Source of the DNA: Pseudothioglobus sp. nBUS_23
GTDB lineage: Bacteria > Pseudomonadota > Gammaproteobacteria > PS1 > Pseudothioglobaceae
Assembly (NCBI RefSeq): GCF_051201565.1
Contig: NZ_CP179200.1
Location: 930,001-962,000, forward strand
DNA: 32,000 nucleotides
Reading direction: 5' to 3'
Shown here: in pieces, positions 1 through 32,000 of the stretch
Numbering within the stretch: the first letter of the stretch is position 1
Layout of the letters: each line of letters starts with the position of its first letter
Position numbers and translations under genes: made by a program
Notes under the pieces: model-generated
What the model was told of the DNA's origin: nothing
What the model saw: only the letters and a program-made list of their open reading frames with translations
The model's database searches: none

Positions 1-1
1 G

Positions 2-478
2 CTTGCAAATCACTACCCAAATACTGAACTCAGGCCTGTAGCCTCTAATGCGTTAGCAGCAAGAATGGTTAAGGATGAGCCCAATGCAGCTGCTATTGCA
101 TCAAAAGTTGCCTTAAATATTTATGGACTTCAAAGGGTTGCCAAAAACATTGAGGATAATGCAGGGAACGTGACTCGATTTATAGTCATTGGAAAGGACG
201 CAGTTCCAAAAGGTGGTAATGACAAAACCTCTTTGCTAGTAGTTACAAAACATGAGTCAGGCGCGCTTTTTGATTTATTAGAGCCCTTCAAAGAAAACAA
301 GATTAATATGCTTCAATTGGCAAGGCATCCAATCCCAGGAGTCAAATGGGAGTACCTCTTTTTTATTGATATTGAAGGGCATCAAGATGAAGATAACGTC
401 AAACATGCCATCACAAAAATTGAATCTAGAGTTTCTAAGCTGGAGATACTTGGGTCCTACCCGGTTGCTGTTTTATGA
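2..478 (+). CDS. pheA: Prephenate dehydratase (P-protein) C-terminal part with ACT domain; 5' end outside window
   Basis: Frame open from window edge (LANHYPNTELRPVASNALAARMVKDEPNAAAIAS); TRFIVIG and ESGALFDLLEPF...WEYLFFIDIEGH match PheA PDT/ACT signatures; ATGA overlap with next gene. Confidence 0.85.
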   Translation, partial: LANHYPNTELRPVASNALAARMVKDEPNAAAIASKVALNIYGLQRVAKNIEDNAGNVTRFIVIGKDAVPKGGNDKTSLLVVTKHESGALFDLLEPFKENKINMLQLARHPIPGVKWEYLFFIDIEGHQDEDNVKHAITKIESRVSKLEILGSYPVAVL

Positions 479-1539
479 ACGCCTGTGAATCAATCCTTGG
501 CTTGAGTCCATATCAAGGAGGAAAGCCGATAGAAGAGCTTGCTAGGGAGCTTGGTCTTTCAAAAATTTCCAAATTGGCCTCGAATGAAAATCCACTAGGT
601 GTTAGTCAGAAAGTGCAGAAAGCCATCAATGACTCTTTGTCCAATCTAAACCGCTACCCTGATGGCAACTGCTTTGAGCTAAAAGAAGCGATTGCTAAAA
701 AACATGGAGTCTCATCAAGCATGGTCTCTTTAGGGAATGGCTCAAATGAGCTTTTGGAGCTCATAGCGAGGGTCTTTGTTTCAGAACACACTGACGAGGT
801 CATTTTTTCTCAATATGCATTCGTTGTTTATCCTCTAGTGACTCAAGCCCTAGGGGCAACTGCTGTGGTTTCTCCTGCAAATGAATTTGGCCATGATTTA
901 GATGCAATGCTGAGCCTAATATCTAATCAAACAAAGCTTATTTTTGTTGCTAATCCTAACAACCCAACTGGCACTCTTTTAAGTGATGAAGATGTTTATA
1001 GCTTTCTAAAACAAGTTCCTAGTAATATTCCAGTCGTTCTAGATCAAGCCTATTTTGAATACTTGAATATAGATGATCAAGCCATTGGCTGGCTCAATGA
1101 GTTTGAAAATCTTATTATCTCTCGAACCTTTTCAAAGGCCTATGGCCTTGCTGGGCTTCGTGTAGGGTACTCAATTTGTAGTGCACAAATTGCAGACTAC
1201 ATAAACAGAGTGCGGGAGCCATTTAATGTCAATCACACAGCCCAAATGGCTGCAATCGCTGCACTTGGTGACGATAAATACCTTTTAGACTCAGTAAAAA
1301 TGAACTCTGATGGCTATAACCAACTAGTGAAAGGCTTTGATGCGTGCAAATTAAACTACATCCCTTCTTACGCTAACTTTATAGCAGTAGAGTTTAAGGA
1401 CGCCATGAGCACTTATAACAATCTTCTCAAAGAAGGGGTTATAGTTCGCCCAGTTGAAATGAAGAATTACCTCAGGATCTCTATTGGTACTCCAAATGAA
1501 AACGACCATTTGCTTGAAGCGCTTGGAAAAGTCCTATGA
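475..1539 (+). CDS. hisC: Histidinol-phosphate / aromatic aminotransferase (class II PLP)
   Basis: NENPLG motif, SRTFSKAYGLAGLRVGY PLP-lysine motif; sits in pheA-hisC-tyrA-aroA context. Confidence 0.9.
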   Translation: MNACESILGLSPYQGGKPIEELARELGLSKISKLASNENPLGVSQKVQKAINDSLSNLNRYPDGNCFELKEAIAKKHGVSSSMVSLGNGSNELLELIARVFVSEHTDEVIFSQYAFVVYPLVTQALGATAVVSPANEFGHDLDAMLSLISNQTKLIFVANPNNPTGTLLSDEDVYSFLKQVPSNIPVVLDQAYFEYLNIDDQAIGWLNEFENLIISRTFSKAYGLAGLRVGYSICSAQIADYINRVREPFNVNHTAQMAAIAALGDDKYLLDSVKMNSDGYNQLVKGFDACKLNYIPSYANFIAVEFKDAMSTYNNLLKEGVIVRPVEMKNYLRISIGTPNENDHLLEALGKVL

Positions 1540-2387
1540 TTAACAAAATTACAATTATAGGTGTTGGACTAATCGGTGGCTCACTTGCACTAGCTCTCAA
1601 AGAGAGGAATTTAGCTAAAGTTGTCTTTGGTTATGGGAGAGACCAATCACGTCTTGAAGAAGCCCAAAAATCAAACATTATTGATACGTTCTCAACTAAT
1701 ATTAAAGAGGCTATCGATGAGGCTAATATTGTTGTCATTGCAACACCAGTGGGCACATTTAAGGACATTCTTAATCAAATTGAGCCGTTAATCTCAAGTA
1801 ATGTCATTATTACTGATGTAGGTAGCACTAAATCAAATATTGTTAATATTGTTAATGATGTTTTGAGAGATAAGTCAAGCTACTTTATTCCAGCGCACCC
1901 AATTGCTGGAAAGGAAAGAAGCGGCTTTGAAGTTAGTGATTCAAAGCTCTATGACGGAAAGAAGGTCATCATAACTCCGCAAGAAACGAATTCGCCTGAA
2001 TCTATCGAAGTGATAGGTCAGATGTGGAAAAATGTAGGTGCAGATGTGGATTTTATGAGTGCAGAGTCTCACGACAACTTACTTGGAATGACATCACACC
2101 TTCCTCACATGCTGGCATTTTCTTTGGTAAATTACCTTGTAGATCAAAATCCGAATGCATCGATTTATGCAGGTGGAGGATTTAAAGACTTTTCAAGAAT
2201 TGCCTCAGGTGATGCAATCATGTGGAGAGATATTTGTCTACAAAACAAAAATCAAATTATGAGTCACATAAAAGGTTATCAGTCAACTCTAGATGACTTA
2301 CTAAAGGCTATAAATGATGAGGATAGTGCAAAGTTAGGTCAATTATTCACTACAGCTAAAAAAACCCGAGATTCATGGTTAGGATAA
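1536..2387 (+). CDS. tyrA: Prephenate dehydrogenase
   Basis: N-terminal Rossmann IIGVGLIGGSLALAL, HPIAGKE motif, ATGA overlap with hisC. Confidence 0.85.
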   Translation: MINKITIIGVGLIGGSLALALKERNLAKVVFGYGRDQSRLEEAQKSNIIDTFSTNIKEAIDEANIVVIATPVGTFKDILNQIEPLISSNVIITDVGSTKSNIVNIVNDVLRDKSSYFIPAHPIAGKERSGFEVSDSKLYDGKKVIITPQETNSPESIEVIGQMWKNVGADVDFMSAESHDNLLGMTSHLPHMLAFSLVNYLVDQNPNASIYAGGGFKDFSRIASGDAIMWRDICLQNKNQIMSHIKGYQSTLDDLLKAINDEDSAKLGQLFTTAKKTRDSWLG

Positions 2388-2394
2388 CTCTCGA

Positions 2395-3699
2395 ATGTCA
2401 AACTTTGTAACGTCAAACTCTGGGTCCTTAAGAGGAACGATTAAGGTTCCTGGGGATAAGTCAATTTCGCACAGGTCAATCATGCTTGGCTCTATTGCGG
2501 ATGGTGTAACTAGAGTTTCAGGATTCTTAGAGGGAGAGGACAGCCTTGCAACATTAAATGCCTTTAAAGAAATGGGAGTTAATATTGAAAGAGATGGTTC
2601 CAGTGTTGTTATTCATGGTGTTGGTATGAGAGGTCTAAAGAAACCTAAAAACCCTCTTAATCTGGGTAATTCTGGAACTTCAATTCGTTTGATGTCTGGG
2701 TTACTAAGTGCACAAGAGTTTGACTCAGAGCTATGCGGTGATGAGTCTTTATCCACAAGGCCAATGGGAAGGGTCATTAAGCCGCTTCGAGAGATGGGAG
2801 CAGATATTTCTGGAAATGACTCAAAGCCCCCTTTAACCATTATAGGTGGTAAGAAGTTAACCGCTATTGAATACACACTGCCTGTGGCCTCTGCTCAAAT
2901 TAAGTCGTGCCTATTATTAGCTGGTCTATACAGTGAGGGGATGACTTCAATTATCGAAAATGGTATATCGCGTGATCATACAGAAAGAATGCTTAAAGGC
3001 TTTGGGTATGATGTTACAACATCAAACAATAAAATTTCTGTATTGGGGGGTGGCTCGCTTAAGGGATGTAACATTGAAGTGCCAAGTGATATTTCGTCTG
3101 CAGCATTTTTCATGGTTGCCGGTTGTATCTCTAAAAACTCCAGCATAATTCTTAATTCAGTCAATATTAATCCTACAAGAACTGGTGTTATTGAGATTCT
3201 TAAATTAATGGGTGGAAATATTCAGCTACTTAATCAAAGACTTCAAGCTGGTGAGTTGATTGCAGATATCAAGGTATCCTCCTCAAACCTTAAAGGAATT
3301 CAAATCCCTGAAAACCTTGTTCCACTTGCGATTGATGAGTTTCCTGTTCTGTTTGTTGCCGCAAGCTGTGCAGATGGCGAAACAGTCCTTACTGGCGCAA
3401 AAGAACTCAGAGTTAAGGAATCGGATCGAATACAAGTTATGGCTGATGGGCTCAATTCATTGGGGATTAAGAATGAAGTTCTAGAAGATGGCATTCGAAT
3501 TACAGGTGGTGAATTCACTAAACAAACCTCTTCAATCCTGTCTCATCACGATCACCGTATTTCTATGGCGTTTGCAATTGCTTCTGTCAGATCAAATTTT
3601 GATATTGAGATTGAAGGAGTTGACAACGTTAAAACCTCTTTTCCAAACTTTGTTGAATTAGCAAACTCAATTGGAATGAAGATTAAGCAAGAAGGATAA
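2395..3699 (+). CDS. aroA: 3-phosphoshikimate 1-carboxyvinyltransferase (EPSP synthase)
   Basis: PGDKSISHRSIML, LGNSGTSIRLMSGLL, ELRVKESDRI signatures. Confidence 0.95.
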   Translation: MSNFVTSNSGSLRGTIKVPGDKSISHRSIMLGSIADGVTRVSGFLEGEDSLATLNAFKEMGVNIERDGSSVVIHGVGMRGLKKPKNPLNLGNSGTSIRLMSGLLSAQEFDSELCGDESLSTRPMGRVIKPLREMGADISGNDSKPPLTIIGGKKLTAIEYTLPVASAQIKSCLLLAGLYSEGMTSIIENGISRDHTERMLKGFGYDVTTSNNKISVLGGGSLKGCNIEVPSDISSAAFFMVAGCISKNSSIILNSVNINPTRTGVIEILKLMGGNIQLLNQRLQAGELIADIKVSSSNLKGIQIPENLVPLAIDEFPVLFVAASCADGETVLTGAKELRVKESDRIQVMADGLNSLGIKNEVLEDGIRITGGEFTKQTSSILSHHDHRISMAFAIASVRSNFDIEIEGVDNVKTSFPNFVELANSIGMKIKQEG

Positions 3700-3763
3700 A
3701 TACTATAGCAAGCAGTAAAAACACTAGGTTGTTATAATACGCCCTTTTAAAAAACACTAATTT

Positions 3764-4678
3764 ATGTCTATATACGAAGCAGTATTAAAAAACGCAGAGC
3801 CTTTCTTCGCCTGGGACGTACTATCTTGGCTCTTTATTGCGATGATTCTGGCAATTTTAATTGTTTTAATTGACCTTTTTTTATCTAAAGAAAATACAGA
3901 TTCGTCTACAGATGTCATTGAAGAAAAATCAAAATTTAGAAAAATAGCCTACTTTATAATTTTTTTAAAGTTTTCTAAAGCAGAAAAGTACAATCACAGA
4001 CCCAAGCTTGTCCAGTGGTCGATTGAGCTGTTTCCAGTTCTGCTTTTGGTATTTGTTTTTAGAGGCTTTATTTTTGAGCCTTTTCGCGTTCCATCAAATT
4101 CTATGATGCCTACACTTTTGACTGGAGACTTTATTGTCGTTAATAAATTTGACTATGGCTTTAGGCTCCCAATTACAAACACCAAGCTTGTTGAGTTCTC
4201 AAAACCAAGCAGAGGAGATGTCATTGTCTTTAGATACCCTAATTATGAAAAAAATCCTGGGTACTCAGGGGTCGATTTTATTAAGCGCATTGTAGCATCT
4301 CCGGGTGATATTATTTCTTATAGCAATGATCAACTGGTAGTTAATGGTGAGCCACTAAATATTAAAAGTATGGGTAAATATCTTGGGGTTGACTCTGGGA
4401 AAGCAATGAACAATTATTTGCTTGTTGAGGAATTTAATGAGTCCACGCCTCATCAAATACTGATTAATCCAAAAGGTCACTCAAAAGGCATTCCTGAAAT
4501 TACAATTCCAGAAGGTCATTATTTTGTCATGGGTGATAATCGCGCACACAGCAGTGATTCTCGTTTTTGGGGGTTTGTCCCAGAGGAATATATTATTGGA
4601 AGAGCAATCGGAATTTGGATGCACTGGGACTGGAATTACAACACTATGCAATTTAGCAGAATAGGTGGATTCAATTAA
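3764..4678 (+). CDS. lepB: Signal peptidase I
   Basis: N-terminal TM, catalytic boxes PSNSMMPTL, KRIVASPGD, GDNRAHSSDSRFWGFVP. Confidence 0.9.
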   Translation: MSIYEAVLKNAEPFFAWDVLSWLFIAMILAILIVLIDLFLSKENTDSSTDVIEEKSKFRKIAYFIIFLKFSKAEKYNHRPKLVQWSIELFPVLLLVFVFRGFIFEPFRVPSNSMMPTLLTGDFIVVNKFDYGFRLPITNTKLVEFSKPSRGDVIVFRYPNYEKNPGYSGVDFIKRIVASPGDIISYSNDQLVVNGEPLNIKSMGKYLGVDSGKAMNNYLLVEEFNESTPHQILINPKGHSKGIPEITIPEGHYFVMGDNRAHSSDSRFWGFVPEEYIIGRAIGIWMHWDWNYNTMQFSRIGGFN

Positions 4679-4680
4679 GA

Positions 4681-4709
4681 AAGCCCTCTACTTATTAGTT
4701 AGAGGGCTT
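4681..4709. terminator. Bidirectional hairpin terminator between convergent lepB and ctpA
   Basis: Perfect 10-bp stem aagccctcta / tagagggctt with 9-nt loop, followed by ttt. Confidence 0.7.
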
Positions 4710-4714
4710 TGATG

Positions 4715-6085
4715 TTAATTCTTTTTATATATCTTTAAAGCTTTCAGTACGTTGACCGCTTCGTGGACATAGTAATCTTCCATTAACAAGTCTACATACT
4801 CCTGGTCACGTGCATCCGTAATCTCATCTTGAGACTTTAAAATTTCTTCTGGAGTAAGTTCAGTTGGGTCTTCTGAAGTTGTCTCTTCTTCATCCTGAGC
4901 TGACAATGAATTCTTGAGGTCTTTTTCCTGAGAGCTGAAATCAATTGACTCTTCCTCATCCTCACTCTTCAGAGATATATTATCAAGCGCAATGTCAGGC
5001 GAAATTCCTTTGGCTTGTATTGACCTTCCAGAAGGAGTAAAGTATCTTGCTGTGGTTAATTTAAGGCCATAACCATCTTGAAGGCCCATCATTGACTGAA
5101 CAGACCCTTTACCAAAGGACTCCTCTCCCATAATAATTGCACGTTTATGGTCCTGAAGGGCGCCAGCTACAATCTCTGAAGCAGATGCAGAGCCTACGTT
5201 CATAAGCACCACAATAGGTGCACCATTCAAAATATCTCCAGGTTTGGTTGGGAACGACATGTTTGAGCTAGGGGTTCTGCCTTCTGTGTAAACTACAATA
5301 CCCGGCTCATCGATAAACAGGTTCGATATGTCGATTGAAGAATCTAATAAACCTCCAGGGTTATTTCGCAAATCAATAATAAGTGAATCTAGGTCTGATT
5401 CATTCTTCTCAACTAAATCTCCAATAATCTTTTCTACCACCTCAGCTGTAGGTCTTTGGAACTGAGCAATTCTAAGGTAGCCAATACCATCCTCAAGGAG
5501 AAGACCCTTTGCAGAAGTAACCGTGATTATCTCACGCGTGATTTCAACAACAAATGGAGCAATATCTGGCCTTCCTATGGTCAGTTTAATTGTTGTTCCT
5601 GGCGCTCCTCTCATTAACTTTACGCCTTCTTCAAGATTAATTTGACTCACATTTTGATCACCAATTTGTAAGATAATGTCTCCTGCTTTCAGACCAGCTC
5701 TATATGCGGGAGTATCATCTATAGGAGAAACTACCTCAATATAATCGCCTTTGGTTCCGATTACTATGCCAAGACCTCCAAATTTGCCCATGGTGCTCTC
5801 ACTTACCTTGGATTGATCCACTGGTTCAAGATAGCTGGAATGAGGATCTAAACCCTCAATGAGACCTCTTATAGCGTTATTAAATAAAGTTTCATCATCG
5901 ATTTCGTCAACATACATCTGTTTAATTTGTGAAAAAACAGCAGTAAAAGTATTTAGCCCCTCGAAGAAAGAGGGGGAATCGAGAGGGGAGTAGTTGTCTT
6001 CATCTGCTATGGATGGTGAAGAAAATAACAAGAGTGAACTTAAGGCAAAACATAATATTTTGGAAATTGACTTTAAATGATTCAT
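4715..6085 (-). CDS. ctpA: Carboxy-terminal processing protease (S41, PDZ domain)
   Basis: Signal peptide, PDZ AGLKAGDIILQIGDQ, Ser box NVGSASASEIVAGALQD, Lys box FGKGSVQ. Confidence 0.9.
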   Translation of the reverse strand: MNHLKSISKILCFALSSLLLFSSPSIADEDNYSPLDSPSFFEGLNTFTAVFSQIKQMYVDEIDDETLFNNAIRGLIEGLDPHSSYLEPVDQSKVSESTMGKFGGLGIVIGTKGDYIEVVSPIDDTPAYRAGLKAGDIILQIGDQNVSQINLEEGVKLMRGAPGTTIKLTIGRPDIAPFVVEITREIITVTSAKGLLLEDGIGYLRIAQFQRPTAEVVEKIIGDLVEKNESDLDSLIIDLRNNPGGLLDSSIDISNLFIDEPGIVVYTEGRTPSSNMSFPTKPGDILNGAPIVVLMNVGSASASEIVAGALQDHKRAIIMGEESFGKGSVQSMMGLQDGYGLKLTTARYFTPSGRSIQAKGISPDIALDNISLKSEDEEESIDFSSQEKDLKNSLSAQDEEETTSEDPTELTPEEILKSQDEITDARDQEYVDLLMEDYYVHEAVNVLKALKIYKKN

Positions 6086-6235
6086 CTGATGATTGATAAG
6101 TTATTTAATAAAGAGTGAATTGTAATAATATATTATTTCTCAATTATGAAGAAATAATAGAGTTTTTATGAAGAGCATTGTAACTTTTATAGAGTTGGAT
6201 AAAATCACAAAATTAAAATATTTTTAAATAAATGA

Positions 6236-6667
6236 ATGATTAGAAAAATTTGGATATTGATAGCTTTACTTCTTTTTGGGCAGTCCACTCTGTCTGCTAC
6301 TCAATACGGATCTGTAATCGTTTCTAGAGTCATAAGTGTCTATGATGGTGATACATTTAGAGTTGATATTGATTCGCTCTCACCCATTGTTGGCAAGAAT
6401 ATAGCCATCAGGCTAGAAGGGGTTGATACGCCTGAAATTAGAGGCAAGTGTCAATATGAGAATGATTTGGCACTTTTAGCAAGGGATTTTGTTAGGGATA
6501 AACTGAGGAACGCCAAAGAAATTAAACTGAATGATATCCAAAGAGGTAAGTACTTTCGAGTTGTCGCCAAGGTATTTATTGATGGAGTGAGCCTTGAAAA
6601 AGAGCTCCTAGAAAATGAACTAGCATACAGATATAACGGCGGCAAAAAAACAAGTTGGTGCAAATAA
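6236..6667 (+). CDS. Secreted thermonuclease (SNase-like) family protein
   Basis: Signal peptide; DGDTFRV and IRLEGVDTPE motifs typical of staphylococcal-nuclease homologues. Confidence 0.75.
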   Translation: MIRKIWILIALLLFGQSTLSATQYGSVIVSRVISVYDGDTFRVDIDSLSPIVGKNIAIRLEGVDTPEIRGKCQYENDLALLARDFVRDKLRNAKEIKLNDIQRGKYFRVVAKVFIDGVSLEKELLENELAYRYNGGKKTSWCK

Positions 6668-6668
6668 A

Positions 6669-7451
6669 ATGAAAAAAATATTACTATTCGTTTCCCTATT
6701 GATATCTTTCAATGTCTATGCCGATTGGACCAAGGTCCTTCCAGGTAATAATGCCTCCTTATATATCGACTTTGATACGCTCATTGAAAAGGATGGATAT
6801 ATTTTTTGGTGGTATTTAGATTCTTGGGGAAAGGGGAGTGAAAAAACGTACGCCCAAGGTGACTGCAACTTGAAAGGCTTCAGAGTTGAAAGACGCATTC
6901 GATATTCCTTTCCAATGGGTGAGGGAGAGGGTGTAGAAAGAGAAATTAATGGCGCTTGGGAGTACTACCAGCCCAATACTGGTTTCGAGGTTCTGCTGAA
7001 CTTTATTTGCCAAATGTCAAGGCTTGATTCCGAAGAGAAAAGCCAACGAATTGAGGCATTAACAAAAAGAAATGAAGCTCTTGAAAAAGAGAGTGGACTG
7101 AGTGCAATTCAGACAAAAAATGAAGAGATCACTCCTGAGTTAAAAACTCTAAAATTAGAATATATCAATACTGTTCAAGAAAAAATTAAGTCGTTTTGGA
7201 GTTATGAAGATGCAGAAGAATCCTGGTTTTGTGATGTTTTAATTAATCAGGCTAACAATGGTGCAGTTGAAGCCGTTAAGATTTTAGGCTGTAGCTCAGG
7301 TAACACTTCAAATAAAGTAATGCCCAAAAGTGTGGCTCAACCCTTTGGTAACTCGATTAGAAGAGCTATCTTTAGATCGTCTCCTATTCCTTTGCCACCA
7401 GATGAGGCTTTGTTCGAGAATGAGTTAATGATTAGATTTACTTTAGATTGA
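6669..7451 (+). CDS. Secreted two-domain protein: surface-adhesin-E-like N-terminus, coiled-coil linker, TolA/TonB C-terminal-like domain
   Basis: Signal peptide MKKILLFVSLLISFNVYA; DW..V...YIDFDT...DC...Y.FPMGEG...NFIC pattern; C-terminal ...VEAVKILGCSSGN...FGNSIRRAIFRSSPIPLPPD resembles TolA_C/TonB_C. Confidence 0.5.
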   Translation: MKKILLFVSLLISFNVYADWTKVLPGNNASLYIDFDTLIEKDGYIFWWYLDSWGKGSEKTYAQGDCNLKGFRVERRIRYSFPMGEGEGVEREINGAWEYYQPNTGFEVLLNFICQMSRLDSEEKSQRIEALTKRNEALEKESGLSAIQTKNEEITPELKTLKLEYINTVQEKIKSFWSYEDAEESWFCDVLINQANNGAVEAVKILGCSSGNTSNKVMPKSVAQPFGNSIRRAIFRSSPIPLPPDEALFENELMIRFTLD

Positions 7452-7509
7452 CTTAAGGTATGAATCTTCGGGATGTGCCTTGACATAATGCATAAAATAA
7501 CATTTATTA

Positions 7510-7797
7510 ATGAATAGATCTTGGACAGAAGAACAAACAAAACTATCTGTTACAAAGCAGAAGAAGGCTCTGTTTATTCTCTTGCCAGTCATTGTTGCTT
7601 TATTCCTTTATATAGGCAGCCTGAAAGACAAGTACTTTGTCAGCAATATGCAAGACGCCATAGAAGAGTTTTGCCATGATTCTGATTACATTAAATTTCA
7701 TTCATCTAGTTTTTGTGACATTAACAGCATACAAATAGAAAATCAGGGTGAAATATATGTTTTCAGCTGCGAGAATGAAGAGACCTGTTTGTCTTAA
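7510..7797 (+). CDS. Small membrane-anchored Cys-containing protein, WTEEQTK family (paralog of island ORF 15760..16056)
   Basis: MNRSWTEEQTKLSVTKQKKAL + TM helix; 20-nt identity and about 75 nt of similarity with 15760 ORF start. Confidence 0.6.
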   Translation: MNRSWTEEQTKLSVTKQKKALFILLPVIVALFLYIGSLKDKYFVSNMQDAIEEFCHDSDYIKFHSSSFCDINSIQIENQGEIYVFSCENEETCLS

Positions 7798-7873
7798 ATA
7801 TTATGAAAAGAATTTTATTAATCATGAAAAAATTCATTGACAACATTAAAAGCACATTCAGGTCTTTTGAAAG

Positions 7874-8065
7874 ATGACCTATAAATTCATTACATGCTTC
7901 TTTTGCTTTGAAGAGTTTGAGGTTTCATTAGAAGTTGATTCATCTTTTGCTGGGAACAATACCGAAATTTATGATTGCGAAATTTGTTGCAACCCGAATA
8001 AGTTAGATTACGAAGCTTTTGATGGCGAAATTTCAATCACTCATGTTAGTGATGGAAACGAATGA
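7874..8065 (+). CDS. CPXCG-motif cysteine-rich (zinc-ribbon-like) protein
   Basis: CFFCFEEFEV...YDCEICCNPNKL, size and spacing typical of the Cys_rich_CPXG family. Confidence 0.7.
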   Translation: MTYKFITCFFCFEEFEVSLEVDSSFAGNNTEIYDCEICCNPNKLDYEAFDGEISITHVSDGNE

Positions 8066-8144
8066 GTTTTTTTAAAACTTCACCAGATAGAACTCTTATT
8101 AAACCATAAAAAAATATGGAATATCTGCATTATTTAGGTCTATT

Positions 8145-8735
8145 ATGAAACTTATGAGACGAATCATTACTTTTCTATTTTGTTCTATTTTTATTACGCA
8201 TGCCTTTGCACATAAGCCGGTTCTCAATGAAAATTCTACCTATCCTGCAGATGCGCCTTATGAAATTGAGGAGCCTGAAATTTCAAAAGCAATTTACTCA
8301 ACCCTGACTGGTGATCCTCACTACTATCGAATTCAATCTGAGATAGATTTTGACTTCTATGCGGGAATCCTAGCTGCTAAAGTTGGAGAATGTGCTTTAG
8401 AGCAAAAGTTTTCATTTGAAGTCTTGGATTCTGAGTTTCATAGAATAAGTCTTGCTGATGGTGAAAACTTTGAGTGGACTCCTTGGTATGAAGAATATGG
8501 AAAGCAGTGGTATTGGAACGGCCCAGAAATTGGTGAAAACTTCCTGTCTAATAGAGTTTATGATGCAGGAACATACTTCATAAGAGTCTTTAATGAGTCC
8601 AACACAGGGCAATATATTATGGCTGTTGGAGATATTGAAAAGTTCTCATTTACCGATATTGTTGGACTGTTGTTTTCGATGGGGGATATCGAAGATGAAT
8701 ATTGGGACCCAAACCTTTGCCCCTCTAGCTCATAG
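8145..8735 (+). CDS. Secreted hypothetical protein; predicted mature N-terminus begins with His
   Basis: Signal peptide ...ITHAFA/HKPV; stop overlaps GTG start of the cytochrome c gene (TAGTG). Confidence 0.6.
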   Translation: MKLMRRIITFLFCSIFITHAFAHKPVLNENSTYPADAPYEIEEPEISKAIYSTLTGDPHYYRIQSEIDFDFYAGILAAKVGECALEQKFSFEVLDSEFHRISLADGENFEWTPWYEEYGKQWYWNGPEIGENFLSNRVYDAGTYFIRVFNESNTGQYIMAVGDIEKFSFTDIVGLLFSMGDIEDEYWDPNLCPSSS

Positions 8736-9163
8736 TGACTCAATCAAGACTTCTGTCATTGAATAAACTATTACTCTTATCCACATTAATTTTATTGGTA
8801 GGGTGTAGTCCTGAAGAAAAAAATAAAAATTCAAACTCTATGACTTCCTTAGGTGAGAGCGTTTATGAAAAAAACTGTATAGGTTGTCACGGTCCTAATG
8901 GCCAAGGCCTTGCTGAAGACTGGAAGGTTAAAGATGCAAATGGTAACTATCCTCCACCACCACTTAATGGCACTGCTCATACTTGGCATCATTCGCCTGA
9001 GCAGTTGCTTTATACCATTAATAAGGGTGGTACTGAAATGGGTGGACAAATGCCTGCATTTGAAAAGAGGTTGTCGAACGAAGAAAAGCAGGCTTTAATT
9101 GACTATATGTATAATCTGTGGCCAAAAGAAATTCAAACAAGATATGATCAGAAATTCAAATAG
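8735..9163 (+). CDS. c-type cytochrome, lipoprotein-anchored
   Basis: Lipobox LLVGCS, heme motif CIGCHG, distal Met in GGQMPAF; GTG start inferred from signal peptide. Confidence 0.8.
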   Translation: MTQSRLLSLNKLLLLSTLILLVGCSPEEKNKNSNSMTSLGESVYEKNCIGCHGPNGQGLAEDWKVKDANGNYPPPPLNGTAHTWHHSPEQLLYTINKGGTEMGGQMPAFEKRLSNEEKQALIDYMYNLWPKEIQTRYDQKFK

Positions 9164-9171
9164 GAGACAAA

Positions 9172-9618
9172 ATGCAATTCATTCCAGCAATTAATGATGG
9201 TTTTTGGCTTTGTAAGCATACCTGGAAACGGAGCAGAGTAAATACATTGTGGTGCCTGCTTGGCTGCTCAATTGGTGATTTTGGAACTATCTTTGCTTTT
9301 CAGAATATAGAGCATAGCTGGTCAGTTTGGCAAGTAATGGCACTCGCAATAGTTAACGGCTTGATCACAAGTATTGCATTAGAGACACTAATTCTTAGTA
9401 AACAAATGGCAATTAGATTGGCGTTTAAAACAGCTATCGGCATGAGTTTTATTTCAATGATTGCTATGGAACTCGCAATGAATTTGACAGATATTCTGCT
9501 TACAGGCGGTGCAGTGCTCACTTGGTGGGTGATTCCTTTTATGCTATTGGCTGGATTTGTTACACCTTTGCCATACAATTACTGGCGCCTAAAGAAGTAT
9601 GGCATAGCTTGTCATTAA
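9172..9618 (+). CDS. DUF4396-like integral membrane protein
   Basis: About 4 TM helices, CLLGCSIGDFG motif characteristic of DUF4396. Confidence 0.6.
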   Translation: MQFIPAINDGFWLCKHTWKRSRVNTLWCLLGCSIGDFGTIFAFQNIEHSWSVWQVMALAIVNGLITSIALETLILSKQMAIRLAFKTAIGMSFISMIAMELAMNLTDILLTGGAVLTWWVIPFMLLAGFVTPLPYNYWRLKKYGIACH

Positions 9619-9653
9619 TTATGAATAGAGCATTAGAAATCGAGAGAAATTAC

Positions 9654-9682
9654 TTGATAACAATTGAACTGCGGCGAATCAA
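9654..9682 (+). promoter_or_regulatory. Candidate promoter of tRNA-Arg copy 1
   Basis: TTGATA-17 nt-AATCAA about 10 nt upstream of tRNA; same layout as copy 2. Confidence 0.3.
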
Positions 9683-9691
9683 CTAAACATT

Positions 9692-9768
9692 GCGCTCGTA
9701 GCTCAGCTGGATAGAGTGTCGGCCTCCGAAGCCGAATGTCGGGTGTTCGAATCACCTCGAGCGCACCA
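9692..9768 (+). tRNA. tRNA-Arg (anticodon CCG), copy 1
   Basis: Hand-folded cloverleaf: acceptor GCGCTCG/CGAGCGC, D stem GCTC/GAGT, anticodon stem TCGGC/GCCGA, loop CTCCGAA, T stem GGGTG/CACCT with TTCGAAT loop, encoded CCA. Confidence 0.9.
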
Positions 9769-9834
9769 AATTTTCTACATATACCATAAGGCTTTCAGGG
9801 CTTTGCCCTAATCCAAATCAATCCTCCAAACGAC

Positions 9835-9860
9835 GAATTTCGTGCAAATTTCGTGCACTT
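9835..9860 (+). repeat. Left copy of 26-bp perfect direct repeat (2 x AATTTCGTGCA); candidate att or arm-type integrase site
   Basis: gaatttcgtgcaaatttcgtgcactt is identical to 23734..23759; lies 14 nt upstream of the integrase ATG. Confidence 0.8.
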
Positions 9861-9874
9861 AATGGAGATTTGAT

Positions 9875-10876
9875 ATGGCAAGCATACAAAAAGTAGTGAA
9901 TAAGAAGGGCGTCTCATATAGAGTTTATATCCGAAGAAAGGGATTACCCAATATTAATAAGACCTTTCCTTATAAGAAGGAAGCAAGAGACTTTATTTTA
10001 AAGATAGAGGAAAGTGAGATAAGTCACAGAGCCTTCAGCTCTAAGATGAACTTTAATACTCTTACAGGGATGTATCTAAGTAACGAGTACCTAGGGACTA
10101 AGCCGCAGATGCAAAGAAGCAGGCTGAAACACTGGCTTAATCATATGGGCGAGATGCCTATTATTGATATCCATAAAGAAGATATTTCTGCAGGCTTGGA
10201 TACGCTTCCTAAAAAGCTTAGCAATGCCACCGTTAATAAATACAAGAAGTTGGCATCCGTTGTCTTTAACTATGGAATCAGAGAGCTAGGTCTAACCGAG
10301 AACCCGACGCGATATATACGCTCTCTGCCTGAAAAGAAGGGAAGGACAAGATATTTATCAGATAATGAGAGAAAACGCCTATTTAGAGCTTGTAGGACTT
10401 CAAAATGGGAGTTGCTCTATCTACTTGTCTTAATGGCAATCACAACAGGAGCGAGGAGGGGAGAGCTACAAAGTTTGAGATGGAATGACATAGATTTTGA
10501 GAAACAAGCTGCTTATGTCAACATTTCTAAAAATGGAGAAGCTAAAGTATTGCCTTTAACGCCCGATGTTATTAATCAGCTTCAATTTTTTAATCAATAT
10601 GATAGTTCTCTAATATTTGGCTCAAAGATTACTCCATCAAAACCTTATGTCTTCTATAAACCTTGGAGGAAGGCAGTGGAAGAAGCAAATCTTGAAGACT
10701 TTAGATTCCACGATTTAAGGCACACTACAGCATCCTATTTAGCTCAAAATGGTGCAACTCTTCTTGAGATAGCAGATGTCTTAGGTCATAAACAAATAGA
10801 GGTGACAAAGCGTTATGCTCATCTCTGCATTGAGCATAAGTCGAGCCTTATAAATAGAGTGATGGGTAGTATTTAG
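9875..10876 (+). CDS. int: Tyrosine recombinase / phage-type integrase with AP2-like N-terminal arm-binding domain
   Basis: Catalytic ARRGEL (R), HDLRHT (HxxR), LGHKQIEVTKRYAH (Y); N-terminal KKGVSYRVYIRRKG; GGAG Shine-Dalgarno 7 nt upstream. Confidence 0.9.
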   Translation: MASIQKVVNKKGVSYRVYIRRKGLPNINKTFPYKKEARDFILKIEESEISHRAFSSKMNFNTLTGMYLSNEYLGTKPQMQRSRLKHWLNHMGEMPIIDIHKEDISAGLDTLPKKLSNATVNKYKKLASVVFNYGIRELGLTENPTRYIRSLPEKKGRTRYLSDNERKRLFRACRTSKWELLYLLVLMAITTGARRGELQSLRWNDIDFEKQAAYVNISKNGEAKVLPLTPDVINQLQFFNQYDSSLIFGSKITPSKPYVFYKPWRKAVEEANLEDFRFHDLRHTTASYLAQNGATLLEIADVLGHKQIEVTKRYAHLCIEHKSSLINRVMGSI

Positions 10877-10924
10877 TATCAGAATAAACTACAATGTTTT
10901 TATACGTATAAATTAATATTTTAA

Positions 10925-12058
10925 ATGGAAGAATGGGAAAATTTTAATTCTCCTGATGAGTGGGAAGAATATTTTGTAAGACAAAAAATACGAAGCAAAA
11001 GGATTCTTAAACCAATTATCGCAAGCAATGAGGAGTTTCAGGGGGAATGGCAAGATTATGTCACCAAATGGCTTGGTGAGCAAATGCTTTACAATGGTGA
11101 TATTGAAGATTTTATAAAAACTGAGATTCATAGCGAAAGAACTGGGATTTTAATCCTCTTCCTAAAGATGCTCATTAAAGACTTTAGTCAAAAAGAACTT
11201 AAATTTTCAGATTTACAAAAAACCTCTGATGCAGATATTTATTTTGAACTAGCACTTGCATTAGCGGATATTAAATATCTATCTAGAAAATCATTAAATG
11301 ATGATGATGTAACTAGGGAAGTTATTGAAGAGGCTACTCGGCTCACATCGAATTATTCTAGACCAATTGAAACCCAAATTGCTGGAAAAAAGTATTCTGA
11401 CTCAAGAATGCTAATTTATCTAGATGATATAGATGCTGCATTGAGTATTTATTTAGAATCTGAAATTAGACATAGTGGAATTGACCTGTTATTCATTACG
11501 CTTTATGCCGACCAAGAAATCATCGCTTATATAGACGCAGCAGGAAAATCCAAATACTTTAAAGATGAACATTCTATGAAAAGCTTATTTAACTCAGATT
11601 TTTCAACCTCATTAGAAAGGGAGGAGGAATCAAAACTTCGAGCTGAAAAAGTATTTAGTAATAATAGTTTTGGAAGTTACAAATATATTGCATTATGGAT
11701 TATTTCTACTGTAATTGTATTATTAATAGCTACAAGCTTGGAGGTAAATGGAATCCTACCTGATGCCTATGGAATTGGGTCTTTATTTCCTATGTTTATC
11801 TTATATATTGTAGTAAGCTTTGTTCTTGGTTCTAATGCTCAAAAGAAACTGGATAATCCTAAAAAATATTTTCCAACATTAACGATGATTAGAAATATGG
11901 AGAATTTTTATTTTGCTATTAGACAAAAAAAACAAATGCTATGGAAAAGGGATGTAAAAAAAGAACTAGCTTTGTTGACAGATGCTGGTGCAGTTATGCC
12001 TGAGGGAATAATGAAAATAATTGCAGATATGGACAAAAGAGACAAAAGGTGGTTTTAA
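10925..12058 (+). CDS. Hypothetical protein: ~250-aa acidic cytoplasmic domain, 2 TM helices, basic C-terminal tail
   Basis: Long ORF; TM segments YIALWIISTVIVLLIATSL and IGSLFPMFILYIVVSFVLG; no motif I recognise. Confidence 0.6.
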   Translation: MEEWENFNSPDEWEEYFVRQKIRSKRILKPIIASNEEFQGEWQDYVTKWLGEQMLYNGDIEDFIKTEIHSERTGILILFLKMLIKDFSQKELKFSDLQKTSDADIYFELALALADIKYLSRKSLNDDDVTREVIEEATRLTSNYSRPIETQIAGKKYSDSRMLIYLDDIDAALSIYLESEIRHSGIDLLFITLYADQEIIAYIDAAGKSKYFKDEHSMKSLFNSDFSTSLEREEESKLRAEKVFSNNSFGSYKYIALWIISTVIVLLIATSLEVNGILPDAYGIGSLFPMFILYIVVSFVLGSNAQKKLDNPKKYFPTLTMIRNMENFYFAIRQKKQMLWKRDVKKELALLTDAGAVMPEGIMKIIADMDKRDKRWF

Positions 12059-12095
12059 AAAACCCTATTCTAAAAAGTTTTCAGGGCTTTAGCAC

Positions 12096-12123
12096 TTGAC
12101 TTTTAAGCTAAATAATATATGAT
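12096..12123 (+). promoter_or_regulatory. Candidate sigma70 promoter for 12228..12982 gene pair
   Basis: TTGACT-16 nt-TATGAT in the 169-bp gap after the 377-aa ORF. Confidence 0.35.
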
Positions 12124-12227
12124 TTAAGTGTAAGAAATAAAAGATTTGTTCACTCAAAGAACTAGGCGGTTGACCTCTATTGTACGCCTTGGGATTTTCC
12201 CTTAAGTACTCAAAAAAGGAGACAGCA

Positions 12228-12740
12228 ATGTCATACCAAAACCAATATAATAAAGACCACTTAGATATCATCATAGGTCCACCTGGACAGGAAAGACTCA
12301 TCGACTCCCTTTATCGTTGTGCTGAAAAGCATAATATGACTATTGATGAAGCCTGGTCAAAGCACGTAGAAAATAGAGCTGATAATCTTATGAAGCCTTT
12401 TTTAAGCTTTGATAGTTTTAGCGATATCTTTACCGCTTTTCTAGGAGAGGAGATTTATGTTCAGGATTACTTTTTAAGTCACTACTATGCTTTTTCTGCC
12501 AATGGGATGCTAATGGCTAGAATCAAAAATCCTGAGGATAGACAAAAATATACAGCACCAGCTCTTAATTTTCAGGCTAAGAACTTGCTTGATGTTAATG
12601 GCAATCCAATCAATATAAGAAGATTTGATTCCGACAGGAGGAAACAATTCCAAGAATTATTTATGCTTATATTTAATGCGAGTTGGGCGTATGTGACTAT
12701 TTCATATGATTATATGTCCATAAAAAAGGGGGCTAAATAA
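12228..12740 (+). CDS. Hypothetical cytoplasmic protein (170 aa)
   Basis: ATG preceded by AAGGAG Shine-Dalgarno (aaaaaggagacagcaATG); the TTG at 12180 in the track is less likely; stop overlaps next start (TAATG). Confidence 0.6.
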   Translation: MSYQNQYNKDHLDIIIGPPGQERLIDSLYRCAEKHNMTIDEAWSKHVENRADNLMKPFLSFDSFSDIFTAFLGEEIYVQDYFLSHYYAFSANGMLMARIKNPEDRQKYTAPALNFQAKNLLDVNGNPINIRRFDSDRRKQFQELFMLIFNASWAYVTISYDYMSIKKGAK

Positions 12741-12982
12741 TGCAAATTGATAAAAATACTCAAGCAGCTTTTTATTTTTATTCAGAGATGGTTAAAGATA
12801 GTCGTGGTTCACGTCCACGTGGTGCAGATGCTGAGTGGTTTGTTTCTTTAACTGAATCTGAAAGACAGGCTGAGATTCAGAGACACATCGATAGCGTTAA
12901 TGAGATGACTGAGTTTCTAGAAGCCGAATACAATGCTGATATTAAATACTTAAAGTCGTTTGGCGATTTTTTGAAAGAATAA
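12740..12982 (+). CDS. Hypothetical small acidic protein (80 aa), translationally coupled to upstream ORF
   Basis: TAATG overlap; no recognised motif. Confidence 0.55.
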   Translation: MQIDKNTQAAFYFYSEMVKDSRGSRPRGADAEWFVSLTESERQAEIQRHIDSVNEMTEFLEAEYNADIKYLKSFGDFLKE

Positions 12983-13054
12983 ACTCTGCATAATGATTAT
13001 GTGAATTGATACAAATAGGTATATTAAATTGTATTTACTTATTAATTGAATTTA

Positions 13055-13480
13055 ATGGATAAATATAACTTAAGTCGCTTCATAGAGGCTCAAGAGACAA
13101 CCTATGAGGGTGCTATGTTGGAGCTTGCTCGGGGCAGAAAAGAGAGTCATTGGGTCTGGTATGTCTTTCCTCAAATCGAGGGACTTGGTAAATCAGATAC
13201 AGCCAAATTTTACTCGATTAAAACTTTAGAGGAGGGCAGGGCTTATCTTGAGCATCCTGTGCTAGGTCCAAGACTCTTTGAGGCTTGCGAAATACTGCTT
13301 AGCCTTAAAGATGCTTCAATGAATAAAGTTATGGGATTTCCAGATGATTTGAAGCTTCTATCCTCAATGACCTTGTTTGAGTATATATTGGATGAAAGTT
13401 CTATCTTTACTAATATTATTGAGGCATATTTTGATGATGAGCGAGATGAGAATACATTAGAGATTATTGATGTTTCGTGA
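13055..13480 (+). CDS. DUF1810 family protein
   Basis: L.RFI.AQ...Y..A..EL..G.K.SHWVWYVFPQIEGLGKS matches the DUF1810 core; ATG at 13055 preferred over TTG at 13046. Confidence 0.7.
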   Translation: MDKYNLSRFIEAQETTYEGAMLELARGRKESHWVWYVFPQIEGLGKSDTAKFYSIKTLEEGRAYLEHPVLGPRLFEACEILLSLKDASMNKVMGFPDDLKLLSSMTLFEYILDESSIFTNIIEAYFDDERDENTLEIIDVS

Positions 13481-13693
13481 TGGAAGTGAAGTTAAAACCA
13501 AGTGCTTACTAGGTGCAGACTTAAGAAGTACAAAAAAATATATAATCAGACTTGAGGCAATTGTATTAATAATAGCCACCTGGGCAAAGTAGCAAACTCC
13601 GCTGCACAATTAGCATTTATTTTATTATGGGTTAATCTACACCATAAATTCATCAACAAAACATAAATCAATTCGTCTTACTTCATAGAATAG

Positions 13694-13790
13694 TAGTGTT
13701 GTTCTCCTAAAACACTAAAGTGAGATTAGATTGAATAGCGGACATTCTCACATCAAAGGTGCCTCTCCTAATTTCCTTTGAGTGTTCGCT
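13694..13790. ncRNA. Two stem-loops with identical TCTCCTAA loop motif (candidate structured RNA or leader)
   Basis: Hairpin 1: 13694-13700/13711-13717. Hairpin 2: inner stem 13753-13759/13775-13781 plus outer stem 13737-13744/13783-13790. The 8-mer TCTCCTAA is in both loops. Confidence 0.25.
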
Positions 13791-13806
13791 ATAAATTTGG
13801 TAACTA

Positions 13807-14001
13807 ATGAAACGACTACTACTACTTTTCTGTCTAACTTCTTTAAGCGTATCAGCCAGTCAAGAACAAATGATGTCAACTATCAATAATATAGCTGAAA
13901 TGACTCAAGAAGAGTATTTGAAAGAAATACTTCAAGCCACGGTATGCAGATGGGAATTAACTGAGGAGGAAAGATTATTTATCGAAAGCTCTTACTTCTA
14001 G
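13807..14001 (+). CDS. Small secreted hypothetical protein
   Basis: Signal peptide MKRLLLLFCLTSLSVSAS; first ORF of the dense array. Confidence 0.5.
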   Translation: MKRLLLLFCLTSLSVSASQEQMMSTINNIAEMTQEEYLKEILQATVCRWELTEEERLFIESSYF

Positions 14002-14135
14002 TTATTTTTTGCTCTCAATCAGTCTTTGCTGACTTAGACCAAGCTATTGCCTATGCTGAAGCAGGTGATGTTAGAAATGGACAAATAGAACTTTATAACA
14101 TTAGCCAAAGAGCACTGGAAGGACAACCCAAGTCG

Positions 14136-14405
14136 ATGTGTGAGTTTGGCACAATGTATAAGAAAGAAGGCTACTGGATTGTTCAGAGTGACAAAGATGC
14201 TTCTGACTGGTGGCTTAAATCAGCAGAAATGGGGTATGCCCCTTGCCAGTTTAATATTGGTGCTGCTTATCTTATTGGTTCAGGCATTGAAAAAGACTTA
14301 TCAAAAGCAAAATACTGGCTTCAACGAGCAATAGATAGCACCTATGAGGAGTTTAGTGAGTCAGCCAAAGTTCTTTATGCAATCCACGAACTCGATAAAT
14401 ACTAA
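14136..14405 (+). CDS. Sel1-like repeat (SLR) protein; frame open back to 13965 and encodes a signal peptide with no canonical start
   Basis: SLR consensus ...A..W..KSAEMGYAPCQFNIGAAYLIGSGIEKDLSKAKYWLQRA; upstream in-frame RKLLLLVIFCSQSVFA/DLDQAIAYAEAGD. Confidence 0.6.
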   Translation: MCEFGTMYKKEGYWIVQSDKDASDWWLKSAEMGYAPCQFNIGAAYLIGSGIEKDLSKAKYWLQRAIDSTYEEFSESAKVLYAIHELDKY

Positions 14406-14587
14406 TGCTAATTCCTATCTTAATTTTTAAGCTATATTTAACTGTTGTTAATTCAATTATTTATGGATTTAGTACTGTTTTGGGCTTATTACTGTTTTCT
14501 ATTGCTGTAAGCAATGCAGATGTGAATCAACATCAAATCTATTGTGAAAAATCAGCTATAGAAGAAGAGGTTTGTGAATCAAGATAA
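14405..14587 (+). CDS. Small hydrophobic protein, family A (member 1)
   Basis: TAATG coupling; paralog of 14603 and 15543 ORFs (hydrophobic N-terminus, YCE.S....C tail). Confidence 0.65.
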   Translation: MLIPILIFKLYLTVVNSIIYGFSTVLGLLLFSIAVSNADVNQHQIYCEKSAIEEEVCESR

Positions 14588-14602
14588 CTCATCATTAGAA
14601 TA

Positions 14603-14788
14603 ATGCATATTCCTGTATTAATCTTACAGTGGTTGGTTTCTATAGCTGATGCAATTATTTATGCAGTTGTTAGCTTCATTGGCATAATCATAGTGGTTAT
14701 CGCTTTTGCTATGGCAGATGGAGATGATTACTGGGCAGAAGGAGGAATGCCACTTCCTGGTGAATCTAAAATTGAATCAACAGACTAA
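14603..14788 (+). CDS. Small hydrophobic protein, family A (member 2)
   Basis: WLVSIADAIIYAVVSF compared with WLVSIAEAIILSVMSF in 15543 ORF. Confidence 0.65.
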   Translation: MHIPVLILQWLVSIADAIIYAVVSFIGIIIVVIAFAMADGDDYWAEGGMPLPGESKIESTD

Positions 14789-14791
14789 CAA

Positions 14792-15004
14792 ATGAATTTA
14801 GATAACCTTTCAGGAGTGCTCTTTATATATTTAGTTTTAGGCTTACCAATTATGACAATAATTGGTGTCATTTTAATCCCTCGTTTTTATTCAAATGAAA
14901 AGTACAAGAATATGTTCAGAGCATTAAGATTGTTTTTTATTATTGTGCTGATTCCTCTTAGCTTTTATATATCTGGAAGTTTGTTAAGTTTGTTGTACGA
15001 TTAG
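14792..15004 (+). CDS. Small 2-TM membrane protein
   Basis: Two hydrophobic helices separated by a basic loop RFYSNEKYKNMFRALR. Confidence 0.55.
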   Translation: MNLDNLSGVLFIYLVLGLPIMTIIGVILIPRFYSNEKYKNMFRALRLFFIIVLIPLSFYISGSLLSLLYD

Positions 15005-15043
15005 ATGATATGAAAAAACTACTACTATCAAAACTTTATAAAG

Positions 15044-15307
15044 ATGGATAGCATTAGACTTTTTAAAATAATTAAGGTTGGACTTATTTTAGTTTTTCTA
15101 TTTATTATTACTTCTTCTTTTTGGGACTGGTTGGCTGAAGATTCAAAAGAAATAAAAGAACTTATAAAGCAGGGTTATCTTCCTTCTGACTATCAGCACG
15201 AAGATATATTTAAATTATGTAACCCTGAGACGGATGAAGAAAAGGTAGCTCTTGAAAAAGCTCCTGATTATTTTTGGACTTGTATGATAAGAGGTGGCTG
15301 GACCTGA
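15044..15307 (+). CDS. Membrane-anchored small protein with GYL..D...C...C domain (family C-related)
   Basis: ELIKQGYLPSDYQHEDIFKLCNPE aligns with QLIERGYLSEDFTTIEYLNFCENIE of 15760 ORF. Confidence 0.6.
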   Translation: MDSIRLFKIIKVGLILVFLFIITSSFWDWLAEDSKEIKELIKQGYLPSDYQHEDIFKLCNPETDEEKVALEKAPDYFWTCMIRGGWT

Positions 15308-15321
15308 TATGAATAACCAAA

Positions 15322-15546
15322 ATGATTAACTTTCTCAATTCAGTTCCGCTTTATCCAGGATGGCTATTTATCTTCTTTTCAGGGTTATTTTTCATAAAAC
15401 TCACAAAGCATCGTAAGCTAGGAAAAGTTATCCTAATTATATTTTCTATCCCTATTTTGTTTATTGTTGCCTCAACGATTTTTGGGATATGGCTAATGGA
15501 GACTAATCCAGGAGTTTTTCCAGGTGGGGAGGCATATACACCTTGA
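15322..15546 (+). CDS. Small 2-TM membrane protein, family B (member 1)
   Basis: HRKLGKVILIIFSIPILFIVA compared with DRRKLGISYLIIFSIPIILFLIA in 18908 ORF. Confidence 0.65.
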   Translation: MINFLNSVPLYPGWLFIFFSGLFFIKLTKHRKLGKVILIIFSIPILFIVASTIFGIWLMETNPGVFPGGEAYTP

Positions 15547-15758
15547 TTACAATCATAACGACAGCTTTTGTCTGGTTAGTATCTATAGCAGAAGCAATAA
15601 TTCTTTCTGTTATGAGTTTCTTTGCAGTCATACTTATGCTCTGGACTTTTACTATGGCTGGAATCTCTGCAGATGAGAATGGACAGCAACTCTATTGTGA
15701 AACTTCTAAAACTGGAGTTGAGAACTGCTTTATGAGGGAATGGAGCATAGTAGATTAA
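15543..15758 (+). CDS. Small hydrophobic protein, family A (member 3); TTG start
   Basis: TTGA overlap with upstream stop; the conserved family region lies upstream of the first ATG, which supports the TTG start. Confidence 0.6.
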   Translation: MITIITTAFVWLVSIAEAIILSVMSFFAVILMLWTFTMAGISADENGQQLYCETSKTGVENCFMREWSIVD

Positions 15759-15759
15759 T

Positions 15760-16056
15760 ATGAACAATGCCTGGACAGAAGAACAAACAAAGGAATCTGT
15801 AAGGAGGCAAAAGAAAGCCCTATTAATCGCAATTCCAAGCATTCCTATAATATTGTTTGCTTTAATGGCAGCATTTGGCTACATTCTCCACCATTGGTTT
15901 ATGGAACCCCCAGAATATCATTTACAAATAGAGCAATTAATTGAAAGAGGATATCTAAGTGAAGATTTCACTACTATTGAATATTTAAACTTCTGTGAAA
16001 ATATAGAGCAGAGCTTATATGACACTTATGATTATGTCTGCCGATGGATTGATTAA
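15760..16056 (+). CDS. Membrane-anchored WTEEQTK-family protein (family C)
   Basis: MNNAWTEEQTKESVRRQKKAL + TM; paralog of 7510 ORF outside the island. Confidence 0.65.
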   Translation: MNNAWTEEQTKESVRRQKKALLIAIPSIPIILFALMAAFGYILHHWFMEPPEYHLQIEQLIERGYLSEDFTTIEYLNFCENIEQSLYDTYDYVCRWID

Positions 16057-16067
16057 AGAAACAAAGT

Positions 16068-16095
16068 TTGACTTTAGTTCATTCTGAAATATAAT
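16068..16095 (+). promoter_or_regulatory. Near-consensus sigma70 promoter placed for a leaderless or very short-leader transcript of 16102 ORF
   Basis: TTGACT-16 nt-TATAAT; -10 ends 6 nt before the ATG at 16102. Confidence 0.4.
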
Positions 16096-16101
16096 CGATG
16101 T

Positions 16102-16527
16102 ATGAAAAAACTACTATTAATCTTGTTACTATCTCTTGGCTTAATTAATTCATCAAATGCTGATTCCTACAAGCCCGGCATTAAAGAATATATGGAGTTT
16201 AAATTCACAGAAGCAATTGAAATACTAAGTCCTCTTGCTGCTGAAGGTGATGATGAAGCTCAGCTATACTTGGGAGTGATATATAGAAATGGTGATGGGG
16301 TTGAGGTAGACAACTTTAAGGCATTTAAGTTCTTCAAACAATCAGCTGAACAAGGTAATGCCTGGTCCCAAAAACATTTAGCTTGGATGTATATTGATGG
16401 AAAAGGGGTTCTTAAAGACTATAAGCAAGCTAAATATTGGTTTCAAATGGCATACGCTAATGATGACCCCTGGATAAGGGAAGATGCAAAAGCTGCTTGG
16501 GATGAGTTAGAACTTTGGAAGTATTGA
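16102..16527 (+). CDS. Secreted Sel1-like repeat protein
   Basis: Signal peptide MKKLLLILLLSLGLINSSNA; AEGDDEAQLYLGVIYRNGDGVEVDNFKAFKFFKQSAEQGNAWSQKHLAWMY.DGKGVLKDYKQAKYWF. Confidence 0.8.
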   Translation: MKKLLLILLLSLGLINSSNADSYKPGIKEYMEFKFTEAIEILSPLAAEGDDEAQLYLGVIYRNGDGVEVDNFKAFKFFKQSAEQGNAWSQKHLAWMYIDGKGVLKDYKQAKYWFQMAYANDDPWIREDAKAAWDELELWKY

Positions 16528-16528
16528 T

Positions 16529-16924
16529 TTGAAGAAAATACTCCTACTAATATTATTATTTTCTTTTTCATCGCACAGTTTAGCAAAGGTGGGTGACAAC
16601 TACTTTTGTCTGATGAAACAATTTATGGATATTACTCCAGACAAAATATATGAAAAGCCATTAGAAGAATTTACTTTTCGAATGGAAGCAGACAAGATTG
16701 TATTTACTGTAGAAAAGGGTTATTTTGCTGGATTTGGTGAATATTTTGAATTGGAGATGTCTGATTATAGGGAATTTGGTTCTGACGAATATCCTAGAGA
16801 ATCTTTCTTTCTCAACAGAGATGATTGGAGAGTGATTAGTGTCTATGATGAAGGTCACTTTAACTATACCTATGTTGAAGGACCTCTTACAAAAACAATG
16901 ATAGCAAGATGCGGCAAGTATTAG
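16529..16924 (+). CDS. Secreted hypothetical protein with N- and C-proximal Cys pair; TTG start
   Basis: Signal peptide (M)KKILLLILLFSFSSHSLA; NYFC....IARCGKY. Confidence 0.6.
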   Translation: MKKILLLILLFSFSSHSLAKVGDNYFCLMKQFMDITPDKIYEKPLEEFTFRMEADKIVFTVEKGYFAGFGEYFELEMSDYREFGSDEYPRESFFLNRDDWRVISVYDEGHFNYTYVEGPLTKTMIARCGKY

Positions 16925-16940
16925 ACAAATTGAATTCAAA

Positions 16941-17387
16941 ATGAAAAAACTACTCCTATTGCTCTTCTCTTTAATGCTTTCCTTTAATTCTTTTGGTGAG
17001 GAGGATTTATCTGAGTATAAACTTCTTGGTCAAAAAACTGTCGTTGCTTTCAAGTGTGCCAATATCGTTACTCATCACGATTACTCTGAAGAAGTTGCTG
17101 TTGAGTGGAATCGTTTATTCAACATTGGAATGAACAGTGGAACAAAGTTGTTAGAGGCAATGAGAAGTGGAATTATTACTCGTGATTTTATGAATAAGCA
17201 TATTCCATATAGGTTGGTGTTAAGAATATCTGATAGTGGAGGCTTATTTAGTAACGACTTCATTCTTGGCGGACTTAATGAAGAGATGTTGTTGGAAGTT
17301 TATGAAAAAGTTGGCGATGCTTCAATAAGAGATACAACATCTAGAAGTATGTATTTAAAGAATAACTGTGCTTTAGTAGGAAATTAA
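16941..17387 (+). CDS. Secreted hypothetical protein with Cys pair
   Basis: Signal peptide MKKLLLLLFSLMLSFNSFG; VAFKC....KNNCALVGN. Confidence 0.6.
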   Translation: MKKLLLLLFSLMLSFNSFGEEDLSEYKLLGQKTVVAFKCANIVTHHDYSEEVAVEWNRLFNIGMNSGTKLLEAMRSGIITRDFMNKHIPYRLVLRISDSGGLFSNDFILGGLNEEMLLEVYEKVGDASIRDTTSRSMYLKNNCALVGN

Positions 17388-17391
17388 TTTT

Positions 17392-17991
17392 ATGAAGAAA
17401 CTTCTCCTCTCTCTATTTGCCAGTTTAGTTCTTATTTCTAACTATAGTAATGCTGAGATAACATCTTTTGATGAACGCTTTACTCTGCTATGTGAAATTG
17501 AAGATTCAACTGGGTTTAATTGGTCTAATGGTAATTGGTATCAAGCCAATTTTAAAGCAGGGCAAAAATATATTATAAAAAAACAGGATGATGAAAAAAG
17601 CGAAGATGCTGATGATTATGACTATGCCAAAGTAAAGAATATGTTCTGTTCTTATGGTCAGGAGGCAGAGTCCGATAATGCCAGTTACATTACTAGAGAT
17701 GGTTGTTATATGATTAAAGAATTTGGTGAAGAATCAACCGCATTTAACTCCAAATTATGCCGTGAAAGGTGGAGTAAAGATAGTCAAGGCTCTTTGAAAT
17801 TAGATAAGGTAGATTGCTCCGTGTGGGGTAACCCTGAAGTGAGGTTTAAACCAAATGGATTGATTCACGTCCACAATCTTGGTAGTTTAGAATCAAGTCC
17901 TAAAGGTGTTATAGATAATGGTGTCACCATAATTCCTCCTGACTACAAAGACTCTATGTATATAGCCTTTGGAAGATGTTCAACTATATGA
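17392..17991 (+). CDS. Secreted hypothetical Cys-rich protein
   Basis: Signal peptide MKKLLLSLFASLVLISNYSNA; FTLLCE....FGRCSTI plus internal Cys residues. Confidence 0.6.
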   Translation: MKKLLLSLFASLVLISNYSNAEITSFDERFTLLCEIEDSTGFNWSNGNWYQANFKAGQKYIIKKQDDEKSEDADDYDYAKVKNMFCSYGQEAESDNASYITRDGCYMIKEFGEESTAFNSKLCRERWSKDSQGSLKLDKVDCSVWGNPEVRFKPNGLIHVHNLGSLESSPKGVIDNGVTIIPPDYKDSMYIAFGRCSTI

Positions 17992-18425
17992 AAAAACTAC
18001 TCCTAATCTTATTTATCTCTCTTGGCATAGTTGGTTGTTCTGAAACTTCACCCCAACAAGTAAAGTTTGATGATGAGTCTTACCAATGGAAGAAGTGGGA
18101 TTGCTTCGCTTATGGTTATGCTGGAGAGTTCATCTTGTCTATTGGTTATATCCCTGAACTTGAACAAGATGGCTATTATGCTGGTAAGTTATTCTTGAAA
18201 GATGCTGAATCTCCAATCGATACAATCTACCAAATGAGAGGTGTTCAACACGAATGGAATTGGGAAGACTATAAAATTAAAATTGACTCTGATGGTACTG
18301 GAAGATATTGGGATTTCTCAGATGACGACGAAGGTGAAATGGTAAATTCTTCTGAAGTTTATGAGTGTACATCTTCGGGTTTTGTGAGTTTTAGTAAGTC
18401 CTTTGATAACTTCTTTTCCTACTAA
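17988..18425 (+). CDS. Hypothetical lipoprotein
   Basis: ATGA overlap; MKKLLLILFISLGIVGCSE lipobox; start at 17988 preferred over 17976. Confidence 0.6.
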   Translation: MKKLLLILFISLGIVGCSETSPQQVKFDDESYQWKKWDCFAYGYAGEFILSIGYIPELEQDGYYAGKLFLKDAESPIDTIYQMRGVQHEWNWEDYKIKIDSDGTGRYWDFSDDDEGEMVNSSEVYECTSSGFVSFSKSFDNFFSY

Positions 18426-18427
18426 TT

Positions 18428-18724
18428 ATGCGTAAGTATCTAATTACTTTTCTTTTAAGTCAAGACGATAAGTTTTACCACGAGGATACAGTTGGTATTG
18501 AGATGGAAGCTAATGACCTGAAAGAACTATTTAATCTTATTGGTGATGTTGAAACTGACGAAATAACTTCATCTAGAATAGTACGAGCAGTAGAAGGAAG
18601 TGGATTGGTATTTGACTCATATGCACCTATAGTGATTGGTGAGTTTAATGAAGATGGGATTCCAATAATTGTTTGGGAAGATAAGGATTACAGATTCAAT
18701 CACGAATCTAGTAATTTACATTAA
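18428..18724 (+). CDS. Small acidic cytoplasmic hypothetical protein
   Basis: ORF only; no signal peptide or TM helix. Confidence 0.45.
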   Translation: MRKYLITFLLSQDDKFYHEDTVGIEMEANDLKELFNLIGDVETDEITSSRIVRAVEGSGLVFDSYAPIVIGEFNEDGIPIIVWEDKDYRFNHESSNLH

Positions 18725-18727
18725 TAA

Positions 18728-18907
18728 ATGCTAAGAATAATAATTTTAGGTCTTTGGATTTTCTGTCTAATTAATGGGATTCAGAGGCTGCGTTCTAATC
18801 GTCAAAAGTCAGGAATAGTCCTTGTATCAATCTTCTTACTTTTTGCTTTAGTTTTGTTTATATCCTTTGCAGCTTTTGACCCAAGGTTTATCAACTATGA
18901 GAACTAA
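18728..18907 (+). CDS. Small 2-TM membrane protein, family B (member 2); 59 aa, absent from the ORF track
   Basis: My translation: MLRIIILGLWIFCLINGIQRLRSNRQKSGIVLVSIFLLFALVLFISFAAFDPRFINYEN. Same TM-RxxRK.G-TM layout as 15322 and 18908; exactly fills the gap between neighbours. Confidence 0.55.
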   Translation: MLRIIILGLWIFCLINGIQRLRSNRQKSGIVLVSIFLLFALVLFISFAAFDPRFINYEN

Positions 18908-19135
18908 ATGCTTTTAATAATCTTCTTAGTCCTTTGGGCATTCACTCTTTTTTATGGCATCAGCCTAATAAGAACTGATAGACGTAAATTAGGTATTTCA
19001 TATTTAATTATTTTCTCTATTCCTATAATTCTTTTTCTAATTGCTGATTGGTTTATTGATTTCTCTTATCTTGATTGTATGTTTAGAGGTACCTCGAATG
19101 CTGCAGAAAGGATGGAGTACTGTAGGTCACTTTAA
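18908..19135 (+). CDS. Small 2-TM membrane protein, family B (member 3)
   Basis: RRKLGISYLIIFSIPIILFLIA paralogy with 15322 ORF. Confidence 0.65.
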   Translation: MLLIIFLVLWAFTLFYGISLIRTDRRKLGISYLIIFSIPIILFLIADWFIDFSYLDCMFRGTSNAAERMEYCRSL

Positions 19136-19139
19136 TACT

Positions 19140-19727
19140 ATGACAATAAGTGAAGAACAGATAGTTATATTGGCTCAAGAATACCTCTCTAAACTGCAAA
19201 GAGCTAATGAAGTAGAATTTGCCACTAGAAAGCCGGGGGTTGGCCAAGACTACTATGATTTTATGGATGGTCTAGAATCTCAGTGCTCTCATCTAGCAGA
19301 TGACTTTAGAATTGGTTATCAAAACAAAGAAGTTGAGGCAGACATAGAGAAAGCACTTAAATCCGCCAATATTAAAGTTGATAGAAACTCTAATGAATAC
19401 AAACTTCTTGTAAGTAAGTTCTTATTTGCAGCTACAGAGGCTTGCTATGAAAGATTGAGTATGTATAAAGGTGATTTTGACTATAAATTAGAAACAACCA
19501 AACTAGCTGCTGAAGAACCACTTATTAAGAAGCAAGCTAAAACACTAGCAATTCAAGAAGAGATTAACAAGATTGCAAAAGAAATAATGGATACATATCC
19601 AACAACACCAAAGTATAACCTTGCCGAGGAAATTGCCGACTTACTTGAAAAAGATAAGATGCATCTAAATCCACCAAAATTTGAAACTATTCGTAAGAAT
19701 TATCTTTCTAAATACCCAAACTTTTAA
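19140..19727 (+). CDS. Hypothetical cytoplasmic helical protein (195 aa)
   Basis: ATG at 19140 is 4 nt after the previous stop; the track's upstream extension from 19041 overlaps the 18908 ORF. Confidence 0.55.
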   Translation: MTISEEQIVILAQEYLSKLQRANEVEFATRKPGVGQDYYDFMDGLESQCSHLADDFRIGYQNKEVEADIEKALKSANIKVDRNSNEYKLLVSKFLFAATEACYERLSMYKGDFDYKLETTKLAAEEPLIKKQAKTLAIQEEINKIAKEIMDTYPTTPKYNLAEEIADLLEKDKMHLNPPKFETIRKNYLSKYPNF

Positions 19728-19732
19728 CAAGA

Positions 19733-19801
19733 GTCCCAAAGCTCCCAAAATGTCCCACTAAATGCTTTATTAGTGGTGTCTGTAGAGTGTTCTGTGTCCC
19801 A
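19733..19801 (+). promoter_or_regulatory. Periodic TCCCA repeats and a 7-bp-arm palindrome upstream of the P-loop gene (candidate operator)
   Basis: aGTCCCAaa gCTCCCAaaa tGTCCCActaa with 9-10 bp spacing, fourth GTCCCA at 19796; ccactaa-N8-ttagtgg at 19755..19776. Confidence 0.35.
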
Positions 19802-19887
19802 ATCCAATTACTGCAAAACATCACTTTACTGAGATAATTTCCTTACTGATTGCATAACGCATCAGACAATTTAGGGAGAGTTAAAGT

Positions 19888-21369
19888 ATGACCATAGAAA
19901 ACAAAAAAAGCACAATAAAGACAGCAGACTCTATGCTAATTGAGTACGCAAAAAAAGAGTGTTGGTTGTTTTGTGATAATCAAAATGAGCCTTATGCAAA
20001 AATTCTAGTTGATAGACATATCGAAACTTGGGGGATACACTCCCAGGGTTTTGGAGACTTGCTGCGAAGTTGGTATTTTAAAAAGACTAAAAGAGGAGTT
20101 AATCAAAGCCAATTAGACAGTGCAATAATGACCATTTCAGCAATTGCTAATTATGATGGCCATCGGGAAGATGTTTATCTTCGTGTTGCTCAAATAGAAG
20201 AAAAAATATACATAGATATCTGTGATAAAAACTGGAGTGTTATCGAGGTGACAAATAGAGGATGGTCTGTCATTGATATTGCTCCTGTAGCTTTTACTAG
20301 AACCAATAATATGAAGCCACTTCCTTATCCAAAAGGCGGAAATGGCGTGAAGTATTTACTAAGGCACATAAATATACAAGAAGAAGAATTGCCTTTACTG
20401 ACTGGATGGCTTTTAATGGCTTTACAGGCTGGAGAGGGGGCTTATCCTTCTTTATTGATAAATGGGCCAGCTGGCTCTGGAAAATCAACAGCTTGCCGAA
20501 TGATTAGGTCTTTAATAGACCCAAATAAAGCAGATTTATTGACTCAACCAAGTATCAGTGATTTAAGAATTGTTGGAATGAATAACCACATACTTGCTTT
20601 TGATAACATTAGTAAAGTTAGTCCAACTTTTAGTGATGCTATTTGTAAAATTTCAACGGGTGATAATCAATCTATTAGAAGGCTATATACAACCAATGGA
20701 GAGATGACAGTTTCAATTAAGAAGCCAACTATTTTGAATGGCATTCCCGAGCTTGCAAAACGAAGTGATTTGGCAAGTAGAAGTCTAAAGCTGACACTAC
20801 AAAAAGTTAAGCACAGAAAAACAGAAAAAGAGGCTTGGGCTGATTTTAATGAAGATGCACCAAGTATTTTAAAGGGCTTACTTACTGGGCTTAGTAGGGC
20901 TTTAGCAAACCTAGAGCATACTGAAATAAATGATATGACTCGAATGGCCGATTTCTGTATGTGGGCTACAGCTGCACATACTGCTTATGGTTGGGATAAA
21001 ACCACCTTTATTAACGCCTATGCAAAGAATGTAAAAGAATCTCACATTGACTCGTTGGAATCCTCCCCTTTTGCTTCTTCTATAGTTAAGATGTGTGAAG
21101 ATGGCAGCTTCTTTCACGGAAGGCCATTAGAGCTTTTAGAGGAAATTGAATCCCAATATTCTTCTACAAAAATTACCCACTCAGTGACTTGGGTTAAGAC
21201 TGCTAAAGGTGTTATTGAACAACTCGATAGAAATGAGGAGTCGCTTGAATCTATTGGTATTTATTATCAAAAGTATAAAGATAGAACAAATAAGACATTT
21301 GTTAAAGTAGGTGACTTAGAGTTTATAAACTCATCTAGTGAGCCAACAACCCCTATTTACGATTTTTAA
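19888..21369 (+). CDS. P-loop NTPase, SF3-helicase / element replication-initiator-like protein
   Basis: Walker A INGPAGSGKST, Walker B-like HILAFDNIS, ~190-aa N-terminal domain; GGGAGAG Shine-Dalgarno; followed by iteron region. Confidence 0.6.
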   Translation: MTIENKKSTIKTADSMLIEYAKKECWLFCDNQNEPYAKILVDRHIETWGIHSQGFGDLLRSWYFKKTKRGVNQSQLDSAIMTISAIANYDGHREDVYLRVAQIEEKIYIDICDKNWSVIEVTNRGWSVIDIAPVAFTRTNNMKPLPYPKGGNGVKYLLRHINIQEEELPLLTGWLLMALQAGEGAYPSLLINGPAGSGKSTACRMIRSLIDPNKADLLTQPSISDLRIVGMNNHILAFDNISKVSPTFSDAICKISTGDNQSIRRLYTTNGEMTVSIKKPTILNGIPELAKRSDLASRSLKLTLQKVKHRKTEKEAWADFNEDAPSILKGLLTGLSRALANLEHTEINDMTRMADFCMWATAAHTAYGWDKTTFINAYAKNVKESHIDSLESSPFASSIVKMCEDGSFFHGRPLELLEEIESQYSSTKITHSVTWVKTAKGVIEQLDRNEESLESIGIYYQKYKDRTNKTFVKVGDLEFINSSSEPTTPIYDF

Positions 21370-21380
21370 TAAATAAAAAT

Positions 21381-21531
21381 TATGCAAGTTGTGTACTTAT
21401 GTGCATAGCTTGCATAGCCAAAATAGCTTAAATATTTAAAATAAATAAATACTAATGCACCAAAAACGCACCCTGAAGCACTTTAATAAAAATAGAGAGT
21501 TTGGTATGTTTTTGCCTATGCAAGCTATGCA
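21381..21531. promoter_or_regulatory. Iteron - AT-rich - inverted-iteron region; putative replication origin of the island
   Basis: tgcatagc x2 (21402-21418) and its reverse complement ctatgcaagctatgca (21516-21531) form a 16-bp perfect inverted repeat flanking ~95 bp of AT-rich DNA; extra tatgcaag at 21381. Confidence 0.45.
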
Positions 21532-21746
21532 GTATTTATTCTATTAATAAGCACTACTCTTAAGGTTTTATTTTGGATTACTTTGGCTGAATAATATAAG
21601 AACTTTAGCAAGTGAAGAAAGCCTTTACTAAGGCTCTAAGGACTCCATATTCATTATTTTAGAGCACTTAAATTACTCAGAAAGTATTGGCCTTATTTAG
21701 TACAAAAAGGAGTTCAAATTAAGTCTTATTCAGGTATAGTTTAATT

Positions 21747-22112
21747 ATGAAAAAAATACTACTTTGTGGCATATTCTTAGGTTTAAGTTTAAGTTCTTAT
21801 GCCGGGGGTTATGTTTGTACTTCCCCAAGTTTTTTTGATGATAGTACTACGATTAATGTGTATCAAAAAACTAGTAATGGTTACTTAGATAAAGAAAGAG
21901 GTGATATGTTTAATGTGAGAGAAAATGAACATCTTTTGTCTATGTCGTACAACACTCTTGATGAGGATTATGGTGCAGGTATTATGGCAGTAGTTATAAA
22001 TAAATCTGAAATGAAATTTATAAAGTCGATGACATTTTTTTTAAAGCCATACGACCCTCCTACAGTATATGACTCAGATTATAGAACTGGGGAATGTGTT
22101 TATGTTGATTAA
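21747..22112 (+). CDS. Secreted hypothetical protein with N- and C-proximal Cys pair
   Basis: Signal peptide MKKILLCGIFLGLSLSSYAG; GYVCTS....TGECVYVD. Confidence 0.6.
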   Translation: MKKILLCGIFLGLSLSSYAGGYVCTSPSFFDDSTTINVYQKTSNGYLDKERGDMFNVRENEHLLSMSYNTLDEDYGAGIMAVVINKSEMKFIKSMTFFLKPYDPPTVYDSDYRTGECVYVD

Positions 22113-22116
22113 CAAT

Positions 22117-22605
22117 ATGAAAAAATATGTCTACGTATTTGCTCTTTTAATAAGCTTACTTGGCTCTTCATTTGTCCACTCTTCAGAAGCATTACTCACA
22201 AAAGGATACAATAAAGCACTTGATGGAAATTATGGTGAGGCATATAGAATACTTCAGCCTTTAGCTTCTCAGGGCTATATTGAAGCACAATTCAACCTAG
22301 GTATGATGTTTCAAAATGGAGGAAATGGACTTCAAAGGAACTATTCAAGTTCGGCATATTGGTTTAACCAAGCAGCACTTCAGGGAGACCAAAATTCACA
22401 ATTTGAGTTGTCTGGTATTTATTACAGGGGGTTAGGAGTTAAAAAAGACCTAAGTCAAGCAAAATATTGGGCTAAATTAGCTTCGCAAGGAAGTAATCCA
22501 ACAATTGCGAGCCGCTCAAGAGAATTCCTAAAGAATCAAATGTCTTGGTGGGAGAAACAAAAGTTAGGAGCCTCTACAATCTTTGGTATTTTTACTGGAA
22601 ATTAA
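22117..22605 (+). CDS. Secreted Sel1-like repeat protein
   Basis: MKKYVYVFALLISLLGSSFVHS signal; ASQGYIEAQFNLGMMFQNG...AALQGDQNSQFELSGIYYRGLGVKKDLSQAKYWAKLA. Confidence 0.8.
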   Translation: MKKYVYVFALLISLLGSSFVHSSEALLTKGYNKALDGNYGEAYRILQPLASQGYIEAQFNLGMMFQNGGNGLQRNYSSSAYWFNQAALQGDQNSQFELSGIYYRGLGVKKDLSQAKYWAKLASQGSNPTIASRSREFLKNQMSWWEKQKLGASTIFGIFTGN

Positions 22606-22618
22606 ACTACTATATCTT

Positions 22619-23215
22619 ATGATTAATTTTATAAACAAGTGGTCAAAAAGGTTTGCAGTGATTTGGCTCATAGGATTTATAGGTATTTTGGCAATTACCT
22701 ATGCAGATTCTATTCAGAACAGCAAAGCTAAATACAGTTGGTGGTCCCCAAAATTTGCAGATATAAACCTTTTCTTACCTTATTCAGTTCAAAAGTCTTT
22801 AAGCTCCAACAATAGAGCTGCGTGTATAGCAAAAACAAACTTCCCTTTTGAACGCACAGTTATCGGTTATAGAAAACATACACTCGAGGGAACATTTTTG
22901 AACTGTGAGCCTGGAAAAAGTCATAGGGCAACAGAGTATTTGTTTATTTTATTAGTACCCTTTATTGGTCTTAACTATGTCTTACCTTGGCTTACAAGAG
23001 TGCTTGAAGGCGCAGGTAAAAATTATAAATCTAGTGCAAAAAAAGCCAAGGTCAATACAGAAAAGAATTACCTAATAGCTTATAAAGAAGTTGAGAGTGG
23101 GAAAATTAAAAGTCCAGAATTATGGGCCAAAGCATTTGCTGAAACTGAAGGCGATGAGGTCAAACAAAAAGCTCTGTATGTAGAATTAAGAACAAAGCAG
23201 CTTGATGATAATTAA
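22619..23215 (+). CDS. Membrane protein with C-terminal EVESG...WAKA...GDE..K.KALY motif
   Basis: ATG at 22619; 2 TM helices; C-terminal motif shared with next ORF. Confidence 0.55.
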   Translation: MINFINKWSKRFAVIWLIGFIGILAITYADSIQNSKAKYSWWSPKFADINLFLPYSVQKSLSSNNRAACIAKTNFPFERTVIGYRKHTLEGTFLNCEPGKSHRATEYLFILLVPFIGLNYVLPWLTRVLEGAGKNYKSSAKKAKVNTEKNYLIAYKEVESGKIKSPELWAKAFAETEGDEVKQKALYVELRTKQLDDN

Positions 23216-23239
23216 GTAGAATTTTGATATAGTTGAAAT

Positions 23240-23647
23240 ATGGGAATTAAAGACGTATTCAATCAAGCACCTTCACCTGAAGAAGAAGCATTATATAAGC
23301 AAGTTCTTGATGAAGTTGAATCAGGTGTAATGCGGAAAGGAATCTACGCTAAAGCATTAGCTGATGGTTTGGGAGATGAAGGTAAAGCACAGTCTCTTTA
23401 TATTAAATATAGAGTTCAATCTTTAGTAGATGAACAAAGATTGAAAGCTAAACAACTAGGCATAGAGCTTGCTGAAAAAGAAAGATATAGGAAGGCAACA
23501 GAAGAGGCTGAAGCGCTTAGAAAAAGAGCTGAGTTTGATGCAGAATTTGATAATTCACACGCTGGAAAACATTTTTATAAATATTGGTATGGAATTCTCT
23601 TAATTCTTGGCCTTGGTATTTTGATTTATGGTGACGTAATTTTCTAA
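23240..23647 (+). CDS. Tail-anchored protein with N-terminal EVESG...AKA...GDE motif and coiled coil
   Basis: N-terminal motif, KAKQLGIELAEKERYRKATEEAEALRKRAE coiled coil, C-terminal TM YGILLILGLGILIYG. Confidence 0.55.
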   Translation: MGIKDVFNQAPSPEEEALYKQVLDEVESGVMRKGIYAKALADGLGDEGKAQSLYIKYRVQSLVDEQRLKAKQLGIELAEKERYRKATEEAEALRKRAEFDAEFDNSHAGKHFYKYWYGILLILGLGILIYGDVIF

Positions 23648-23733
23648 ATTTCACATCTAACTCAGTTTCCCCGATTGGCTAGTGATTCAAAAGGGGTGGG
23701 GTGGGGGTCTATTTTGAGCCAATTTCGGCCTTA

Positions 23734-23759
23734 GAATTTCGTGCAAATTTCGTGCACTT
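23734..23759 (+). repeat. Right copy of 26-bp direct repeat (2 x AATTTCGTGCA)
   Basis: Identical to 9835..9860; a degenerate extra unit aatttcggcct lies at 23721. Confidence 0.8.
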
Positions 23760-23841
23760 TAGTCTCAAAACTACCTAAATATGCTTATAATCGCTCTTGC
23801 ACTAGATACGGCGTTTGTAATGATTAATTTGTATAAACCCC

Positions 23842-23869
23842 TTGGTATTGCTGGTCTGCGGCGTATATA
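23842..23869 (+). promoter_or_regulatory. Candidate promoter of tRNA-Arg copy 2
   Basis: TTGGTA-16 nt-TATATA ending about 10 nt before the tRNA. Confidence 0.4.
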
Positions 23870-23878
23870 GCAAACATT

Positions 23879-23955
23879 GCGCTCGTAGCTCAGCTGGATA
23901 GAGTGTCGGTCTCCGAAGCCGAATGTCGGGTGTTCGAATCACCTCGAGCGCACCA
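23879..23955 (+). tRNA. tRNA-Arg (anticodon CCG), copy 2
   Basis: 76/77 identical to copy 1; the single C-to-T change turns the C31-G39 pair into U-G, so the cloverleaf is preserved. Confidence 0.9.
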
Positions 23956-23981
23956 TTTTTTAAAATTAAGTTTAATAGACT

Positions 23982-24503
23982 ATGAATAATACAAATCTAG
24001 ATAGCAAATCGAATTTTAGCTCTATAGCTAAGTTCATGCACTGGGGTTTTGTGCTTTTGTTTATCTATGGTTTACTTAAGCAAATAGATGAACTTAATCA
24101 ATTAGAAAACAAAGCACTTCTTAAATTTGAAGTAATTTTTGCCACAGTTTTTGTGTTATTGCTTTTGATTCGATTTATTTACATGAAAACAACACAAAAA
24201 TCATCACTTCCTGATTCTACTCCAAAGTCACAAATTTTAGCTGCTAGAGTTGTTCATTACGGAATGTATGTTTGTCTTACATTAATTCCTTTGACTGGTT
24301 TATTAATTGGTTTGCTATTTTGGCTTGGATTTGAAGATGGCTTTTTAATTAACACAGTGGTGGAAGTCCATGAGTTTTCAGTCTCTGTTATCTATTGGCT
24401 TATTGGTTTGCACATTTTGGCTGCGATCTTTCACCGCTTAAAAAATGACGGAGTATGGTCTTCGATGGTGCCATTTTTAAAGGAAAAAAGCTATGAAAAA
24501 TAA
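23982..24503 (+). CDS. Cytochrome b561 family protein
   Basis: 4 TM helices with conserved His residues (FMHWGFV, VHYGMY, VHEFS, LHILAAIFH). Confidence 0.75.
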   Translation: MNNTNLDSKSNFSSIAKFMHWGFVLLFIYGLLKQIDELNQLENKALLKFEVIFATVFVLLLLIRFIYMKTTQKSSLPDSTPKSQILAARVVHYGMYVCLTLIPLTGLLIGLLFWLGFEDGFLINTVVEVHEFSVSVIYWLIGLHILAAIFHRLKNDGVWSSMVPFLKEKSYEK

Positions 24504-24532
24504 TTCAATAAGCTTTATATTGTAATCAATTT

Positions 24533-24910
24533 ATGAATCCTACCGACGTTGTTGCTGCAATTATTAAAAAGGGAGATCACTATCTCCTTGCTAAAAGGAG
24601 TAAAGAAAAATACATGGGACTTAAATGGGAGTTCCCTGGCGGCAAAGTTGAGCAAAATGAAACCTTTAAGGATGCCTTATCCAGAGAGATTCTTGAGGAG
24701 CTCAATGTCAATATAGAGATTCATAATAAAGTCGCAGAGGAGAGGTATCAGGATGAGGAAATAAATATTGTTTTACATTACTATCTTTGTACATTGATTG
24801 ATACCAATATTATTTTGTCAGAGCATGAAGCAGTTGAATGGGTCAAAAAACAAGACTTTTTAAAGTATGAATTTGTGCCTGGAGATGGCGACATTACATC
24901 ACTTATATAA
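24533..24910 (+). CDS. mutT: Nudix hydrolase, MutT-like 8-oxo-dGTP diphosphatase
   Basis: Nudix box GGKVEQNETFKDALSREILEELNV. Confidence 0.8.
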   Translation: MNPTDVVAAIIKKGDHYLLAKRSKEKYMGLKWEFPGGKVEQNETFKDALSREILEELNVNIEIHNKVAEERYQDEEINIVLHYYLCTLIDTNIILSEHEAVEWVKKQDFLKYEFVPGDGDITSLI

Positions 24911-24943
24911 TTCTTTCCCTTAAATACCTTATCATCTAAGCTT

Positions 24944-25696
24944 ATGAAATATTTATCTTATAAAAAAATAGGAAAAGGCAAGCCATTTGTTTTAGTTCAT
25001 GGCTATCTTGGAGGACAACACATGTGGCGTTTTCAAGAGGACTTAAATAGTAATTTTGAATTAATTATGCCTTCTCTGGCAGGTTATGGAGAGAGCGCTG
25101 AAATGACTGCCCCTTCAACAATTAGGGAAAATGCTGAGCAAGTATTTGATCTCCTTGATCATTTAAATATTGATACTTTTTATTTGCTTGGTCATTCTAT
25201 GGGCGGCATGATTGTTCAAGAAATGGCAGCAATGAGCACTAATAGAGTTGAAAAGTTAATCTGTCTTGGTACAGGATCCATTGGCGTATTACCAAATAGG
25301 TTTGAAACTATAGAAGAATCCAGAACTAAAATCAGAACTATAGGTATAAAAAAAACGCGTGAAAACATAGCGAAAACTTGGTTCATTGATCACCAGATAG
25401 GTGATGGATATCAGCTATGTCTGGAGGAAGCTGCCAAAGCCACAACACAGGCTGCCCTTGCTAGCCTTGATGCGTGGGACTGCTGGGATGGGAGAGAGCA
25501 GTTAAAAGATATAAAACCATCAACACTGATACTCTGGTCCAACAGAGATCGCTCTTATGATAAAAATCAGCAAGATATTCTTTATAAGGGAATTAAAAAT
25601 TCAAGACTAGAGATCATTGAGGGTTGCGCTCATAATGCTCATATGGAAAAACCTCAACTAGTCAATAATGCTATTAGAAAGTTTCTTTTGGAGTAA
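24944..25696 (+). CDS. Alpha/beta-fold hydrolase
   Basis: HGYLGG oxyanion region, nucleophile elbow GHSMGG, C-terminal CAHNAHME. Confidence 0.8.
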   Translation: MKYLSYKKIGKGKPFVLVHGYLGGQHMWRFQEDLNSNFELIMPSLAGYGESAEMTAPSTIRENAEQVFDLLDHLNIDTFYLLGHSMGGMIVQEMAAMSTNRVEKLICLGTGSIGVLPNRFETIEESRTKIRTIGIKKTRENIAKTWFIDHQIGDGYQLCLEEAAKATTQAALASLDAWDCWDGREQLKDIKPSTLILWSNRDRSYDKNQQDILYKGIKNSRLEIIEGCAHNAHMEKPQLVNNAIRKFLLE

Positions 25697-25752
25697 TTTC
25701 CTGAGATAAGTTCCATTTTGAATTACATTCGATTTTTAATGTACAAATAGTG

Positions 25753-25782
25753 TTGAAACATATATATTAATTGATGTATACT
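25753..25782 (+). promoter_or_regulatory. Candidate promoter of betaine ABC transporter operon
   Basis: TTGAAA-18 nt-TATACT about 70 nt upstream of the proX-like start. Confidence 0.3.
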
Positions 25783-25851
25783 CGATGTCTTCAATCTGCA
25801 AAATTTTATGATGCTCAGGTTGAAAAATTACGTTTATCAAAGGAGAAAATA

Positions 25852-26814
25852 ATGAAAATAATGAAAAAAACAGCTATTGCAGCTGTTGTTGCTCTTTCTG
25901 CCTCAATGACAACCTATGCTGAAAAAGTTAATATTGGTGATCCGGGTTGGACAGGTGCAACAGCAATTGCAAATCTACTTTCTGCTGTTATTACTGACAA
26001 AATGGGTGGTGAGGTTGACCTAGTCCCTGGTAACAATACCGCCATCTATGGAGCAATTGACAGAAGTAAAGGTGAGATTGAAGTCCATCCAGATATTTGG
26101 CTTCCCAATCAACAAGCCTATACAAATGATCTAGTTCCTAAAGGAACTTTAAAGCTCAGTGACAAGAGCTATGAGGGTAACCAAGGTTACTGCGTTTCTC
26201 AAGCTTTTGCTAACGAAATGAATATTACATCAATTTTTGATCTTGGACGTCCTGAAGTAGTGGCCGCTATGGATAGTGATGGTAACGGAAAAGGTGAATT
26301 TTGGATTGGTGCAGATGGATGGGCATCAGCAAATGTAAATGAAGTAAAGGTTAGAGACTATAAGTTGTTAGATGCGGGTATTGAGCCAATTAGAGCTGCT
26401 GAAGCTGTGAAGAATGCTCGTGTACTTGACTCTATCAAAAAAGGTGAAGGTTATGCGTTCTATTGCTATAAGCCACACGCAATTTGGGGTATGGCTGATG
26501 TTGTAATGCTAACTGAACCAACTCATGACCCAGCTGCATATAAGATGATTCAACCTTCAGAAGACGCTGACTGGTACGAGAAATCTTATGTTGCATCTAA
26601 AGACGCATTAAAGAATATTCAGATTGGATGGGGCACTTCACTTGAGGGCAAGTCACCAGCAATTGTTGAATTCTTTAACAATTTTCAGTTGACGTCAGAC
26701 GACGTATCTTGGTTAGCTTATGAAGTATCAGTTAATCAAAGAGATCCTGCTGAAGTAGCTAGAGACTGGATGTCTCAGAATGAAGAAACAGTTGATGGCT
26801 GGTTAGGACTATAA
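25852..26814 (+). CDS. proX: Glycine betaine/choline-type ABC transporter substrate-binding protein (OpuAC/ProX-like)
   Basis: AAGGAG Shine-Dalgarno then MKIMKKTAIAAVVALSASMTTYA signal; GDPGWTGATAIANLL, W-rich binding site; adjacent proV/proW. Confidence 0.75.
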   Translation: MKIMKKTAIAAVVALSASMTTYAEKVNIGDPGWTGATAIANLLSAVITDKMGGEVDLVPGNNTAIYGAIDRSKGEIEVHPDIWLPNQQAYTNDLVPKGTLKLSDKSYEGNQGYCVSQAFANEMNITSIFDLGRPEVVAAMDSDGNGKGEFWIGADGWASANVNEVKVRDYKLLDAGIEPIRAAEAVKNARVLDSIKKGEGYAFYCYKPHAIWGMADVVMLTEPTHDPAAYKMIQPSEDADWYEKSYVASKDALKNIQIGWGTSLEGKSPAIVEFFNNFQLTSDDVSWLAYEVSVNQRDPAEVARDWMSQNEETVDGWLGL

Positions 26815-26823
26815 TCTAACTAG

Positions 26824-26856
26824 TACAACCTAGAACCGGCGTTTTTTTAGGCGCCG
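26824..26856 (+). terminator. Rho-independent terminator or attenuator after proX
   Basis: aaccggcg / cgccggtt 8-bp GC-rich stem followed by a T-tract. Confidence 0.75.
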
Positions 26857-26882
26857 GTTTTTTTTCAAATAATTAAATTACC

Positions 26883-27947
26883 ATGTCTACAGAAAATTCA
26901 GGTAGCTCTATACAGATTCAAAACGTTTCAAAGATCTTTGGAAATACCTCTAAAGAAGCACTAGATGCTATTAAAAACAAGCTTGTGACAAAGCAAGAAG
27001 CTTTAGAAAAATACAATTCAGTAATTGGTGTTTCTGACGTTTCATTTGACATTAATCCTGGTGAAATTTTCTGTGTTATGGGTCTTTCTGGAAGTGGAAA
27101 ATCAACCCTTGTAAGGCATATCAACAGACTCTTAGAGCCAACTATGGGAAAGATTCTCATTGATGGACAAGATGTAATGGCGCTTGAAAAACAAGACCTT
27201 CAAGATTTCAGAAACAAAAAGATAGGTATGGTTTTCCAGAACTTTGCATTGATGCCTCATAGGTCCGTGATAGATAATATCGCTATGCCACTTGAAATTA
27301 GGGGTATCAATAAAAACAATAGATACGGCAAGGCTAACGAAATATTAAATATTGTTGAGTTGCAGGGCTGGGGAAATAAGTATGCACATGAGCTATCTGG
27401 AGGAATGCAGCAGCGCGTTGGCTTGGCAAGAGCTCTTGCCGCGGATCCAGAAATCTTGTTGATGGACGAGCCCTTTAGTGCGCTTGATCCACTGATAAGA
27501 AGGCAACTCCAAAAAGAGTTCATCAAATTATCAAAACAACTAAAGAAGACAACGGTATTTATTACTCATGATTTAGATGAGGCTGTAAAGGTAGGTCACC
27601 GAATAGCCATTATGAGAGATGGCATGGTTATTCAGGTTGGAACTCCTGAAGAGATAGTTATGAACCCTGAGGATGATTATGTTGCTGACTTCGTTAAAGG
27701 CATCTCAAGGCTGGAGGTTGTTAAAGCAAAATCAATTATGAAGTCAATTGGTGAGTTCACTAATGACAACGGTGAGATTCCATCTGACGCTGTAAGGATG
27801 AATGAGAATGATGACTTAAGTAGTCTCATAGAGCATTCCGTATCTAGCAATAAGCCTATAGTCATTTGCAATAAAAAAGGTAATGAGTTGGGCGTGGTTA
27901 CCCAAAAAGACCTTCTTGTATCCATAGTTGAGGGTCAAGATGAATAA
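26883..27947 (+). CDS. proV: Glycine betaine/proline ABC transporter ATP-binding protein with C-terminal CBS region
   Basis: Walker A GLSGSGKST, signature LSGGMQQRVGLARAL, Walker B ILLMDEPFSALD. Confidence 0.9.
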   Translation: MSTENSGSSIQIQNVSKIFGNTSKEALDAIKNKLVTKQEALEKYNSVIGVSDVSFDINPGEIFCVMGLSGSGKSTLVRHINRLLEPTMGKILIDGQDVMALEKQDLQDFRNKKIGMVFQNFALMPHRSVIDNIAMPLEIRGINKNNRYGKANEILNIVELQGWGNKYAHELSGGMQQRVGLARALAADPEILLMDEPFSALDPLIRRQLQKEFIKLSKQLKKTTVFITHDLDEAVKVGHRIAIMRDGMVIQVGTPEEIVMNPEDDYVADFVKGISRLEVVKAKSIMKSIGEFTNDNGEIPSDAVRMNENDDLSSLIEHSVSSNKPIVICNKKGNELGVVTQKDLLVSIVEGQDE

Positions 27948-29436
27948 AGACAAATATATCAATTCTGATCAAATTAAAAGCTTTGTAAAGACAAGTCATG
28001 ATTACTATATCCATGAATTTGAGAAAATAAATAATAACTCTAAGTTTGTCATATCTTTTAATCTTTTTGCGTTCTTGTTTGGTTCTATCTGGTTTGGCAT
28101 TAGAAATATCTGGAACTGGGCTCTTGCATTTCTCATTATTGAAACATTTGCTATCGTTCAAATAGTTCGAGGTTTCTTTGGCAATATTAGTGCAGAGGCC
28201 TACATCAAAATAGAAAAGATCCAATCAACAATAGATTTTCGTGAAAAGCAGCTTCAAGCAGCAATTGAAAAGAACTCAGACAAAGTTGAAATGTTTAAGA
28301 GAACTATTAAGTCTCTTGAAGACTCTATTGACGGGTATTTGCAGGAAGCACAGGCTATTGAAGCCTCTGGTGTTTGGATTGCAATAAGTGGTATTGTATT
28401 GTTTCTATTGATTAGGTTTGCTCAGGGCATACTTGCTAATTCAATTTTAGAAAAACGGTTCTCTGAGTGGCTGTCTAATAAATTAATTAGTCCTGGAATG
28501 CAGTTTAAGAATTATTTATTGAGTATCTCTTTTGCCCTTATTATTATTGTTTTTTCAGCTATTCACTATAGCTTCCCCACACTCATTCAAATGTTTGCTG
28601 ACTTTCCAACACATCCCGATATCAGGCTTGCATCCATTGATGGAGTTGAAAGGACTTTTGATTATGCAGTTATCAAGGGCGATGTCCTCTTTAGTGCAAT
28701 AACTGTTGGTATTCGCTCAGTTCTTGACTCTCTAGAAATGCTCTTTGTTACAACTCCTTGGATTGTGGTAATAAGTGCAATTGTTTTGATGACAGGGCTT
28801 TCGGCTGGACCTCGAGCAGCACTTTACTCTCTATCATTTTTAGCCTATATGGGTTTTTTAGGCTTCTGGATTAAAGCTATGACCACACTGGCTCTTTTAG
28901 GTACAGCAGCAATCCTTAGCATATCCATAGGAATACCACTGGGAATCTATTGCTCTACAAGACCGAGGTTTTATGCTTTTATTAGACCTATTATGGACTT
29001 TATGCAAACAATGCCTGCGTTTGTATTTATGATTCCAGTGATTGCTTTTTTTGGAACTGGAAAGGTATCTGCAGTCATTATTACGATGATCTTTGGAGGG
29101 ACTCCAGTTGTAAGACTTACAGTACTCGGATTGAAAGGAGTTCCCGAGTCAATTAGGGAGGCTGCAATTGCTTATGGCGCCTCTAAATGGTATTTACTAA
29201 CCAAGGTTGACTTGCCTTTAGCGATGCCTACTATTCTCGCAGGAGTCAATCAAACCGTAATGCTGAGCCTTGCGATGGTCGTAGTTGCTTCACTAATTGG
29301 CGCCAAAGGTTTAGGCCAGGATGTCTTAGAAGCTCTTCAGTACGCTAATGTTGGCCAAGGAATCCTGGCTGGGATTGCAATCTTATTTTGCGCTTTAATA
29401 CTTGATAGAGTGATACAAGGAAAGAAAAAGGACTAA
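27940..29436 (+). CDS. proW: Glycine betaine/proline ABC transporter permease with ~270-aa N-terminal membrane/coiled-coil extension
   Basis: C-terminal half has the BPD-transporter EAA loop (ESIREAAIAYGASKWYLLTKVDLPLA); ATG at 27940 overlaps the proV stop. Confidence 0.85.
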   Translation: MNKDKYINSDQIKSFVKTSHDYYIHEFEKINNNSKFVISFNLFAFLFGSIWFGIRNIWNWALAFLIIETFAIVQIVRGFFGNISAEAYIKIEKIQSTIDFREKQLQAAIEKNSDKVEMFKRTIKSLEDSIDGYLQEAQAIEASGVWIAISGIVLFLLIRFAQGILANSILEKRFSEWLSNKLISPGMQFKNYLLSISFALIIIVFSAIHYSFPTLIQMFADFPTHPDIRLASIDGVERTFDYAVIKGDVLFSAITVGIRSVLDSLEMLFVTTPWIVVISAIVLMTGLSAGPRAALYSLSFLAYMGFLGFWIKAMTTLALLGTAAILSISIGIPLGIYCSTRPRFYAFIRPIMDFMQTMPAFVFMIPVIAFFGTGKVSAVIITMIFGGTPVVRLTVLGLKGVPESIREAAIAYGASKWYLLTKVDLPLAMPTILAGVNQTVMLSLAMVVVASLIGAKGLGQDVLEALQYANVGQGILAGIAILFCALILDRVIQGKKKD

Positions 29437-29445
29437 GTTAATTTC

Positions 29446-30429
29446 TTATTCAAAAGCCCATTCAAATGCAGGAATCGCGGCAGATCCTCCAGTATGAAGA
29501 AACAGAACCTTGTCAGAAGGCTTAAAGAAGTTTGACTTGATTAATCCAATCAGTCCATCGAAAGCTTTGCCAGAGTATACAGGGTCCAATAATATTCCTT
29601 CTTTGGTTGCCATCAAACTGAGCGCTTTTCTCATGCCGTCCGTAGGCTCTGCGTACCCAGGCCCAACGAAGTCATCTATGATAATAACATCCTCTTTAGA
29701 AGGGGAAGGACCCCTGACGTATTCGAGAGAATTAATAGCTAATTGAAAGACTTTCTCTTCTTGCTCTTTTTTAGTACCTTTAATGCTTACTCCAATTACC
29801 TTTATATCGCTTTTAAAAATTGTTTTACCTGCAATTAGACCAGCATGAGTTCCGCCACTTCCGGTTGCCAATATGATGTGACTAAAAGACTCTGAGTTTT
29901 GATCCTTAGTAATTTCTCGGAAGCATTCAATATAGCCAAGCTCTCCAAGATGATTGCTTCCACCTACTGGAATAAAATAAGGGTTTTCGCCACTTTGCCT
30001 TCTTTCTTCAATAATTTCATCTGCATAGTCTTCGACAACTCTATCCTTTGGGCACATAATCATCTCTGATCCAAAAACTTTATTTAAGAAGACATTTCCA
30101 GAGTTGTTATAAATTTCTGGAGCGCCTTTTAGCCTGTGTTCAAGGATTATAAGACACCTGAGACCTAGCTTTGCGCATGCAGCCGCTGTTTGTCTAGCAT
30201 GGTTTGACTGAATTGCTCCAACGGTCACAACAAGATCAGCATTCTTATCAAGAGCATCAGCAAGGATAAATTCAAGTTTTCTTGTCTTATTGCCACCAGT
30301 TGCCAGGCCAGTACAGTCATCTCTTTTGATATATATCTGAGGCCCGCCTAGAAAGGCAGAAATACTCTTTAAATGCTCAATGGGAGTGGGGAAGTGCCCT
30401 AGGCTTAGTCTTTGAAAATTTTCAATCAT
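29446..30429 (-). CDS. dcyD: D-cysteine desulfhydrase / ACC deaminase family PLP enzyme
   Basis: GGNKTRKLEFILADAL PLP-lysine motif, GAIQSNHARQTAAA, TGSGGTHAGL. Confidence 0.85.
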   Translation of the reverse strand: MIENFQRLSLGHFPTPIEHLKSISAFLGGPQIYIKRDDCTGLATGGNKTRKLEFILADALDKNADLVVTVGAIQSNHARQTAAACAKLGLRCLIILEHRLKGAPEIYNNSGNVFLNKVFGSEMIMCPKDRVVEDYADEIIEERRQSGENPYFIPVGGSNHLGELGYIECFREITKDQNSESFSHIILATGSGGTHAGLIAGKTIFKSDIKVIGVSIKGTKKEQEEKVFQLAINSLEYVRGPSPSKEDVIIIDDFVGPGYAEPTDGMRKALSLMATKEGILLDPVYSGKAFDGLIGLIKSNFFKPSDKVLFLHTGGSAAIPAFEWAFE

Positions 30430-30491
30430 ATTAAGAGATTCTTTGGAATAACTATTTTTTAAATTGATTTTATAGTTAAACTTTTTAATAA

Positions 30492-30968
30492 ATGAAAAAT
30501 ATTATAAAAAGTGCCGTTTTCTCACCCTGTCGGAAATACAGATATTCTCTATCAAGAACATGGAATATCAATCAAAAAATAATTTTATTTATTGGTTTAA
30601 ATCCTTCAACGGCAGATGAGACACATGACGACCCAACAATTAGAAGATGCCTCTTCTACTCATCTAGGTGGGGATTTGGGGGTTTGATCATGGTCAATTT
30701 ATTTGCTTTTAGGGCAACTCTGCCAAAAGATTTAAAAAATTCAAAGCATCCAGTAGGCAGGGACAATAATCAGTTTATTGTTGATGCTCACAAAGAAGCC
30801 TCAATGACTATAGCAGCATGGGGTAATGATGGAGGTCTTTACAATAGGGATCAAGAGGTGCTAGAAATAATTTCTAATCCAATGTGCCTTAAAGTTAATA
30901 AAACCGGGAAACCAGCACATTCGCTCTATCAAAAAAAAGACATCAAACCAAAACCTTATAGTATTTGA
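30492..30968 (+). CDS. DUF1643 domain protein
   Basis: RYSLSRTW...LFIGLNPSTADETHDDPTIRRC...VNLFA pattern typical of DUF1643. Confidence 0.7.
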   Translation: MKNIIKSAVFSPCRKYRYSLSRTWNINQKIILFIGLNPSTADETHDDPTIRRCLFYSSRWGFGGLIMVNLFAFRATLPKDLKNSKHPVGRDNNQFIVDAHKEASMTIAAWGNDGGLYNRDQEVLEIISNPMCLKVNKTGKPAHSLYQKKDIKPKPYSI

Positions 30969-31081
30969 TTAATTATCTATATCTATAGAGTTAGGCACAT
31001 TAATTTATTAATAATGCATATAATTTATTAATCCTTAAACAACTGATTTATCAACTTAAAATTAGTGTCAATCTTTAATCT

Positions 31082-31870
31082 ATGAAATACATTGTTATTG
31101 ACCCAGTAATAGCTGACTTAGGTTTTGTTAAAGTGTATTGGTATGGAGTGATGTATCTTTTAGCTTTTCTCTCGGCATACTTGCTTGCAAGATATCGAAT
31201 TAAGTCAGAATCTTTATGGAATATCAAGCATGTCGATGACCTTATTTTTTATGGCGCCTTAGGAGCAGTTCTGGGAGGCAGGTTTGGGTATTTACTGTTT
31301 TATAACTGGTCAATCTTTATATCCAATCCATTCACTTTTTTCAATTTTCAGAATGGTGGAATGTCATTTCATGGAGGATTTCTAGGTGTTTTAATAGCCA
31401 TGATGGCTTTTAATAAGAAGCATCAGTTTAGTTTCTTTCAGACTACAGATTTTATAGCTCCTCTGATTCCTCTAGGTCTAGGGTTTGGAAGGATAGGTAA
31501 TTATATTAATGGTGAGCTCTGGGGAAGGGTTACTGAGAGTTCGTGGGGCGTATTCGCGCCCGATCAGAGTGGGTTTTGGGAAAAACGCTTCCCAACTCAG
31601 CTGTATGAGGCTTTCTTGGAGGGTTTGGTATTATTTTTTATATTATGGATCTTTAGCAATAGAAAGCGACCACTCATGGCAATATCCTCGTTATTCCTAA
31701 TTTTTTATGGCGCTTTTAGATTTATAATTGAATTTGTCAGGGCTCCGGACTCTCATATTGGATACCTTGCATTTGATTGGCTCACTATGGGACAGCTGCT
31801 GAGTCTTCCAATGGTTATCGTTGGAATTTATTTTTTATTTAAATCTTATCGATTAGAAGGAAAAACATGA
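31082..31870 (+). CDS. lgt: Prolipoprotein diacylglyceryl transferase
   Basis: [26 protein letters not shown], multiple TM helices; lgt-thyA synteny. Confidence 0.95.
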
Positions 31871-32000
31871 GGCAATATCTAGATTTTTTAAAGCTTGTTA
31901 AAGATAACGGGTCAGAAAAAACGGACAGAACTGGCACTGGCACCAAAAGTATTTTTGGTCACCAAATGCGCTTTAAGCTTTCAGAAGGTTTTCCAATCGT
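31867..32000 (+). CDS. thyA: Thymidylate synthase, N-terminal part (3' end outside window)
   Basis: [36 protein letters not shown] closely matches the ThyA N-terminus; ATGA overlap with lgt. Confidence 0.9.

Follow-up and report, generated by a model that had tools for sequence, protein, structure and literature searches.

Canonical tDNA islands pair an intact tDNA with a displaced fragment, 3′ fragments numbering 3760 and 5′ fragments 159 (PMC4383910). Tycheposons likewise have a full-length tRNA at one end and a partial one at the other, their attachment site being some 40 nt long; their integrases usually belong to a tycheposon-specific lineage of tyrosine recombinases, with seven tRNA targets in Prochlorococcus, a small replication module is optional and stands beside int or at the far end, and the cargo serves adaptation to a niche or interference with phages (Hackl et al., bioRxiv 10.1101/2020.12.28.424599). 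The locus considered here comes from Pseudothioglobus sp. nBUS_23, a marine gammaproteobacterium of the SUP05 clade, and lies in a stretch of 32,000 nt that we call the window. We think it quite probable that this is an island of 14,187 bp, integrative, self-replicating and non-conjugative, which inserted site-specifically in the host's single tRNA-Arg(CCG) and whose attP holds a complete tRNA.

Two complete tRNA genes and the empty site

ARAGORN and Rfam agree on two tRNA-Arg(CCG) genes on the + strand, at 9692-9768 and 23879-23955, and neither finds a third tRNA in the window. An earlier, sequence-only reading of this DNA had described 77-nt copies differing at one base, and both programs and the alignment bear this out: the mismatch is gene nt 32, standard position 31 (9723 C versus 23910 T), and turns C31-G39 of the left copy into U31-G39 of the right. 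The cloverleaf is the same for both, with predicted folds of -28.3 and -26.6 kcal/mol. Exact identity reaches 7 nt 5′ of the genes (AAACATT) and 0 nt past the CCA, which is where that reading had the similarity end. Its upstream similarity is real, with 92% identity between the tRNA regions across 106 nt and the 8-mer CTGCGGCG farther upstream of both copies; its promoter-like interpretation is weak, because a consensus promoter scan calls no sigma-70-type site in front of either gene, so that expression of the right copy is putative.

What did the site look like before the element arrived? Seven metagenome contigs from the same population (L001, L002, L003, L007, L008, L009 and L010), with flanks 97-98% identical, show, in a space of about 175 bp, a DUF4396 gene, one tRNA-Arg(CCG) with C31 and a gene for cytochrome b561, and the overlap of the two alignment blocks at these contigs is confined to the repeated ~100 nt. 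Against this allele the boundaries of the element can be drawn. The attL identity block (9685..9768, +) is AAACATT plus the complete tRNA with C31; its upstream sequence is identical to that of the empty-site contigs and its downstream sequence is element-specific. The attR block (23872..23955, +) is AAACATT plus the complete tRNA with U31, and host sequence restarts immediately 3′ of its CCA. Element DNA thus lies 3′ of the left-hand copy and 5′ of the right-hand copy, whose element-derived 5′ flank (23760..23871, +) contains TTATAAT, TTGGTA-16 nt-TATATA and CTGCGGCG. To judge from sequence, attL is made up of the host promoter side and the host 5′ part of the gene, element sequence beginning 3′ of a putative crossover. 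The island's GC content is 33-36%, that of the flanks 37-41%.

The sequence-only reading had favoured insertion of an element into the spacer between two ancestral tandem tRNA-Arg(CCG) genes, as the completeness of both copies and the non-identity of their outer flanks might suggest. The flank argument is misleading, for it compares host DNA with element DNA, and that, rather than age, is why the two differ. All seven uninterrupted alleles (7/7) have one tRNA between the same two genes, which rules the tandem arrangement out. It is also contradicted by the arms of the element, which move with it: P and P′ are joined around one tRNA in two related contigs (L019 and L038), and the same arms are found around tRNA-Arg within different genomic neighbourhoods (L037/L051, L078) and around tRNA-Asn (L029, L082). 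We regard a tandem ancestor as almost certainly wrong. The alternative mentioned in that reading, an attP with a full tRNA copy, is the one the data uphold, since element DNA lies inside both copies and joined junctions exist.

Those junctions, of the attP type, run P arm, complete tRNA, P′ arm, int, with the arms 288-289 nt apart. In L019, whose int is 92% identical to that of the window, a 19-nt terminal overlap restores one Sel1 ORF in frame and closes the contig at 10,368 bp, as a circle or a tandem unit; attP-type junctions could indeed come from tandem arrays instead of circles. The full-tRNA architecture is family-wide, with Arg in L047, L049, L032 and L078 and Asn in L029 and L082, and one tRNA copy has decayed in some sister elements. 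In L078 a remnant element is present after the right tRNA. The related elements are 9-14 kb in size.

Might the island nevertheless be old, fixed and decayed, its mobility lost? No excisionase or AlpA-type gene is recognised in it, an HTH_17 protein being present in relatives that share its Rep, and its repeats differ by one base. Fixation would leave the same content everywhere and no empty alleles; what is found is empty and occupied alleles coexisting in natural populations at 97-98% flank identity. Assemblies of L004-6, L049 and L011 break at the one fixed tRNA position, which is what a branch point would produce where the population is polymorphic. Further, int and rep are intact, L019 is a circular or tandem relative, and a stretch of cargo (17391-18004) recurs at 98.9% identity in an unrelated context (L020). 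Loss of mobility is therefore extremely unlikely; that the island is mobile and bears an integrase, as proposed earlier, has strong support.

The integrase and its putative arm sites

Between the copies lie 14,110 nt of + strand genes, the first encoding a 333-aa tyrosine integrase (9875-10876, +; Phage_integrase, E 1e-30) that faces inward, its start 106 nt past the left tRNA and its frame reading into the element. Domain searches make it a Xer-like tyrosine recombinase, in which core-binding and catalytic domains follow an N-terminal motif of arm-binding type (SYRVYIRRKG...KTF..KKEA); the N-terminus matches no Pfam arm domain, the motif SYRV.IRR..K.F..KKEA being still visible.

The P′ arm (9769..9874, +) holds a conserved block, CATATACCATAAGGCTTTCAGGGCTTTGCCCTAATCC..., and then two tandem 11-nt iterons, AATTTCGTGCA (9836-9857); it is conserved in L019, L037, L038 and L048. 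The iteron pair ends 17 nt before the int ATG, so that Int probably autoregulates its own gene. On the other side, the P-arm block (23648..23759) reads TAAATTTCACATCT..CAGTTTCCCCGATTG.CTAG..CAAAAGGGGTGGGGTGGGGGTCT.TTTTGAGCCAATTTCGGCCTTAG and ends in two copies of the same iteron (23735-23756). It is 82-97% conserved in 12 other contigs, a tRNA-Asn element among them, and a search for RNA covariation in it found none. Each arm thus carries one copy of a perfect 26-nt direct repeat, GAATTTCGTGCAAATTTCGTGCACTT (9835-9860 and 23734-23759), which the sequence-only reading overlooked. The window has four 11-nt iterons where 0.8 are expected, the pairs lying 67 nt downstream of the left tRNA copy and 119 nt upstream of the right one. 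In L078 and L080 the same arm positions are taken by lineage-specific iteron variants, the L078 variant being AATTTAGTGCA in either arm; L019, in which a PrimPol-D5 protein replaces Rep, has the window's iterons unchanged. Position and co-variation with lineage make the iterons putative Int arm sites.

The domains of the integrases diverge in different ways. Core-binding domains are 74-86% identical among integrases of Arg elements and 42-49% in Arg-Asn pairs, catalytic domains are 67-78% identical in all pairs, and the identity of the N-domain tracks overall phylogeny, not iteron identity. We suggest the following path. The attP, a complete tRNA copy with its own upstream sequence, would recombine with the host tRNA-Arg(CCG); the core-binding domain, which tracks the tRNA target, would contact the tRNA core, and the N-terminal domain would bind the paired iterons in both arms. 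Because the attP brings a whole tRNA, two full genes result from integration, the left retaining the host promoter and the right gaining an element-derived 5′ flank. Strand exchange may be placed 3′ of tRNA position 31, but only if U31 arrived with the element; U31 could also be a mutation that followed integration.

One might think instead of a tRNA-carrying episome, a small plasmid that enters by RecA-dependent homologous recombination over 84-100 bp, with the integrase in a minor role. The identity block far exceeds the core site of a tyrosine recombinase and takes in part of the 5′ flank, reaching up to 100 nt in L019/L038, where the attP has a host-like segment, AATCAACT, at the place of TATATAGC in the window's right copy, as if exchange had occurred upstream of the tRNA; plasmids, too, carry Rep relatives. 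An intact integrase gene nevertheless stands beside att in all five elements examined (the window, L019, L078, L080 and L082). Moreover, a core-binding domain that diverges by tRNA target, and paired iterons kept in both arms across lineages, would be pointless under pure homologous recombination. We consider such an episome quite improbable, and site-specific integration by Int the better account.

Replication, cargo and the question of packaging

The P-loop gene of the sequence-only reading (19888-21369, +) encodes a 493-aa Rep, a D5-type SF3 helicase and replication initiator with the Walker A motif GPAGSGKST. Its AF2 model (pLDDT 88) has among its top Foldseek matches the SaPI5 primase-helicase (E 4e-9), NrS-1 helicase and SaPIbov1 Rep, and also poxvirus D5/E5 and ASFV PrimPol. 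Homologs occur fused to Prim-Pol, PriCT-2 or Toprim domains, and relatives at 26-32% identity, annotated as helicase/primase, are found on small plasmids and in a phage. Directly 3′ of rep is a candidate ori (21401..21531), in which inverted iterons GTGCATAGCTTGCATAGC and GCCTATGCAAGCTATGCA surround an AT-rich spacer of about 90 nt; rep and ori together (19888-21531) lie 2.3 kb from the element's right end. The excised circle would replicate in SaPI-like fashion, through the SF3 Rep acting at this inverted-iteron ori.

The closest rep-ori relatives are Thioglobaceae mini-islands of P4 type, arranged int - X - AlpA(HTH_17) - Rep (L012-L018, L073-L077). They share the rep-ori cassette (82% nucleotide identity in L073-75) and similar Sel1/MORN cargo; they differ in the integrase, which is of another family (~405 aa, Arm-DNA-bind_3), and in having an HTH_17 gene, and the DNA searched around their Rep, 10 kb at most to either side and often shorter towards int, shows no tRNA. 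In L073-75 the iteron arms are kept together with rep while the spacer has diverged, that is, rep and ori are co-inherited as a cassette. Upstream of rep, a conserved module (18728..19727, +) comprises two small TM paralogs (18728-18907 and 18908-19135) and a 195-aa all-helical protein (19140-19727, +) with no match in Pfam or fold searches; it is 91.6% nucleotide-identical to L019, despite the different Rep there. The window's element is a mosaic, and only its rep-ori cassette was taken from the P4-type mini-islands.

Past int there are about 27 further ORFs and the P-loop gene, and all coding-looking sequence between the tRNAs is on the + strand, much as first described. The cargo begins with a 377-aa protein with two predicted TM segments and no family match (10925..12058, +). 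A near-threshold SAM-V riboswitch-like element follows (12155..12224, +; full-length model match at 38.9 bits, the gathering score being 41), with AGGAG 7 nt before the ATG at 12228. Next come a 170-aa orphan (12228-12740), an 80-aa ORF (12740-12982) and a DUF1810 protein (13046-13480), together spanning 12228..13480 (+). Some 16 small ORFs then occupy 13807..18724 (+), with Sel1-repeat proteins (14136-14405, 16102-16527) and paralogous pairs among them; most have signal-peptide-like N-termini (MKKLLL...) or one TM segment. Four more (21747..23647, +) encode a 121-aa secreted or lipoprotein-like protein, a Sel1 protein (22069-22605), a 210-aa protein and a 135-aa protein with a C-terminal hydrophobic tail. 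A 75-aa TM ORF gives a sub-threshold holin-like match (E 0.007), the sole trace of prophage genes. The cargo contains no transporter or nutrient gene. Capsid, tail, conjugation, transposase and known defence genes have no match in the element in Pfam, PHROGs, NCBIfam or PADLOC, so the absence of the first four stands as originally read, and of the capsid, terminase, tail and lysis genes of a prophage none is recognised above threshold, no PHROG match being structural.

How, then, does the element travel? Cell-to-cell transfer would need factors that it does not encode: vesicles, a helper phage or transformation. A helper-packaged phage satellite, PICI-, P4- or VEIME-like, with the G-rich P-arm block (AAAAGGGGTGGGGTGGGGGTC...) as a cos/pac-type signal, would fit the int and SaPI-type Rep-ori core, the size of the relatives, and a non-coding block of about 100 nt that is conserved despite differing tRNA target, Rep and cargo and without RNA covariation. 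Capsid-less marine satellites are documented (PMC9618062) and count for such a reading. The same four databases, however, yield no terS, capsid-morphogenesis, AlpA/Stl-type regulator or interference gene; the arm 23-mer, Int and Rep have no close match among 2.9 million IMG/VR contigs, and megablast of the element against 50,697 phage records gives none; and the P-arm block stands where Int, Xis or IHF sites are expected. A satellite is in our view unlikely, and we retain the integrative, self-replicating island.

Comparison with known systems

By analogy, the element would behave as cargo-carrying tycheposons do, or as islands of PICI type that integrate and replicate, yet both of its flanking tRNAs are complete. 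The likeness to tycheposons lies in several features. The host is marine and streamlined, and the tyrosine recombinase targets a tRNA; int points inward from one end, a small replication module lies close to the other, and the cargo between them varies. Remnants pile up in tandem at the tRNA (L078), genes for conjugation and capsids are lacking, and modules are shared with PICI-like elements. The nBUS_23 element differs in its two complete 77-nt tRNAs, 84-nt identity block and own 5′ flank, in its gammaproteobacterial host, in targets (Arg-CCG, Asn-GTT) outside the seven of Prochlorococcus, and in cargo that consists of envelope and Sel1 proteins, not of genes for nutrient uptake. With SaPIs and PICIs it shares int, a D5-type SF3 Rep helicase whose fold matches SaPI5 and SaPIbov1 Rep, an iteron ori directly 3′ of rep and a size of 10-15 kb, but it has no Stl/AlpA-type regulator, terS or capsid-remodelling genes, a search of IMG/VR for packaging found none, and its cargo share is far larger. 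It is set apart from ICEs and IMEs in that no relaxase, oriT, type IV secretion or coupling protein domain occurs among the ORFs scanned. The arm repeats in P and P′, which co-vary with the Int lineage, are candidate sites of a putative lambda-type heterobivalent integrase.

Finally, like the tDNA islands of the Islander model, the element has a tyrosine integrase inside and tRNA-sequence direct repeats at both ends in the same orientation; here, however, a second complete tRNA gene stands in place of the "fragment". Islander rejects matches inside a full-length tRNA gene (PMC4383910), and therefore excludes the two-full-tRNA configuration by design. An island that brings its own complete tRNA copy duplicates the gene at both of its ends, and standard island-finding software is built to discard it.

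The tRNA-Arg(CCG) duplication and the ancestral site

By ARAGORN the window contains two tRNA genes and no more, each a tRNA-Arg(CCG) read on the + strand (9692-9768, Rfam score 65.9 bits; 23879-23955, 63.6 bits). A single base separates them: gene nucleotide 32, standard position 31, is C at 9723 and T at 23910, so that C31-G39 of the left copy becomes U31-G39 in the right within the same cloverleaf (-28.3 and -26.6 kcal/mol). The sequence-only reading had described this one-base difference correctly, and had placed the end of similarity right after CCA, where identity does end exactly. On the 5' side the copies share 7 nt (AAACATT) and, farther upstream, the 8-mer CTGCGGCG. The upstream similarity reported earlier thus holds up, but the label "promoter-like" is weak, because neither copy is preceded by a sigma-70-type promoter in a consensus scan. 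The copies are spaced 14,187 nt apart. The 14,110 nt between them are 88% coding, entirely on the + strand as had been read, with the tyrosine integrase gene first (9875-10876) and a P-loop protein at 19888-21369; GC content is 33-36%, against 37-41% in the flanks. Codon supply was considered as a reason for carrying this tRNA and rejected, since CGG is as rare in the island as in the host (0.97 versus 0.73 per 1000 codons, 4 codons each).

Did the element insert between two ancestral tandem tRNA-Arg genes, the reading at first favoured, or did it bring a full tRNA copy within its attP? Alignment with related DNA speaks to this question. The DUF4396 protein whose gene adjoins the island on its left in this 1.79-Mb genome is found, as an exact match, on 23 metagenome contigs, and in seven of the ten listed (L001, L002, L003, L007, L008, L009 and L010) the DUF4396 gene, one tRNA-Arg(CCG) and a cytochrome b561 gene lie within ~175 bp. 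These empty-site contigs match the window on the outer side of each copy (5' of the left, 3' of the right), and the inner flanks, on the island side of each copy, find no match in them. L001 is collinear with the window flanks at 97.2-98.4% identity, its two blocks overlapping only on the repeated ~100 nt. The ancestral site, judged by these alleles, held a single tRNA gene, which refutes insertion between tandem tRNAs and means that a tRNA copy has to be part of the element itself. The alternative, a full tRNA in attP, is borne out both by the empty sites and by two contigs, L019 and L038, that contain joined junctions. The empty alleles carry C31, as does the left copy, and among all junctions examined U31 is seen only in the right copy of the window. 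If U31 arrived with the element, the crossover would lie 3' of tRNA position 31. A further attL at the same host site, at 90% identity, is present in contig L048.

Element ends, arm iterons and sister elements

Two tandem 11-mers make up a perfect 26-nt direct repeat, GAATTTCGTGCAAATTTCGTGCACTT, one copy of which follows the left tRNA at a distance of 67 nt, while the other precedes the right tRNA by 119 nt; the iterons of the window are AATTTCGTGCA, and the 11-mer occurs four times in the window, with 0.8 expected. Relatives were gathered by scanning public collections with the arm 23-mer and by fetching the contexts of near-identical proteins. In L019 and L038 the order is right-arm block, iterons, ~120 nt, complete tRNA-Arg, ~65 nt, iterons and int, the iteron pairs being 288-289 nt apart, an arrangement in which the two ends of the element are joined around one tRNA. 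L019 (10,387 nt, with an integrase gene 92% identical to that of the window) has ends that overlap by 19 nt, and closure restores one Sel1 ORF, signal peptide and repeats, in frame, which gives a 10,368-bp circle or tandem unit. Contigs L004-6, L049 and L011 all end at the same tRNA position, as would be expected of an assembly-graph branch in a population with several junction types. L011, a Logan contig of run SRR31779810, is an exact match to the right flank of the island, and the run may be that of the isolate itself.

Are the iterons sites for the integrase or for replication initiation? Both arms have them, their distances are conserved, and the copies of any one element agree, whereas those of different Int lineages differ; in L019 they are unchanged even though Rep has been swapped for a PrimPol-D5_N-DUF5906 protein. 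This pattern fits putative arm-type sites for Int better than iterons of an ori. With 17 nt between the end of the P' pair and the int ATG, Int may regulate its own gene. A search for an excisionase found no HTH_17/Xis-like ORF in the element.

The integrase matches Phage_integrase (E 1e-30) and phrog_1 (E 2e-60) and has more than 5,000 homologs at E<1e-20. The closest 120 (215-387 aa) belong to metagenomes of marine origin and genomes of Thioglobaceae; nearly all are on metagenome contigs, most of them short, and the four with a source organism name are from Pseudothioglobus or Ca. Thioglobus. Domains were compared among five integrases for which tRNA target and iterons are both known. In the core-binding domain, identity is 74-86% for Arg–Arg pairs, 59% for the Asn–Asn pair and 42-49% for Arg–Asn pairs; the corresponding values for the catalytic domain are 76-97%, 70% and 67-72%. 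Divergence of the core-binding domain thus follows the tRNA target, which would be expected of a domain that reads the tRNA core. Co-variation of the N-terminal domain with the iterons was also considered: in the motif SYRV[Y/Q/F]IRR the Y/Q/F residue tracks the variable iteron base C/A/T. We take this as a hint that is too weak to claim, there being three classes only and a single tracking residue in a domain whose identity otherwise follows phylogeny.

The ~100 nt directly after the last ORF, TAAATTTCACATCT...CAAAAGGGGTGGGGTGGGGGTCT...CAATTTCGGCCTTAG, followed by the iterons, are 82-97% conserved in 12 other contigs, a tRNA-Asn element included, while the rest of the sequence differs. A structured RNA was rejected, as neither an Rfam match nor covariation was found for the block on either strand. 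We read it as a putative DNA array that is bound by proteins, whether Int, host factors or a recombination directionality factor; it might conceivably serve as a packaging signal.

As a separate observation, the arm 23-mer GAATTTCGTGCAAATTTCGTGCA occurs in L021-L028, L030, L031, L033, L035, L036, L041-L046, L050, L052 and L053, whose sources include the peat metagenomes Ga0181520/Ga0181517 and the Fibrobacteraceae MAG CAZYYB01. In most of them, namely the contigs of this MAG and of the peat samples, the exact match (27 nt including ATTA, as in L019) sits inside a low-GC, multi-copy intergenic repeat of ~250 nt in unrelated high-GC genomes; the repeat holds more TTTCGTGA/C copies, is often at contig ends, and has ordinary genes on either side. 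L021 and L023 share nothing beyond the 23-mer. The match may reflect a binding protein in common with the marine elements, or coincidence.

At every junction examined, attP embeds a complete tRNA gene, Arg-CCG or Asn-GTT, along with its own upstream sequence. What becomes of the two copies after integration? In L078, from Ca. Pseudothioglobus Uisw_050_01, a ~9 kb island encodes an Int 74% identical to that of the window; its iterons are altered to AATTTAGTGCA in both arms, with the P pair 122 nt upstream of a full tRNA-Arg. The left, host-promoter copy is missing 10 nt (gagcgcacca) and is no longer called as a tRNA, and the one tRNA-Arg(CCG) left intact at the locus is preceded by sequence derived from the element. 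In L037 and L051 decay has struck the element-derived copy instead, whose 5' acceptor strand is degenerate. Contigs L047 and L049 have a complete, perfect tRNA-Arg behind an unrelated 5' flank. The same layout, with a full tRNA-Asn(GTT) beside TTTCGTGCA iterons, is found at the left end in L082 (Int 60%) and at the right end in L029. L080 (Int 58%) has a tRNA-Asn 5' fragment ending just past the anticodon, and iterons AATGTGCA/ATTTATGTGCA. Redundancy after integration would let either tRNA copy decay, and the sister loci show such decay reciprocally.

Two of these loci hold remnants. Directly after the right tRNA-Arg of L078, at 18946-19054, a remnant P' arm is fused to the last ~55 nt of an int gene, which indicates a decayed second element in tandem and thus tandem accretion. 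L037 (4,664 nt) contains a 3.4-kb unit without integrase, running from a perfect tRNA-Arg and P' arm to a P arm and the degenerate tRNA-Arg. A 951-aa secreted repeat protein is all that the unit encodes, which makes it either a remnant of cargo left stranded or a derivative that is non-autonomous.

Replication module and cargo

The 493-aa Rep (19888-21369) matches no Pfam family above threshold; among its 192 homologs are fusions to Prim-Pol, PriCT-2 or Toprim domains. AlphaFold, given 41 sequences, yields a confident model (pLDDT 88, pTM 0.84), whose best PDB matches include the SaPI5 primase-helicase (E 4e-9, TM 0.53/0.60) as well as the helicase region of NrS-1, ASFV PrimPol, SaPIbov1 Rep and poxvirus D5/E5; there is also a weak match to the P4 primase C-terminal family. 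Relatives at 26-32% identity, annotated helicase/primase, come from small non-mobilizable plasmids and a Microbacterium phage. Directly 3' of rep, at 21401-21531, inverted iterons GTGCATAGCTTGCATAGC and GCCTATGCAAGCTATGCA surround an AT-rich spacer of ~90 nt, an arrangement like that of the SaPI ori. In L073-75, where rep is 82% identical, the iteron arms are conserved and the spacer has diverged; in L014, with a Rep 49% identical, different repeats follow it. Because rep and iteron arms are co-inherited in this way, the region is supported as a candidate Rep-specific ori.

The Rep relatives in L012-L018 and L073-L077 belong to a minimal integrative module of four genes and ~4.3 kb, consisting of a P4-type int, an unknown protein of 250-293 aa, HTH_17 and SF3 Rep. 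Found widely in Ca. Thioglobus, in clam symbionts and in marine metagenomes, the module stands by itself or is joined by type I R-M, HNH/SRA, trypsin-Sel1 or MORN cargo, and no tRNA was seen near it in the DNA fetched around Rep. Because relatives of the window's rep-ori cassette sit in a different type of element, the window element is a mosaic. Upstream of rep lies a conserved 195-aa protein with 161 homologs, two of which have a source name, Ca. Thioglobus. It has no Pfam, NCBIfam or PADLOC match, and no fold in the PDB matches its AF2 model (pLDDT 78; best E 2.9).

The cargo includes eight ORFs with signal-peptide-like N-termini, about nine small proteins with one or two TM segments, several as paralogous pairs, four Sel1-repeat proteins and one DUF1810 protein; PADLOC, PHROGs and NCBIfam add nothing to this list, and PADLOC finds no defence system in the element. 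The gene at 17391-18004 has a 98.9% identical copy in an unrelated 36-kb contig, which shows that cassettes of cargo move from one context to another. At 12155-12224 (+) there is a near-threshold match to the SAM-V riboswitch (RF01826, 38.9 bits versus a gathering score of 41; E 2.5e-3 over 15.6 kb) that spans the full model length. Its AAAAAGGAG tail ends 4 nt before the ATG of an ORF at 12228-12740 (170 aa), with AGGAG 7 nt before. The 170-aa protein family comprises only 20 representative clusters in 1.8 billion proteins, none with a Pfam domain. If real, a switch that responds to SAM would be an unusual thing to find on an orphan gene that is mobile.

Upstream of the site, at 6669-7451, the host encodes an Adhesin_E and TonB_2 C-terminal fusion, and L034, a related element, has a homolog of it as cargo (146-1054), beside a GIY-YIG protein. 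Because of this homolog, host envelope genes and element cargo appear to be exchanged.

A composite or tandem origin of the 14 kb was rejected, no significant internal att or tRNA remnant being present. The best internal candidate is a P'-like stretch, TATTCTAAAAAGTTTTCAGGGCTTTAGCACT (24/31 nt, 12066-12096, right after a 377-aa ORF; blastn E 0.13). The stretch may mark an internal boundary of great age, but its statistics do not set it apart from chance, and we treat it as chance.

Significance and comparison with known systems

Few marine gammaproteobacteria are more abundant than the SUP05/Pseudothioglobus lineages, and little is understood of the ways in which flexible genes enter their streamlined genomes. 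The locus is a real, recently mobile integrative and replicative island, with a defined integrase, att arms, Rep and a candidate ori, and it provides a clean, testable example, as the occupied, empty and circular (or tandem) forms are all in public data. The element is ordinary in kind, a tRNA-targeting integrase island of tycheposon- or PICI-like type. What is unusual is the complete tRNA in attP, common to the relatives, followed by reciprocal decay of the duplicated copies. Duplication of a single-copy tRNA gene makes one copy dispensable, and with reciprocal decay at sister loci an element could end up supplying the expressed host copy.

Our literature search did not find the family, or an entire tRNA gene in attP, described, though earlier descriptions may exist elsewhere. 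A broader proposal, which we offer tentatively and consider rather doubtful, is that this is a large family, not found described, whose whole-tRNA attP duplicates the target instead of merely repairing it, leaving either copy to decay; if general, mobile elements would drive turnover of the promoters and 5' halves of single-copy tRNA genes in streamlined marine genomes, invisibly to finders based on tDNA fragments.

How does the element compare with known systems? It has no match in IMG/VR or among GenBank phages, and no close viral, phage or plasmid relatives. By the canonical rule, a tDNA island shows one intact gene and one fragment that has been displaced, and Islander counts 3760 3' fragments and 159 5' fragments (PMC4383910). 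Because it explicitly rejects matches inside full-length tRNA genes (PMC4383910), islands like the present one are filtered out by design; the whole-tRNA attP class would be systematically under-counted by "tRNA plus fragment" tools, since these reject full-length duplicates. With SaPI/PICI the element shares the core of int, SF3 Rep and candidate ori, but it is without packaging or regulatory genes. Tycheposons are defined as cargo-bearing elements with a site-specific integrase that faces inward from one end; a small replication module, where there is one, lies beside the integrase or at the other end. They integrate at tRNAs and are flanked by a full and a partial tRNA (bioRxiv 10.1101/2020.12.28.424599). 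The partial-tRNA signature is absent from the window element, but the layout matches, and the tandem remnant in L078 matches the island-accretion model proposed for tycheposons.

Follow-up and report, generated by a model that had tools for sequence, protein, structure and literature searches.

The genes that follow the integrase in the window, by which we mean the whole 32,000-nucleotide stretch of Pseudothioglobus sp. nBUS_23 DNA that was analysed, fall into two independent things: a rare cargo gene, here called P1, and an operon that stands behind a riboswitch. Judged by its sequence, the 169-bp gap (12059-12227) between P1 and the next gene, P2, holds a riboswitch of the SAM-V class, which senses S-adenosylmethionine (SAM). 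The original prediction, made from the letters of the sequence, had pointed to a strong Shine-Dalgarno sequence and a promoter here, both of which are present, but had taken the gap itself to be a plain one. We think it likely that one transcription unit spans 12096-13480 and comprises the promoter, the riboswitch leader, P2, the coupled gene P3 and, probably, a gene of the DUF1810 family, with P1 as a separate and rare cargo gene (Table 1). Control of methionine and SAM biosynthesis is the textbook role of SAM riboswitches. The use seen here is unusual: the SAM-V-class element does not precede methionine genes but lies on an island of mobile DNA in a marine bacterium that oxidises sulfur. On integrase-borne islands of SUP05, an abundant marine clade, one orphan protein family invariably has this element as its leader.

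Table 1. Features of the island and of the riboswitch operon, in window coordinates.
Feature	Position	Strand	Remarks
tRNA-Arg(CCG), left island boundary	9692..9768	+	ARAGORN; Rfam tRNA
Tyrosine integrase (int)	9875..10876	+	Pfam Phage_integrase E 1.3e-30; PHROG 1 integrase E 2.2e-60
P1 protein, orphan, 377 aa	10925..12058	+	Directly after int; variable slot between int and riboswitch operon
Sigma-70-like promoter TTGACT-16-TATGAT	12096..12123	+	-10-like hexamer kept in other loci
Extra 5′ hairpin (P0) ahead of aptamer	12148..12162	+	Outside Rfam SAM-V model
SAM-V-class riboswitch aptamer	12164..12221	+	Rfam RF01826 match 12155-12224
P2 protein, 170 aa, soluble alpha/beta	12228..12740	+	ATG after AAGGAG; first riboswitch-operon gene
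P3 protein, 80 aa, acidic (pI 4.7)	12740..12982	+	TAATG stop/start overlap with P2; optional partner
DUF1810 (Rv1873 family), 141 aa	13055..13480	+	Probable last operon gene
P-loop, primase/helicase-like replication protein	19888..21369	+	Island backbone context

A SAM-V-class leader RNA upstream of P2

The open reading frames, the gaps (the second being 326 bp, 13481-13806), the TAATG overlap and the TTGACT-16-TATGAT promoter of the original prediction were all found in place. Promoter-like sites in the region are no commoner than in shuffles (18 against 16.7), and what supports this particular promoter is its -10-like hexamer, which recurs at an unchanged distance before the conserved leader in other loci, even though their sequence further upstream is unrelated. 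The transcript would begin near 12130 with a 5′UTR of about 97 nt, made up of a small hairpin followed by an H-type pseudoknot aptamer of the SAM-V class. The hairpin, P0, is recovered by the minimum free energy (MFE) fold, and three of its five pairs show changes on both sides among 62 leaders. The aptamer consists of helix P1 (AGGC/GCCU), a third strand (GGUUG), helix P2 (UUGUAC/GUAC..AA) and helix P3 (GGG/CCC), and its 3′ end is the Shine-Dalgarno sequence AAGGAG (12216-12221), which is followed by the ATG at 12228; in all aligned leaders the start codon lies within about 10 nt of the Shine-Dalgarno sequence 3′ of the aptamer. When compared to RF01826, the window sequence scores 38.9 bits over the full model (positions 1-66; E 2.6e-5 locally), roughly 2 bits under the Rfam gathering score of 41 bits. 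In an Rfam scan of the whole window RF01826 was the sole non-tRNA, cis-regulatory match (E 0.0052), and the family reported for this RNA is SAM-V, not SAM-II. MFE folding gave the leader a z-score of about 0, which is usual for a pseudoknot this small, so that the element would have escaped a search by thermodynamics alone.

In the other loci, 61 distinct P2 leaders were readable with at least 100 nt of upstream sequence, and every one of them has the riboswitch, even though P2 is as little as 47% identical to the window protein and the sequence further upstream is unrelated. Six homologues with leaders of type C (L035, L065, L005, L003, L002 and L020) lie above the 41-bit cut-off, with scores of 41.9-47.1 bits, and leaders of types B and D score 33-40.7 bits; a custom covariance model gave 111 matches in 91 sources. 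Among the 62 distinct leaders 94.4% of cells pair, compared to at most 59% when the partners are slid, and six pairs change on both sides, compared to at most one. These exchanges include C:G to U:A and G:C to A:U in helix P1 and G:C to A:U in helix P2, and the covariation supports the H-type pseudoknot, with its helix P1 of 4 bp, helix P2 of 6 bp and P3 hairpin.

The window RNA has the same element lengths, in the same order, as the SAM-V riboswitches in the metY, bhmT and mmuM leaders of 'Ca. Pelagibacter ubique' (RF01826; structure 6FZ0), namely a 4-bp helix P1, a U-rich third strand, a 6-bp helix P2 with a bulged U, a small P3 hairpin and an A-run, and likewise places the Shine-Dalgarno sequence within 10 nt of the start codon. 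Its dimensions match those given in Fig. S5 of PMC6061858. Helix P1 and most of helix P2 are identical to those of the metY RNA, and helix P1, the P2 strand UAUUGUAC...GUACU and the A-run with GGAG are a near base-for-base match to the metY and bhmT RNAs, of which the first has been crystallised and the second validated by ITC. SAM-II (RF00521) shares the H-type pseudoknot and the triplex ligand pocket with SAM-V, and the two cores superimpose at 0.37 Å (PMC6061858), but SAM-II has a longer helix P1 (at least 6 bp), a 4-bp helix P2 and no P3, whereas the window RNA has the dimensions of SAM-V. There are also differences from the known SAM-V RNAs. The host is a gammaproteobacterium (SUP05/Ca. 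Thioglobus) and not a member of SAR11 or the Bacteroidetes, and the described examples precede metY, bhmT, mmuM and metH (PMC2704228), whereas the window-type leaders control orphan island cargo and not methionine genes. Additionally they carry a conserved 5′ hairpin, a G at position 7 and an extra C after U47 (types A and B), and several copies may stand in tandem in one island. The signatures of the leader subtypes were not found in the available part of the text of the original SAM-V alignment.

The genes and their island

The genes lie within a stretch of about 14.2 kb between two tRNA-Arg(CCG) copies, the second of which is near-identical to the first and located at 23879-23955; a 106-nt direct repeat of 92% identity (9669-9774 and 23856-23961) marks the two sites. 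A pair of 26-nt repeats, at 9835-9860 and 23734-23759, is a second candidate for the attachment site. As in a tRNA-site genomic island, the integrase adjoins one tRNA and the tRNA direct repeat lies at the far end. The stretch also contains the primase/helicase-like gene, whose product is 51% identical to a 529-aa protein of another island (L011) that matches PHROG 1829 (DNA primase); a P1 homologue is present in that island as well. The suggestion that the genes are accessory cargo of an integrase-bearing island is supported by the tRNA-Arg-flanked stretch, with its integrase and primase/helicase-like gene, and by homologues that are confined to mosaic SUP05 islands. The arrangement resembles that of tRNA-integrated P4-like and PICI-like islands: attachment is at a tRNA-Arg that is duplicated, one end bears an integrase, and a primase/helicase-like gene is present. 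Sister islands carry AlpA and TerS-like genes and mosaic cargo that includes restriction-modification systems. In contrast to P4-like and PICI-like islands, the window yielded no gene for capsid or packaging functions and no known satellite hallmark, and its cargo consists of small secreted, transmembrane and Sel1 proteins with no known defence systems. The P2 gene and its leader are absent from the viral contigs of IMG/VR, where 45 matches to a short leader pattern turned out, by the custom covariance model, not to be real copies.

Family searches with the four proteins and the integrase (Pfam, NCBIfam, PHROGs and PADLOC) recognised only the integrase and DUF1810, so that the P1, P2 and P3 proteins are as unrecognisable as they had seemed. 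The layout proposed for the P1 protein holds: an acidic N-terminal part (residues 1-245, pI 4.7) with a helical domain, two hydrophobic segments (about 249-279 and 281-305 by hydropathy) and a basic tail (residues 311-377, pI 10.0). Its relatives number only nine among 5.8 billion proteins, and PADLOC gave zero matches for them. Among 28 distinct P2 loci whose upstream sequence was long enough, P1 stands upstream of P2 in two; the order int-P1-P2 is kept in one other lineage (L006-L010), and P1 is found without P2 in the L011 island and in L014. Neither a single-sequence search nor a profile search with the P1 alignment gave a PDB match, and no convincing plus-strand terminator was found after the gene. 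Since it rarely accompanies P2 and occurs without it in L011, P1 is a rare cargo gene, with a predicted membrane-anchored product, that is separate from the riboswitch operon.

P2 is the hub of the recurrent arrangement. All of its 86 relatives are marine or from SUP05, and an exhaustive profile search among 1.84 billion proteins gave 27 clusters at 50% identity, none of which has a name or a Pfam domain; the family was found in 3 of 185,579 species genomes. The structure comparison that had been suggested for the four proteins was hampered by a P1 model from AF2 (pLDDT 52.6) that was too poor for a search, and the confident model of P2 (pLDDT 84) gave no match with E < 0.01 or query-normalised TM > 0.37 when searched by Foldseek against the PDB and BFVD. 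A profile search of PDB sequences with the P2 alignment found nothing, and PADLOC on P2 relatives returned noise only (E >= 0.003 in 40 x 5027 tests). Judged by eye and not from a formal alignment, the only features that the distant homologues appear to share are a GPPG turn and positions that are hydrophobic or aromatic. Polar catalytic residues thus appear not to be kept, which makes a binding or regulatory role more likely for P2 than an enzymatic one. An HUH endonuclease was considered and dropped, the H85-Y86 motif seemingly not being kept in distant homologues (again by eye), and weak ferredoxin-like and CRESS-Rep structure matches to the model were considered as well.

The P3 protein is strongly conserved, with 76-93% identity to the window protein among 19 aligned relatives. 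It follows P2 in 12 of 50 loci, is absent from the remaining 38, and occurs in one other context, where it follows a 111-aa gene; a profile search with the P3 alignment gave no PDB match, and there was no family match. The last protein matches Pfam PF08837 over profile positions 2-136 of 136 (E 3.7e-53; 179.5 bits against a cut-off of 25) and is homologous over its full length to Rv1873 (PDB 2JEK; E 3.5e-34). The DUF1810 domain is widespread and its structure has been solved, but to our knowledge no role is known for it; the literature on DUF1810, PF08837, Rv1873 and Slr1353 held incidental mentions only and nothing functional, and no report of DUF1810 linked to a riboswitch operon. DUF1810 lies downstream of P2 in 19 of the 50 loci, directly after P2 or P3 at a distance of 30-70 nt in 13 of these, and neither P3 nor DUF1810 follows P2 in 22. 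The gap between P3 and DUF1810 in the window is 72 nt, with a weak promoter-like site at 12971-13000. No plus-strand terminator-like site was found between P2 and 13480, and none that was convincing after DUF1810. From this, together with the TAATG overlap and the short spacing in the 13 loci, we infer that DUF1810 is co-transcribed with P2 and P3.

The same leader is also found ahead of P2 paralogs, a 140-150-aa family, 43-50-aa peptides and Sel1-repeat proteins in related SUP05 (Ca. Thioglobus) islands, sometimes with three copies in tandem within one island, and P2 is often directly followed by DUF1810 or by a second riboswitch cassette. Leaders in sister islands are frequently near SAM-consuming DNA methyltransferases, and radical-SAM enzymes and SAM-dependent DNA methyltransferases often lie downstream. 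P2 operons elsewhere often adjoin restriction-modification genes, and their neighbours are mostly mobile-element and restriction-modification genes; in one locus (L005) P2 adjoins a glycine-betaine ABC transporter cluster. No link to methionine or SAM metabolism is known for the riboswitch-led genes. The literature held no prior report of a riboswitch in connection with SUP05, or of a SAM riboswitch with restriction-modification.

Mechanism, ligand and alternative explanations

SAM-V is a translational OFF switch that works by occlusion of the Shine-Dalgarno sequence (PMC6061858), and by analogy with the solved metY and bhmT RNAs we infer the same logic here, with translation off at high SAM. 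When SAM is abundant it would bind the triplex of helix P2 and stabilise the short helix that includes the Shine-Dalgarno sequence, which would turn translation of P2 off and, through the TAATG overlap, block P3 too. When SAM is scarce the Shine-Dalgarno sequence would be free and the proteins would be made. As a best guess, the operon would let the cell or the island withstand SAM shortage, for instance what such a shortage does to the SAM-dependent DNA methyltransferases and radical-SAM enzymes often encoded downstream in sister islands. If the RNA binds SAM, this would be a SAM-starvation regulon on mobile DNA, and a first functional handle on P2, P3 and DUF1810 (Rv1873).

The original prediction had instead joined the four genes into one module, possibly an anti-phage system of the abortive-infection type with soluble sensors and P1 as its membrane effector. 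The P1 protein does combine a soluble domain with two transmembrane helices, int-P1-P2 is kept in a second lineage, and P2 operons elsewhere adjoin restriction-modification genes. However, P1 is rarely with P2 and can be found without it, P3 and DUF1810 are each optional, and P2 has its own promoter and riboswitch, apart from P1. The trio of 377-aa, 170-aa and 80-aa proteins, whose failure to co-occur in other genomes had been named beforehand as counting against the module, does not co-occur there. Searched against PADLOC-DB 2.0, the four proteins gave no matches at E up to 1, nor were there any for 10 other island proteins. We therefore hold it highly improbable that the four genes form one system. 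There is no positive evidence for a defence role of the cargo, which is kept in view on account of the restriction-modification genes beside P2 operons elsewhere. Very unlikely, too, is a toxin-antitoxin or anti-restriction pair of P2 and P3 that stabilises or protects the island, with the riboswitch tuning only its level. Two small overlapping genes, an acidic P3 protein and a mobile island beside restriction-modification systems would suit such a pair, but P3 is missing from most P2 loci where obligate co-occurrence would be expected, P2 is often followed by DUF1810 or a second cassette instead, and no similarity to toxins, antitoxins or Ard proteins was seen in Pfam, NCBIfam, PADLOC or the PDB. 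P2, P3 and DUF1810 might also be unrecognised functions in methionine or SAM salvage, such as a SAM riboswitch usually controls, borne on the island by chance. Expression at low SAM would fit the regulatory logic of salvage, as would the glycine-betaine transporter cluster in L005, yet we find this rather unlikely given the polar catalytic residues that appear by eye not to be kept in distant P2 homologues, the narrowness of the family, the Sel1-repeat proteins and short peptides driven by the same leader, and the mobile-element and restriction-modification neighbours. Another quite doubtful idea is that SAM-V leaders act as sensors of infection or stress: SAM might collapse through starvation, or when phages use SAM lyases to disarm SAM-dependent restriction, and this would open the riboswitches and release the translation of cargo beside restriction-modification systems as a back-up response. 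The cargo would be Sel1 proteins, small peptides and the P2 family, the last alone or together with P3 and DUF1810. We know of no description of riboswitch-gated sensing of lost methylation or restriction for defence islands.

In the preferred reading, a SAM-regulated operon, SAM is the putative ligand of the window copy; a SAM-V riboswitch would be expected to bind it selectively, more than 1000-fold over SAH. The pocket nucleotides U9/U10, U19/U20/G21, the bulged U47 and A48-A50 are all present in the window sequence. Types A and B, the window copy being of type A, have an extra C between U47, whose partner is the adenine of SAM, and A48, and a G at A7; the two changes are perfectly correlated across 36 distinct cores, and owing to them SAM binding by the window copy is not assured. 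Types C and D are canonical in the pocket, and type C keeps A7, U8-U10, U47 and A48-A50. The leader could thus be a variant derived from SAM-V with a changed ligand, such as SAH, a SAM breakdown product or an unrelated cation, which would agree with its score below the Rfam cut-off and with genes unrelated to methionine; variants of riboswitch classes that have gained new ligands along with new gene sets are well documented, for instance spermidine-sensing variants of SAM-I (PMC10853860). Were types A and B to bind another ligand, they would represent a new riboswitch specificity. We nevertheless regard a changed ligand as unlikely, since the bhmT RNA, a validated SAM binder, itself has a G at the U8 position, and the same P2 genes are also driven by type C leaders, which are canonical and score above the Rfam cut-off. 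Leader types have moreover been swapped between P2 genes of 98% identity, for instance those of L020 and L021, which together with the canonical type C leaders suggests that all types do the same job.

Leader of the P2 operon

The real feature of the stretch behind the integrase (int) is a SAM-V-class riboswitch operon (P2, P3 and DUF1810) beside an unrelated orphan membrane protein (P1). The four open reading frames lie exactly where the original prediction placed them. Its description of protein P1 (an acidic N-terminal part, then a pair of hydrophobic helices, then a basic tail) was also confirmed, as were the 169-bp and 326-bp gaps and the promoter TTGACT-16-TATGAT (12096-12123). The 169-bp gap had been described as promoter-bearing, with a strong Shine-Dalgarno; both are present, but the gap is really a SAM-V-class leader, and since GGAG forms the 3′ end of the aptamer, the Shine-Dalgarno belongs to the switch.

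Genes and tRNA copies bounding and following the integrase (window positions)
Feature	Position	Length	Remark
tRNA-Arg(CCG)	9692-9768		left copy
tyrosine integrase (int)	9875-10876		start of inter-tRNA stretch
protein P1	10925-12058	377 aa	
protein P2	12228-12740	170 aa	
protein P3	12740-12982	80 aa	TAATG overlap with P2
DUF1810	13055-13480		Rv1873 homologue, full-length
tRNA-Arg(CCG)	23879-23955		second copy, near-identical

In an alignment of the 200-nt upstream regions of P2 from 31 loci, conservation is high over the last ~90 nt ahead of the start codon, even where P2 has only 47-57% identity to the window protein; farther upstream the sequence is unrelated apart from a -10-like hexamer, whose distance is fixed. 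Scanned permissively with Rfam, 12050-12300 gives a full-length SAM-V match (RF01826) at 12155-12224, with 38.9 bits where the gathering score is 41 (E ~3e-5, or 0.0052 in a scan of the whole window), and the leaders of six loci fetched around relatives of the proteins (L035, L065, L005, L003, L002 and L020) are called SAM-V at Rfam's own threshold, with 41.9-47.1 bits. Compared with metY (crystal structure 6FZ0) and bhmT, both of which have been validated biochemically (PMC6061858 supplement), the window leader is identical in helix P1 (AGGC/GCCU), has the same helix P2 strands (UAUUGUAC ... GUACU, then AAAAA), and shares the U-rich third strand, the small P3 hairpin and the GGAG Shine-Dalgarno at the 3′ end. 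The pseudoknot of the SAM-V model, with an extra 5′ hairpin, was tested on 62 distinct leaders: 94.4% of cells are paired compared to at most 59% with slid partners, and compensatory double changes occur at six pairs compared to at most one. The element is present in 61 of 61 distinct examinable P2 leaders from other loci.

In SAM-V, binding of SAM stabilises a triplex and a short P2a helix and occludes the Shine-Dalgarno, giving a translational OFF switch (PMC6061858). The P2 ribosome-binding site is the end of this promoter-proximal, structured leader, and the P3 start overlaps the P2 stop; P2 and P3 would be made at low SAM. DUF1810 is probably co-transcribed with them, since the interval has no terminator-like site and the gene adjoins P2 or P3 in 13 other loci. 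The aptamer class is already known; what is new is the clade, the variant pocket and the added 5′ hairpin, as well as the set of regulated genes, which is mobile and wholly atypical for SAM-V.

Association and nature of the four genes

The four genes had been proposed to form one module, a candidate for defence or accessory cargo. We fetched 99 loci around P2, P3 and P1 relatives, mapped the five window proteins onto them and grouped all open reading frames into clusters; P2 is the constant element of the arrangement. Of the distinct P2 loci, 50 extend 1 kb or more downstream: among these, P3 directly follows P2 in 12 and DUF1810 lies downstream in 19 (adjoining P2 or P3 in 13, separated by inserted genes as long as 938 aa in 6), and 22 have neither. 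P1 is upstream in 2 of the 28 loci with enough upstream sequence: one more besides L006, which stands for a single lineage (L006-L010) where P1 carries a fused N-terminal extension of 260 aa and P3 is missing. P1 is found without P2 in L011, a different island (integrase / HTH_17 / primase-like) that has it at the far end, and in L014, adjoining a 143-aa gene, and the slot between int and P2 elsewhere holds other genes, for instance a C5 methyltransferase (L027) or MORN/Slr1353_N genes (L003). Because P1 and P3 are mostly apart from P2 and the slot contents vary, the 377/170/80-aa trio does not co-occur across genomes, an outcome that the original prediction itself had named as counting against it, and a single module is not supported. 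Neither is a defence module, as none of the island proteins matches a known defence family; accessory island cargo was right.

Searches of Pfam, NCBIfam, PADLOC and PHROGs gave no match for proteins P1, P2 and P3. In a set of 5.8 billion clustered proteins, relatives of P1 number only nine, those of P2 86 and those of P3 more than 177; nearly all are marine-metagenomic, and those with a name are from Candidatus Thioglobus (SUP05). When 1.84 billion representatives were searched exhaustively with an HMMER profile, the P2 family came to only 27 clusters, all unnamed and lacking Pfam domains; P2 is in only 3 of 185,579 species genomes and is absent from IMG/VR viral contigs. Its predicted alpha/beta model is confident (pLDDT 84) and has no fold match in PDB or BFVD. 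Judged by eye, without formal alignment, what the distant homologues seem to keep is a GPPG turn together with hydrophobic or aromatic positions, and not polar catalytic residues; since the residues kept appear non-catalytic, a binding or regulatory role is favoured. P3 is an acidic, very conserved 80-mer that had no match in family and PDB searches.

The 493-aa P-loop protein of the window (19888-21369) is 51% identical to a 529-aa primase-like protein of L011 (1905-3494; PHROG 1829), whose otherwise different island also has a P1 homologue, so this replication module may carry P1 along with it. Upstream of the riboswitch-P2 unit, the most frequent neighbour is an Slr1353_N protein (~220 aa, PHROG 11717, function unknown; L001 9168-9833, L003 8630-9241, L006 5029-5694 and at least 20 other loci), often with a MORN-repeat protein ahead of it; in other loci this place is taken by divergent AlpA and TerS-like genes.

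Leader types and further copies

By sequence, four types of leader can be told apart. Type C, the canonical one, is above the Rfam threshold, and type D (~33.5 bits) lacks one nucleotide in the descending strand of helix P2. Types A (the window, L006, L019, L027 and L099) and B score 34-40.7 bits and have the third strand GGUUG, not AUUUG, with an additional C immediately 3′ of the bulged U, the pairing partner of the SAM adenine. These two changes are perfectly correlated (36 distinct cores) and look like a compensated architecture rather than decay. Types have been swapped between P2 genes that are 98% identical, which suggests that they are functionally equivalent. We infer that the window's type A copy binds SAM; other riboswitch classes have ligand-changed variants, such as the spermidine-sensing SAM-I variants (PMC10853860).

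A covariance model built from 62 leaders finds 111 copies in 91 sources, only one being in the window. Secondary copies are all type D and precede P2 paralogs (144-150 aa), an unrelated 140-150-aa family, 43-50-aa peptides or cytoplasmic Sel1-repeat proteins, forming tandem riboswitch-gene cassettes of up to three (L087, L017, L025). Two or three SAM-V-like leaders stand in tandem at L087 775-2047, L017 1488-2889, L025 202-1736 and L028 1049-4651, each leader having a different gene behind it, whether for P2, one of its paralogs, a Sel1 protein, a protein of 140-150 aa or a small peptide. SAM-dependent enzymes are frequent downstream of the P2 operon in sister islands, including C5 and Eco57I-type DNA methyltransferases with restriction partners, and an HxsD/radical-SAM system occurs in two P3 contexts. 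In these (L101 28-5868, and the contig of P0184) a cluster of HxsD, two radical-SAM, His-Xaa-Ser and CCP_MauG genes lies behind P3; a 111-aa gene precedes P3 in place of the 170-aa P2 on the P0184 contig, and the L101 contig begins at P3. The SUP05 leader signatures do not occur in the consulted text of the original SAM-V alignment, and a literature search gave no paper linking SAM riboswitches to SUP05 or restriction-modification loci.

Island boundaries and mosaic structure

Both tRNA copies are covered by a 106-nt direct repeat, and the ~14.2 kb between them have a lower G+C (0.32-0.37). The 26-nt sequence GAATTTCGTGCAAATTTCGTGCACTT, which consists of TTTCGTGCA in tandem, is present as an exact direct repeat at 9835-9860 and 23734-23759, a short way in from either end of this stretch, one copy 15 nt upstream of int; the copies could be arm-type sites of the integrase or the true att core. 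A 25-nt repeat of 80% identity (..TTTCAGGGCTTT) lies directly after the tRNA (9780-9804) and directly after the P1 stop (12066-12090). As it brackets int and P1, these could be a separately acquired block, or the bracketing may be chance.

The island is a mosaic of shuffled mini-cassettes. Blocks of 200-440 bp at 13626-14032, 15323-15775, 18902-19135 and 22167-22604, each with one small secreted/TM protein gene, are found again in differing orders at 82-93% identity in L001-L004; for instance, segment 18905-19131 is directly upstream of P2 in L002. Many mini-cassettes share a ATGAAAAAACTACTA signal-peptide start. In L004 (9514-9570) a relative of the chromosomal flank, 96.5% identical, joins window position 9724 to 12307, passing from mid tRNA-Arg into the P2 interior and skipping int, P1 and the riboswitch, either by deletion or as a metagenome assembly chimera. 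In L003 (Ca. Thioglobus sp. NP1; 10334-10435) an integrase 3′ end remnant, with 91% identity to residues 300-333 of the window integrase, directly follows P3, which suggests that islands accreted in tandem and that the P2-P3 operon lies where two of them meet. Outside the island, a sub-threshold Rfam match to Rickettsia sRNA47 (5094-5212, plus strand; 45 bits, cut-off 60) runs antisense inside an S41 peptidase gene (4715-6085) and is probably a coding-sequence artefact.

Follow-up and report, generated by a model that had tools for sequence, protein, structure and literature searches.

What is the dense row of small co-directional genes at 13807–19135 in Pseudothioglobus sp. nBUS_23, an abundant marine bacterium, and what might its products do? 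The initial annotation of the window, the 32,000-nt stretch of DNA analysed here, had described 17 ORFs and read them as a mobile bank of orphan or acquired immunity genes, naming as alternatives a bank for phage-receptor masking or superinfection exclusion and an envelope system of unknown kind. We conclude with high confidence that the array forms the principal cargo of an integrative element at tRNA-Arg(CCG). [quoted passage not shown] Its cargo is built, mosaic-like, from gene-sized modules for exported, lipid-anchored and inner-membrane proteins, and the 15 array ORFs that could be tested are under purifying selection. Relatives differ in the subset and order of the modules, which also occur at other loci, and exchange occurs at gene boundaries, at least once via identical 18-nt signal-peptide ends. 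The best overall explanation, offered tentatively, is that recombination has shuffled a mobile gene bank for periplasm-facing proteins, which may serve to protect the envelope.

The array is carried by an element at tRNA-Arg

The element is 14.2 kb long and ends in two copies of tRNA-Arg(CCG) within 106-nt direct repeats that are 92% identical. The left repeat (attL, 9669–9774, + strand) contains a complete tRNA-Arg(CCG) at 9692–9768, identified with ARAGORN and Rfam, and the right repeat (attR, 23856–23961, + strand) contains the second copy at 23879–23955. Between 9875 and 23647 there are 28 genes, every one of them on the + strand. The first of them, adjoining the tRNA, encodes an inward-facing tyrosine integrase (9875–10876; Pfam Phage_integrase, 1.3e-30; phrog_1, 2.2e-60). 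A 26-nt repeat, GAATTTCGTGCAAATTTCGTGCACTT, is present in two perfect copies on the + strand (9835–9860 and 23734–23759, 100% identical) and is a candidate arm-type site of the integrase. Towards the other end, a segment that is missing from sister islands (19763–21578) carries a 493-aa helicase (19888–21369) and iteron-like inverted repeats (21381–21531), a candidate origin. The helicase family matches a phage helicase/primase, and in distant members of the family the helicase occurs as a fusion with primase domains. Related mini-elements have the order integrase, 257/293-aa protein, AlpA-like HTH_17 protein, helicase, and the 195-aa protein encoded at 19140–19727 is 31% identical to their 293-aa backbone protein. 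Empty tRNA-Arg sites were found at three related loci (L066, L068 and L087), which together with the location inside an integrase-bearing element bears out the claim that the array is mobile.

Between the integrase and the array lie genes for proteins of 377 aa (with two C-terminal TM helices), 186 aa and 80 aa and for a DUF1810 protein (13046–13480), the last being the only one recognised in this cargo (10925–13480). Genes of the array type extend past 13807–19135. They are found at 21747–23647, encoding a 121-aa signal-peptide protein, a signal-peptide Sel1 protein (22117–22605) and membrane proteins of 210 and 135 aa, and at 7510–7797, outside the element.

The ORFs of the array are real genes

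All 17 described ORFs were present on the + strand at the coordinates given, with one correction to their being free-standing. The 89-aa ORF annotated from 14136 is the 3′ portion of a 141-aa signal-peptide Sel1 gene (13974–14405; dN/dS 0.03) that lacks a canonical start and possibly begins at ATT. The reading frame extends without a stop from 13965; it has the Shine–Dalgarno sequence GAGGAGGA and ATT ATT but no ATG, GTG or TTG, so the 134-nt gap that had seemed to precede it is coding. With our own hydropathy and N-terminal heuristics, Sec-type signal peptides were predicted at 13807, 16102, 16529, 16941 and 17392, a single lipobox (IVG↓C) at 17988, and one or two TM helices at 14405, 14603, 14792, 15044, 15322, 15543, 15760, 18728 and 18908. 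These assignments agree with the export and membrane classes proposed before. The product of 18428 has neither signal peptide nor TM helix.

The row begins with a 64-aa signal-peptide protein (13807–14001), followed after the Sel1 gene by two paralogous membrane hairpin mini-proteins (14405–14587 and 14603–14788) and a 70-aa 2-TM protein (14792–15004). Next are an 87-aa signal-anchor protein whose periplasmic tail contains 2 Cys (15044–15307), a 74-aa 2-TM protein (15322–15546), a 71-aa membrane hairpin protein that has 2 Cys in its tail and a TTG start overlapping the preceding stop (15543–15758), and a 98-aa signal-anchor protein (15760–16056). A 141-aa signal-peptide Sel1 protein (16102–16527; Pfam Sel1, 1.2e-18), a 131-aa signal-peptide protein with 2 Cys (16529–16924) and two further signal-peptide proteins, of 148 aa and of 199 aa with 8 invariant Cys (16941–17991), precede a 145-aa lipoprotein (17988–18425), for which the start is 17988, not 17976. 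This all-beta, barrel-like protein is the most widely re-used cassette, and its usual right-hand neighbour is a 98-aa acidic protein (18428–18724). Two paralogous 2-TM mini-proteins of 59 and 75 aa (18728–19135) end the row. BLASTP confirmed the proposed paralogy and Sel1 content, grouping 14405 with 14603 and 15543, 15322 with 18728 and 18908, and the Sel1 proteins 14136, 16102 and 22069. A weaker pair, 15044 and 15760, gave a Smith–Waterman score of 49 against 23.4 ± 4.8 for shuffled sequences (3 of 2000 shuffles reached 49).

Purifying selection was evident in every ORF compared. The fetched loci supplied an ortholog with 55% identity or more for 15 of the 17 array ORFs (all except 13807 and 16941), and in each of these 15 dN/dS was 0.03–0.5, the 59–75-aa membrane ORFs included, indicating that they are real genes. 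The array might otherwise be taken for hitch-hiker DNA in decay, an assortment of dead ORFan fragments that serve no joint function, as it contains scars, one gene without a start codon and almost no known domains, and as the helicase gene has been lost in sister islands. We regard this as most improbable, because dN/dS was well below 1 in every gene compared, pairs of 60–87% identity included, the reading frames are intact and tightly packed (intergenic gaps of 0–45 nt), and the families are maintained across many metagenomes, where clusters at 90% identity have as many as 280 members.

Modules are exchanged at gene boundaries

The array is strain-variable. Gene sets differ among relatives, which hold the same genes in different subsets and orders (L017–L026, L035–L037 and L038–L063); modules of the array recur at other loci too. 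Junctions between islands were resolved to the exact nucleotide. Comparison with one relative (L018) revealed a 318-bp indel that includes the 15044 gene. The two signal-peptide genes at 16941–17991 constitute a 1,047-bp indel, bounded by an identical 18-mer, ATGAAAAAACTACTCCTA, at 16941 and 17988, both signal-peptide 5′ ends. Left block ends lay within 20 nt of a start codon in 70% of cases, compared with 13% for random positions, and the signal-peptide 5′ motif occurred five times, only in the island, against 0.01 expected. Signal-peptide scars were found in the window and in L035; the stretch at 15010–15051 (+ strand) was rejected as a gene and is such a scar, of 13 codons (MKKLLLSKLYKDG, ending in a stop).

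N-terminal export or anchor segments were common to unrelated exported domains. The signal-anchor protein at 15760–16056 has the handle MNxxWTEEQTK...QKKAL in common with a 95-aa signal-anchor protein outside the element (7510–7797, + strand) that carries an unrelated Cys-rich domain; the two 5′ handles are about 80% identical over about 65 nt. The short homologies used for exchange would be N-terminal segments of this kind, namely MKKLLL signal peptides, the MNxxWTEEQTK signal-anchor and TM hairpins, through which periplasm-facing domains may have been gained, lost and re-paired. AT-rich bacteria commonly have signal peptides of the MKKLLL type, and some of the likeness between handles could therefore be convergent. 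Despite this, the 18-mer junction is direct evidence for exchange at signal-peptide ends.

Polymorphic toxins and leader-bearing bacteriocins, too, combine a conserved N-terminus with a variable C-terminus. As handles are common to several array proteins and exported and membrane genes are interleaved, the row could consist of self-contained effector/immunity sets, in which the proteins with handle and variable C-terminus are bacteriocin-like effectors and the adjoining mini-membrane proteins confer immunity. We consider this very unlikely. As ordinary Sec signal peptides or signal-anchors, the handles deliver to the periplasm or inner membrane only, a dedicated exporter and processing protease are absent, no toxin domain was recognised, and exported and membrane genes are lost independently of each other.

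The products may protect the envelope

Sel1 was the sole Pfam match among the array proteins, in keeping with the earlier description of envelope-directed products without a recognisable enzyme. Structure prediction and search, suggested in the initial annotation, yielded two confident AlphaFold models and no assignment of any array protein to a known PDB family. The 199-aa protein was predicted to have a disulfide-rich fold (model m15b10666c657, pLDDT 84) that matched nothing in the PDB. The lipoprotein model is a beta-barrel that weakly resembles calycins and MliC/PliC inhibitors, its best matches; the resemblance to inhibitor folds was below significance (best E 0.05; TM 0.38–0.54). Furthermore, array proteins had no match in PHROG, nothing related was found among IMG/VR viral contigs or BFVD structures, and PADLOC gave no match for 10 island proteins, five of them encoded in the array.

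In the immunity reading, each periplasmic or membrane protein would neutralise a different envelope toxin or lytic enzyme of a competitor, with no cognate effector in cis. The array is indeed mobile, co-directional and strain-variable, it encodes small exported proteins including Sel1 proteins, and the top TM-scores of the lipoprotein model were to the lysozyme inhibitors MliC, PliC and PhiA (0.51–0.54 on target, with E-values of 0.1 or worse). However, the Pfam MliC model did not match the lipoprotein, and no array protein matched a Pfam Imm, Tsi, Tai or Tli family at E≤1. No Rhs, VgrG, CdiA or bacteriocin/toxin gene adjoined the homologs in roughly 60 related loci, mostly short contigs. The lipoprotein and its usual neighbour do not co-vary (93% with 36% identity at one locus, 77% with 94% at another). 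In addition, the host is planktonic, and among free-living planktonic cells contact-dependent attack should be rare. The general architecture recalls the recombinase-associated (rAID-1) clusters (10.1101/471110), to which the array had been likened, but their hallmark, repetitive intergenic sequence, is absent. Immunity is therefore unlikely in our judgement, and the initial interpretation is partly supported. The toxin-immunity reading is weakened rather than refuted, because the toxin-free sample is limited and mostly of short contigs; the two alternatives named in the initial annotation are at least as good a fit.

The products could instead be niche-adaptive: ligand-binding or adhesive proteins of the periplasm and surface, such as a calycin-like binder and Sel1/MORN scaffolds, by which the cell adjusts how it captures nutrients or attaches to particles or hosts. 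The calycin/FABP-like barrel predicted for the lipoprotein would suit this role, some relatives lie beside VIT-VWA/sortase surface systems and FG-GAP proteins, a related element of a clam symbiont has Sel1/MORN-rich cargo, and tycheposon cargo is often adaptive or of unknown function (10.1101/2020.12.28.424599). This seems to us rather doubtful, as the array contains no transporter, enzyme or regulator for a bound ligand, defence genes recur nearby, and the extreme presence/absence turnover in near-identical strains is better accounted for by frequency-dependent selection than by adaptation to nutrients.

We return to envelope protection. The whole row, with its tightly packed starts and stops, may form a single transcript, the promoter and terminator evidence being confined to consensus scans. 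The products, namely Sel1 scaffolds, a beta-barrel lipoprotein, disulfide-rich beta proteins and small membrane proteins, may be non-enzymatic binders or blockers that shield the envelope against macromolecular attack from outside, which is the least secure step of this account. The recognisable defence genes near relatives are directed against DNA (type I R-M, MmeI, GmrSD and NERD), a context that is guilt by association from a small, non-independent sample in which most of the roughly 60 loci are short contigs without a defence-gene neighbour; integrases adjoin the lipoprotein gene in some relatives. We lean towards exclusion of phage or foreign DNA over toxin immunity, because the host is dilute and planktonic, the carrier is satellite- or tycheposon-like and the relatives lie among restriction-type defence genes.

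Comparison with known systems

Superinfection-exclusion and receptor-masking proteins such as T5 Llp, phi80 Cor, T4 Imm/Sp and P22 SieA are encoded by single genes, not banks. By analogy, the array products may resemble them as small lipoproteins or inner-membrane proteins on mobile DNA that act non-enzymatically at the envelope, whereas no sequence or structural relation was found and the bank here has 17 or more members. Lysozyme inhibitors of the MliC/PliC type are likewise small exported beta-barrels with a lipoprotein form, whereas the conserved residues of the lipoprotein family (W37, C39, W90, D109, F110 and C127) are its own. The lipoprotein and surface multigene families of Borrelia and Mycoplasma comprise paralogous antigens of pathogens, with conserved 5′ ends at which recombination occurs. 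The array likewise combines conserved signal-peptide-coding 5′ ends with divergent mature domains; here, in contrast, these domains are unrelated folds, and their carrier is an integrative element in a planktonic bacterium.

Integron cassette arrays are also co-directional rows of promoter-less, gene-sized modules that differ by strain. The present array has neither attC sites nor room for them and no IntI or attI, and exchange apparently proceeds by short homologies in coding 5′ ends and by overlapping stop and start codons. The rAID-1 clusters of Bacteroidales consist of genes homologous to known T6SS immunity genes, with repetitive sequence between the genes and a XerD-like recombinase immediately 5′ (10.1101/471110). 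Both systems place a tyrosine recombinase upstream of many small co-directional genes, lie on mobile DNA and show signs that genes are actively acquired; here, the genes have no immunity homology, and the integrase, 2.9 kb upstream, targets a tRNA and serves the whole element.

In size and in their backbone, running from integrase to primase-helicase, PICI and P4-like satellites and marine VEIMEs (PMC9618062) are similar to the element, and its mini-element relatives are comparable, whereas the window yielded no gene for AlpA, terS, capsid or interference functions. In layout, the element is also like the cargo-carrying tycheposons of Prochlorococcus, relatives of which are reported in Gammaproteobacteria (Hackl et al., 10.1101/2020.12.28.424599). 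In both, an inward-facing tyrosine integrase adjoins a tRNA, tRNA-derived repeats flank the element, and a small helicase/primase replication module lies at the other end. Both carry about 10 kb of cargo, the function of which is often unknown, and both give rise to variable islands in a marine bacterium with a streamlined genome. The element described here differs in that its att repeat comprises the whole tRNA plus 23 nt, and in that its cargo is a shuffled row of exported mini-proteins rather than a metabolic operon.

An integrative element at a tRNA-Arg gene carries the array

The window is chromosomal, with hisC, tyrA, aroA, lepB and ctp at its left and an alpha/beta hydrolase gene and proXVW at its right. 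It contains two complete tRNA-Arg(CCG) genes (9692-9768 and 23879-23955), which form the cores of 106-nt direct repeats (9669-9774 and 23856-23961) that are 92% identical to each other. On the same strand, 107 nt beyond the left tRNA gene, a tyrosine integrase gene (9875-10876) starts and reads into the element. When related loci were compared, we found that three of them (L066, L068 and L087) had a single tRNA-Arg gene directly between the flanking genes, that the same site was filled with other DNA in three more (L064, L069 and L070), and that the element was absent at this locus from all 13 Thioglobaceae species genomes having the locus. The tRNA repeats, the integrase and the empty sites therefore indicate that 9.7-23.9 kb is one 14.2-kb integrative element with the array of small ORFs (13807-19135) as its main cargo, an anatomy that we hold as a whole with high confidence and that bears out the mobility proposed for the array in the initial annotation. 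A perfect 26-nt direct repeat, GAATTTCGTGCAAATTTCGTGCACTT, with ATTTCGTGCA twice within it, was found once in each arm (9835-9860, 66 nt after the left tRNA gene, and 23734-23759, 119 nt before the right one). These copies are candidate arm-type sites of the integrase, and their resemblance to such sites suggests that the element may still be mobile.

The genes between 9875 and 23647 all lie on the + strand. Downstream of the array is the gene of a 493-aa helicase with a Walker A motif (19888-21369). Its family is common among SUP05/Thioglobus metagenomes and has distant members fused to PrimPol, Toprim or PriCT-2, and the protein shares 26% identity with a helicase/primase from a Microbacterium phage; the helicase alignment gave no match in the genome scan or in the scan of IMG/VR viral sequences. 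Relatives carry mini-elements of 4-5 kb, ordered as integrase, a 257- or 293-aa protein, an AlpA-like HTH_17 protein and helicase, some of them with cargo, namely a type I restriction system (Ca. Thioglobus autotrophicus) or Sel1/MORN proteins (a clam symbiont). The helicase gene of the window had 80% DNA identity to that of the mini-elements with the 293-aa protein (L011-L014), and the 195-aa protein encoded at 19140-19727 is a homolog of this 293-aa backbone protein. The approximately 1.8 kb with the helicase gene (19763-21578) is missing, with a clean junction, from sister islands at the same site, and ends in iteron-like inverted repeats (21381-21531; 22 nt, 95% complementary, built of TGCATAGC units) that are a possible replication origin. 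The element also encodes a DUF1810 protein (E 4e-53; 13046-13480), immediately 5' of the array. A 377-aa membrane protein was considered as a hidden effector and set aside, having no match in Pfam, PHROGs, PADLOC, the PDB or plasmids.

The chromosomal side of the site is flexible as well. The genes upstream of the left tRNA-Arg include a conserved, zinc-ribbon-like ORF of 63 aa having two CxxC-like pairs (7874-8065; L064 2537-2728), and one (8735-9163) for a lipoprotein whose haem-binding CxxCH motif reads CIGCHG, probably a c-type cytochrome; this stretch is missing in the empty-site genome L066. Other strains have different cargo in the same hot spot, namely large proteins of repeated DUF4379-type zinc ribbons (WHPTKNG...KVWWKC...GCPFCSG) inserted just 3' of the tRNA-Arg gene (L064 4261-6213 and L017 5504-6781), the former with a nuclease-like C-terminal region.

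The array encodes envelope-directed proteins under purifying selection

A six-frame ORF list confirmed the 17 co-directional small ORFs first reported, all on the + strand and encoding 59-199 aa. Their products are annotated in the 1.79-Mb nBUS_23 genome as hypothetical or TPR proteins, and their GC content is 0.34-0.35, against 36% for the host genome. Among the 15 of the 17 ORFs for which the fetched loci supplied an ortholog with ≥55% identity (13807 and 16941, named like the others by start position, had none), dN/dS was 0.03-0.5 in every comparison, mini-membrane ORFs included. These ratios show that the array ORFs are genes and not chance frames, and they also make it unlikely that the array is decaying.

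Export classes were assigned from Kyte-Doolittle windows and inspection of N-termini. Sec-type signal peptides in which positions -3/-1 are small residues were found at 13807, 16102, 16529, 16941 and 17392, a single lipobox (IVG|C) at 17988, and one or two hydrophobic helices with little else at 14405, 14603, 14792, 15044, 15322, 15543, 15760, 18728 and 18908. The classes originally proposed thus stood for these ORFs, and 18428 was found to carry no export signal. Two gene boundaries had to be revised. ORF 14136 is not a gene of its own, being the 3' tail of a 141-aa signal-peptide Sel1 gene that lacks a canonical start: a strong Shine-Dalgarno sequence, GAGGAGGA, is followed by ATT ATT (13962-14012), and the signal peptide is intact. 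Homology of this gene to its allele in the related locus L018 starts only at 14012, within the signal peptide, with very high synonymous divergence (pS 0.65) and a dN/dS of 0.03. The start of the lipoprotein gene was corrected to 17988. A signal-peptide scar of 13 codons occupies 15010-15051.

BLASTP among the island proteins gave three paralog groups, {14405, 14603, 15543}, {15322, 18728, 18908} and the Sel1 proteins {14136, 16102, 22069}, in agreement with the at least three families noticed initially. For a possible fourth pair, {15044, 15760}, the similarity is missed by BLASTP and weakly supported by Smith-Waterman alignment with shuffles, which gave no significance for 16529 and 21747. 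Deep paralogy among the signal-peptide proteins was rejected, as hhalign of the lipoprotein family with 16529, 17392 and 21747 aligned the signal peptides only. Sel1-like repeats (PF08238; 39.1 bits for 14136, 67.3 for 16102 and 59.3 for 22069, against a Pfam gathering cutoff of 30.7) were the sole Pfam-recognised domain in the array, and the reported want of enzyme, toxin, transporter or regulator motifs held. Because the genes are tightly packed or overlap at stop and start codons, and a sequence scan saw no terminator-like site inside the array, we infer that it is transcribed as a single transcript; the best promoter-like site in a consensus scan was at 16068-16095.

The cargo is a mosaic with junctions at gene ends

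Comparison with about 60 fetched loci, mostly short contigs, revealed that gene subsets and orders differ among relatives, as expected from the strain variability suggested for the array. The six loci L017-L022 had most array genes at 96-98% identity, and four of them (L017, L018, L020 and L021) also had the cargo downstream of it; L017 runs through the right-hand tRNA repeat into the same alpha/beta hydrolase gene and proXVW. In these six loci 14603, 15044, 16941, 17392 and the helicase gene were missing or present as diverged alleles. The same families occurred in other orders 3' of VIT-VWA/sortase loci in two Ca. Pseudothioglobus genomes (L023 and L036), which are thus a second chromosomal home of the array families; there, VIT-VWA and sortase genes, a marine proteobacterial sortase pair (L023 5880-8728 and L036 5510-8259), are followed by relatives of 15044, 15543 and 15760. 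Array families were also found beside T5orf172, MORN_2, NERD, SNase, GmrSD and MmeI genes, and directly 3' of integrases 54-55% identical to that of the element. In related variable regions, Sel1 or MORN repeats are fused to a caspase-like (Peptidase_C14) or trypsin-like protease (L036 257-4227 and L002 2732-4603).

The junctions were exact to the gene. A 1,047-bp indel comprising 16941 and 17392 is edged by an identical 18-mer, ATGAAAAAACTACTCCTA, which is the start codon and first five codons of the two signal peptides, and L018 has a single hybrid copy. The indel of 15044 has GATTA microhomology at an ATGA-type stop/start overlap, and homology to the lipoprotein gene of L023 extends from 2 nt before the ATG through 5 nt past the stop. 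Over some 60 loci that are not independent of each other, 70% of the left ends of homology blocks fell within 20 nt of a start codon (13% for random positions) and 52% of the right ends within 20 nt of a stop (12%). Five copies of the signal-peptide 5' motif were counted in the window, every one within the element, against an expectation of 0.01, and signal-peptide scars were found at junctions in both the window and L035. There is a second shared 5' end: 15760 and chromosomal 7510-7797 have about 65 nt in common (MNxxWTEEQTK...QKKAL plus anchor), followed by unrelated domains. The latter encodes a 95-aa signal-anchor protein with a Cys-rich domain unrelated to 15760 (also at L064 2173-2460) and lies outside the element, left of the tRNA gene; the variable bank therefore reaches the chromosomal side of the hot spot.

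Such shared export handles may serve as short homologies for the exchange of modules. A wider proposal, which we put forward as speculative and rather doubtful, is an 'export-handle cassette bank', in which genes would be shuffled in a manner analogous to integrons with conserved coding 5' ends as recombination points. The recombining ends would be Sec signal peptides, a signal-anchor and TM hairpins, and in-frame swaps would trade unrelated periplasm-facing domains between mobile elements and the chromosomal hot spots of a bacterium abundant in the ocean, the outcome being an envelope-defence repertoire at the population level. If true, the bank would hold envelope defences of protein families and folds so far undescribed.

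Two undescribed protein families

Among 1.84 billion clusters, the lipoprotein (17988-18425; 145 aa) had 92 representative relatives at E≤0.001, and the ten closest looked up were all marine-metagenome sequences. Neither the lipoprotein nor 51 relatives scanned matched a Pfam family, and a scan of IMG/VR viral sequences gave no match. Residues W37, C39, G66, G85, W90, D109, F110 and C127 are conserved in the family. The AlphaFold model (pLDDT 88.9) is all-beta with ten predicted strands; in Foldseek no PDB structure matched at E<0.001, with calycins/FABPs and the lysozyme inhibitors MliC, PliC and PhiA scoring best (TM 0.5 on target), and nothing among BFVD structures matched. The 199-aa protein (17392-17991) had only 18 relatives, with eight invariant cysteines, and its model (pLDDT 84) had no PDB match with TM >0.28. 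The profiles of both families matched nothing among PDB sequences.

The usual right-hand gene of the lipoprotein encodes an acidic protein of about 100 aa, here the 98-aa product of 18428-18724; in relatives MORN_2, T5orf172 or small membrane proteins can be found in its place. A co-evolving toxin/immunity pair was rejected because one protein does not follow the other in identity (93% with 36% at one locus, 77% with 94% at another). Single T5orf172/MUG113 (GIY-YIG-related) modules adjoin the lipoprotein gene in four loci (L023 9559-9999, L025 346-807, L041 422-838 and L056 1682-2104), where they resemble free-standing insertions of the homing-endonuclease type between genes. An MmeI-type (type IIL) restriction-modification gene (L046 1193-2173) lies directly 3' of a trio of lipoprotein, 98-aa and 2-TM genes related to 17988-19135.

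Possible functions of the array

The array is a mobile, strain-variable row of genes, kept by purifying selection, for non-enzymatic proteins of the inner membrane, the periplasm and the inner leaflet of the outer membrane. Our tentative preference is that they protect the envelope, and we lean to exclusion of phage or foreign DNA because the carrier is satellite-like or tycheposon-like, several relatives have restriction-type defence genes around them, and phage are expected to reach a dilute planktonic cell far more often than contact-dependent attackers do. The products might then shield the envelope as binders or blockers, a step that we propose with low confidence. A role outside defence, in ligand binding or adhesion within the niche, is a serious rival.

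The initial annotation had proposed a candidate immunity bank, whose products would neutralise interbacterial toxins. Every result that could have supported this came out negative: a Pfam search at E≤1 returned only Sel1 matches apart from one Tis1_ImmP line (E 0.12), no toxin gene stood beside homologs in any of the related loci inspected (about 60, mostly short contigs), and no intergenic repeats of the kind in rAID-1, the acquired interbacterial defence clusters of Bacteroidales, were present. A literature search on Thioglobus and T6SS gave nothing relevant. We consider immunity improbable, and protection of the envelope is retained as the favoured function.

Pseudothioglobus (Arctic96BD-19/SUP05 group) ranks with the most abundant heterotrophic gammaproteobacteria of the ocean, and to our knowledge almost nothing is known about the role of its flexible genome. 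Marine bacteria commonly have variable tRNA-linked islands rich in small hypothetical genes, and the carrier element fits a kind already described. More unusual are a cargo directed purely at the envelope, a mosaic exact to the gene in which exchange at signal-peptide 5' ends is documented, and two undescribed families with confident predicted models, one without a solved relative. At small scale, the locus illustrates cleanly how a tRNA-targeting element transports cargo, how this cargo is rebuilt one gene at a time across junctions exact to the nucleotide, and that it is wholly envelope-directed and drawn from undescribed families, one having a confident predicted fold without a solved relative. 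Should the products be protective, they would be new envelope-level defence proteins and offer a tractable test of how phage or competitor pressure keeps up strain diversity in the plankton; should they not be, the locus still documents cassette exchange mediated by signal peptides.

Comparison with known systems

Annotation against defence and phage families returned little: PADLOC, applied to ten island proteins with the small TM proteins left out, gave only a 12.6-bit P-loop match to the helicase, and PHROGs gave nothing for the array beyond Sel1. A phage lysis cassette was rejected because there is no endolysin and the Phage_holin_2 matches (E 0.007-0.12) are far below the cutoff; no PHROG lysis family was found. 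As for MliC/PliC lysozyme inhibitors, their profile (PF09864) was unmatched by the lipoprotein and 51 relatives, whose own family profile had no PDB sequence match. With regard to the inhibitors' fold, an eight-stranded beta-barrel, the all-beta model of the lipoprotein has ten strands and counts MliC and PliC among its best, though weak, matches.

Clusters of the rAID-1 type (10.1101/471110) have a XerD-like recombinase (at least 44% identity to BF9343_RS08045) directly 5' of the array, whereas here four genes intervene. They have at least two co-directional downstream genes of low GC content, as does the array, which is a weak criterion in a genome of 36% GC. Their intergenic sequence is repetitive and integron-like; the gaps of the array are 0-45 nt, and its repeats are coding signal-peptide 5' ends only, without local inverted repeats. 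Genes homologous to known immunity families, which rAID-1 and polyimmunity loci contain, were not found in the array with Pfam. An integron was rejected because there are no attC sites and no room for them, nor inverted repeats of that kind; the integrase is of the tRNA-targeting phage type and not IntI.

Unlike a PICI or other phage satellite, the island has no terS, cpm, ppi, capsid or AlpA/Stl-type regulator among its genes (PHROG and Pfam), HTH_17 being confined to relatives of the element. As to packaging in virus particles, IMG/VR contigs yielded no relatives in pattern-based scans of a kind that can miss them. A close likeness is to cargo-carrying tycheposons (10.1101/2020.12.28.424599), which are defined by an inward integrase beside a tRNA gene, a small module for replication, and cargo, often of unknown function, that reaches about 10 kb. 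The element shares with them an inward tyrosine integrase beside a tRNA gene at one end, tRNA-derived att repeats and empty sites in relatives, and has candidates for the replication module in the 493-aa Walker A helicase and the 195-aa backbone homolog. Judged from its gene order, the layout of the element matches the published definition, and we regard it as probably tycheposon-like.

Follow-up and report, generated by a model that had tools for sequence, protein, structure and literature searches.

Staphylococcal pathogenicity islands (SaPIs) carry an origin of replication in which iterons, located directly downstream of the rep gene, surround an AT-rich centre, with at least two oppositely oriented iterons on each side (PMC9371898; Qiao et al. 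2022). The SaPI iterons are penta- or hexanucleotides (PMC9371898). Tycheposons, defined in Prochlorococcus, are tRNA-integrating elements with an inward-facing tyrosine integrase at one end (Hackl et al., bioRxiv 10.1101/2020.12.28.424599); that text mentions no origin of the elements, the word being used three times, in one passage for the chromosomal origin. Gram-negative PICIs, P4-like satellites and the marine VEIMEs (PMC9618062) are further elements with an integrase, alpA, primase/helicase and cargo. A locus in the marine gammaproteobacterium Pseudothioglobus sp. nBUS_23 was compared with these systems, using a 32,000-nucleotide stretch of its genome (contig NZ_CP179200.1, positions 930,001 to 962,000), here called the window. 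It is likely that the region formed by rep and the repeats behind it is the replication module, with a candidate origin, of a 14.2-kb integrative island at tRNA-Arg(CCG), and that the island replicates by the mechanism proposed below.

The nBUS_23 island is a 14,187-bp insertion (Table 1). The tRNA-Arg site is empty in 10 of 10 related contigs, which confirms the "island" of the initial annotation and reveals a presence/absence polymorphism. At attL the 5' part of the tRNA and the upstream flank are chromosomal, the flank being identical to the empty sites of two contigs (L192 and L194). At attR the 5' part and the region upstream are island-derived and the downstream flank is chromosomal; this tRNA copy differs by a single C-to-T change, located in the anticodon stem. 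When the cytochrome b561 flank was looked up, the sole match was a contig that breaks at the tRNA. The integrase is intact as judged by Pfam. An 11-bp repeat, AATTTCGTGCA, occurs in four perfect copies in the window, two at each end of the island, while 0.82 matches are expected by chance when one mismatch is allowed. These repeats may function as integrase arm-type sites.

Table 1 Features of the nBUS_23 island (positions in the window)
Feature	Position	Strand	Evidence
tRNA-Arg(CCG), left copy (attL)	9692..9768	+	ARAGORN; Rfam 65.9 bits
Tandem 11-bp repeat AATTTCGTGCA x2, putative integrase arm-type site adjoining attL	9836..9857	+	Repeat count
Tyrosine integrase, 333 aa, facing inward	9875..10876	+	Pfam Phage_integrase E 1.3e-30; NCBI: tyrosine-type recombinase/integrase
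Cargo block, ~25 small ORFs: Sel1-repeat, small membrane/secreted proteins, DUF1810	10925..19135	+	Pfam, PHROGs, PADLOC
Accessory gene, 195 aa (ATG at 19140), directly upstream of rep	19140..19727	+	164 homologues
Rep, SF3-type initiator-helicase without primase domain, 493 aa	19888..21369	+	AlphaFold, Foldseek, conserved residues
Two degenerate iterons TTATGCAAG, TTGTGTACT	21380..21397	-	13/18 identical to L083
Two tandem iterons TGCATAGC(T), 9-bp period	21402..21418	+	17/17 identical to L083
AT-rich spacer, putative DNA-unwinding region	21419..21514		74% AT
Two tandem iterons CCTATGCA, GCTATGCA	21515..21531	-	16/17 identical to L083
Right-hand cargo: secreted 121-aa, Sel1-repeat, 210-aa and 135-aa uncharacterised proteins	21747..23647	+	ORFs, Pfam, PHROGs
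Second AATTTCGTGCA pair, putative integrase arm-type site adjoining attR	23735..23756	+	Repeat count
tRNA-Arg(CCG), right copy (attR)	23879..23955	+	ARAGORN; empty-site comparison

The cargo block between integrase and accessory gene yielded no phage, transfer or defence families with Pfam, PHROGs and PADLOC, and a similar block occupies the same position in a sister island (L202). Pfam and PHROGs also identified no packaging or transfer genes, as had been noted initially; terminase, capsid and other packaging-redirection genes (terS, ppi, scaffold) had no match among the island ORFs in these searches, which very divergent genes could escape. Neither a primase gene nor a recognisable excisionase was found in the island. 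An HTH_17 (AlpA-like) gene is located upstream of rep in the close relatives L083 and L001 and is missing from the window; L093 and L202 likewise have this gene order and no HTH_17 gene in it. No source names any of the 164 homologues of the 195-aa accessory protein. Its AlphaFold model (pLDDT 78) consists of helices only and a fold search against the PDB returned no match, by which a role as the missing primase was ruled out. An N-terminal motif is common to this protein and to the 265-aa (L094) and 293-aa (L083) proteins in that slot. Two tandem islands with a partial tRNA between them were also considered and rejected: the tRNA 3' end is matched only by the two full tRNA copies. Moreover, the order integrase, cargo, accessory gene, rep in L202 indicates that this order is normal for the lineage, which argues against tandem islands.

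With tycheposons the nBUS_23 island shares tRNA integration, the position and orientation of the integrase and a streamlined marine bacterial host. The small replication module lies opposite the integrase in the window and next to it in L083 and L001, with cargo between. Relatives of the island use different tRNA/tmRNA sites with the same replication module; their islands adjoin five genes (tRNA-Arg, tRNA-Thr, tRNA-Asn, tRNA-Leu and tmRNA). However, the likeness to the Prochlorococcus elements rests on layout, not on integrase lineage or hallmark profiles, and the nBUS_23 island carries a complete tRNA copy instead of leaving a partial one. The order of int, alpA, primase/helicase and cargo in relatives resembles that of Gram-negative PICIs, P4-like satellites and VEIMEs, the size class is similar, and the cargo of Ca. 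Thioglobus autotrophicus includes a type I restriction-modification system. Unlike in those elements, a terminase small subunit, capsid and packaging-redirection genes were not found here, alpA is missing from the window, no helper phage is known, and IMG/VR viral contigs contain relatives of 29-34% identity only.

The 493-aa ORF is annotated as "hypothetical" in nBUS_23. Its extent agrees with the initial annotation, and the motifs reported there were located at residues 193-201 (GPAGSGKST) and 235-240 (ILAFDN). The AlphaFold model is confident (pLDDT 88, pTM 0.84) and shows an N-terminal alpha/beta domain (~1-170), an ATPase core (~180-340) and a C-terminal unit (~410-476). The top 50 Foldseek matches in the PDB were all SF3 or primase-helicase structures (E 1.7e-9 to 1e-6, probability 1.00). 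Best were SaPI5 PriRep 7ola (E 1.7e-9), NrS-1 6lrb, SCCmec Cch 5dgk, ASFV PrimPol 8iqi, SaPIbov1 Rep 8tch, PriRep1 7pds and MPXV E5, all of them SF3 primase-helicases with which mobile elements replicate. TM-scores to SF3 structures are 0.4-0.6 because domain orientations differ. In BFVD the top matches were an uncultured Caudovirales protein (TM 0.84) and a DNA helicase of Microbacterium phage Zeta1847. Searches by sequence were of little help. Among curated models the best was TIGR01613 (primase_Cterm), with 16 bits against a cut-off of 108.7, the Pfam SF3 families (D5_N/DUF5906/VirE) did not match, and Pfam, PHROGs and NCBIfam returned sub-threshold P-loop matches only. Against the PDB, sequence and profile searches recovered nothing but P-loops of ABC transporters and RFC. 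The family of Rep was resolved by fold search only, and Rep is thus placed in the SF3 superfamily by fold and motifs, not in any curated family.

Across 37 sequences G196 and K199 of Walker A and D239 and N240 of Walker B are invariant; other invariant residues are R264, N284, D294 and R298. Walker B is followed by a conserved C253-x-x-x-T257-G258-D259...R264, then by N284, and then by R292 and R298. By the known SF3 pattern these residues may be assigned to motif B', motif C (sensor-1 Asn) and the arginine finger. Residues 413-475 are modelled as helix-helix-helix-strand-strand, a predicted secondary structure that looks winged-helix-like, and this segment is strongly conserved in those sequences that keep the iteron. 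The dN/dS ratio of Rep is 0.08-0.13, and 0.135 against a relative of 98% identity, indicating purifying selection.

Relatives of Rep form a family of 17,739 representatives (~17,700 clusters at 50% identity), most of them with a long N-terminal extension. Fusions at the N-terminus to Prim-Pol, to Prim-Pol plus PriCT_2 or to Zn-ribbon/Toprim primase domains occur in distant relatives. These fusions, the SF3 folds among the top PDB matches and the lack of a PADLOC defence match substantiate the "SF3-like" label of the initial annotation. In the 12-kb plasmid pH6Ac a relative is the sole large ORF; no convincing iterons were found downstream of this plasmid replicase. The rep slot of L202 is occupied by a Prim-Pol/PriCT_1/D5_N/DUF5906 protein. 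A scan of genome contigs returned relatives of 30-38% identity only.

The non-coding gap behind rep indeed measures 377 bp (21370-21746), and the repeats in it were found where they had been reported, TGCATAGC-T-TGCATAGC at 21402-21418, CTATGCAAGCTATGCA at 21516-21531 and an additional TATGCAAG at 21381. The repeat unit is a 9-bp iteron, TGCATAGCT, of which the first copy begins 11 bp past the rep stop codon. Two degenerate inverted iterons are followed by two direct ones, by 96 bp of AT-rich DNA and by two inverted iterons. All three exact copies of TGCATAGC in the window lie in this region. The 16-bp perfect inverted repeat described at first is present but is longer than claimed, with 22-nt arms (21402-21423 and 21510-21531) that are 95% complementary and 86 nt apart. 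No other perfect 16-nt inverted repeat in the 32 kb has its arms 200 nt or less apart, and none arose in 100 Markov simulations; the repeat is therefore not due to chance. The spacer had been called very AT-rich. Its AT-richness is real but moderate in degree: with 74% AT it ranks at the 95th percentile among segments of 96 bp, the window as a whole having 64% AT, while its first 37 bp (21419-21455) reach 89% AT, the 99.7th percentile. The GCACC repeats mentioned for the spacer are indeed present at 21457 and 21468, followed by a GCAC at 21478, but the repeats are not kept even in relatives with a 98-99% identical protein; they are therefore treated as chance and were discarded as a functional feature.

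In nearly all relatives of 47-100% identity the iteron lies at most ~60 bp from the rep stop. Within 350 bp after the stop the iteron density in these relatives is 8.6/kb, compared to 0.77/kb elsewhere (11-fold). The iterons are arranged in tandem with a 9-bp period and in both orientations, in runs of up to three or four, and the variants TGCATAGCT, TGCATGACT, TGCATAACT and TCCTAGCTT occur. Comparison with L083, from which rep has diverged to saturation of synonymous sites (dS ~1.0), showed 33/34 identical positions in the iterons, against 61/107 in the spacer and 80/171 in the downstream DNA. The direct pair (21402-21418) is invariant in alignments A4 and A7. The spacer sequence is not conserved and its length ranges from 86 to 177 nt among relatives. 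L083 has the iterons while its integrase is only 23% identical; L202, with an integrase of 58% and an accessory protein of 77% identity but a different Rep, lacks them. The iterons thus follow Rep, not the integrase. Among distant relatives at least four exact copies of some 8-mer were present in 10 of 69 downstream regions, compared to 26 of 3247 control windows; these repeats differ from lineage to lineage and their period is often 9 bp. An origin 3' of rep, composed of iterons, AT-rich DNA and inverted iterons, had been proposed initially. It is supported by the iteron being kept in place at 47-100% identity while the spacer decays, by other repeats at the same place in distant relatives and by the match to published SaPI origins (PMC9371898).

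Several features agree with the SaPI replicon. The three-tier fold has its best PDB match in SaPI5 PriRep, and the candidate origin is located directly 3' of rep, a position kept in relatives; the C-terminal unit of the model may be winged-helix-like as well. Two iteron sets flank AT-rich DNA in opposite orientation, with at least two iterons per side, in the window and in several sub-lineages. Like a SaPI, the element is a ~15 kb island with a tyrosine integrase. In contrast, sequence homology to the SaPI Reps is undetectable (9-11% identity in structural alignments), the iteron is 9 bp long and abuts its neighbour, and the pri gene and primase domain are missing. The host here is a marine gammaproteobacterium, and searches for packaging genes had no match. 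The locus is best read as a Rep and candidate ori of SaPI type, carried by a tycheposon-like island; within the reach of computation, the interpretation in the initial annotation is supported.

It is proposed that the 493-aa Rep is a self-loading SF3 initiator-helicase, whose C-terminal winged-helix-like domain would recognise the iteron directly 3' of its own gene. The integrase would excise the island as a circle. Rep would then bind the oppositely oriented iteron pairs and melt the AT-rich DNA beside or between them, after which Rep hexamers would assemble and unwind the circle, with synthesis by the host DNA polymerase III. Priming would probably be performed by the host DnaG primase, since Rep lacks a primase domain and the island yielded no gene for a primase. 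In this way the island may replicate autonomously.

SV40 large T antigen and papillomavirus E1 are SF3 initiator-helicases that act on origins with four short head-to-head paired sites adjoining AT-rich DNA. The degenerate and direct iterons together (21380..21397 and 21402-21418) form a compact head-to-head palindrome that is found in most relatives, where no other iteron cluster was found within 350 bp downstream of rep. Many relatives have this four-iteron palindrome only, without an AT-rich spacer between pairs, a clear difference from SaPI replicons, and in Ca. Thioglobus autotrophicus rep is followed by an intergenic gap of 42 bp in all. Not every member of the family, therefore, has an AT-rich centre. 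It is conceivable, albeit doubtful, that the functional unit is this palindrome abutting the rep stop and not a SaPI-like bipartite origin. If so, it would be a minimal core origin that resembles those of SV40 and papillomavirus in geometry. An SF3 initiator lacking a primase would load onto it in head-to-head fashion and rely on the primase of the host. A portable, self-contained replicon would in that event consist of Rep and ~50 bp, and would occur throughout a very large, unannotated bacterial Rep family of ~17,700 clusters. The likeness to the viral core origins is one of geometry and an analogy only, and the origin-binding domain is of another kind.

The palindrome might also be an operator, for autoregulation by Rep or for another protein, or an RNA hairpin acting as terminator or stabiliser of the rep mRNA, with the island replicating passively as part of the chromosome. 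Directly past the stop, the proximal copies pair into a 17-bp hairpin, and the fold of the region is more stable than that of shuffled sequence (z = -3.8); the palindrome may accordingly act in the transcript. The frequent occurrence of the palindrome alone, sometimes in a gap of 42 bp, fits such a role too, and the arms co-vary, as in the L157 variant TCCTAGCTT, where both arms changed together; an RNA stem also predicts this. However, there is no intrinsic-terminator pattern and no U-tract, Rfam has no match for the ori region, and the octamer sequence itself is kept, beyond pairing, at 47-100% protein identity. Copy numbers are asymmetric, one side having three or four copies in tandem in L097, L109 and L144, and a second inverted pair lies 86-177 nt away across AT-rich DNA. 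Altogether passive replication with a merely regulatory palindrome is unlikely; an RNA element was rejected as the main reading for want of an Rfam family and a terminator pattern, the hairpin being a minor rival. In iteron replicons the binding sites of the initiator commonly autoregulate rep as well, so the palindrome could be operator and origin at once.

Rep and the iterons could instead be relics of an active ancestor, in an island that no longer excises or replicates on its own. The missing AlpA/Xis-type HTH_17 gene, which L083 and L001 do have upstream of rep, would agree with decay, as would the lack of a detected primase and the degeneration of the two proximal minus-strand iterons. 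Yet Rep is full length and under purifying selection, also in the comparison with its 98% relative, and there is no damage to the four strong iterons, the integrase, either att copy or the putative arm repeats. The HTH_17-less order is not peculiar to the window, and the absence of the island from all 10 related contigs points to a recent insertion. A relic is accordingly considered improbable.

Recombination and packaging sites, too, typically contain inverted and tandem repeats, and those behind rep could therefore be integrase arm sites or a packaging (pac/cos) signal with no part in replication. This is very unlikely: the iterons accompany Rep despite unrelated integrases and five different adjoining genes, they are missing from L202, which has the same integrase lineage and another Rep, a different repeat, AATTTCGTGCA, occupies the island ends where arm sites are expected, and no terminase or capsid gene was found. 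That the ORF encodes a non-replicative P-loop NTPase (STAND/AAA+ defence or ABC-type ATPase) next to coincidental repeats, as sub-threshold Pfam matches to AAA_16 and nSTAND_NTPase5, the ABC-transporter P-loop matches in the PDB and the name EcfA2 given to a cluster member by one source might suggest, is barely credible, since those matches are confined to 30-60 residues at the P-loop, the fold of the entire protein agrees with that of SF3 primase-helicases, fusions to primases occur among relatives and no PADLOC defence family was matched at E up to 0.01.

With its SaPI-like build, the nBUS_23 module adds a new member to a class of elements that is already known. The mechanism is as expected for this class, and hence extends known biology and overturns nothing. 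It provides a proposed function for a protein listed as "hypothetical" by NCBI and located outside all Pfam and NCBIfam models, in a family of thousands of clusters, and a candidate cis-acting origin for the tRNA-targeting islands of the SUP05/Pseudothioglobus group of abundant marine bacteria. The compact rep-ori cassette of ~2 kb is a candidate for replicating vectors in these organisms, and the module offers a handle on whether tycheposon-like cargo islands amplify after excision before spreading.

The ORF at 19888..21369 encodes a protein of 493 amino acids whose residues 193-201 are GPAGSGKST and residues 235-240 ILAFDN, the motifs described in the initial annotation; NCBI names it "hypothetical protein" in Pseudothioglobus sp. 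nBUS_23. Searches with this protein (Rep) gave sub-threshold matches to AAA_16 and nSTAND5 in Pfam, and a weak match to TIGR01613 (P4-family primase C-terminal region) in NCBIfam (16 bits, cut-off 108.7). PHROGs yielded no useful match, the defence-system models gave none, and PDB sequence searches returned the P-loops of ABC transporters and RFC and no other matches. An AlphaFold model of Rep based on 37 sequences is confident (pLDDT 88, pTM 0.84). The best PDB fold match to this model is PriRep of the staphylococcal pathogenicity island SaPI5 (7ola, E 1.7e-9), and the other best matches are the helicase region of phage NrS-1, SCCmec Cch, ASFV PrimPol, SaPIbov1 Rep, PriRep1 and MPXV E5, all replicative primase-helicases from mobile elements and viruses. 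SaPI Rep helicases are among the proteins with which a comparison had been proposed. In a viral structure library the two leading hits, a protein from an uncultured member of Caudovirales (TM 0.84) and the DNA helicase of Microbacterium phage Zeta1847, precede Prim-Pol, Toprim, VirE and D5 proteins. The residues invariant among Rep relatives (see table) agree with the SF3 pattern and, together with the fold matches, bear out the earlier reading of an SF3-like P-loop protein. Rep is thus placed in the SF3 superfamily by fold and motifs, within no curated family, as an SF3-type initiator-helicase lacking a primase domain of its own.

A homologue search yielded 192 Rep relatives. Those at 30-40 % identity are longer proteins with N-terminal primase domains, namely Prim-Pol, Prim-Pol plus PriCT_2, or a DnaG-type zinc ribbon with Toprim. 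By exhaustive search the family comprises 17,739 cluster representatives (E up to 1e-3), and most of the best matches are proteins of 600-1000 amino acids with the Rep-like part at the C-terminus. The dN/dS of rep (0.08-0.13) indicates purifying selection. Some relatives are carried by small plasmids. The circular 12-kb plasmid pH6Ac of the archaeon Methanothrix harundinacea (NC_016637.1; locus L203, 1608-4982) encodes a relative of 1124 amino acids as its sole large ORF, with a weak Prim-Pol signal at the N-terminus and a helicase module 31 % identical to Rep of the window; the family is therefore found in bacteria and archaea, and also on free plasmids.

Directly 3' of the ORF, 377 bp are free of ORFs, as had been reported, and TGCATAGC-T-TGCATAGC (21402-21418), its inverse (21516-21531) and an extra TATGCAAG (21381) were all recovered there. 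A repeat finder extends the inverted arms to 22 nt, 95 % complementary, with 86 nt between them. Within the whole 32 kb this is the sole perfect inverted repeat of 16 nt whose spacer does not exceed 200 nt, and no comparable one arose in 100 Markov simulations. TGCATAGC has three exact copies in the window, all confined to this 130-bp stretch. AT content of the spacer is 74 %, against 64 % for the window overall, while its first 37 bp reach 89 % (99.7th percentile). The term "very AT-rich" used for the spacer therefore holds for the stretch adjoining the left iterons, the spacer as a whole being only moderately so.

Features of the putative origin (window positions) and invariant residues of Rep
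Feature	Position	Strand	Remark
Degenerate iteron copies, two	21380-21397	minus	
Iteron copies, two	21402-21418	plus	
AT-rich spacer	21419-21514		
Iteron copies, two	21515-21531	minus	
Walker A	G196, K199		invariant in Rep relatives
Walker B	D239, N240		invariant in Rep relatives
B'-like stretch	C253...T257-G258-D259...R264		invariant in Rep relatives
Motif C	N284		invariant in Rep relatives
Arginines	R292, R298		invariant in Rep relatives

The octamer was mapped relative to the stop codon, allowing one mismatch, in 80 metagenomic loci with Rep relatives of 41-98 % identity; over the 350 bp 3' of the stop its density was 8.6 per kb, compared with 0.77 per kb elsewhere. The raw sequences of the relatives reveal a repeat unit of 9 bp, TGCATAGCT, that runs head to tail, in either orientation, from ~10-40 bp past the rep stop codon onwards. 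Most often, two minus and two plus copies meet head to head in a compact palindrome. The subgroup of the window and a few others (53-55 % identity) have, in addition, a distal minus pair on the far side of AT-rich DNA, at a distance of 86-177 nt. Three or four tandem copies stand on one side in the relatives' loci L097, L109 and L144, and in some relatives all copies carry a variant unit (TGCATGACT, TGCATAACT or TCCTAGCTT). Alignment of close-relative loci showed a phylogenetic footprint, with both repeat arms invariant and the intervening DNA diverged. Between the window and L083, a relative with a Rep 86 % identical (dS ~1.0), identity extends to 33/34 positions of the four strong iterons, 61/107 of the spacer and 80/171 of the downstream DNA. 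The proximal palindrome may also be an operator or an RNA hairpin, and its folding z of -3.8 is in line with this. However, it has no terminator signature, conservation extends to the iteron sequence itself, the numbers of tandem copies are asymmetric, and the distance to the distal pair varies. These observations favour protein-binding iterons.

L083 shares the Rep lineage and the iterons with the window. It differs in its integrase (only 23 % identity) and in its accessory gene, and also carries an HTH_17 gene. The sister island L202 (ENA ERZ26051151), which lies beside tRNA-His, has an integrase 58 % and an accessory protein 77 % identical to those of the window. Its rep slot (10796-12874) holds a 692-aa Prim-Pol/PriCT_1/D5_N/DUF5906 primase-helicase, and the TGCATAGC cluster is absent from L202. 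Between L202 and the island of the window one replication protein has been swapped for an unrelated one on a conserved backbone. Genes adjoining Rep relatives are tRNA-Arg, tRNA-Thr, tRNA-Asn, tRNA-Leu or tmRNA. Given L083, L202 and these varied neighbours, the iterons travel with Rep rather than with integrase, accessory protein or integration site.

tRNA-Arg(CCG) is present in two almost identical copies, at 9692-9768 and 23879-23955, and the left copy is followed by a gene for a 333-aa tyrosine integrase. In 10/10 related contigs, all encoding a flanking ABC-transporter protein identical to that of the window, a single tRNA-Arg stands directly between the DUF4396 and cytochrome b561 genes, confirming that the region is an island. 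Since this empty site aligns as the joined left and right flanks of the window, the insertion measures 14,187 bp and brought its own tRNA 5' part. The right tRNA gene is a complete island-carried replacement, including ~25 nt of similar upstream sequence, and once integrated is headed by the island-derived 5' part. It differs from the left copy by one C-to-T change, turning an anticodon-stem C-G pair into U-G. Just inside each island end, the 11-mer AATTTCGTGCA occurs twice in tandem (9836-9857 and 23735-23756, plus strand) and at no other place, and a 26-nt stretch spanning this repeat has a perfect match in the relative's locus L090. The AATTTCGTGCA pairs are putative integrase arm sites, as they occupy the positions expected for these on either side of attP and would flank the att core after circularisation.

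The cargo comprises Sel1-repeat proteins, small membrane or secreted proteins and DUF1810. Phage and transfer families are missing from it, in agreement with the earlier statement that packaging and transfer genes are not recognisable, and no defence families were found. Very small predicted membrane proteins form paralogous families (14405-14788, 15543-15758, 18728-19135), one consisting of the ORFs at 14405, 14603 and 15543 and another of those at 18728 and 18908, interspersed among Sel1-repeat and signal-peptide proteins; the content of L202 is similar. The SAM-V riboswitch aptamer (RF01826) is matched over its full length (model positions 1-66) at 12155-12224 (plus strand), with a score of 38.9 bits, slightly below the gathering score of 41. 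The Shine-Dalgarno segment of this match, AAAAAGGAG, is 4 nt 5' of the ATG at 12228 that starts a 170-aa cargo gene. In L001 (Ca. Thioglobus autotrophicus CP137633.1) a complete type I restriction-modification system (HsdR, HsdS, HsdM; 11632-17441) is the cargo directly after rep, and the 42 bp between the rep stop and the convergent hsdR gene are filled by four iterons.

A conserved 195-aa protein (164 homologues) is encoded 5' of rep (19140-19727, plus strand). It was considered as the missing primase and rejected, because it is all-alpha and has no PDB fold match. Its gene always lies between integrase/cargo and rep, also in L083 (4161-5042), L094 (548-1345) and L001 (8776-9531). The four proteins (195-293 aa) have an N-terminal helical domain in common and no Pfam, PADLOC or PDB fold match; the longer ones have an additional C-terminal region, conserved between L083 and L094. 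Their role might be regulatory.

A SaPI-type replicon is the best-supported reading of the module. The SaPI origin has 6-12 iterons immediately 3' of rep and an AT-rich centre with at least two oppositely oriented iterons per side; SaPI Rep recognises iterons by a C-terminal winged helix and is self-loading, needing no separate loader (PMC9371898). The iteron / AT-rich / inverted-iteron layout proposed for the window agrees feature for feature with this description, and SaPI Rep/ori is the closest system by mechanism. Residues 413-475 of the Rep model are predicted to follow the winged-helix order (helix-helix-helix-strand-strand) and, within the C-terminal third, are better conserved among iteron-sharing relatives than any other part. 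The integrase would excise the island as a circle, Rep would bind the oppositely oriented iteron pairs, the adjacent AT-rich DNA would melt, Rep hexamers would load and unwind, and host primase and polymerase would carry out synthesis. The module might be a relic, as the window contains neither an AlpA-like gene nor a primase; against this, its parts are intact and the insertion is recent. Recombination or packaging sites, or a defence ATPase, are contradicted by iteron co-segregation and the Rep fold. By element type the island fits the tycheposons as published, in which an inward-facing integrase specific for a tRNA marks one end, a small replication module lies at the opposite end or beside the integrase, and the cargo is in between; related elements are reported there in Gammaproteobacteria (bioRxiv 10.1101/2020.12.28.424599). 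PICIs are defined by packaging genes, of which the Pfam and PHROGs searches found none in the island.

Among distant relatives of other phyla (30-38 % identity), at least four exact copies of some 8-mer in the 300 bp 3' of the gene were found in 10/69, compared to 26/3247 control windows. These repeats are lineage-specific, frequently with a 9-bp period. As distant relatives bear their own repeats 3' of the gene, the repeat architecture is a property of the family, its sequence varying by lineage. The design of the Rep/ori module is the expected one; the Rep family is uncharacterised and without an existing model, and its iteron and origin layout is first defined here.
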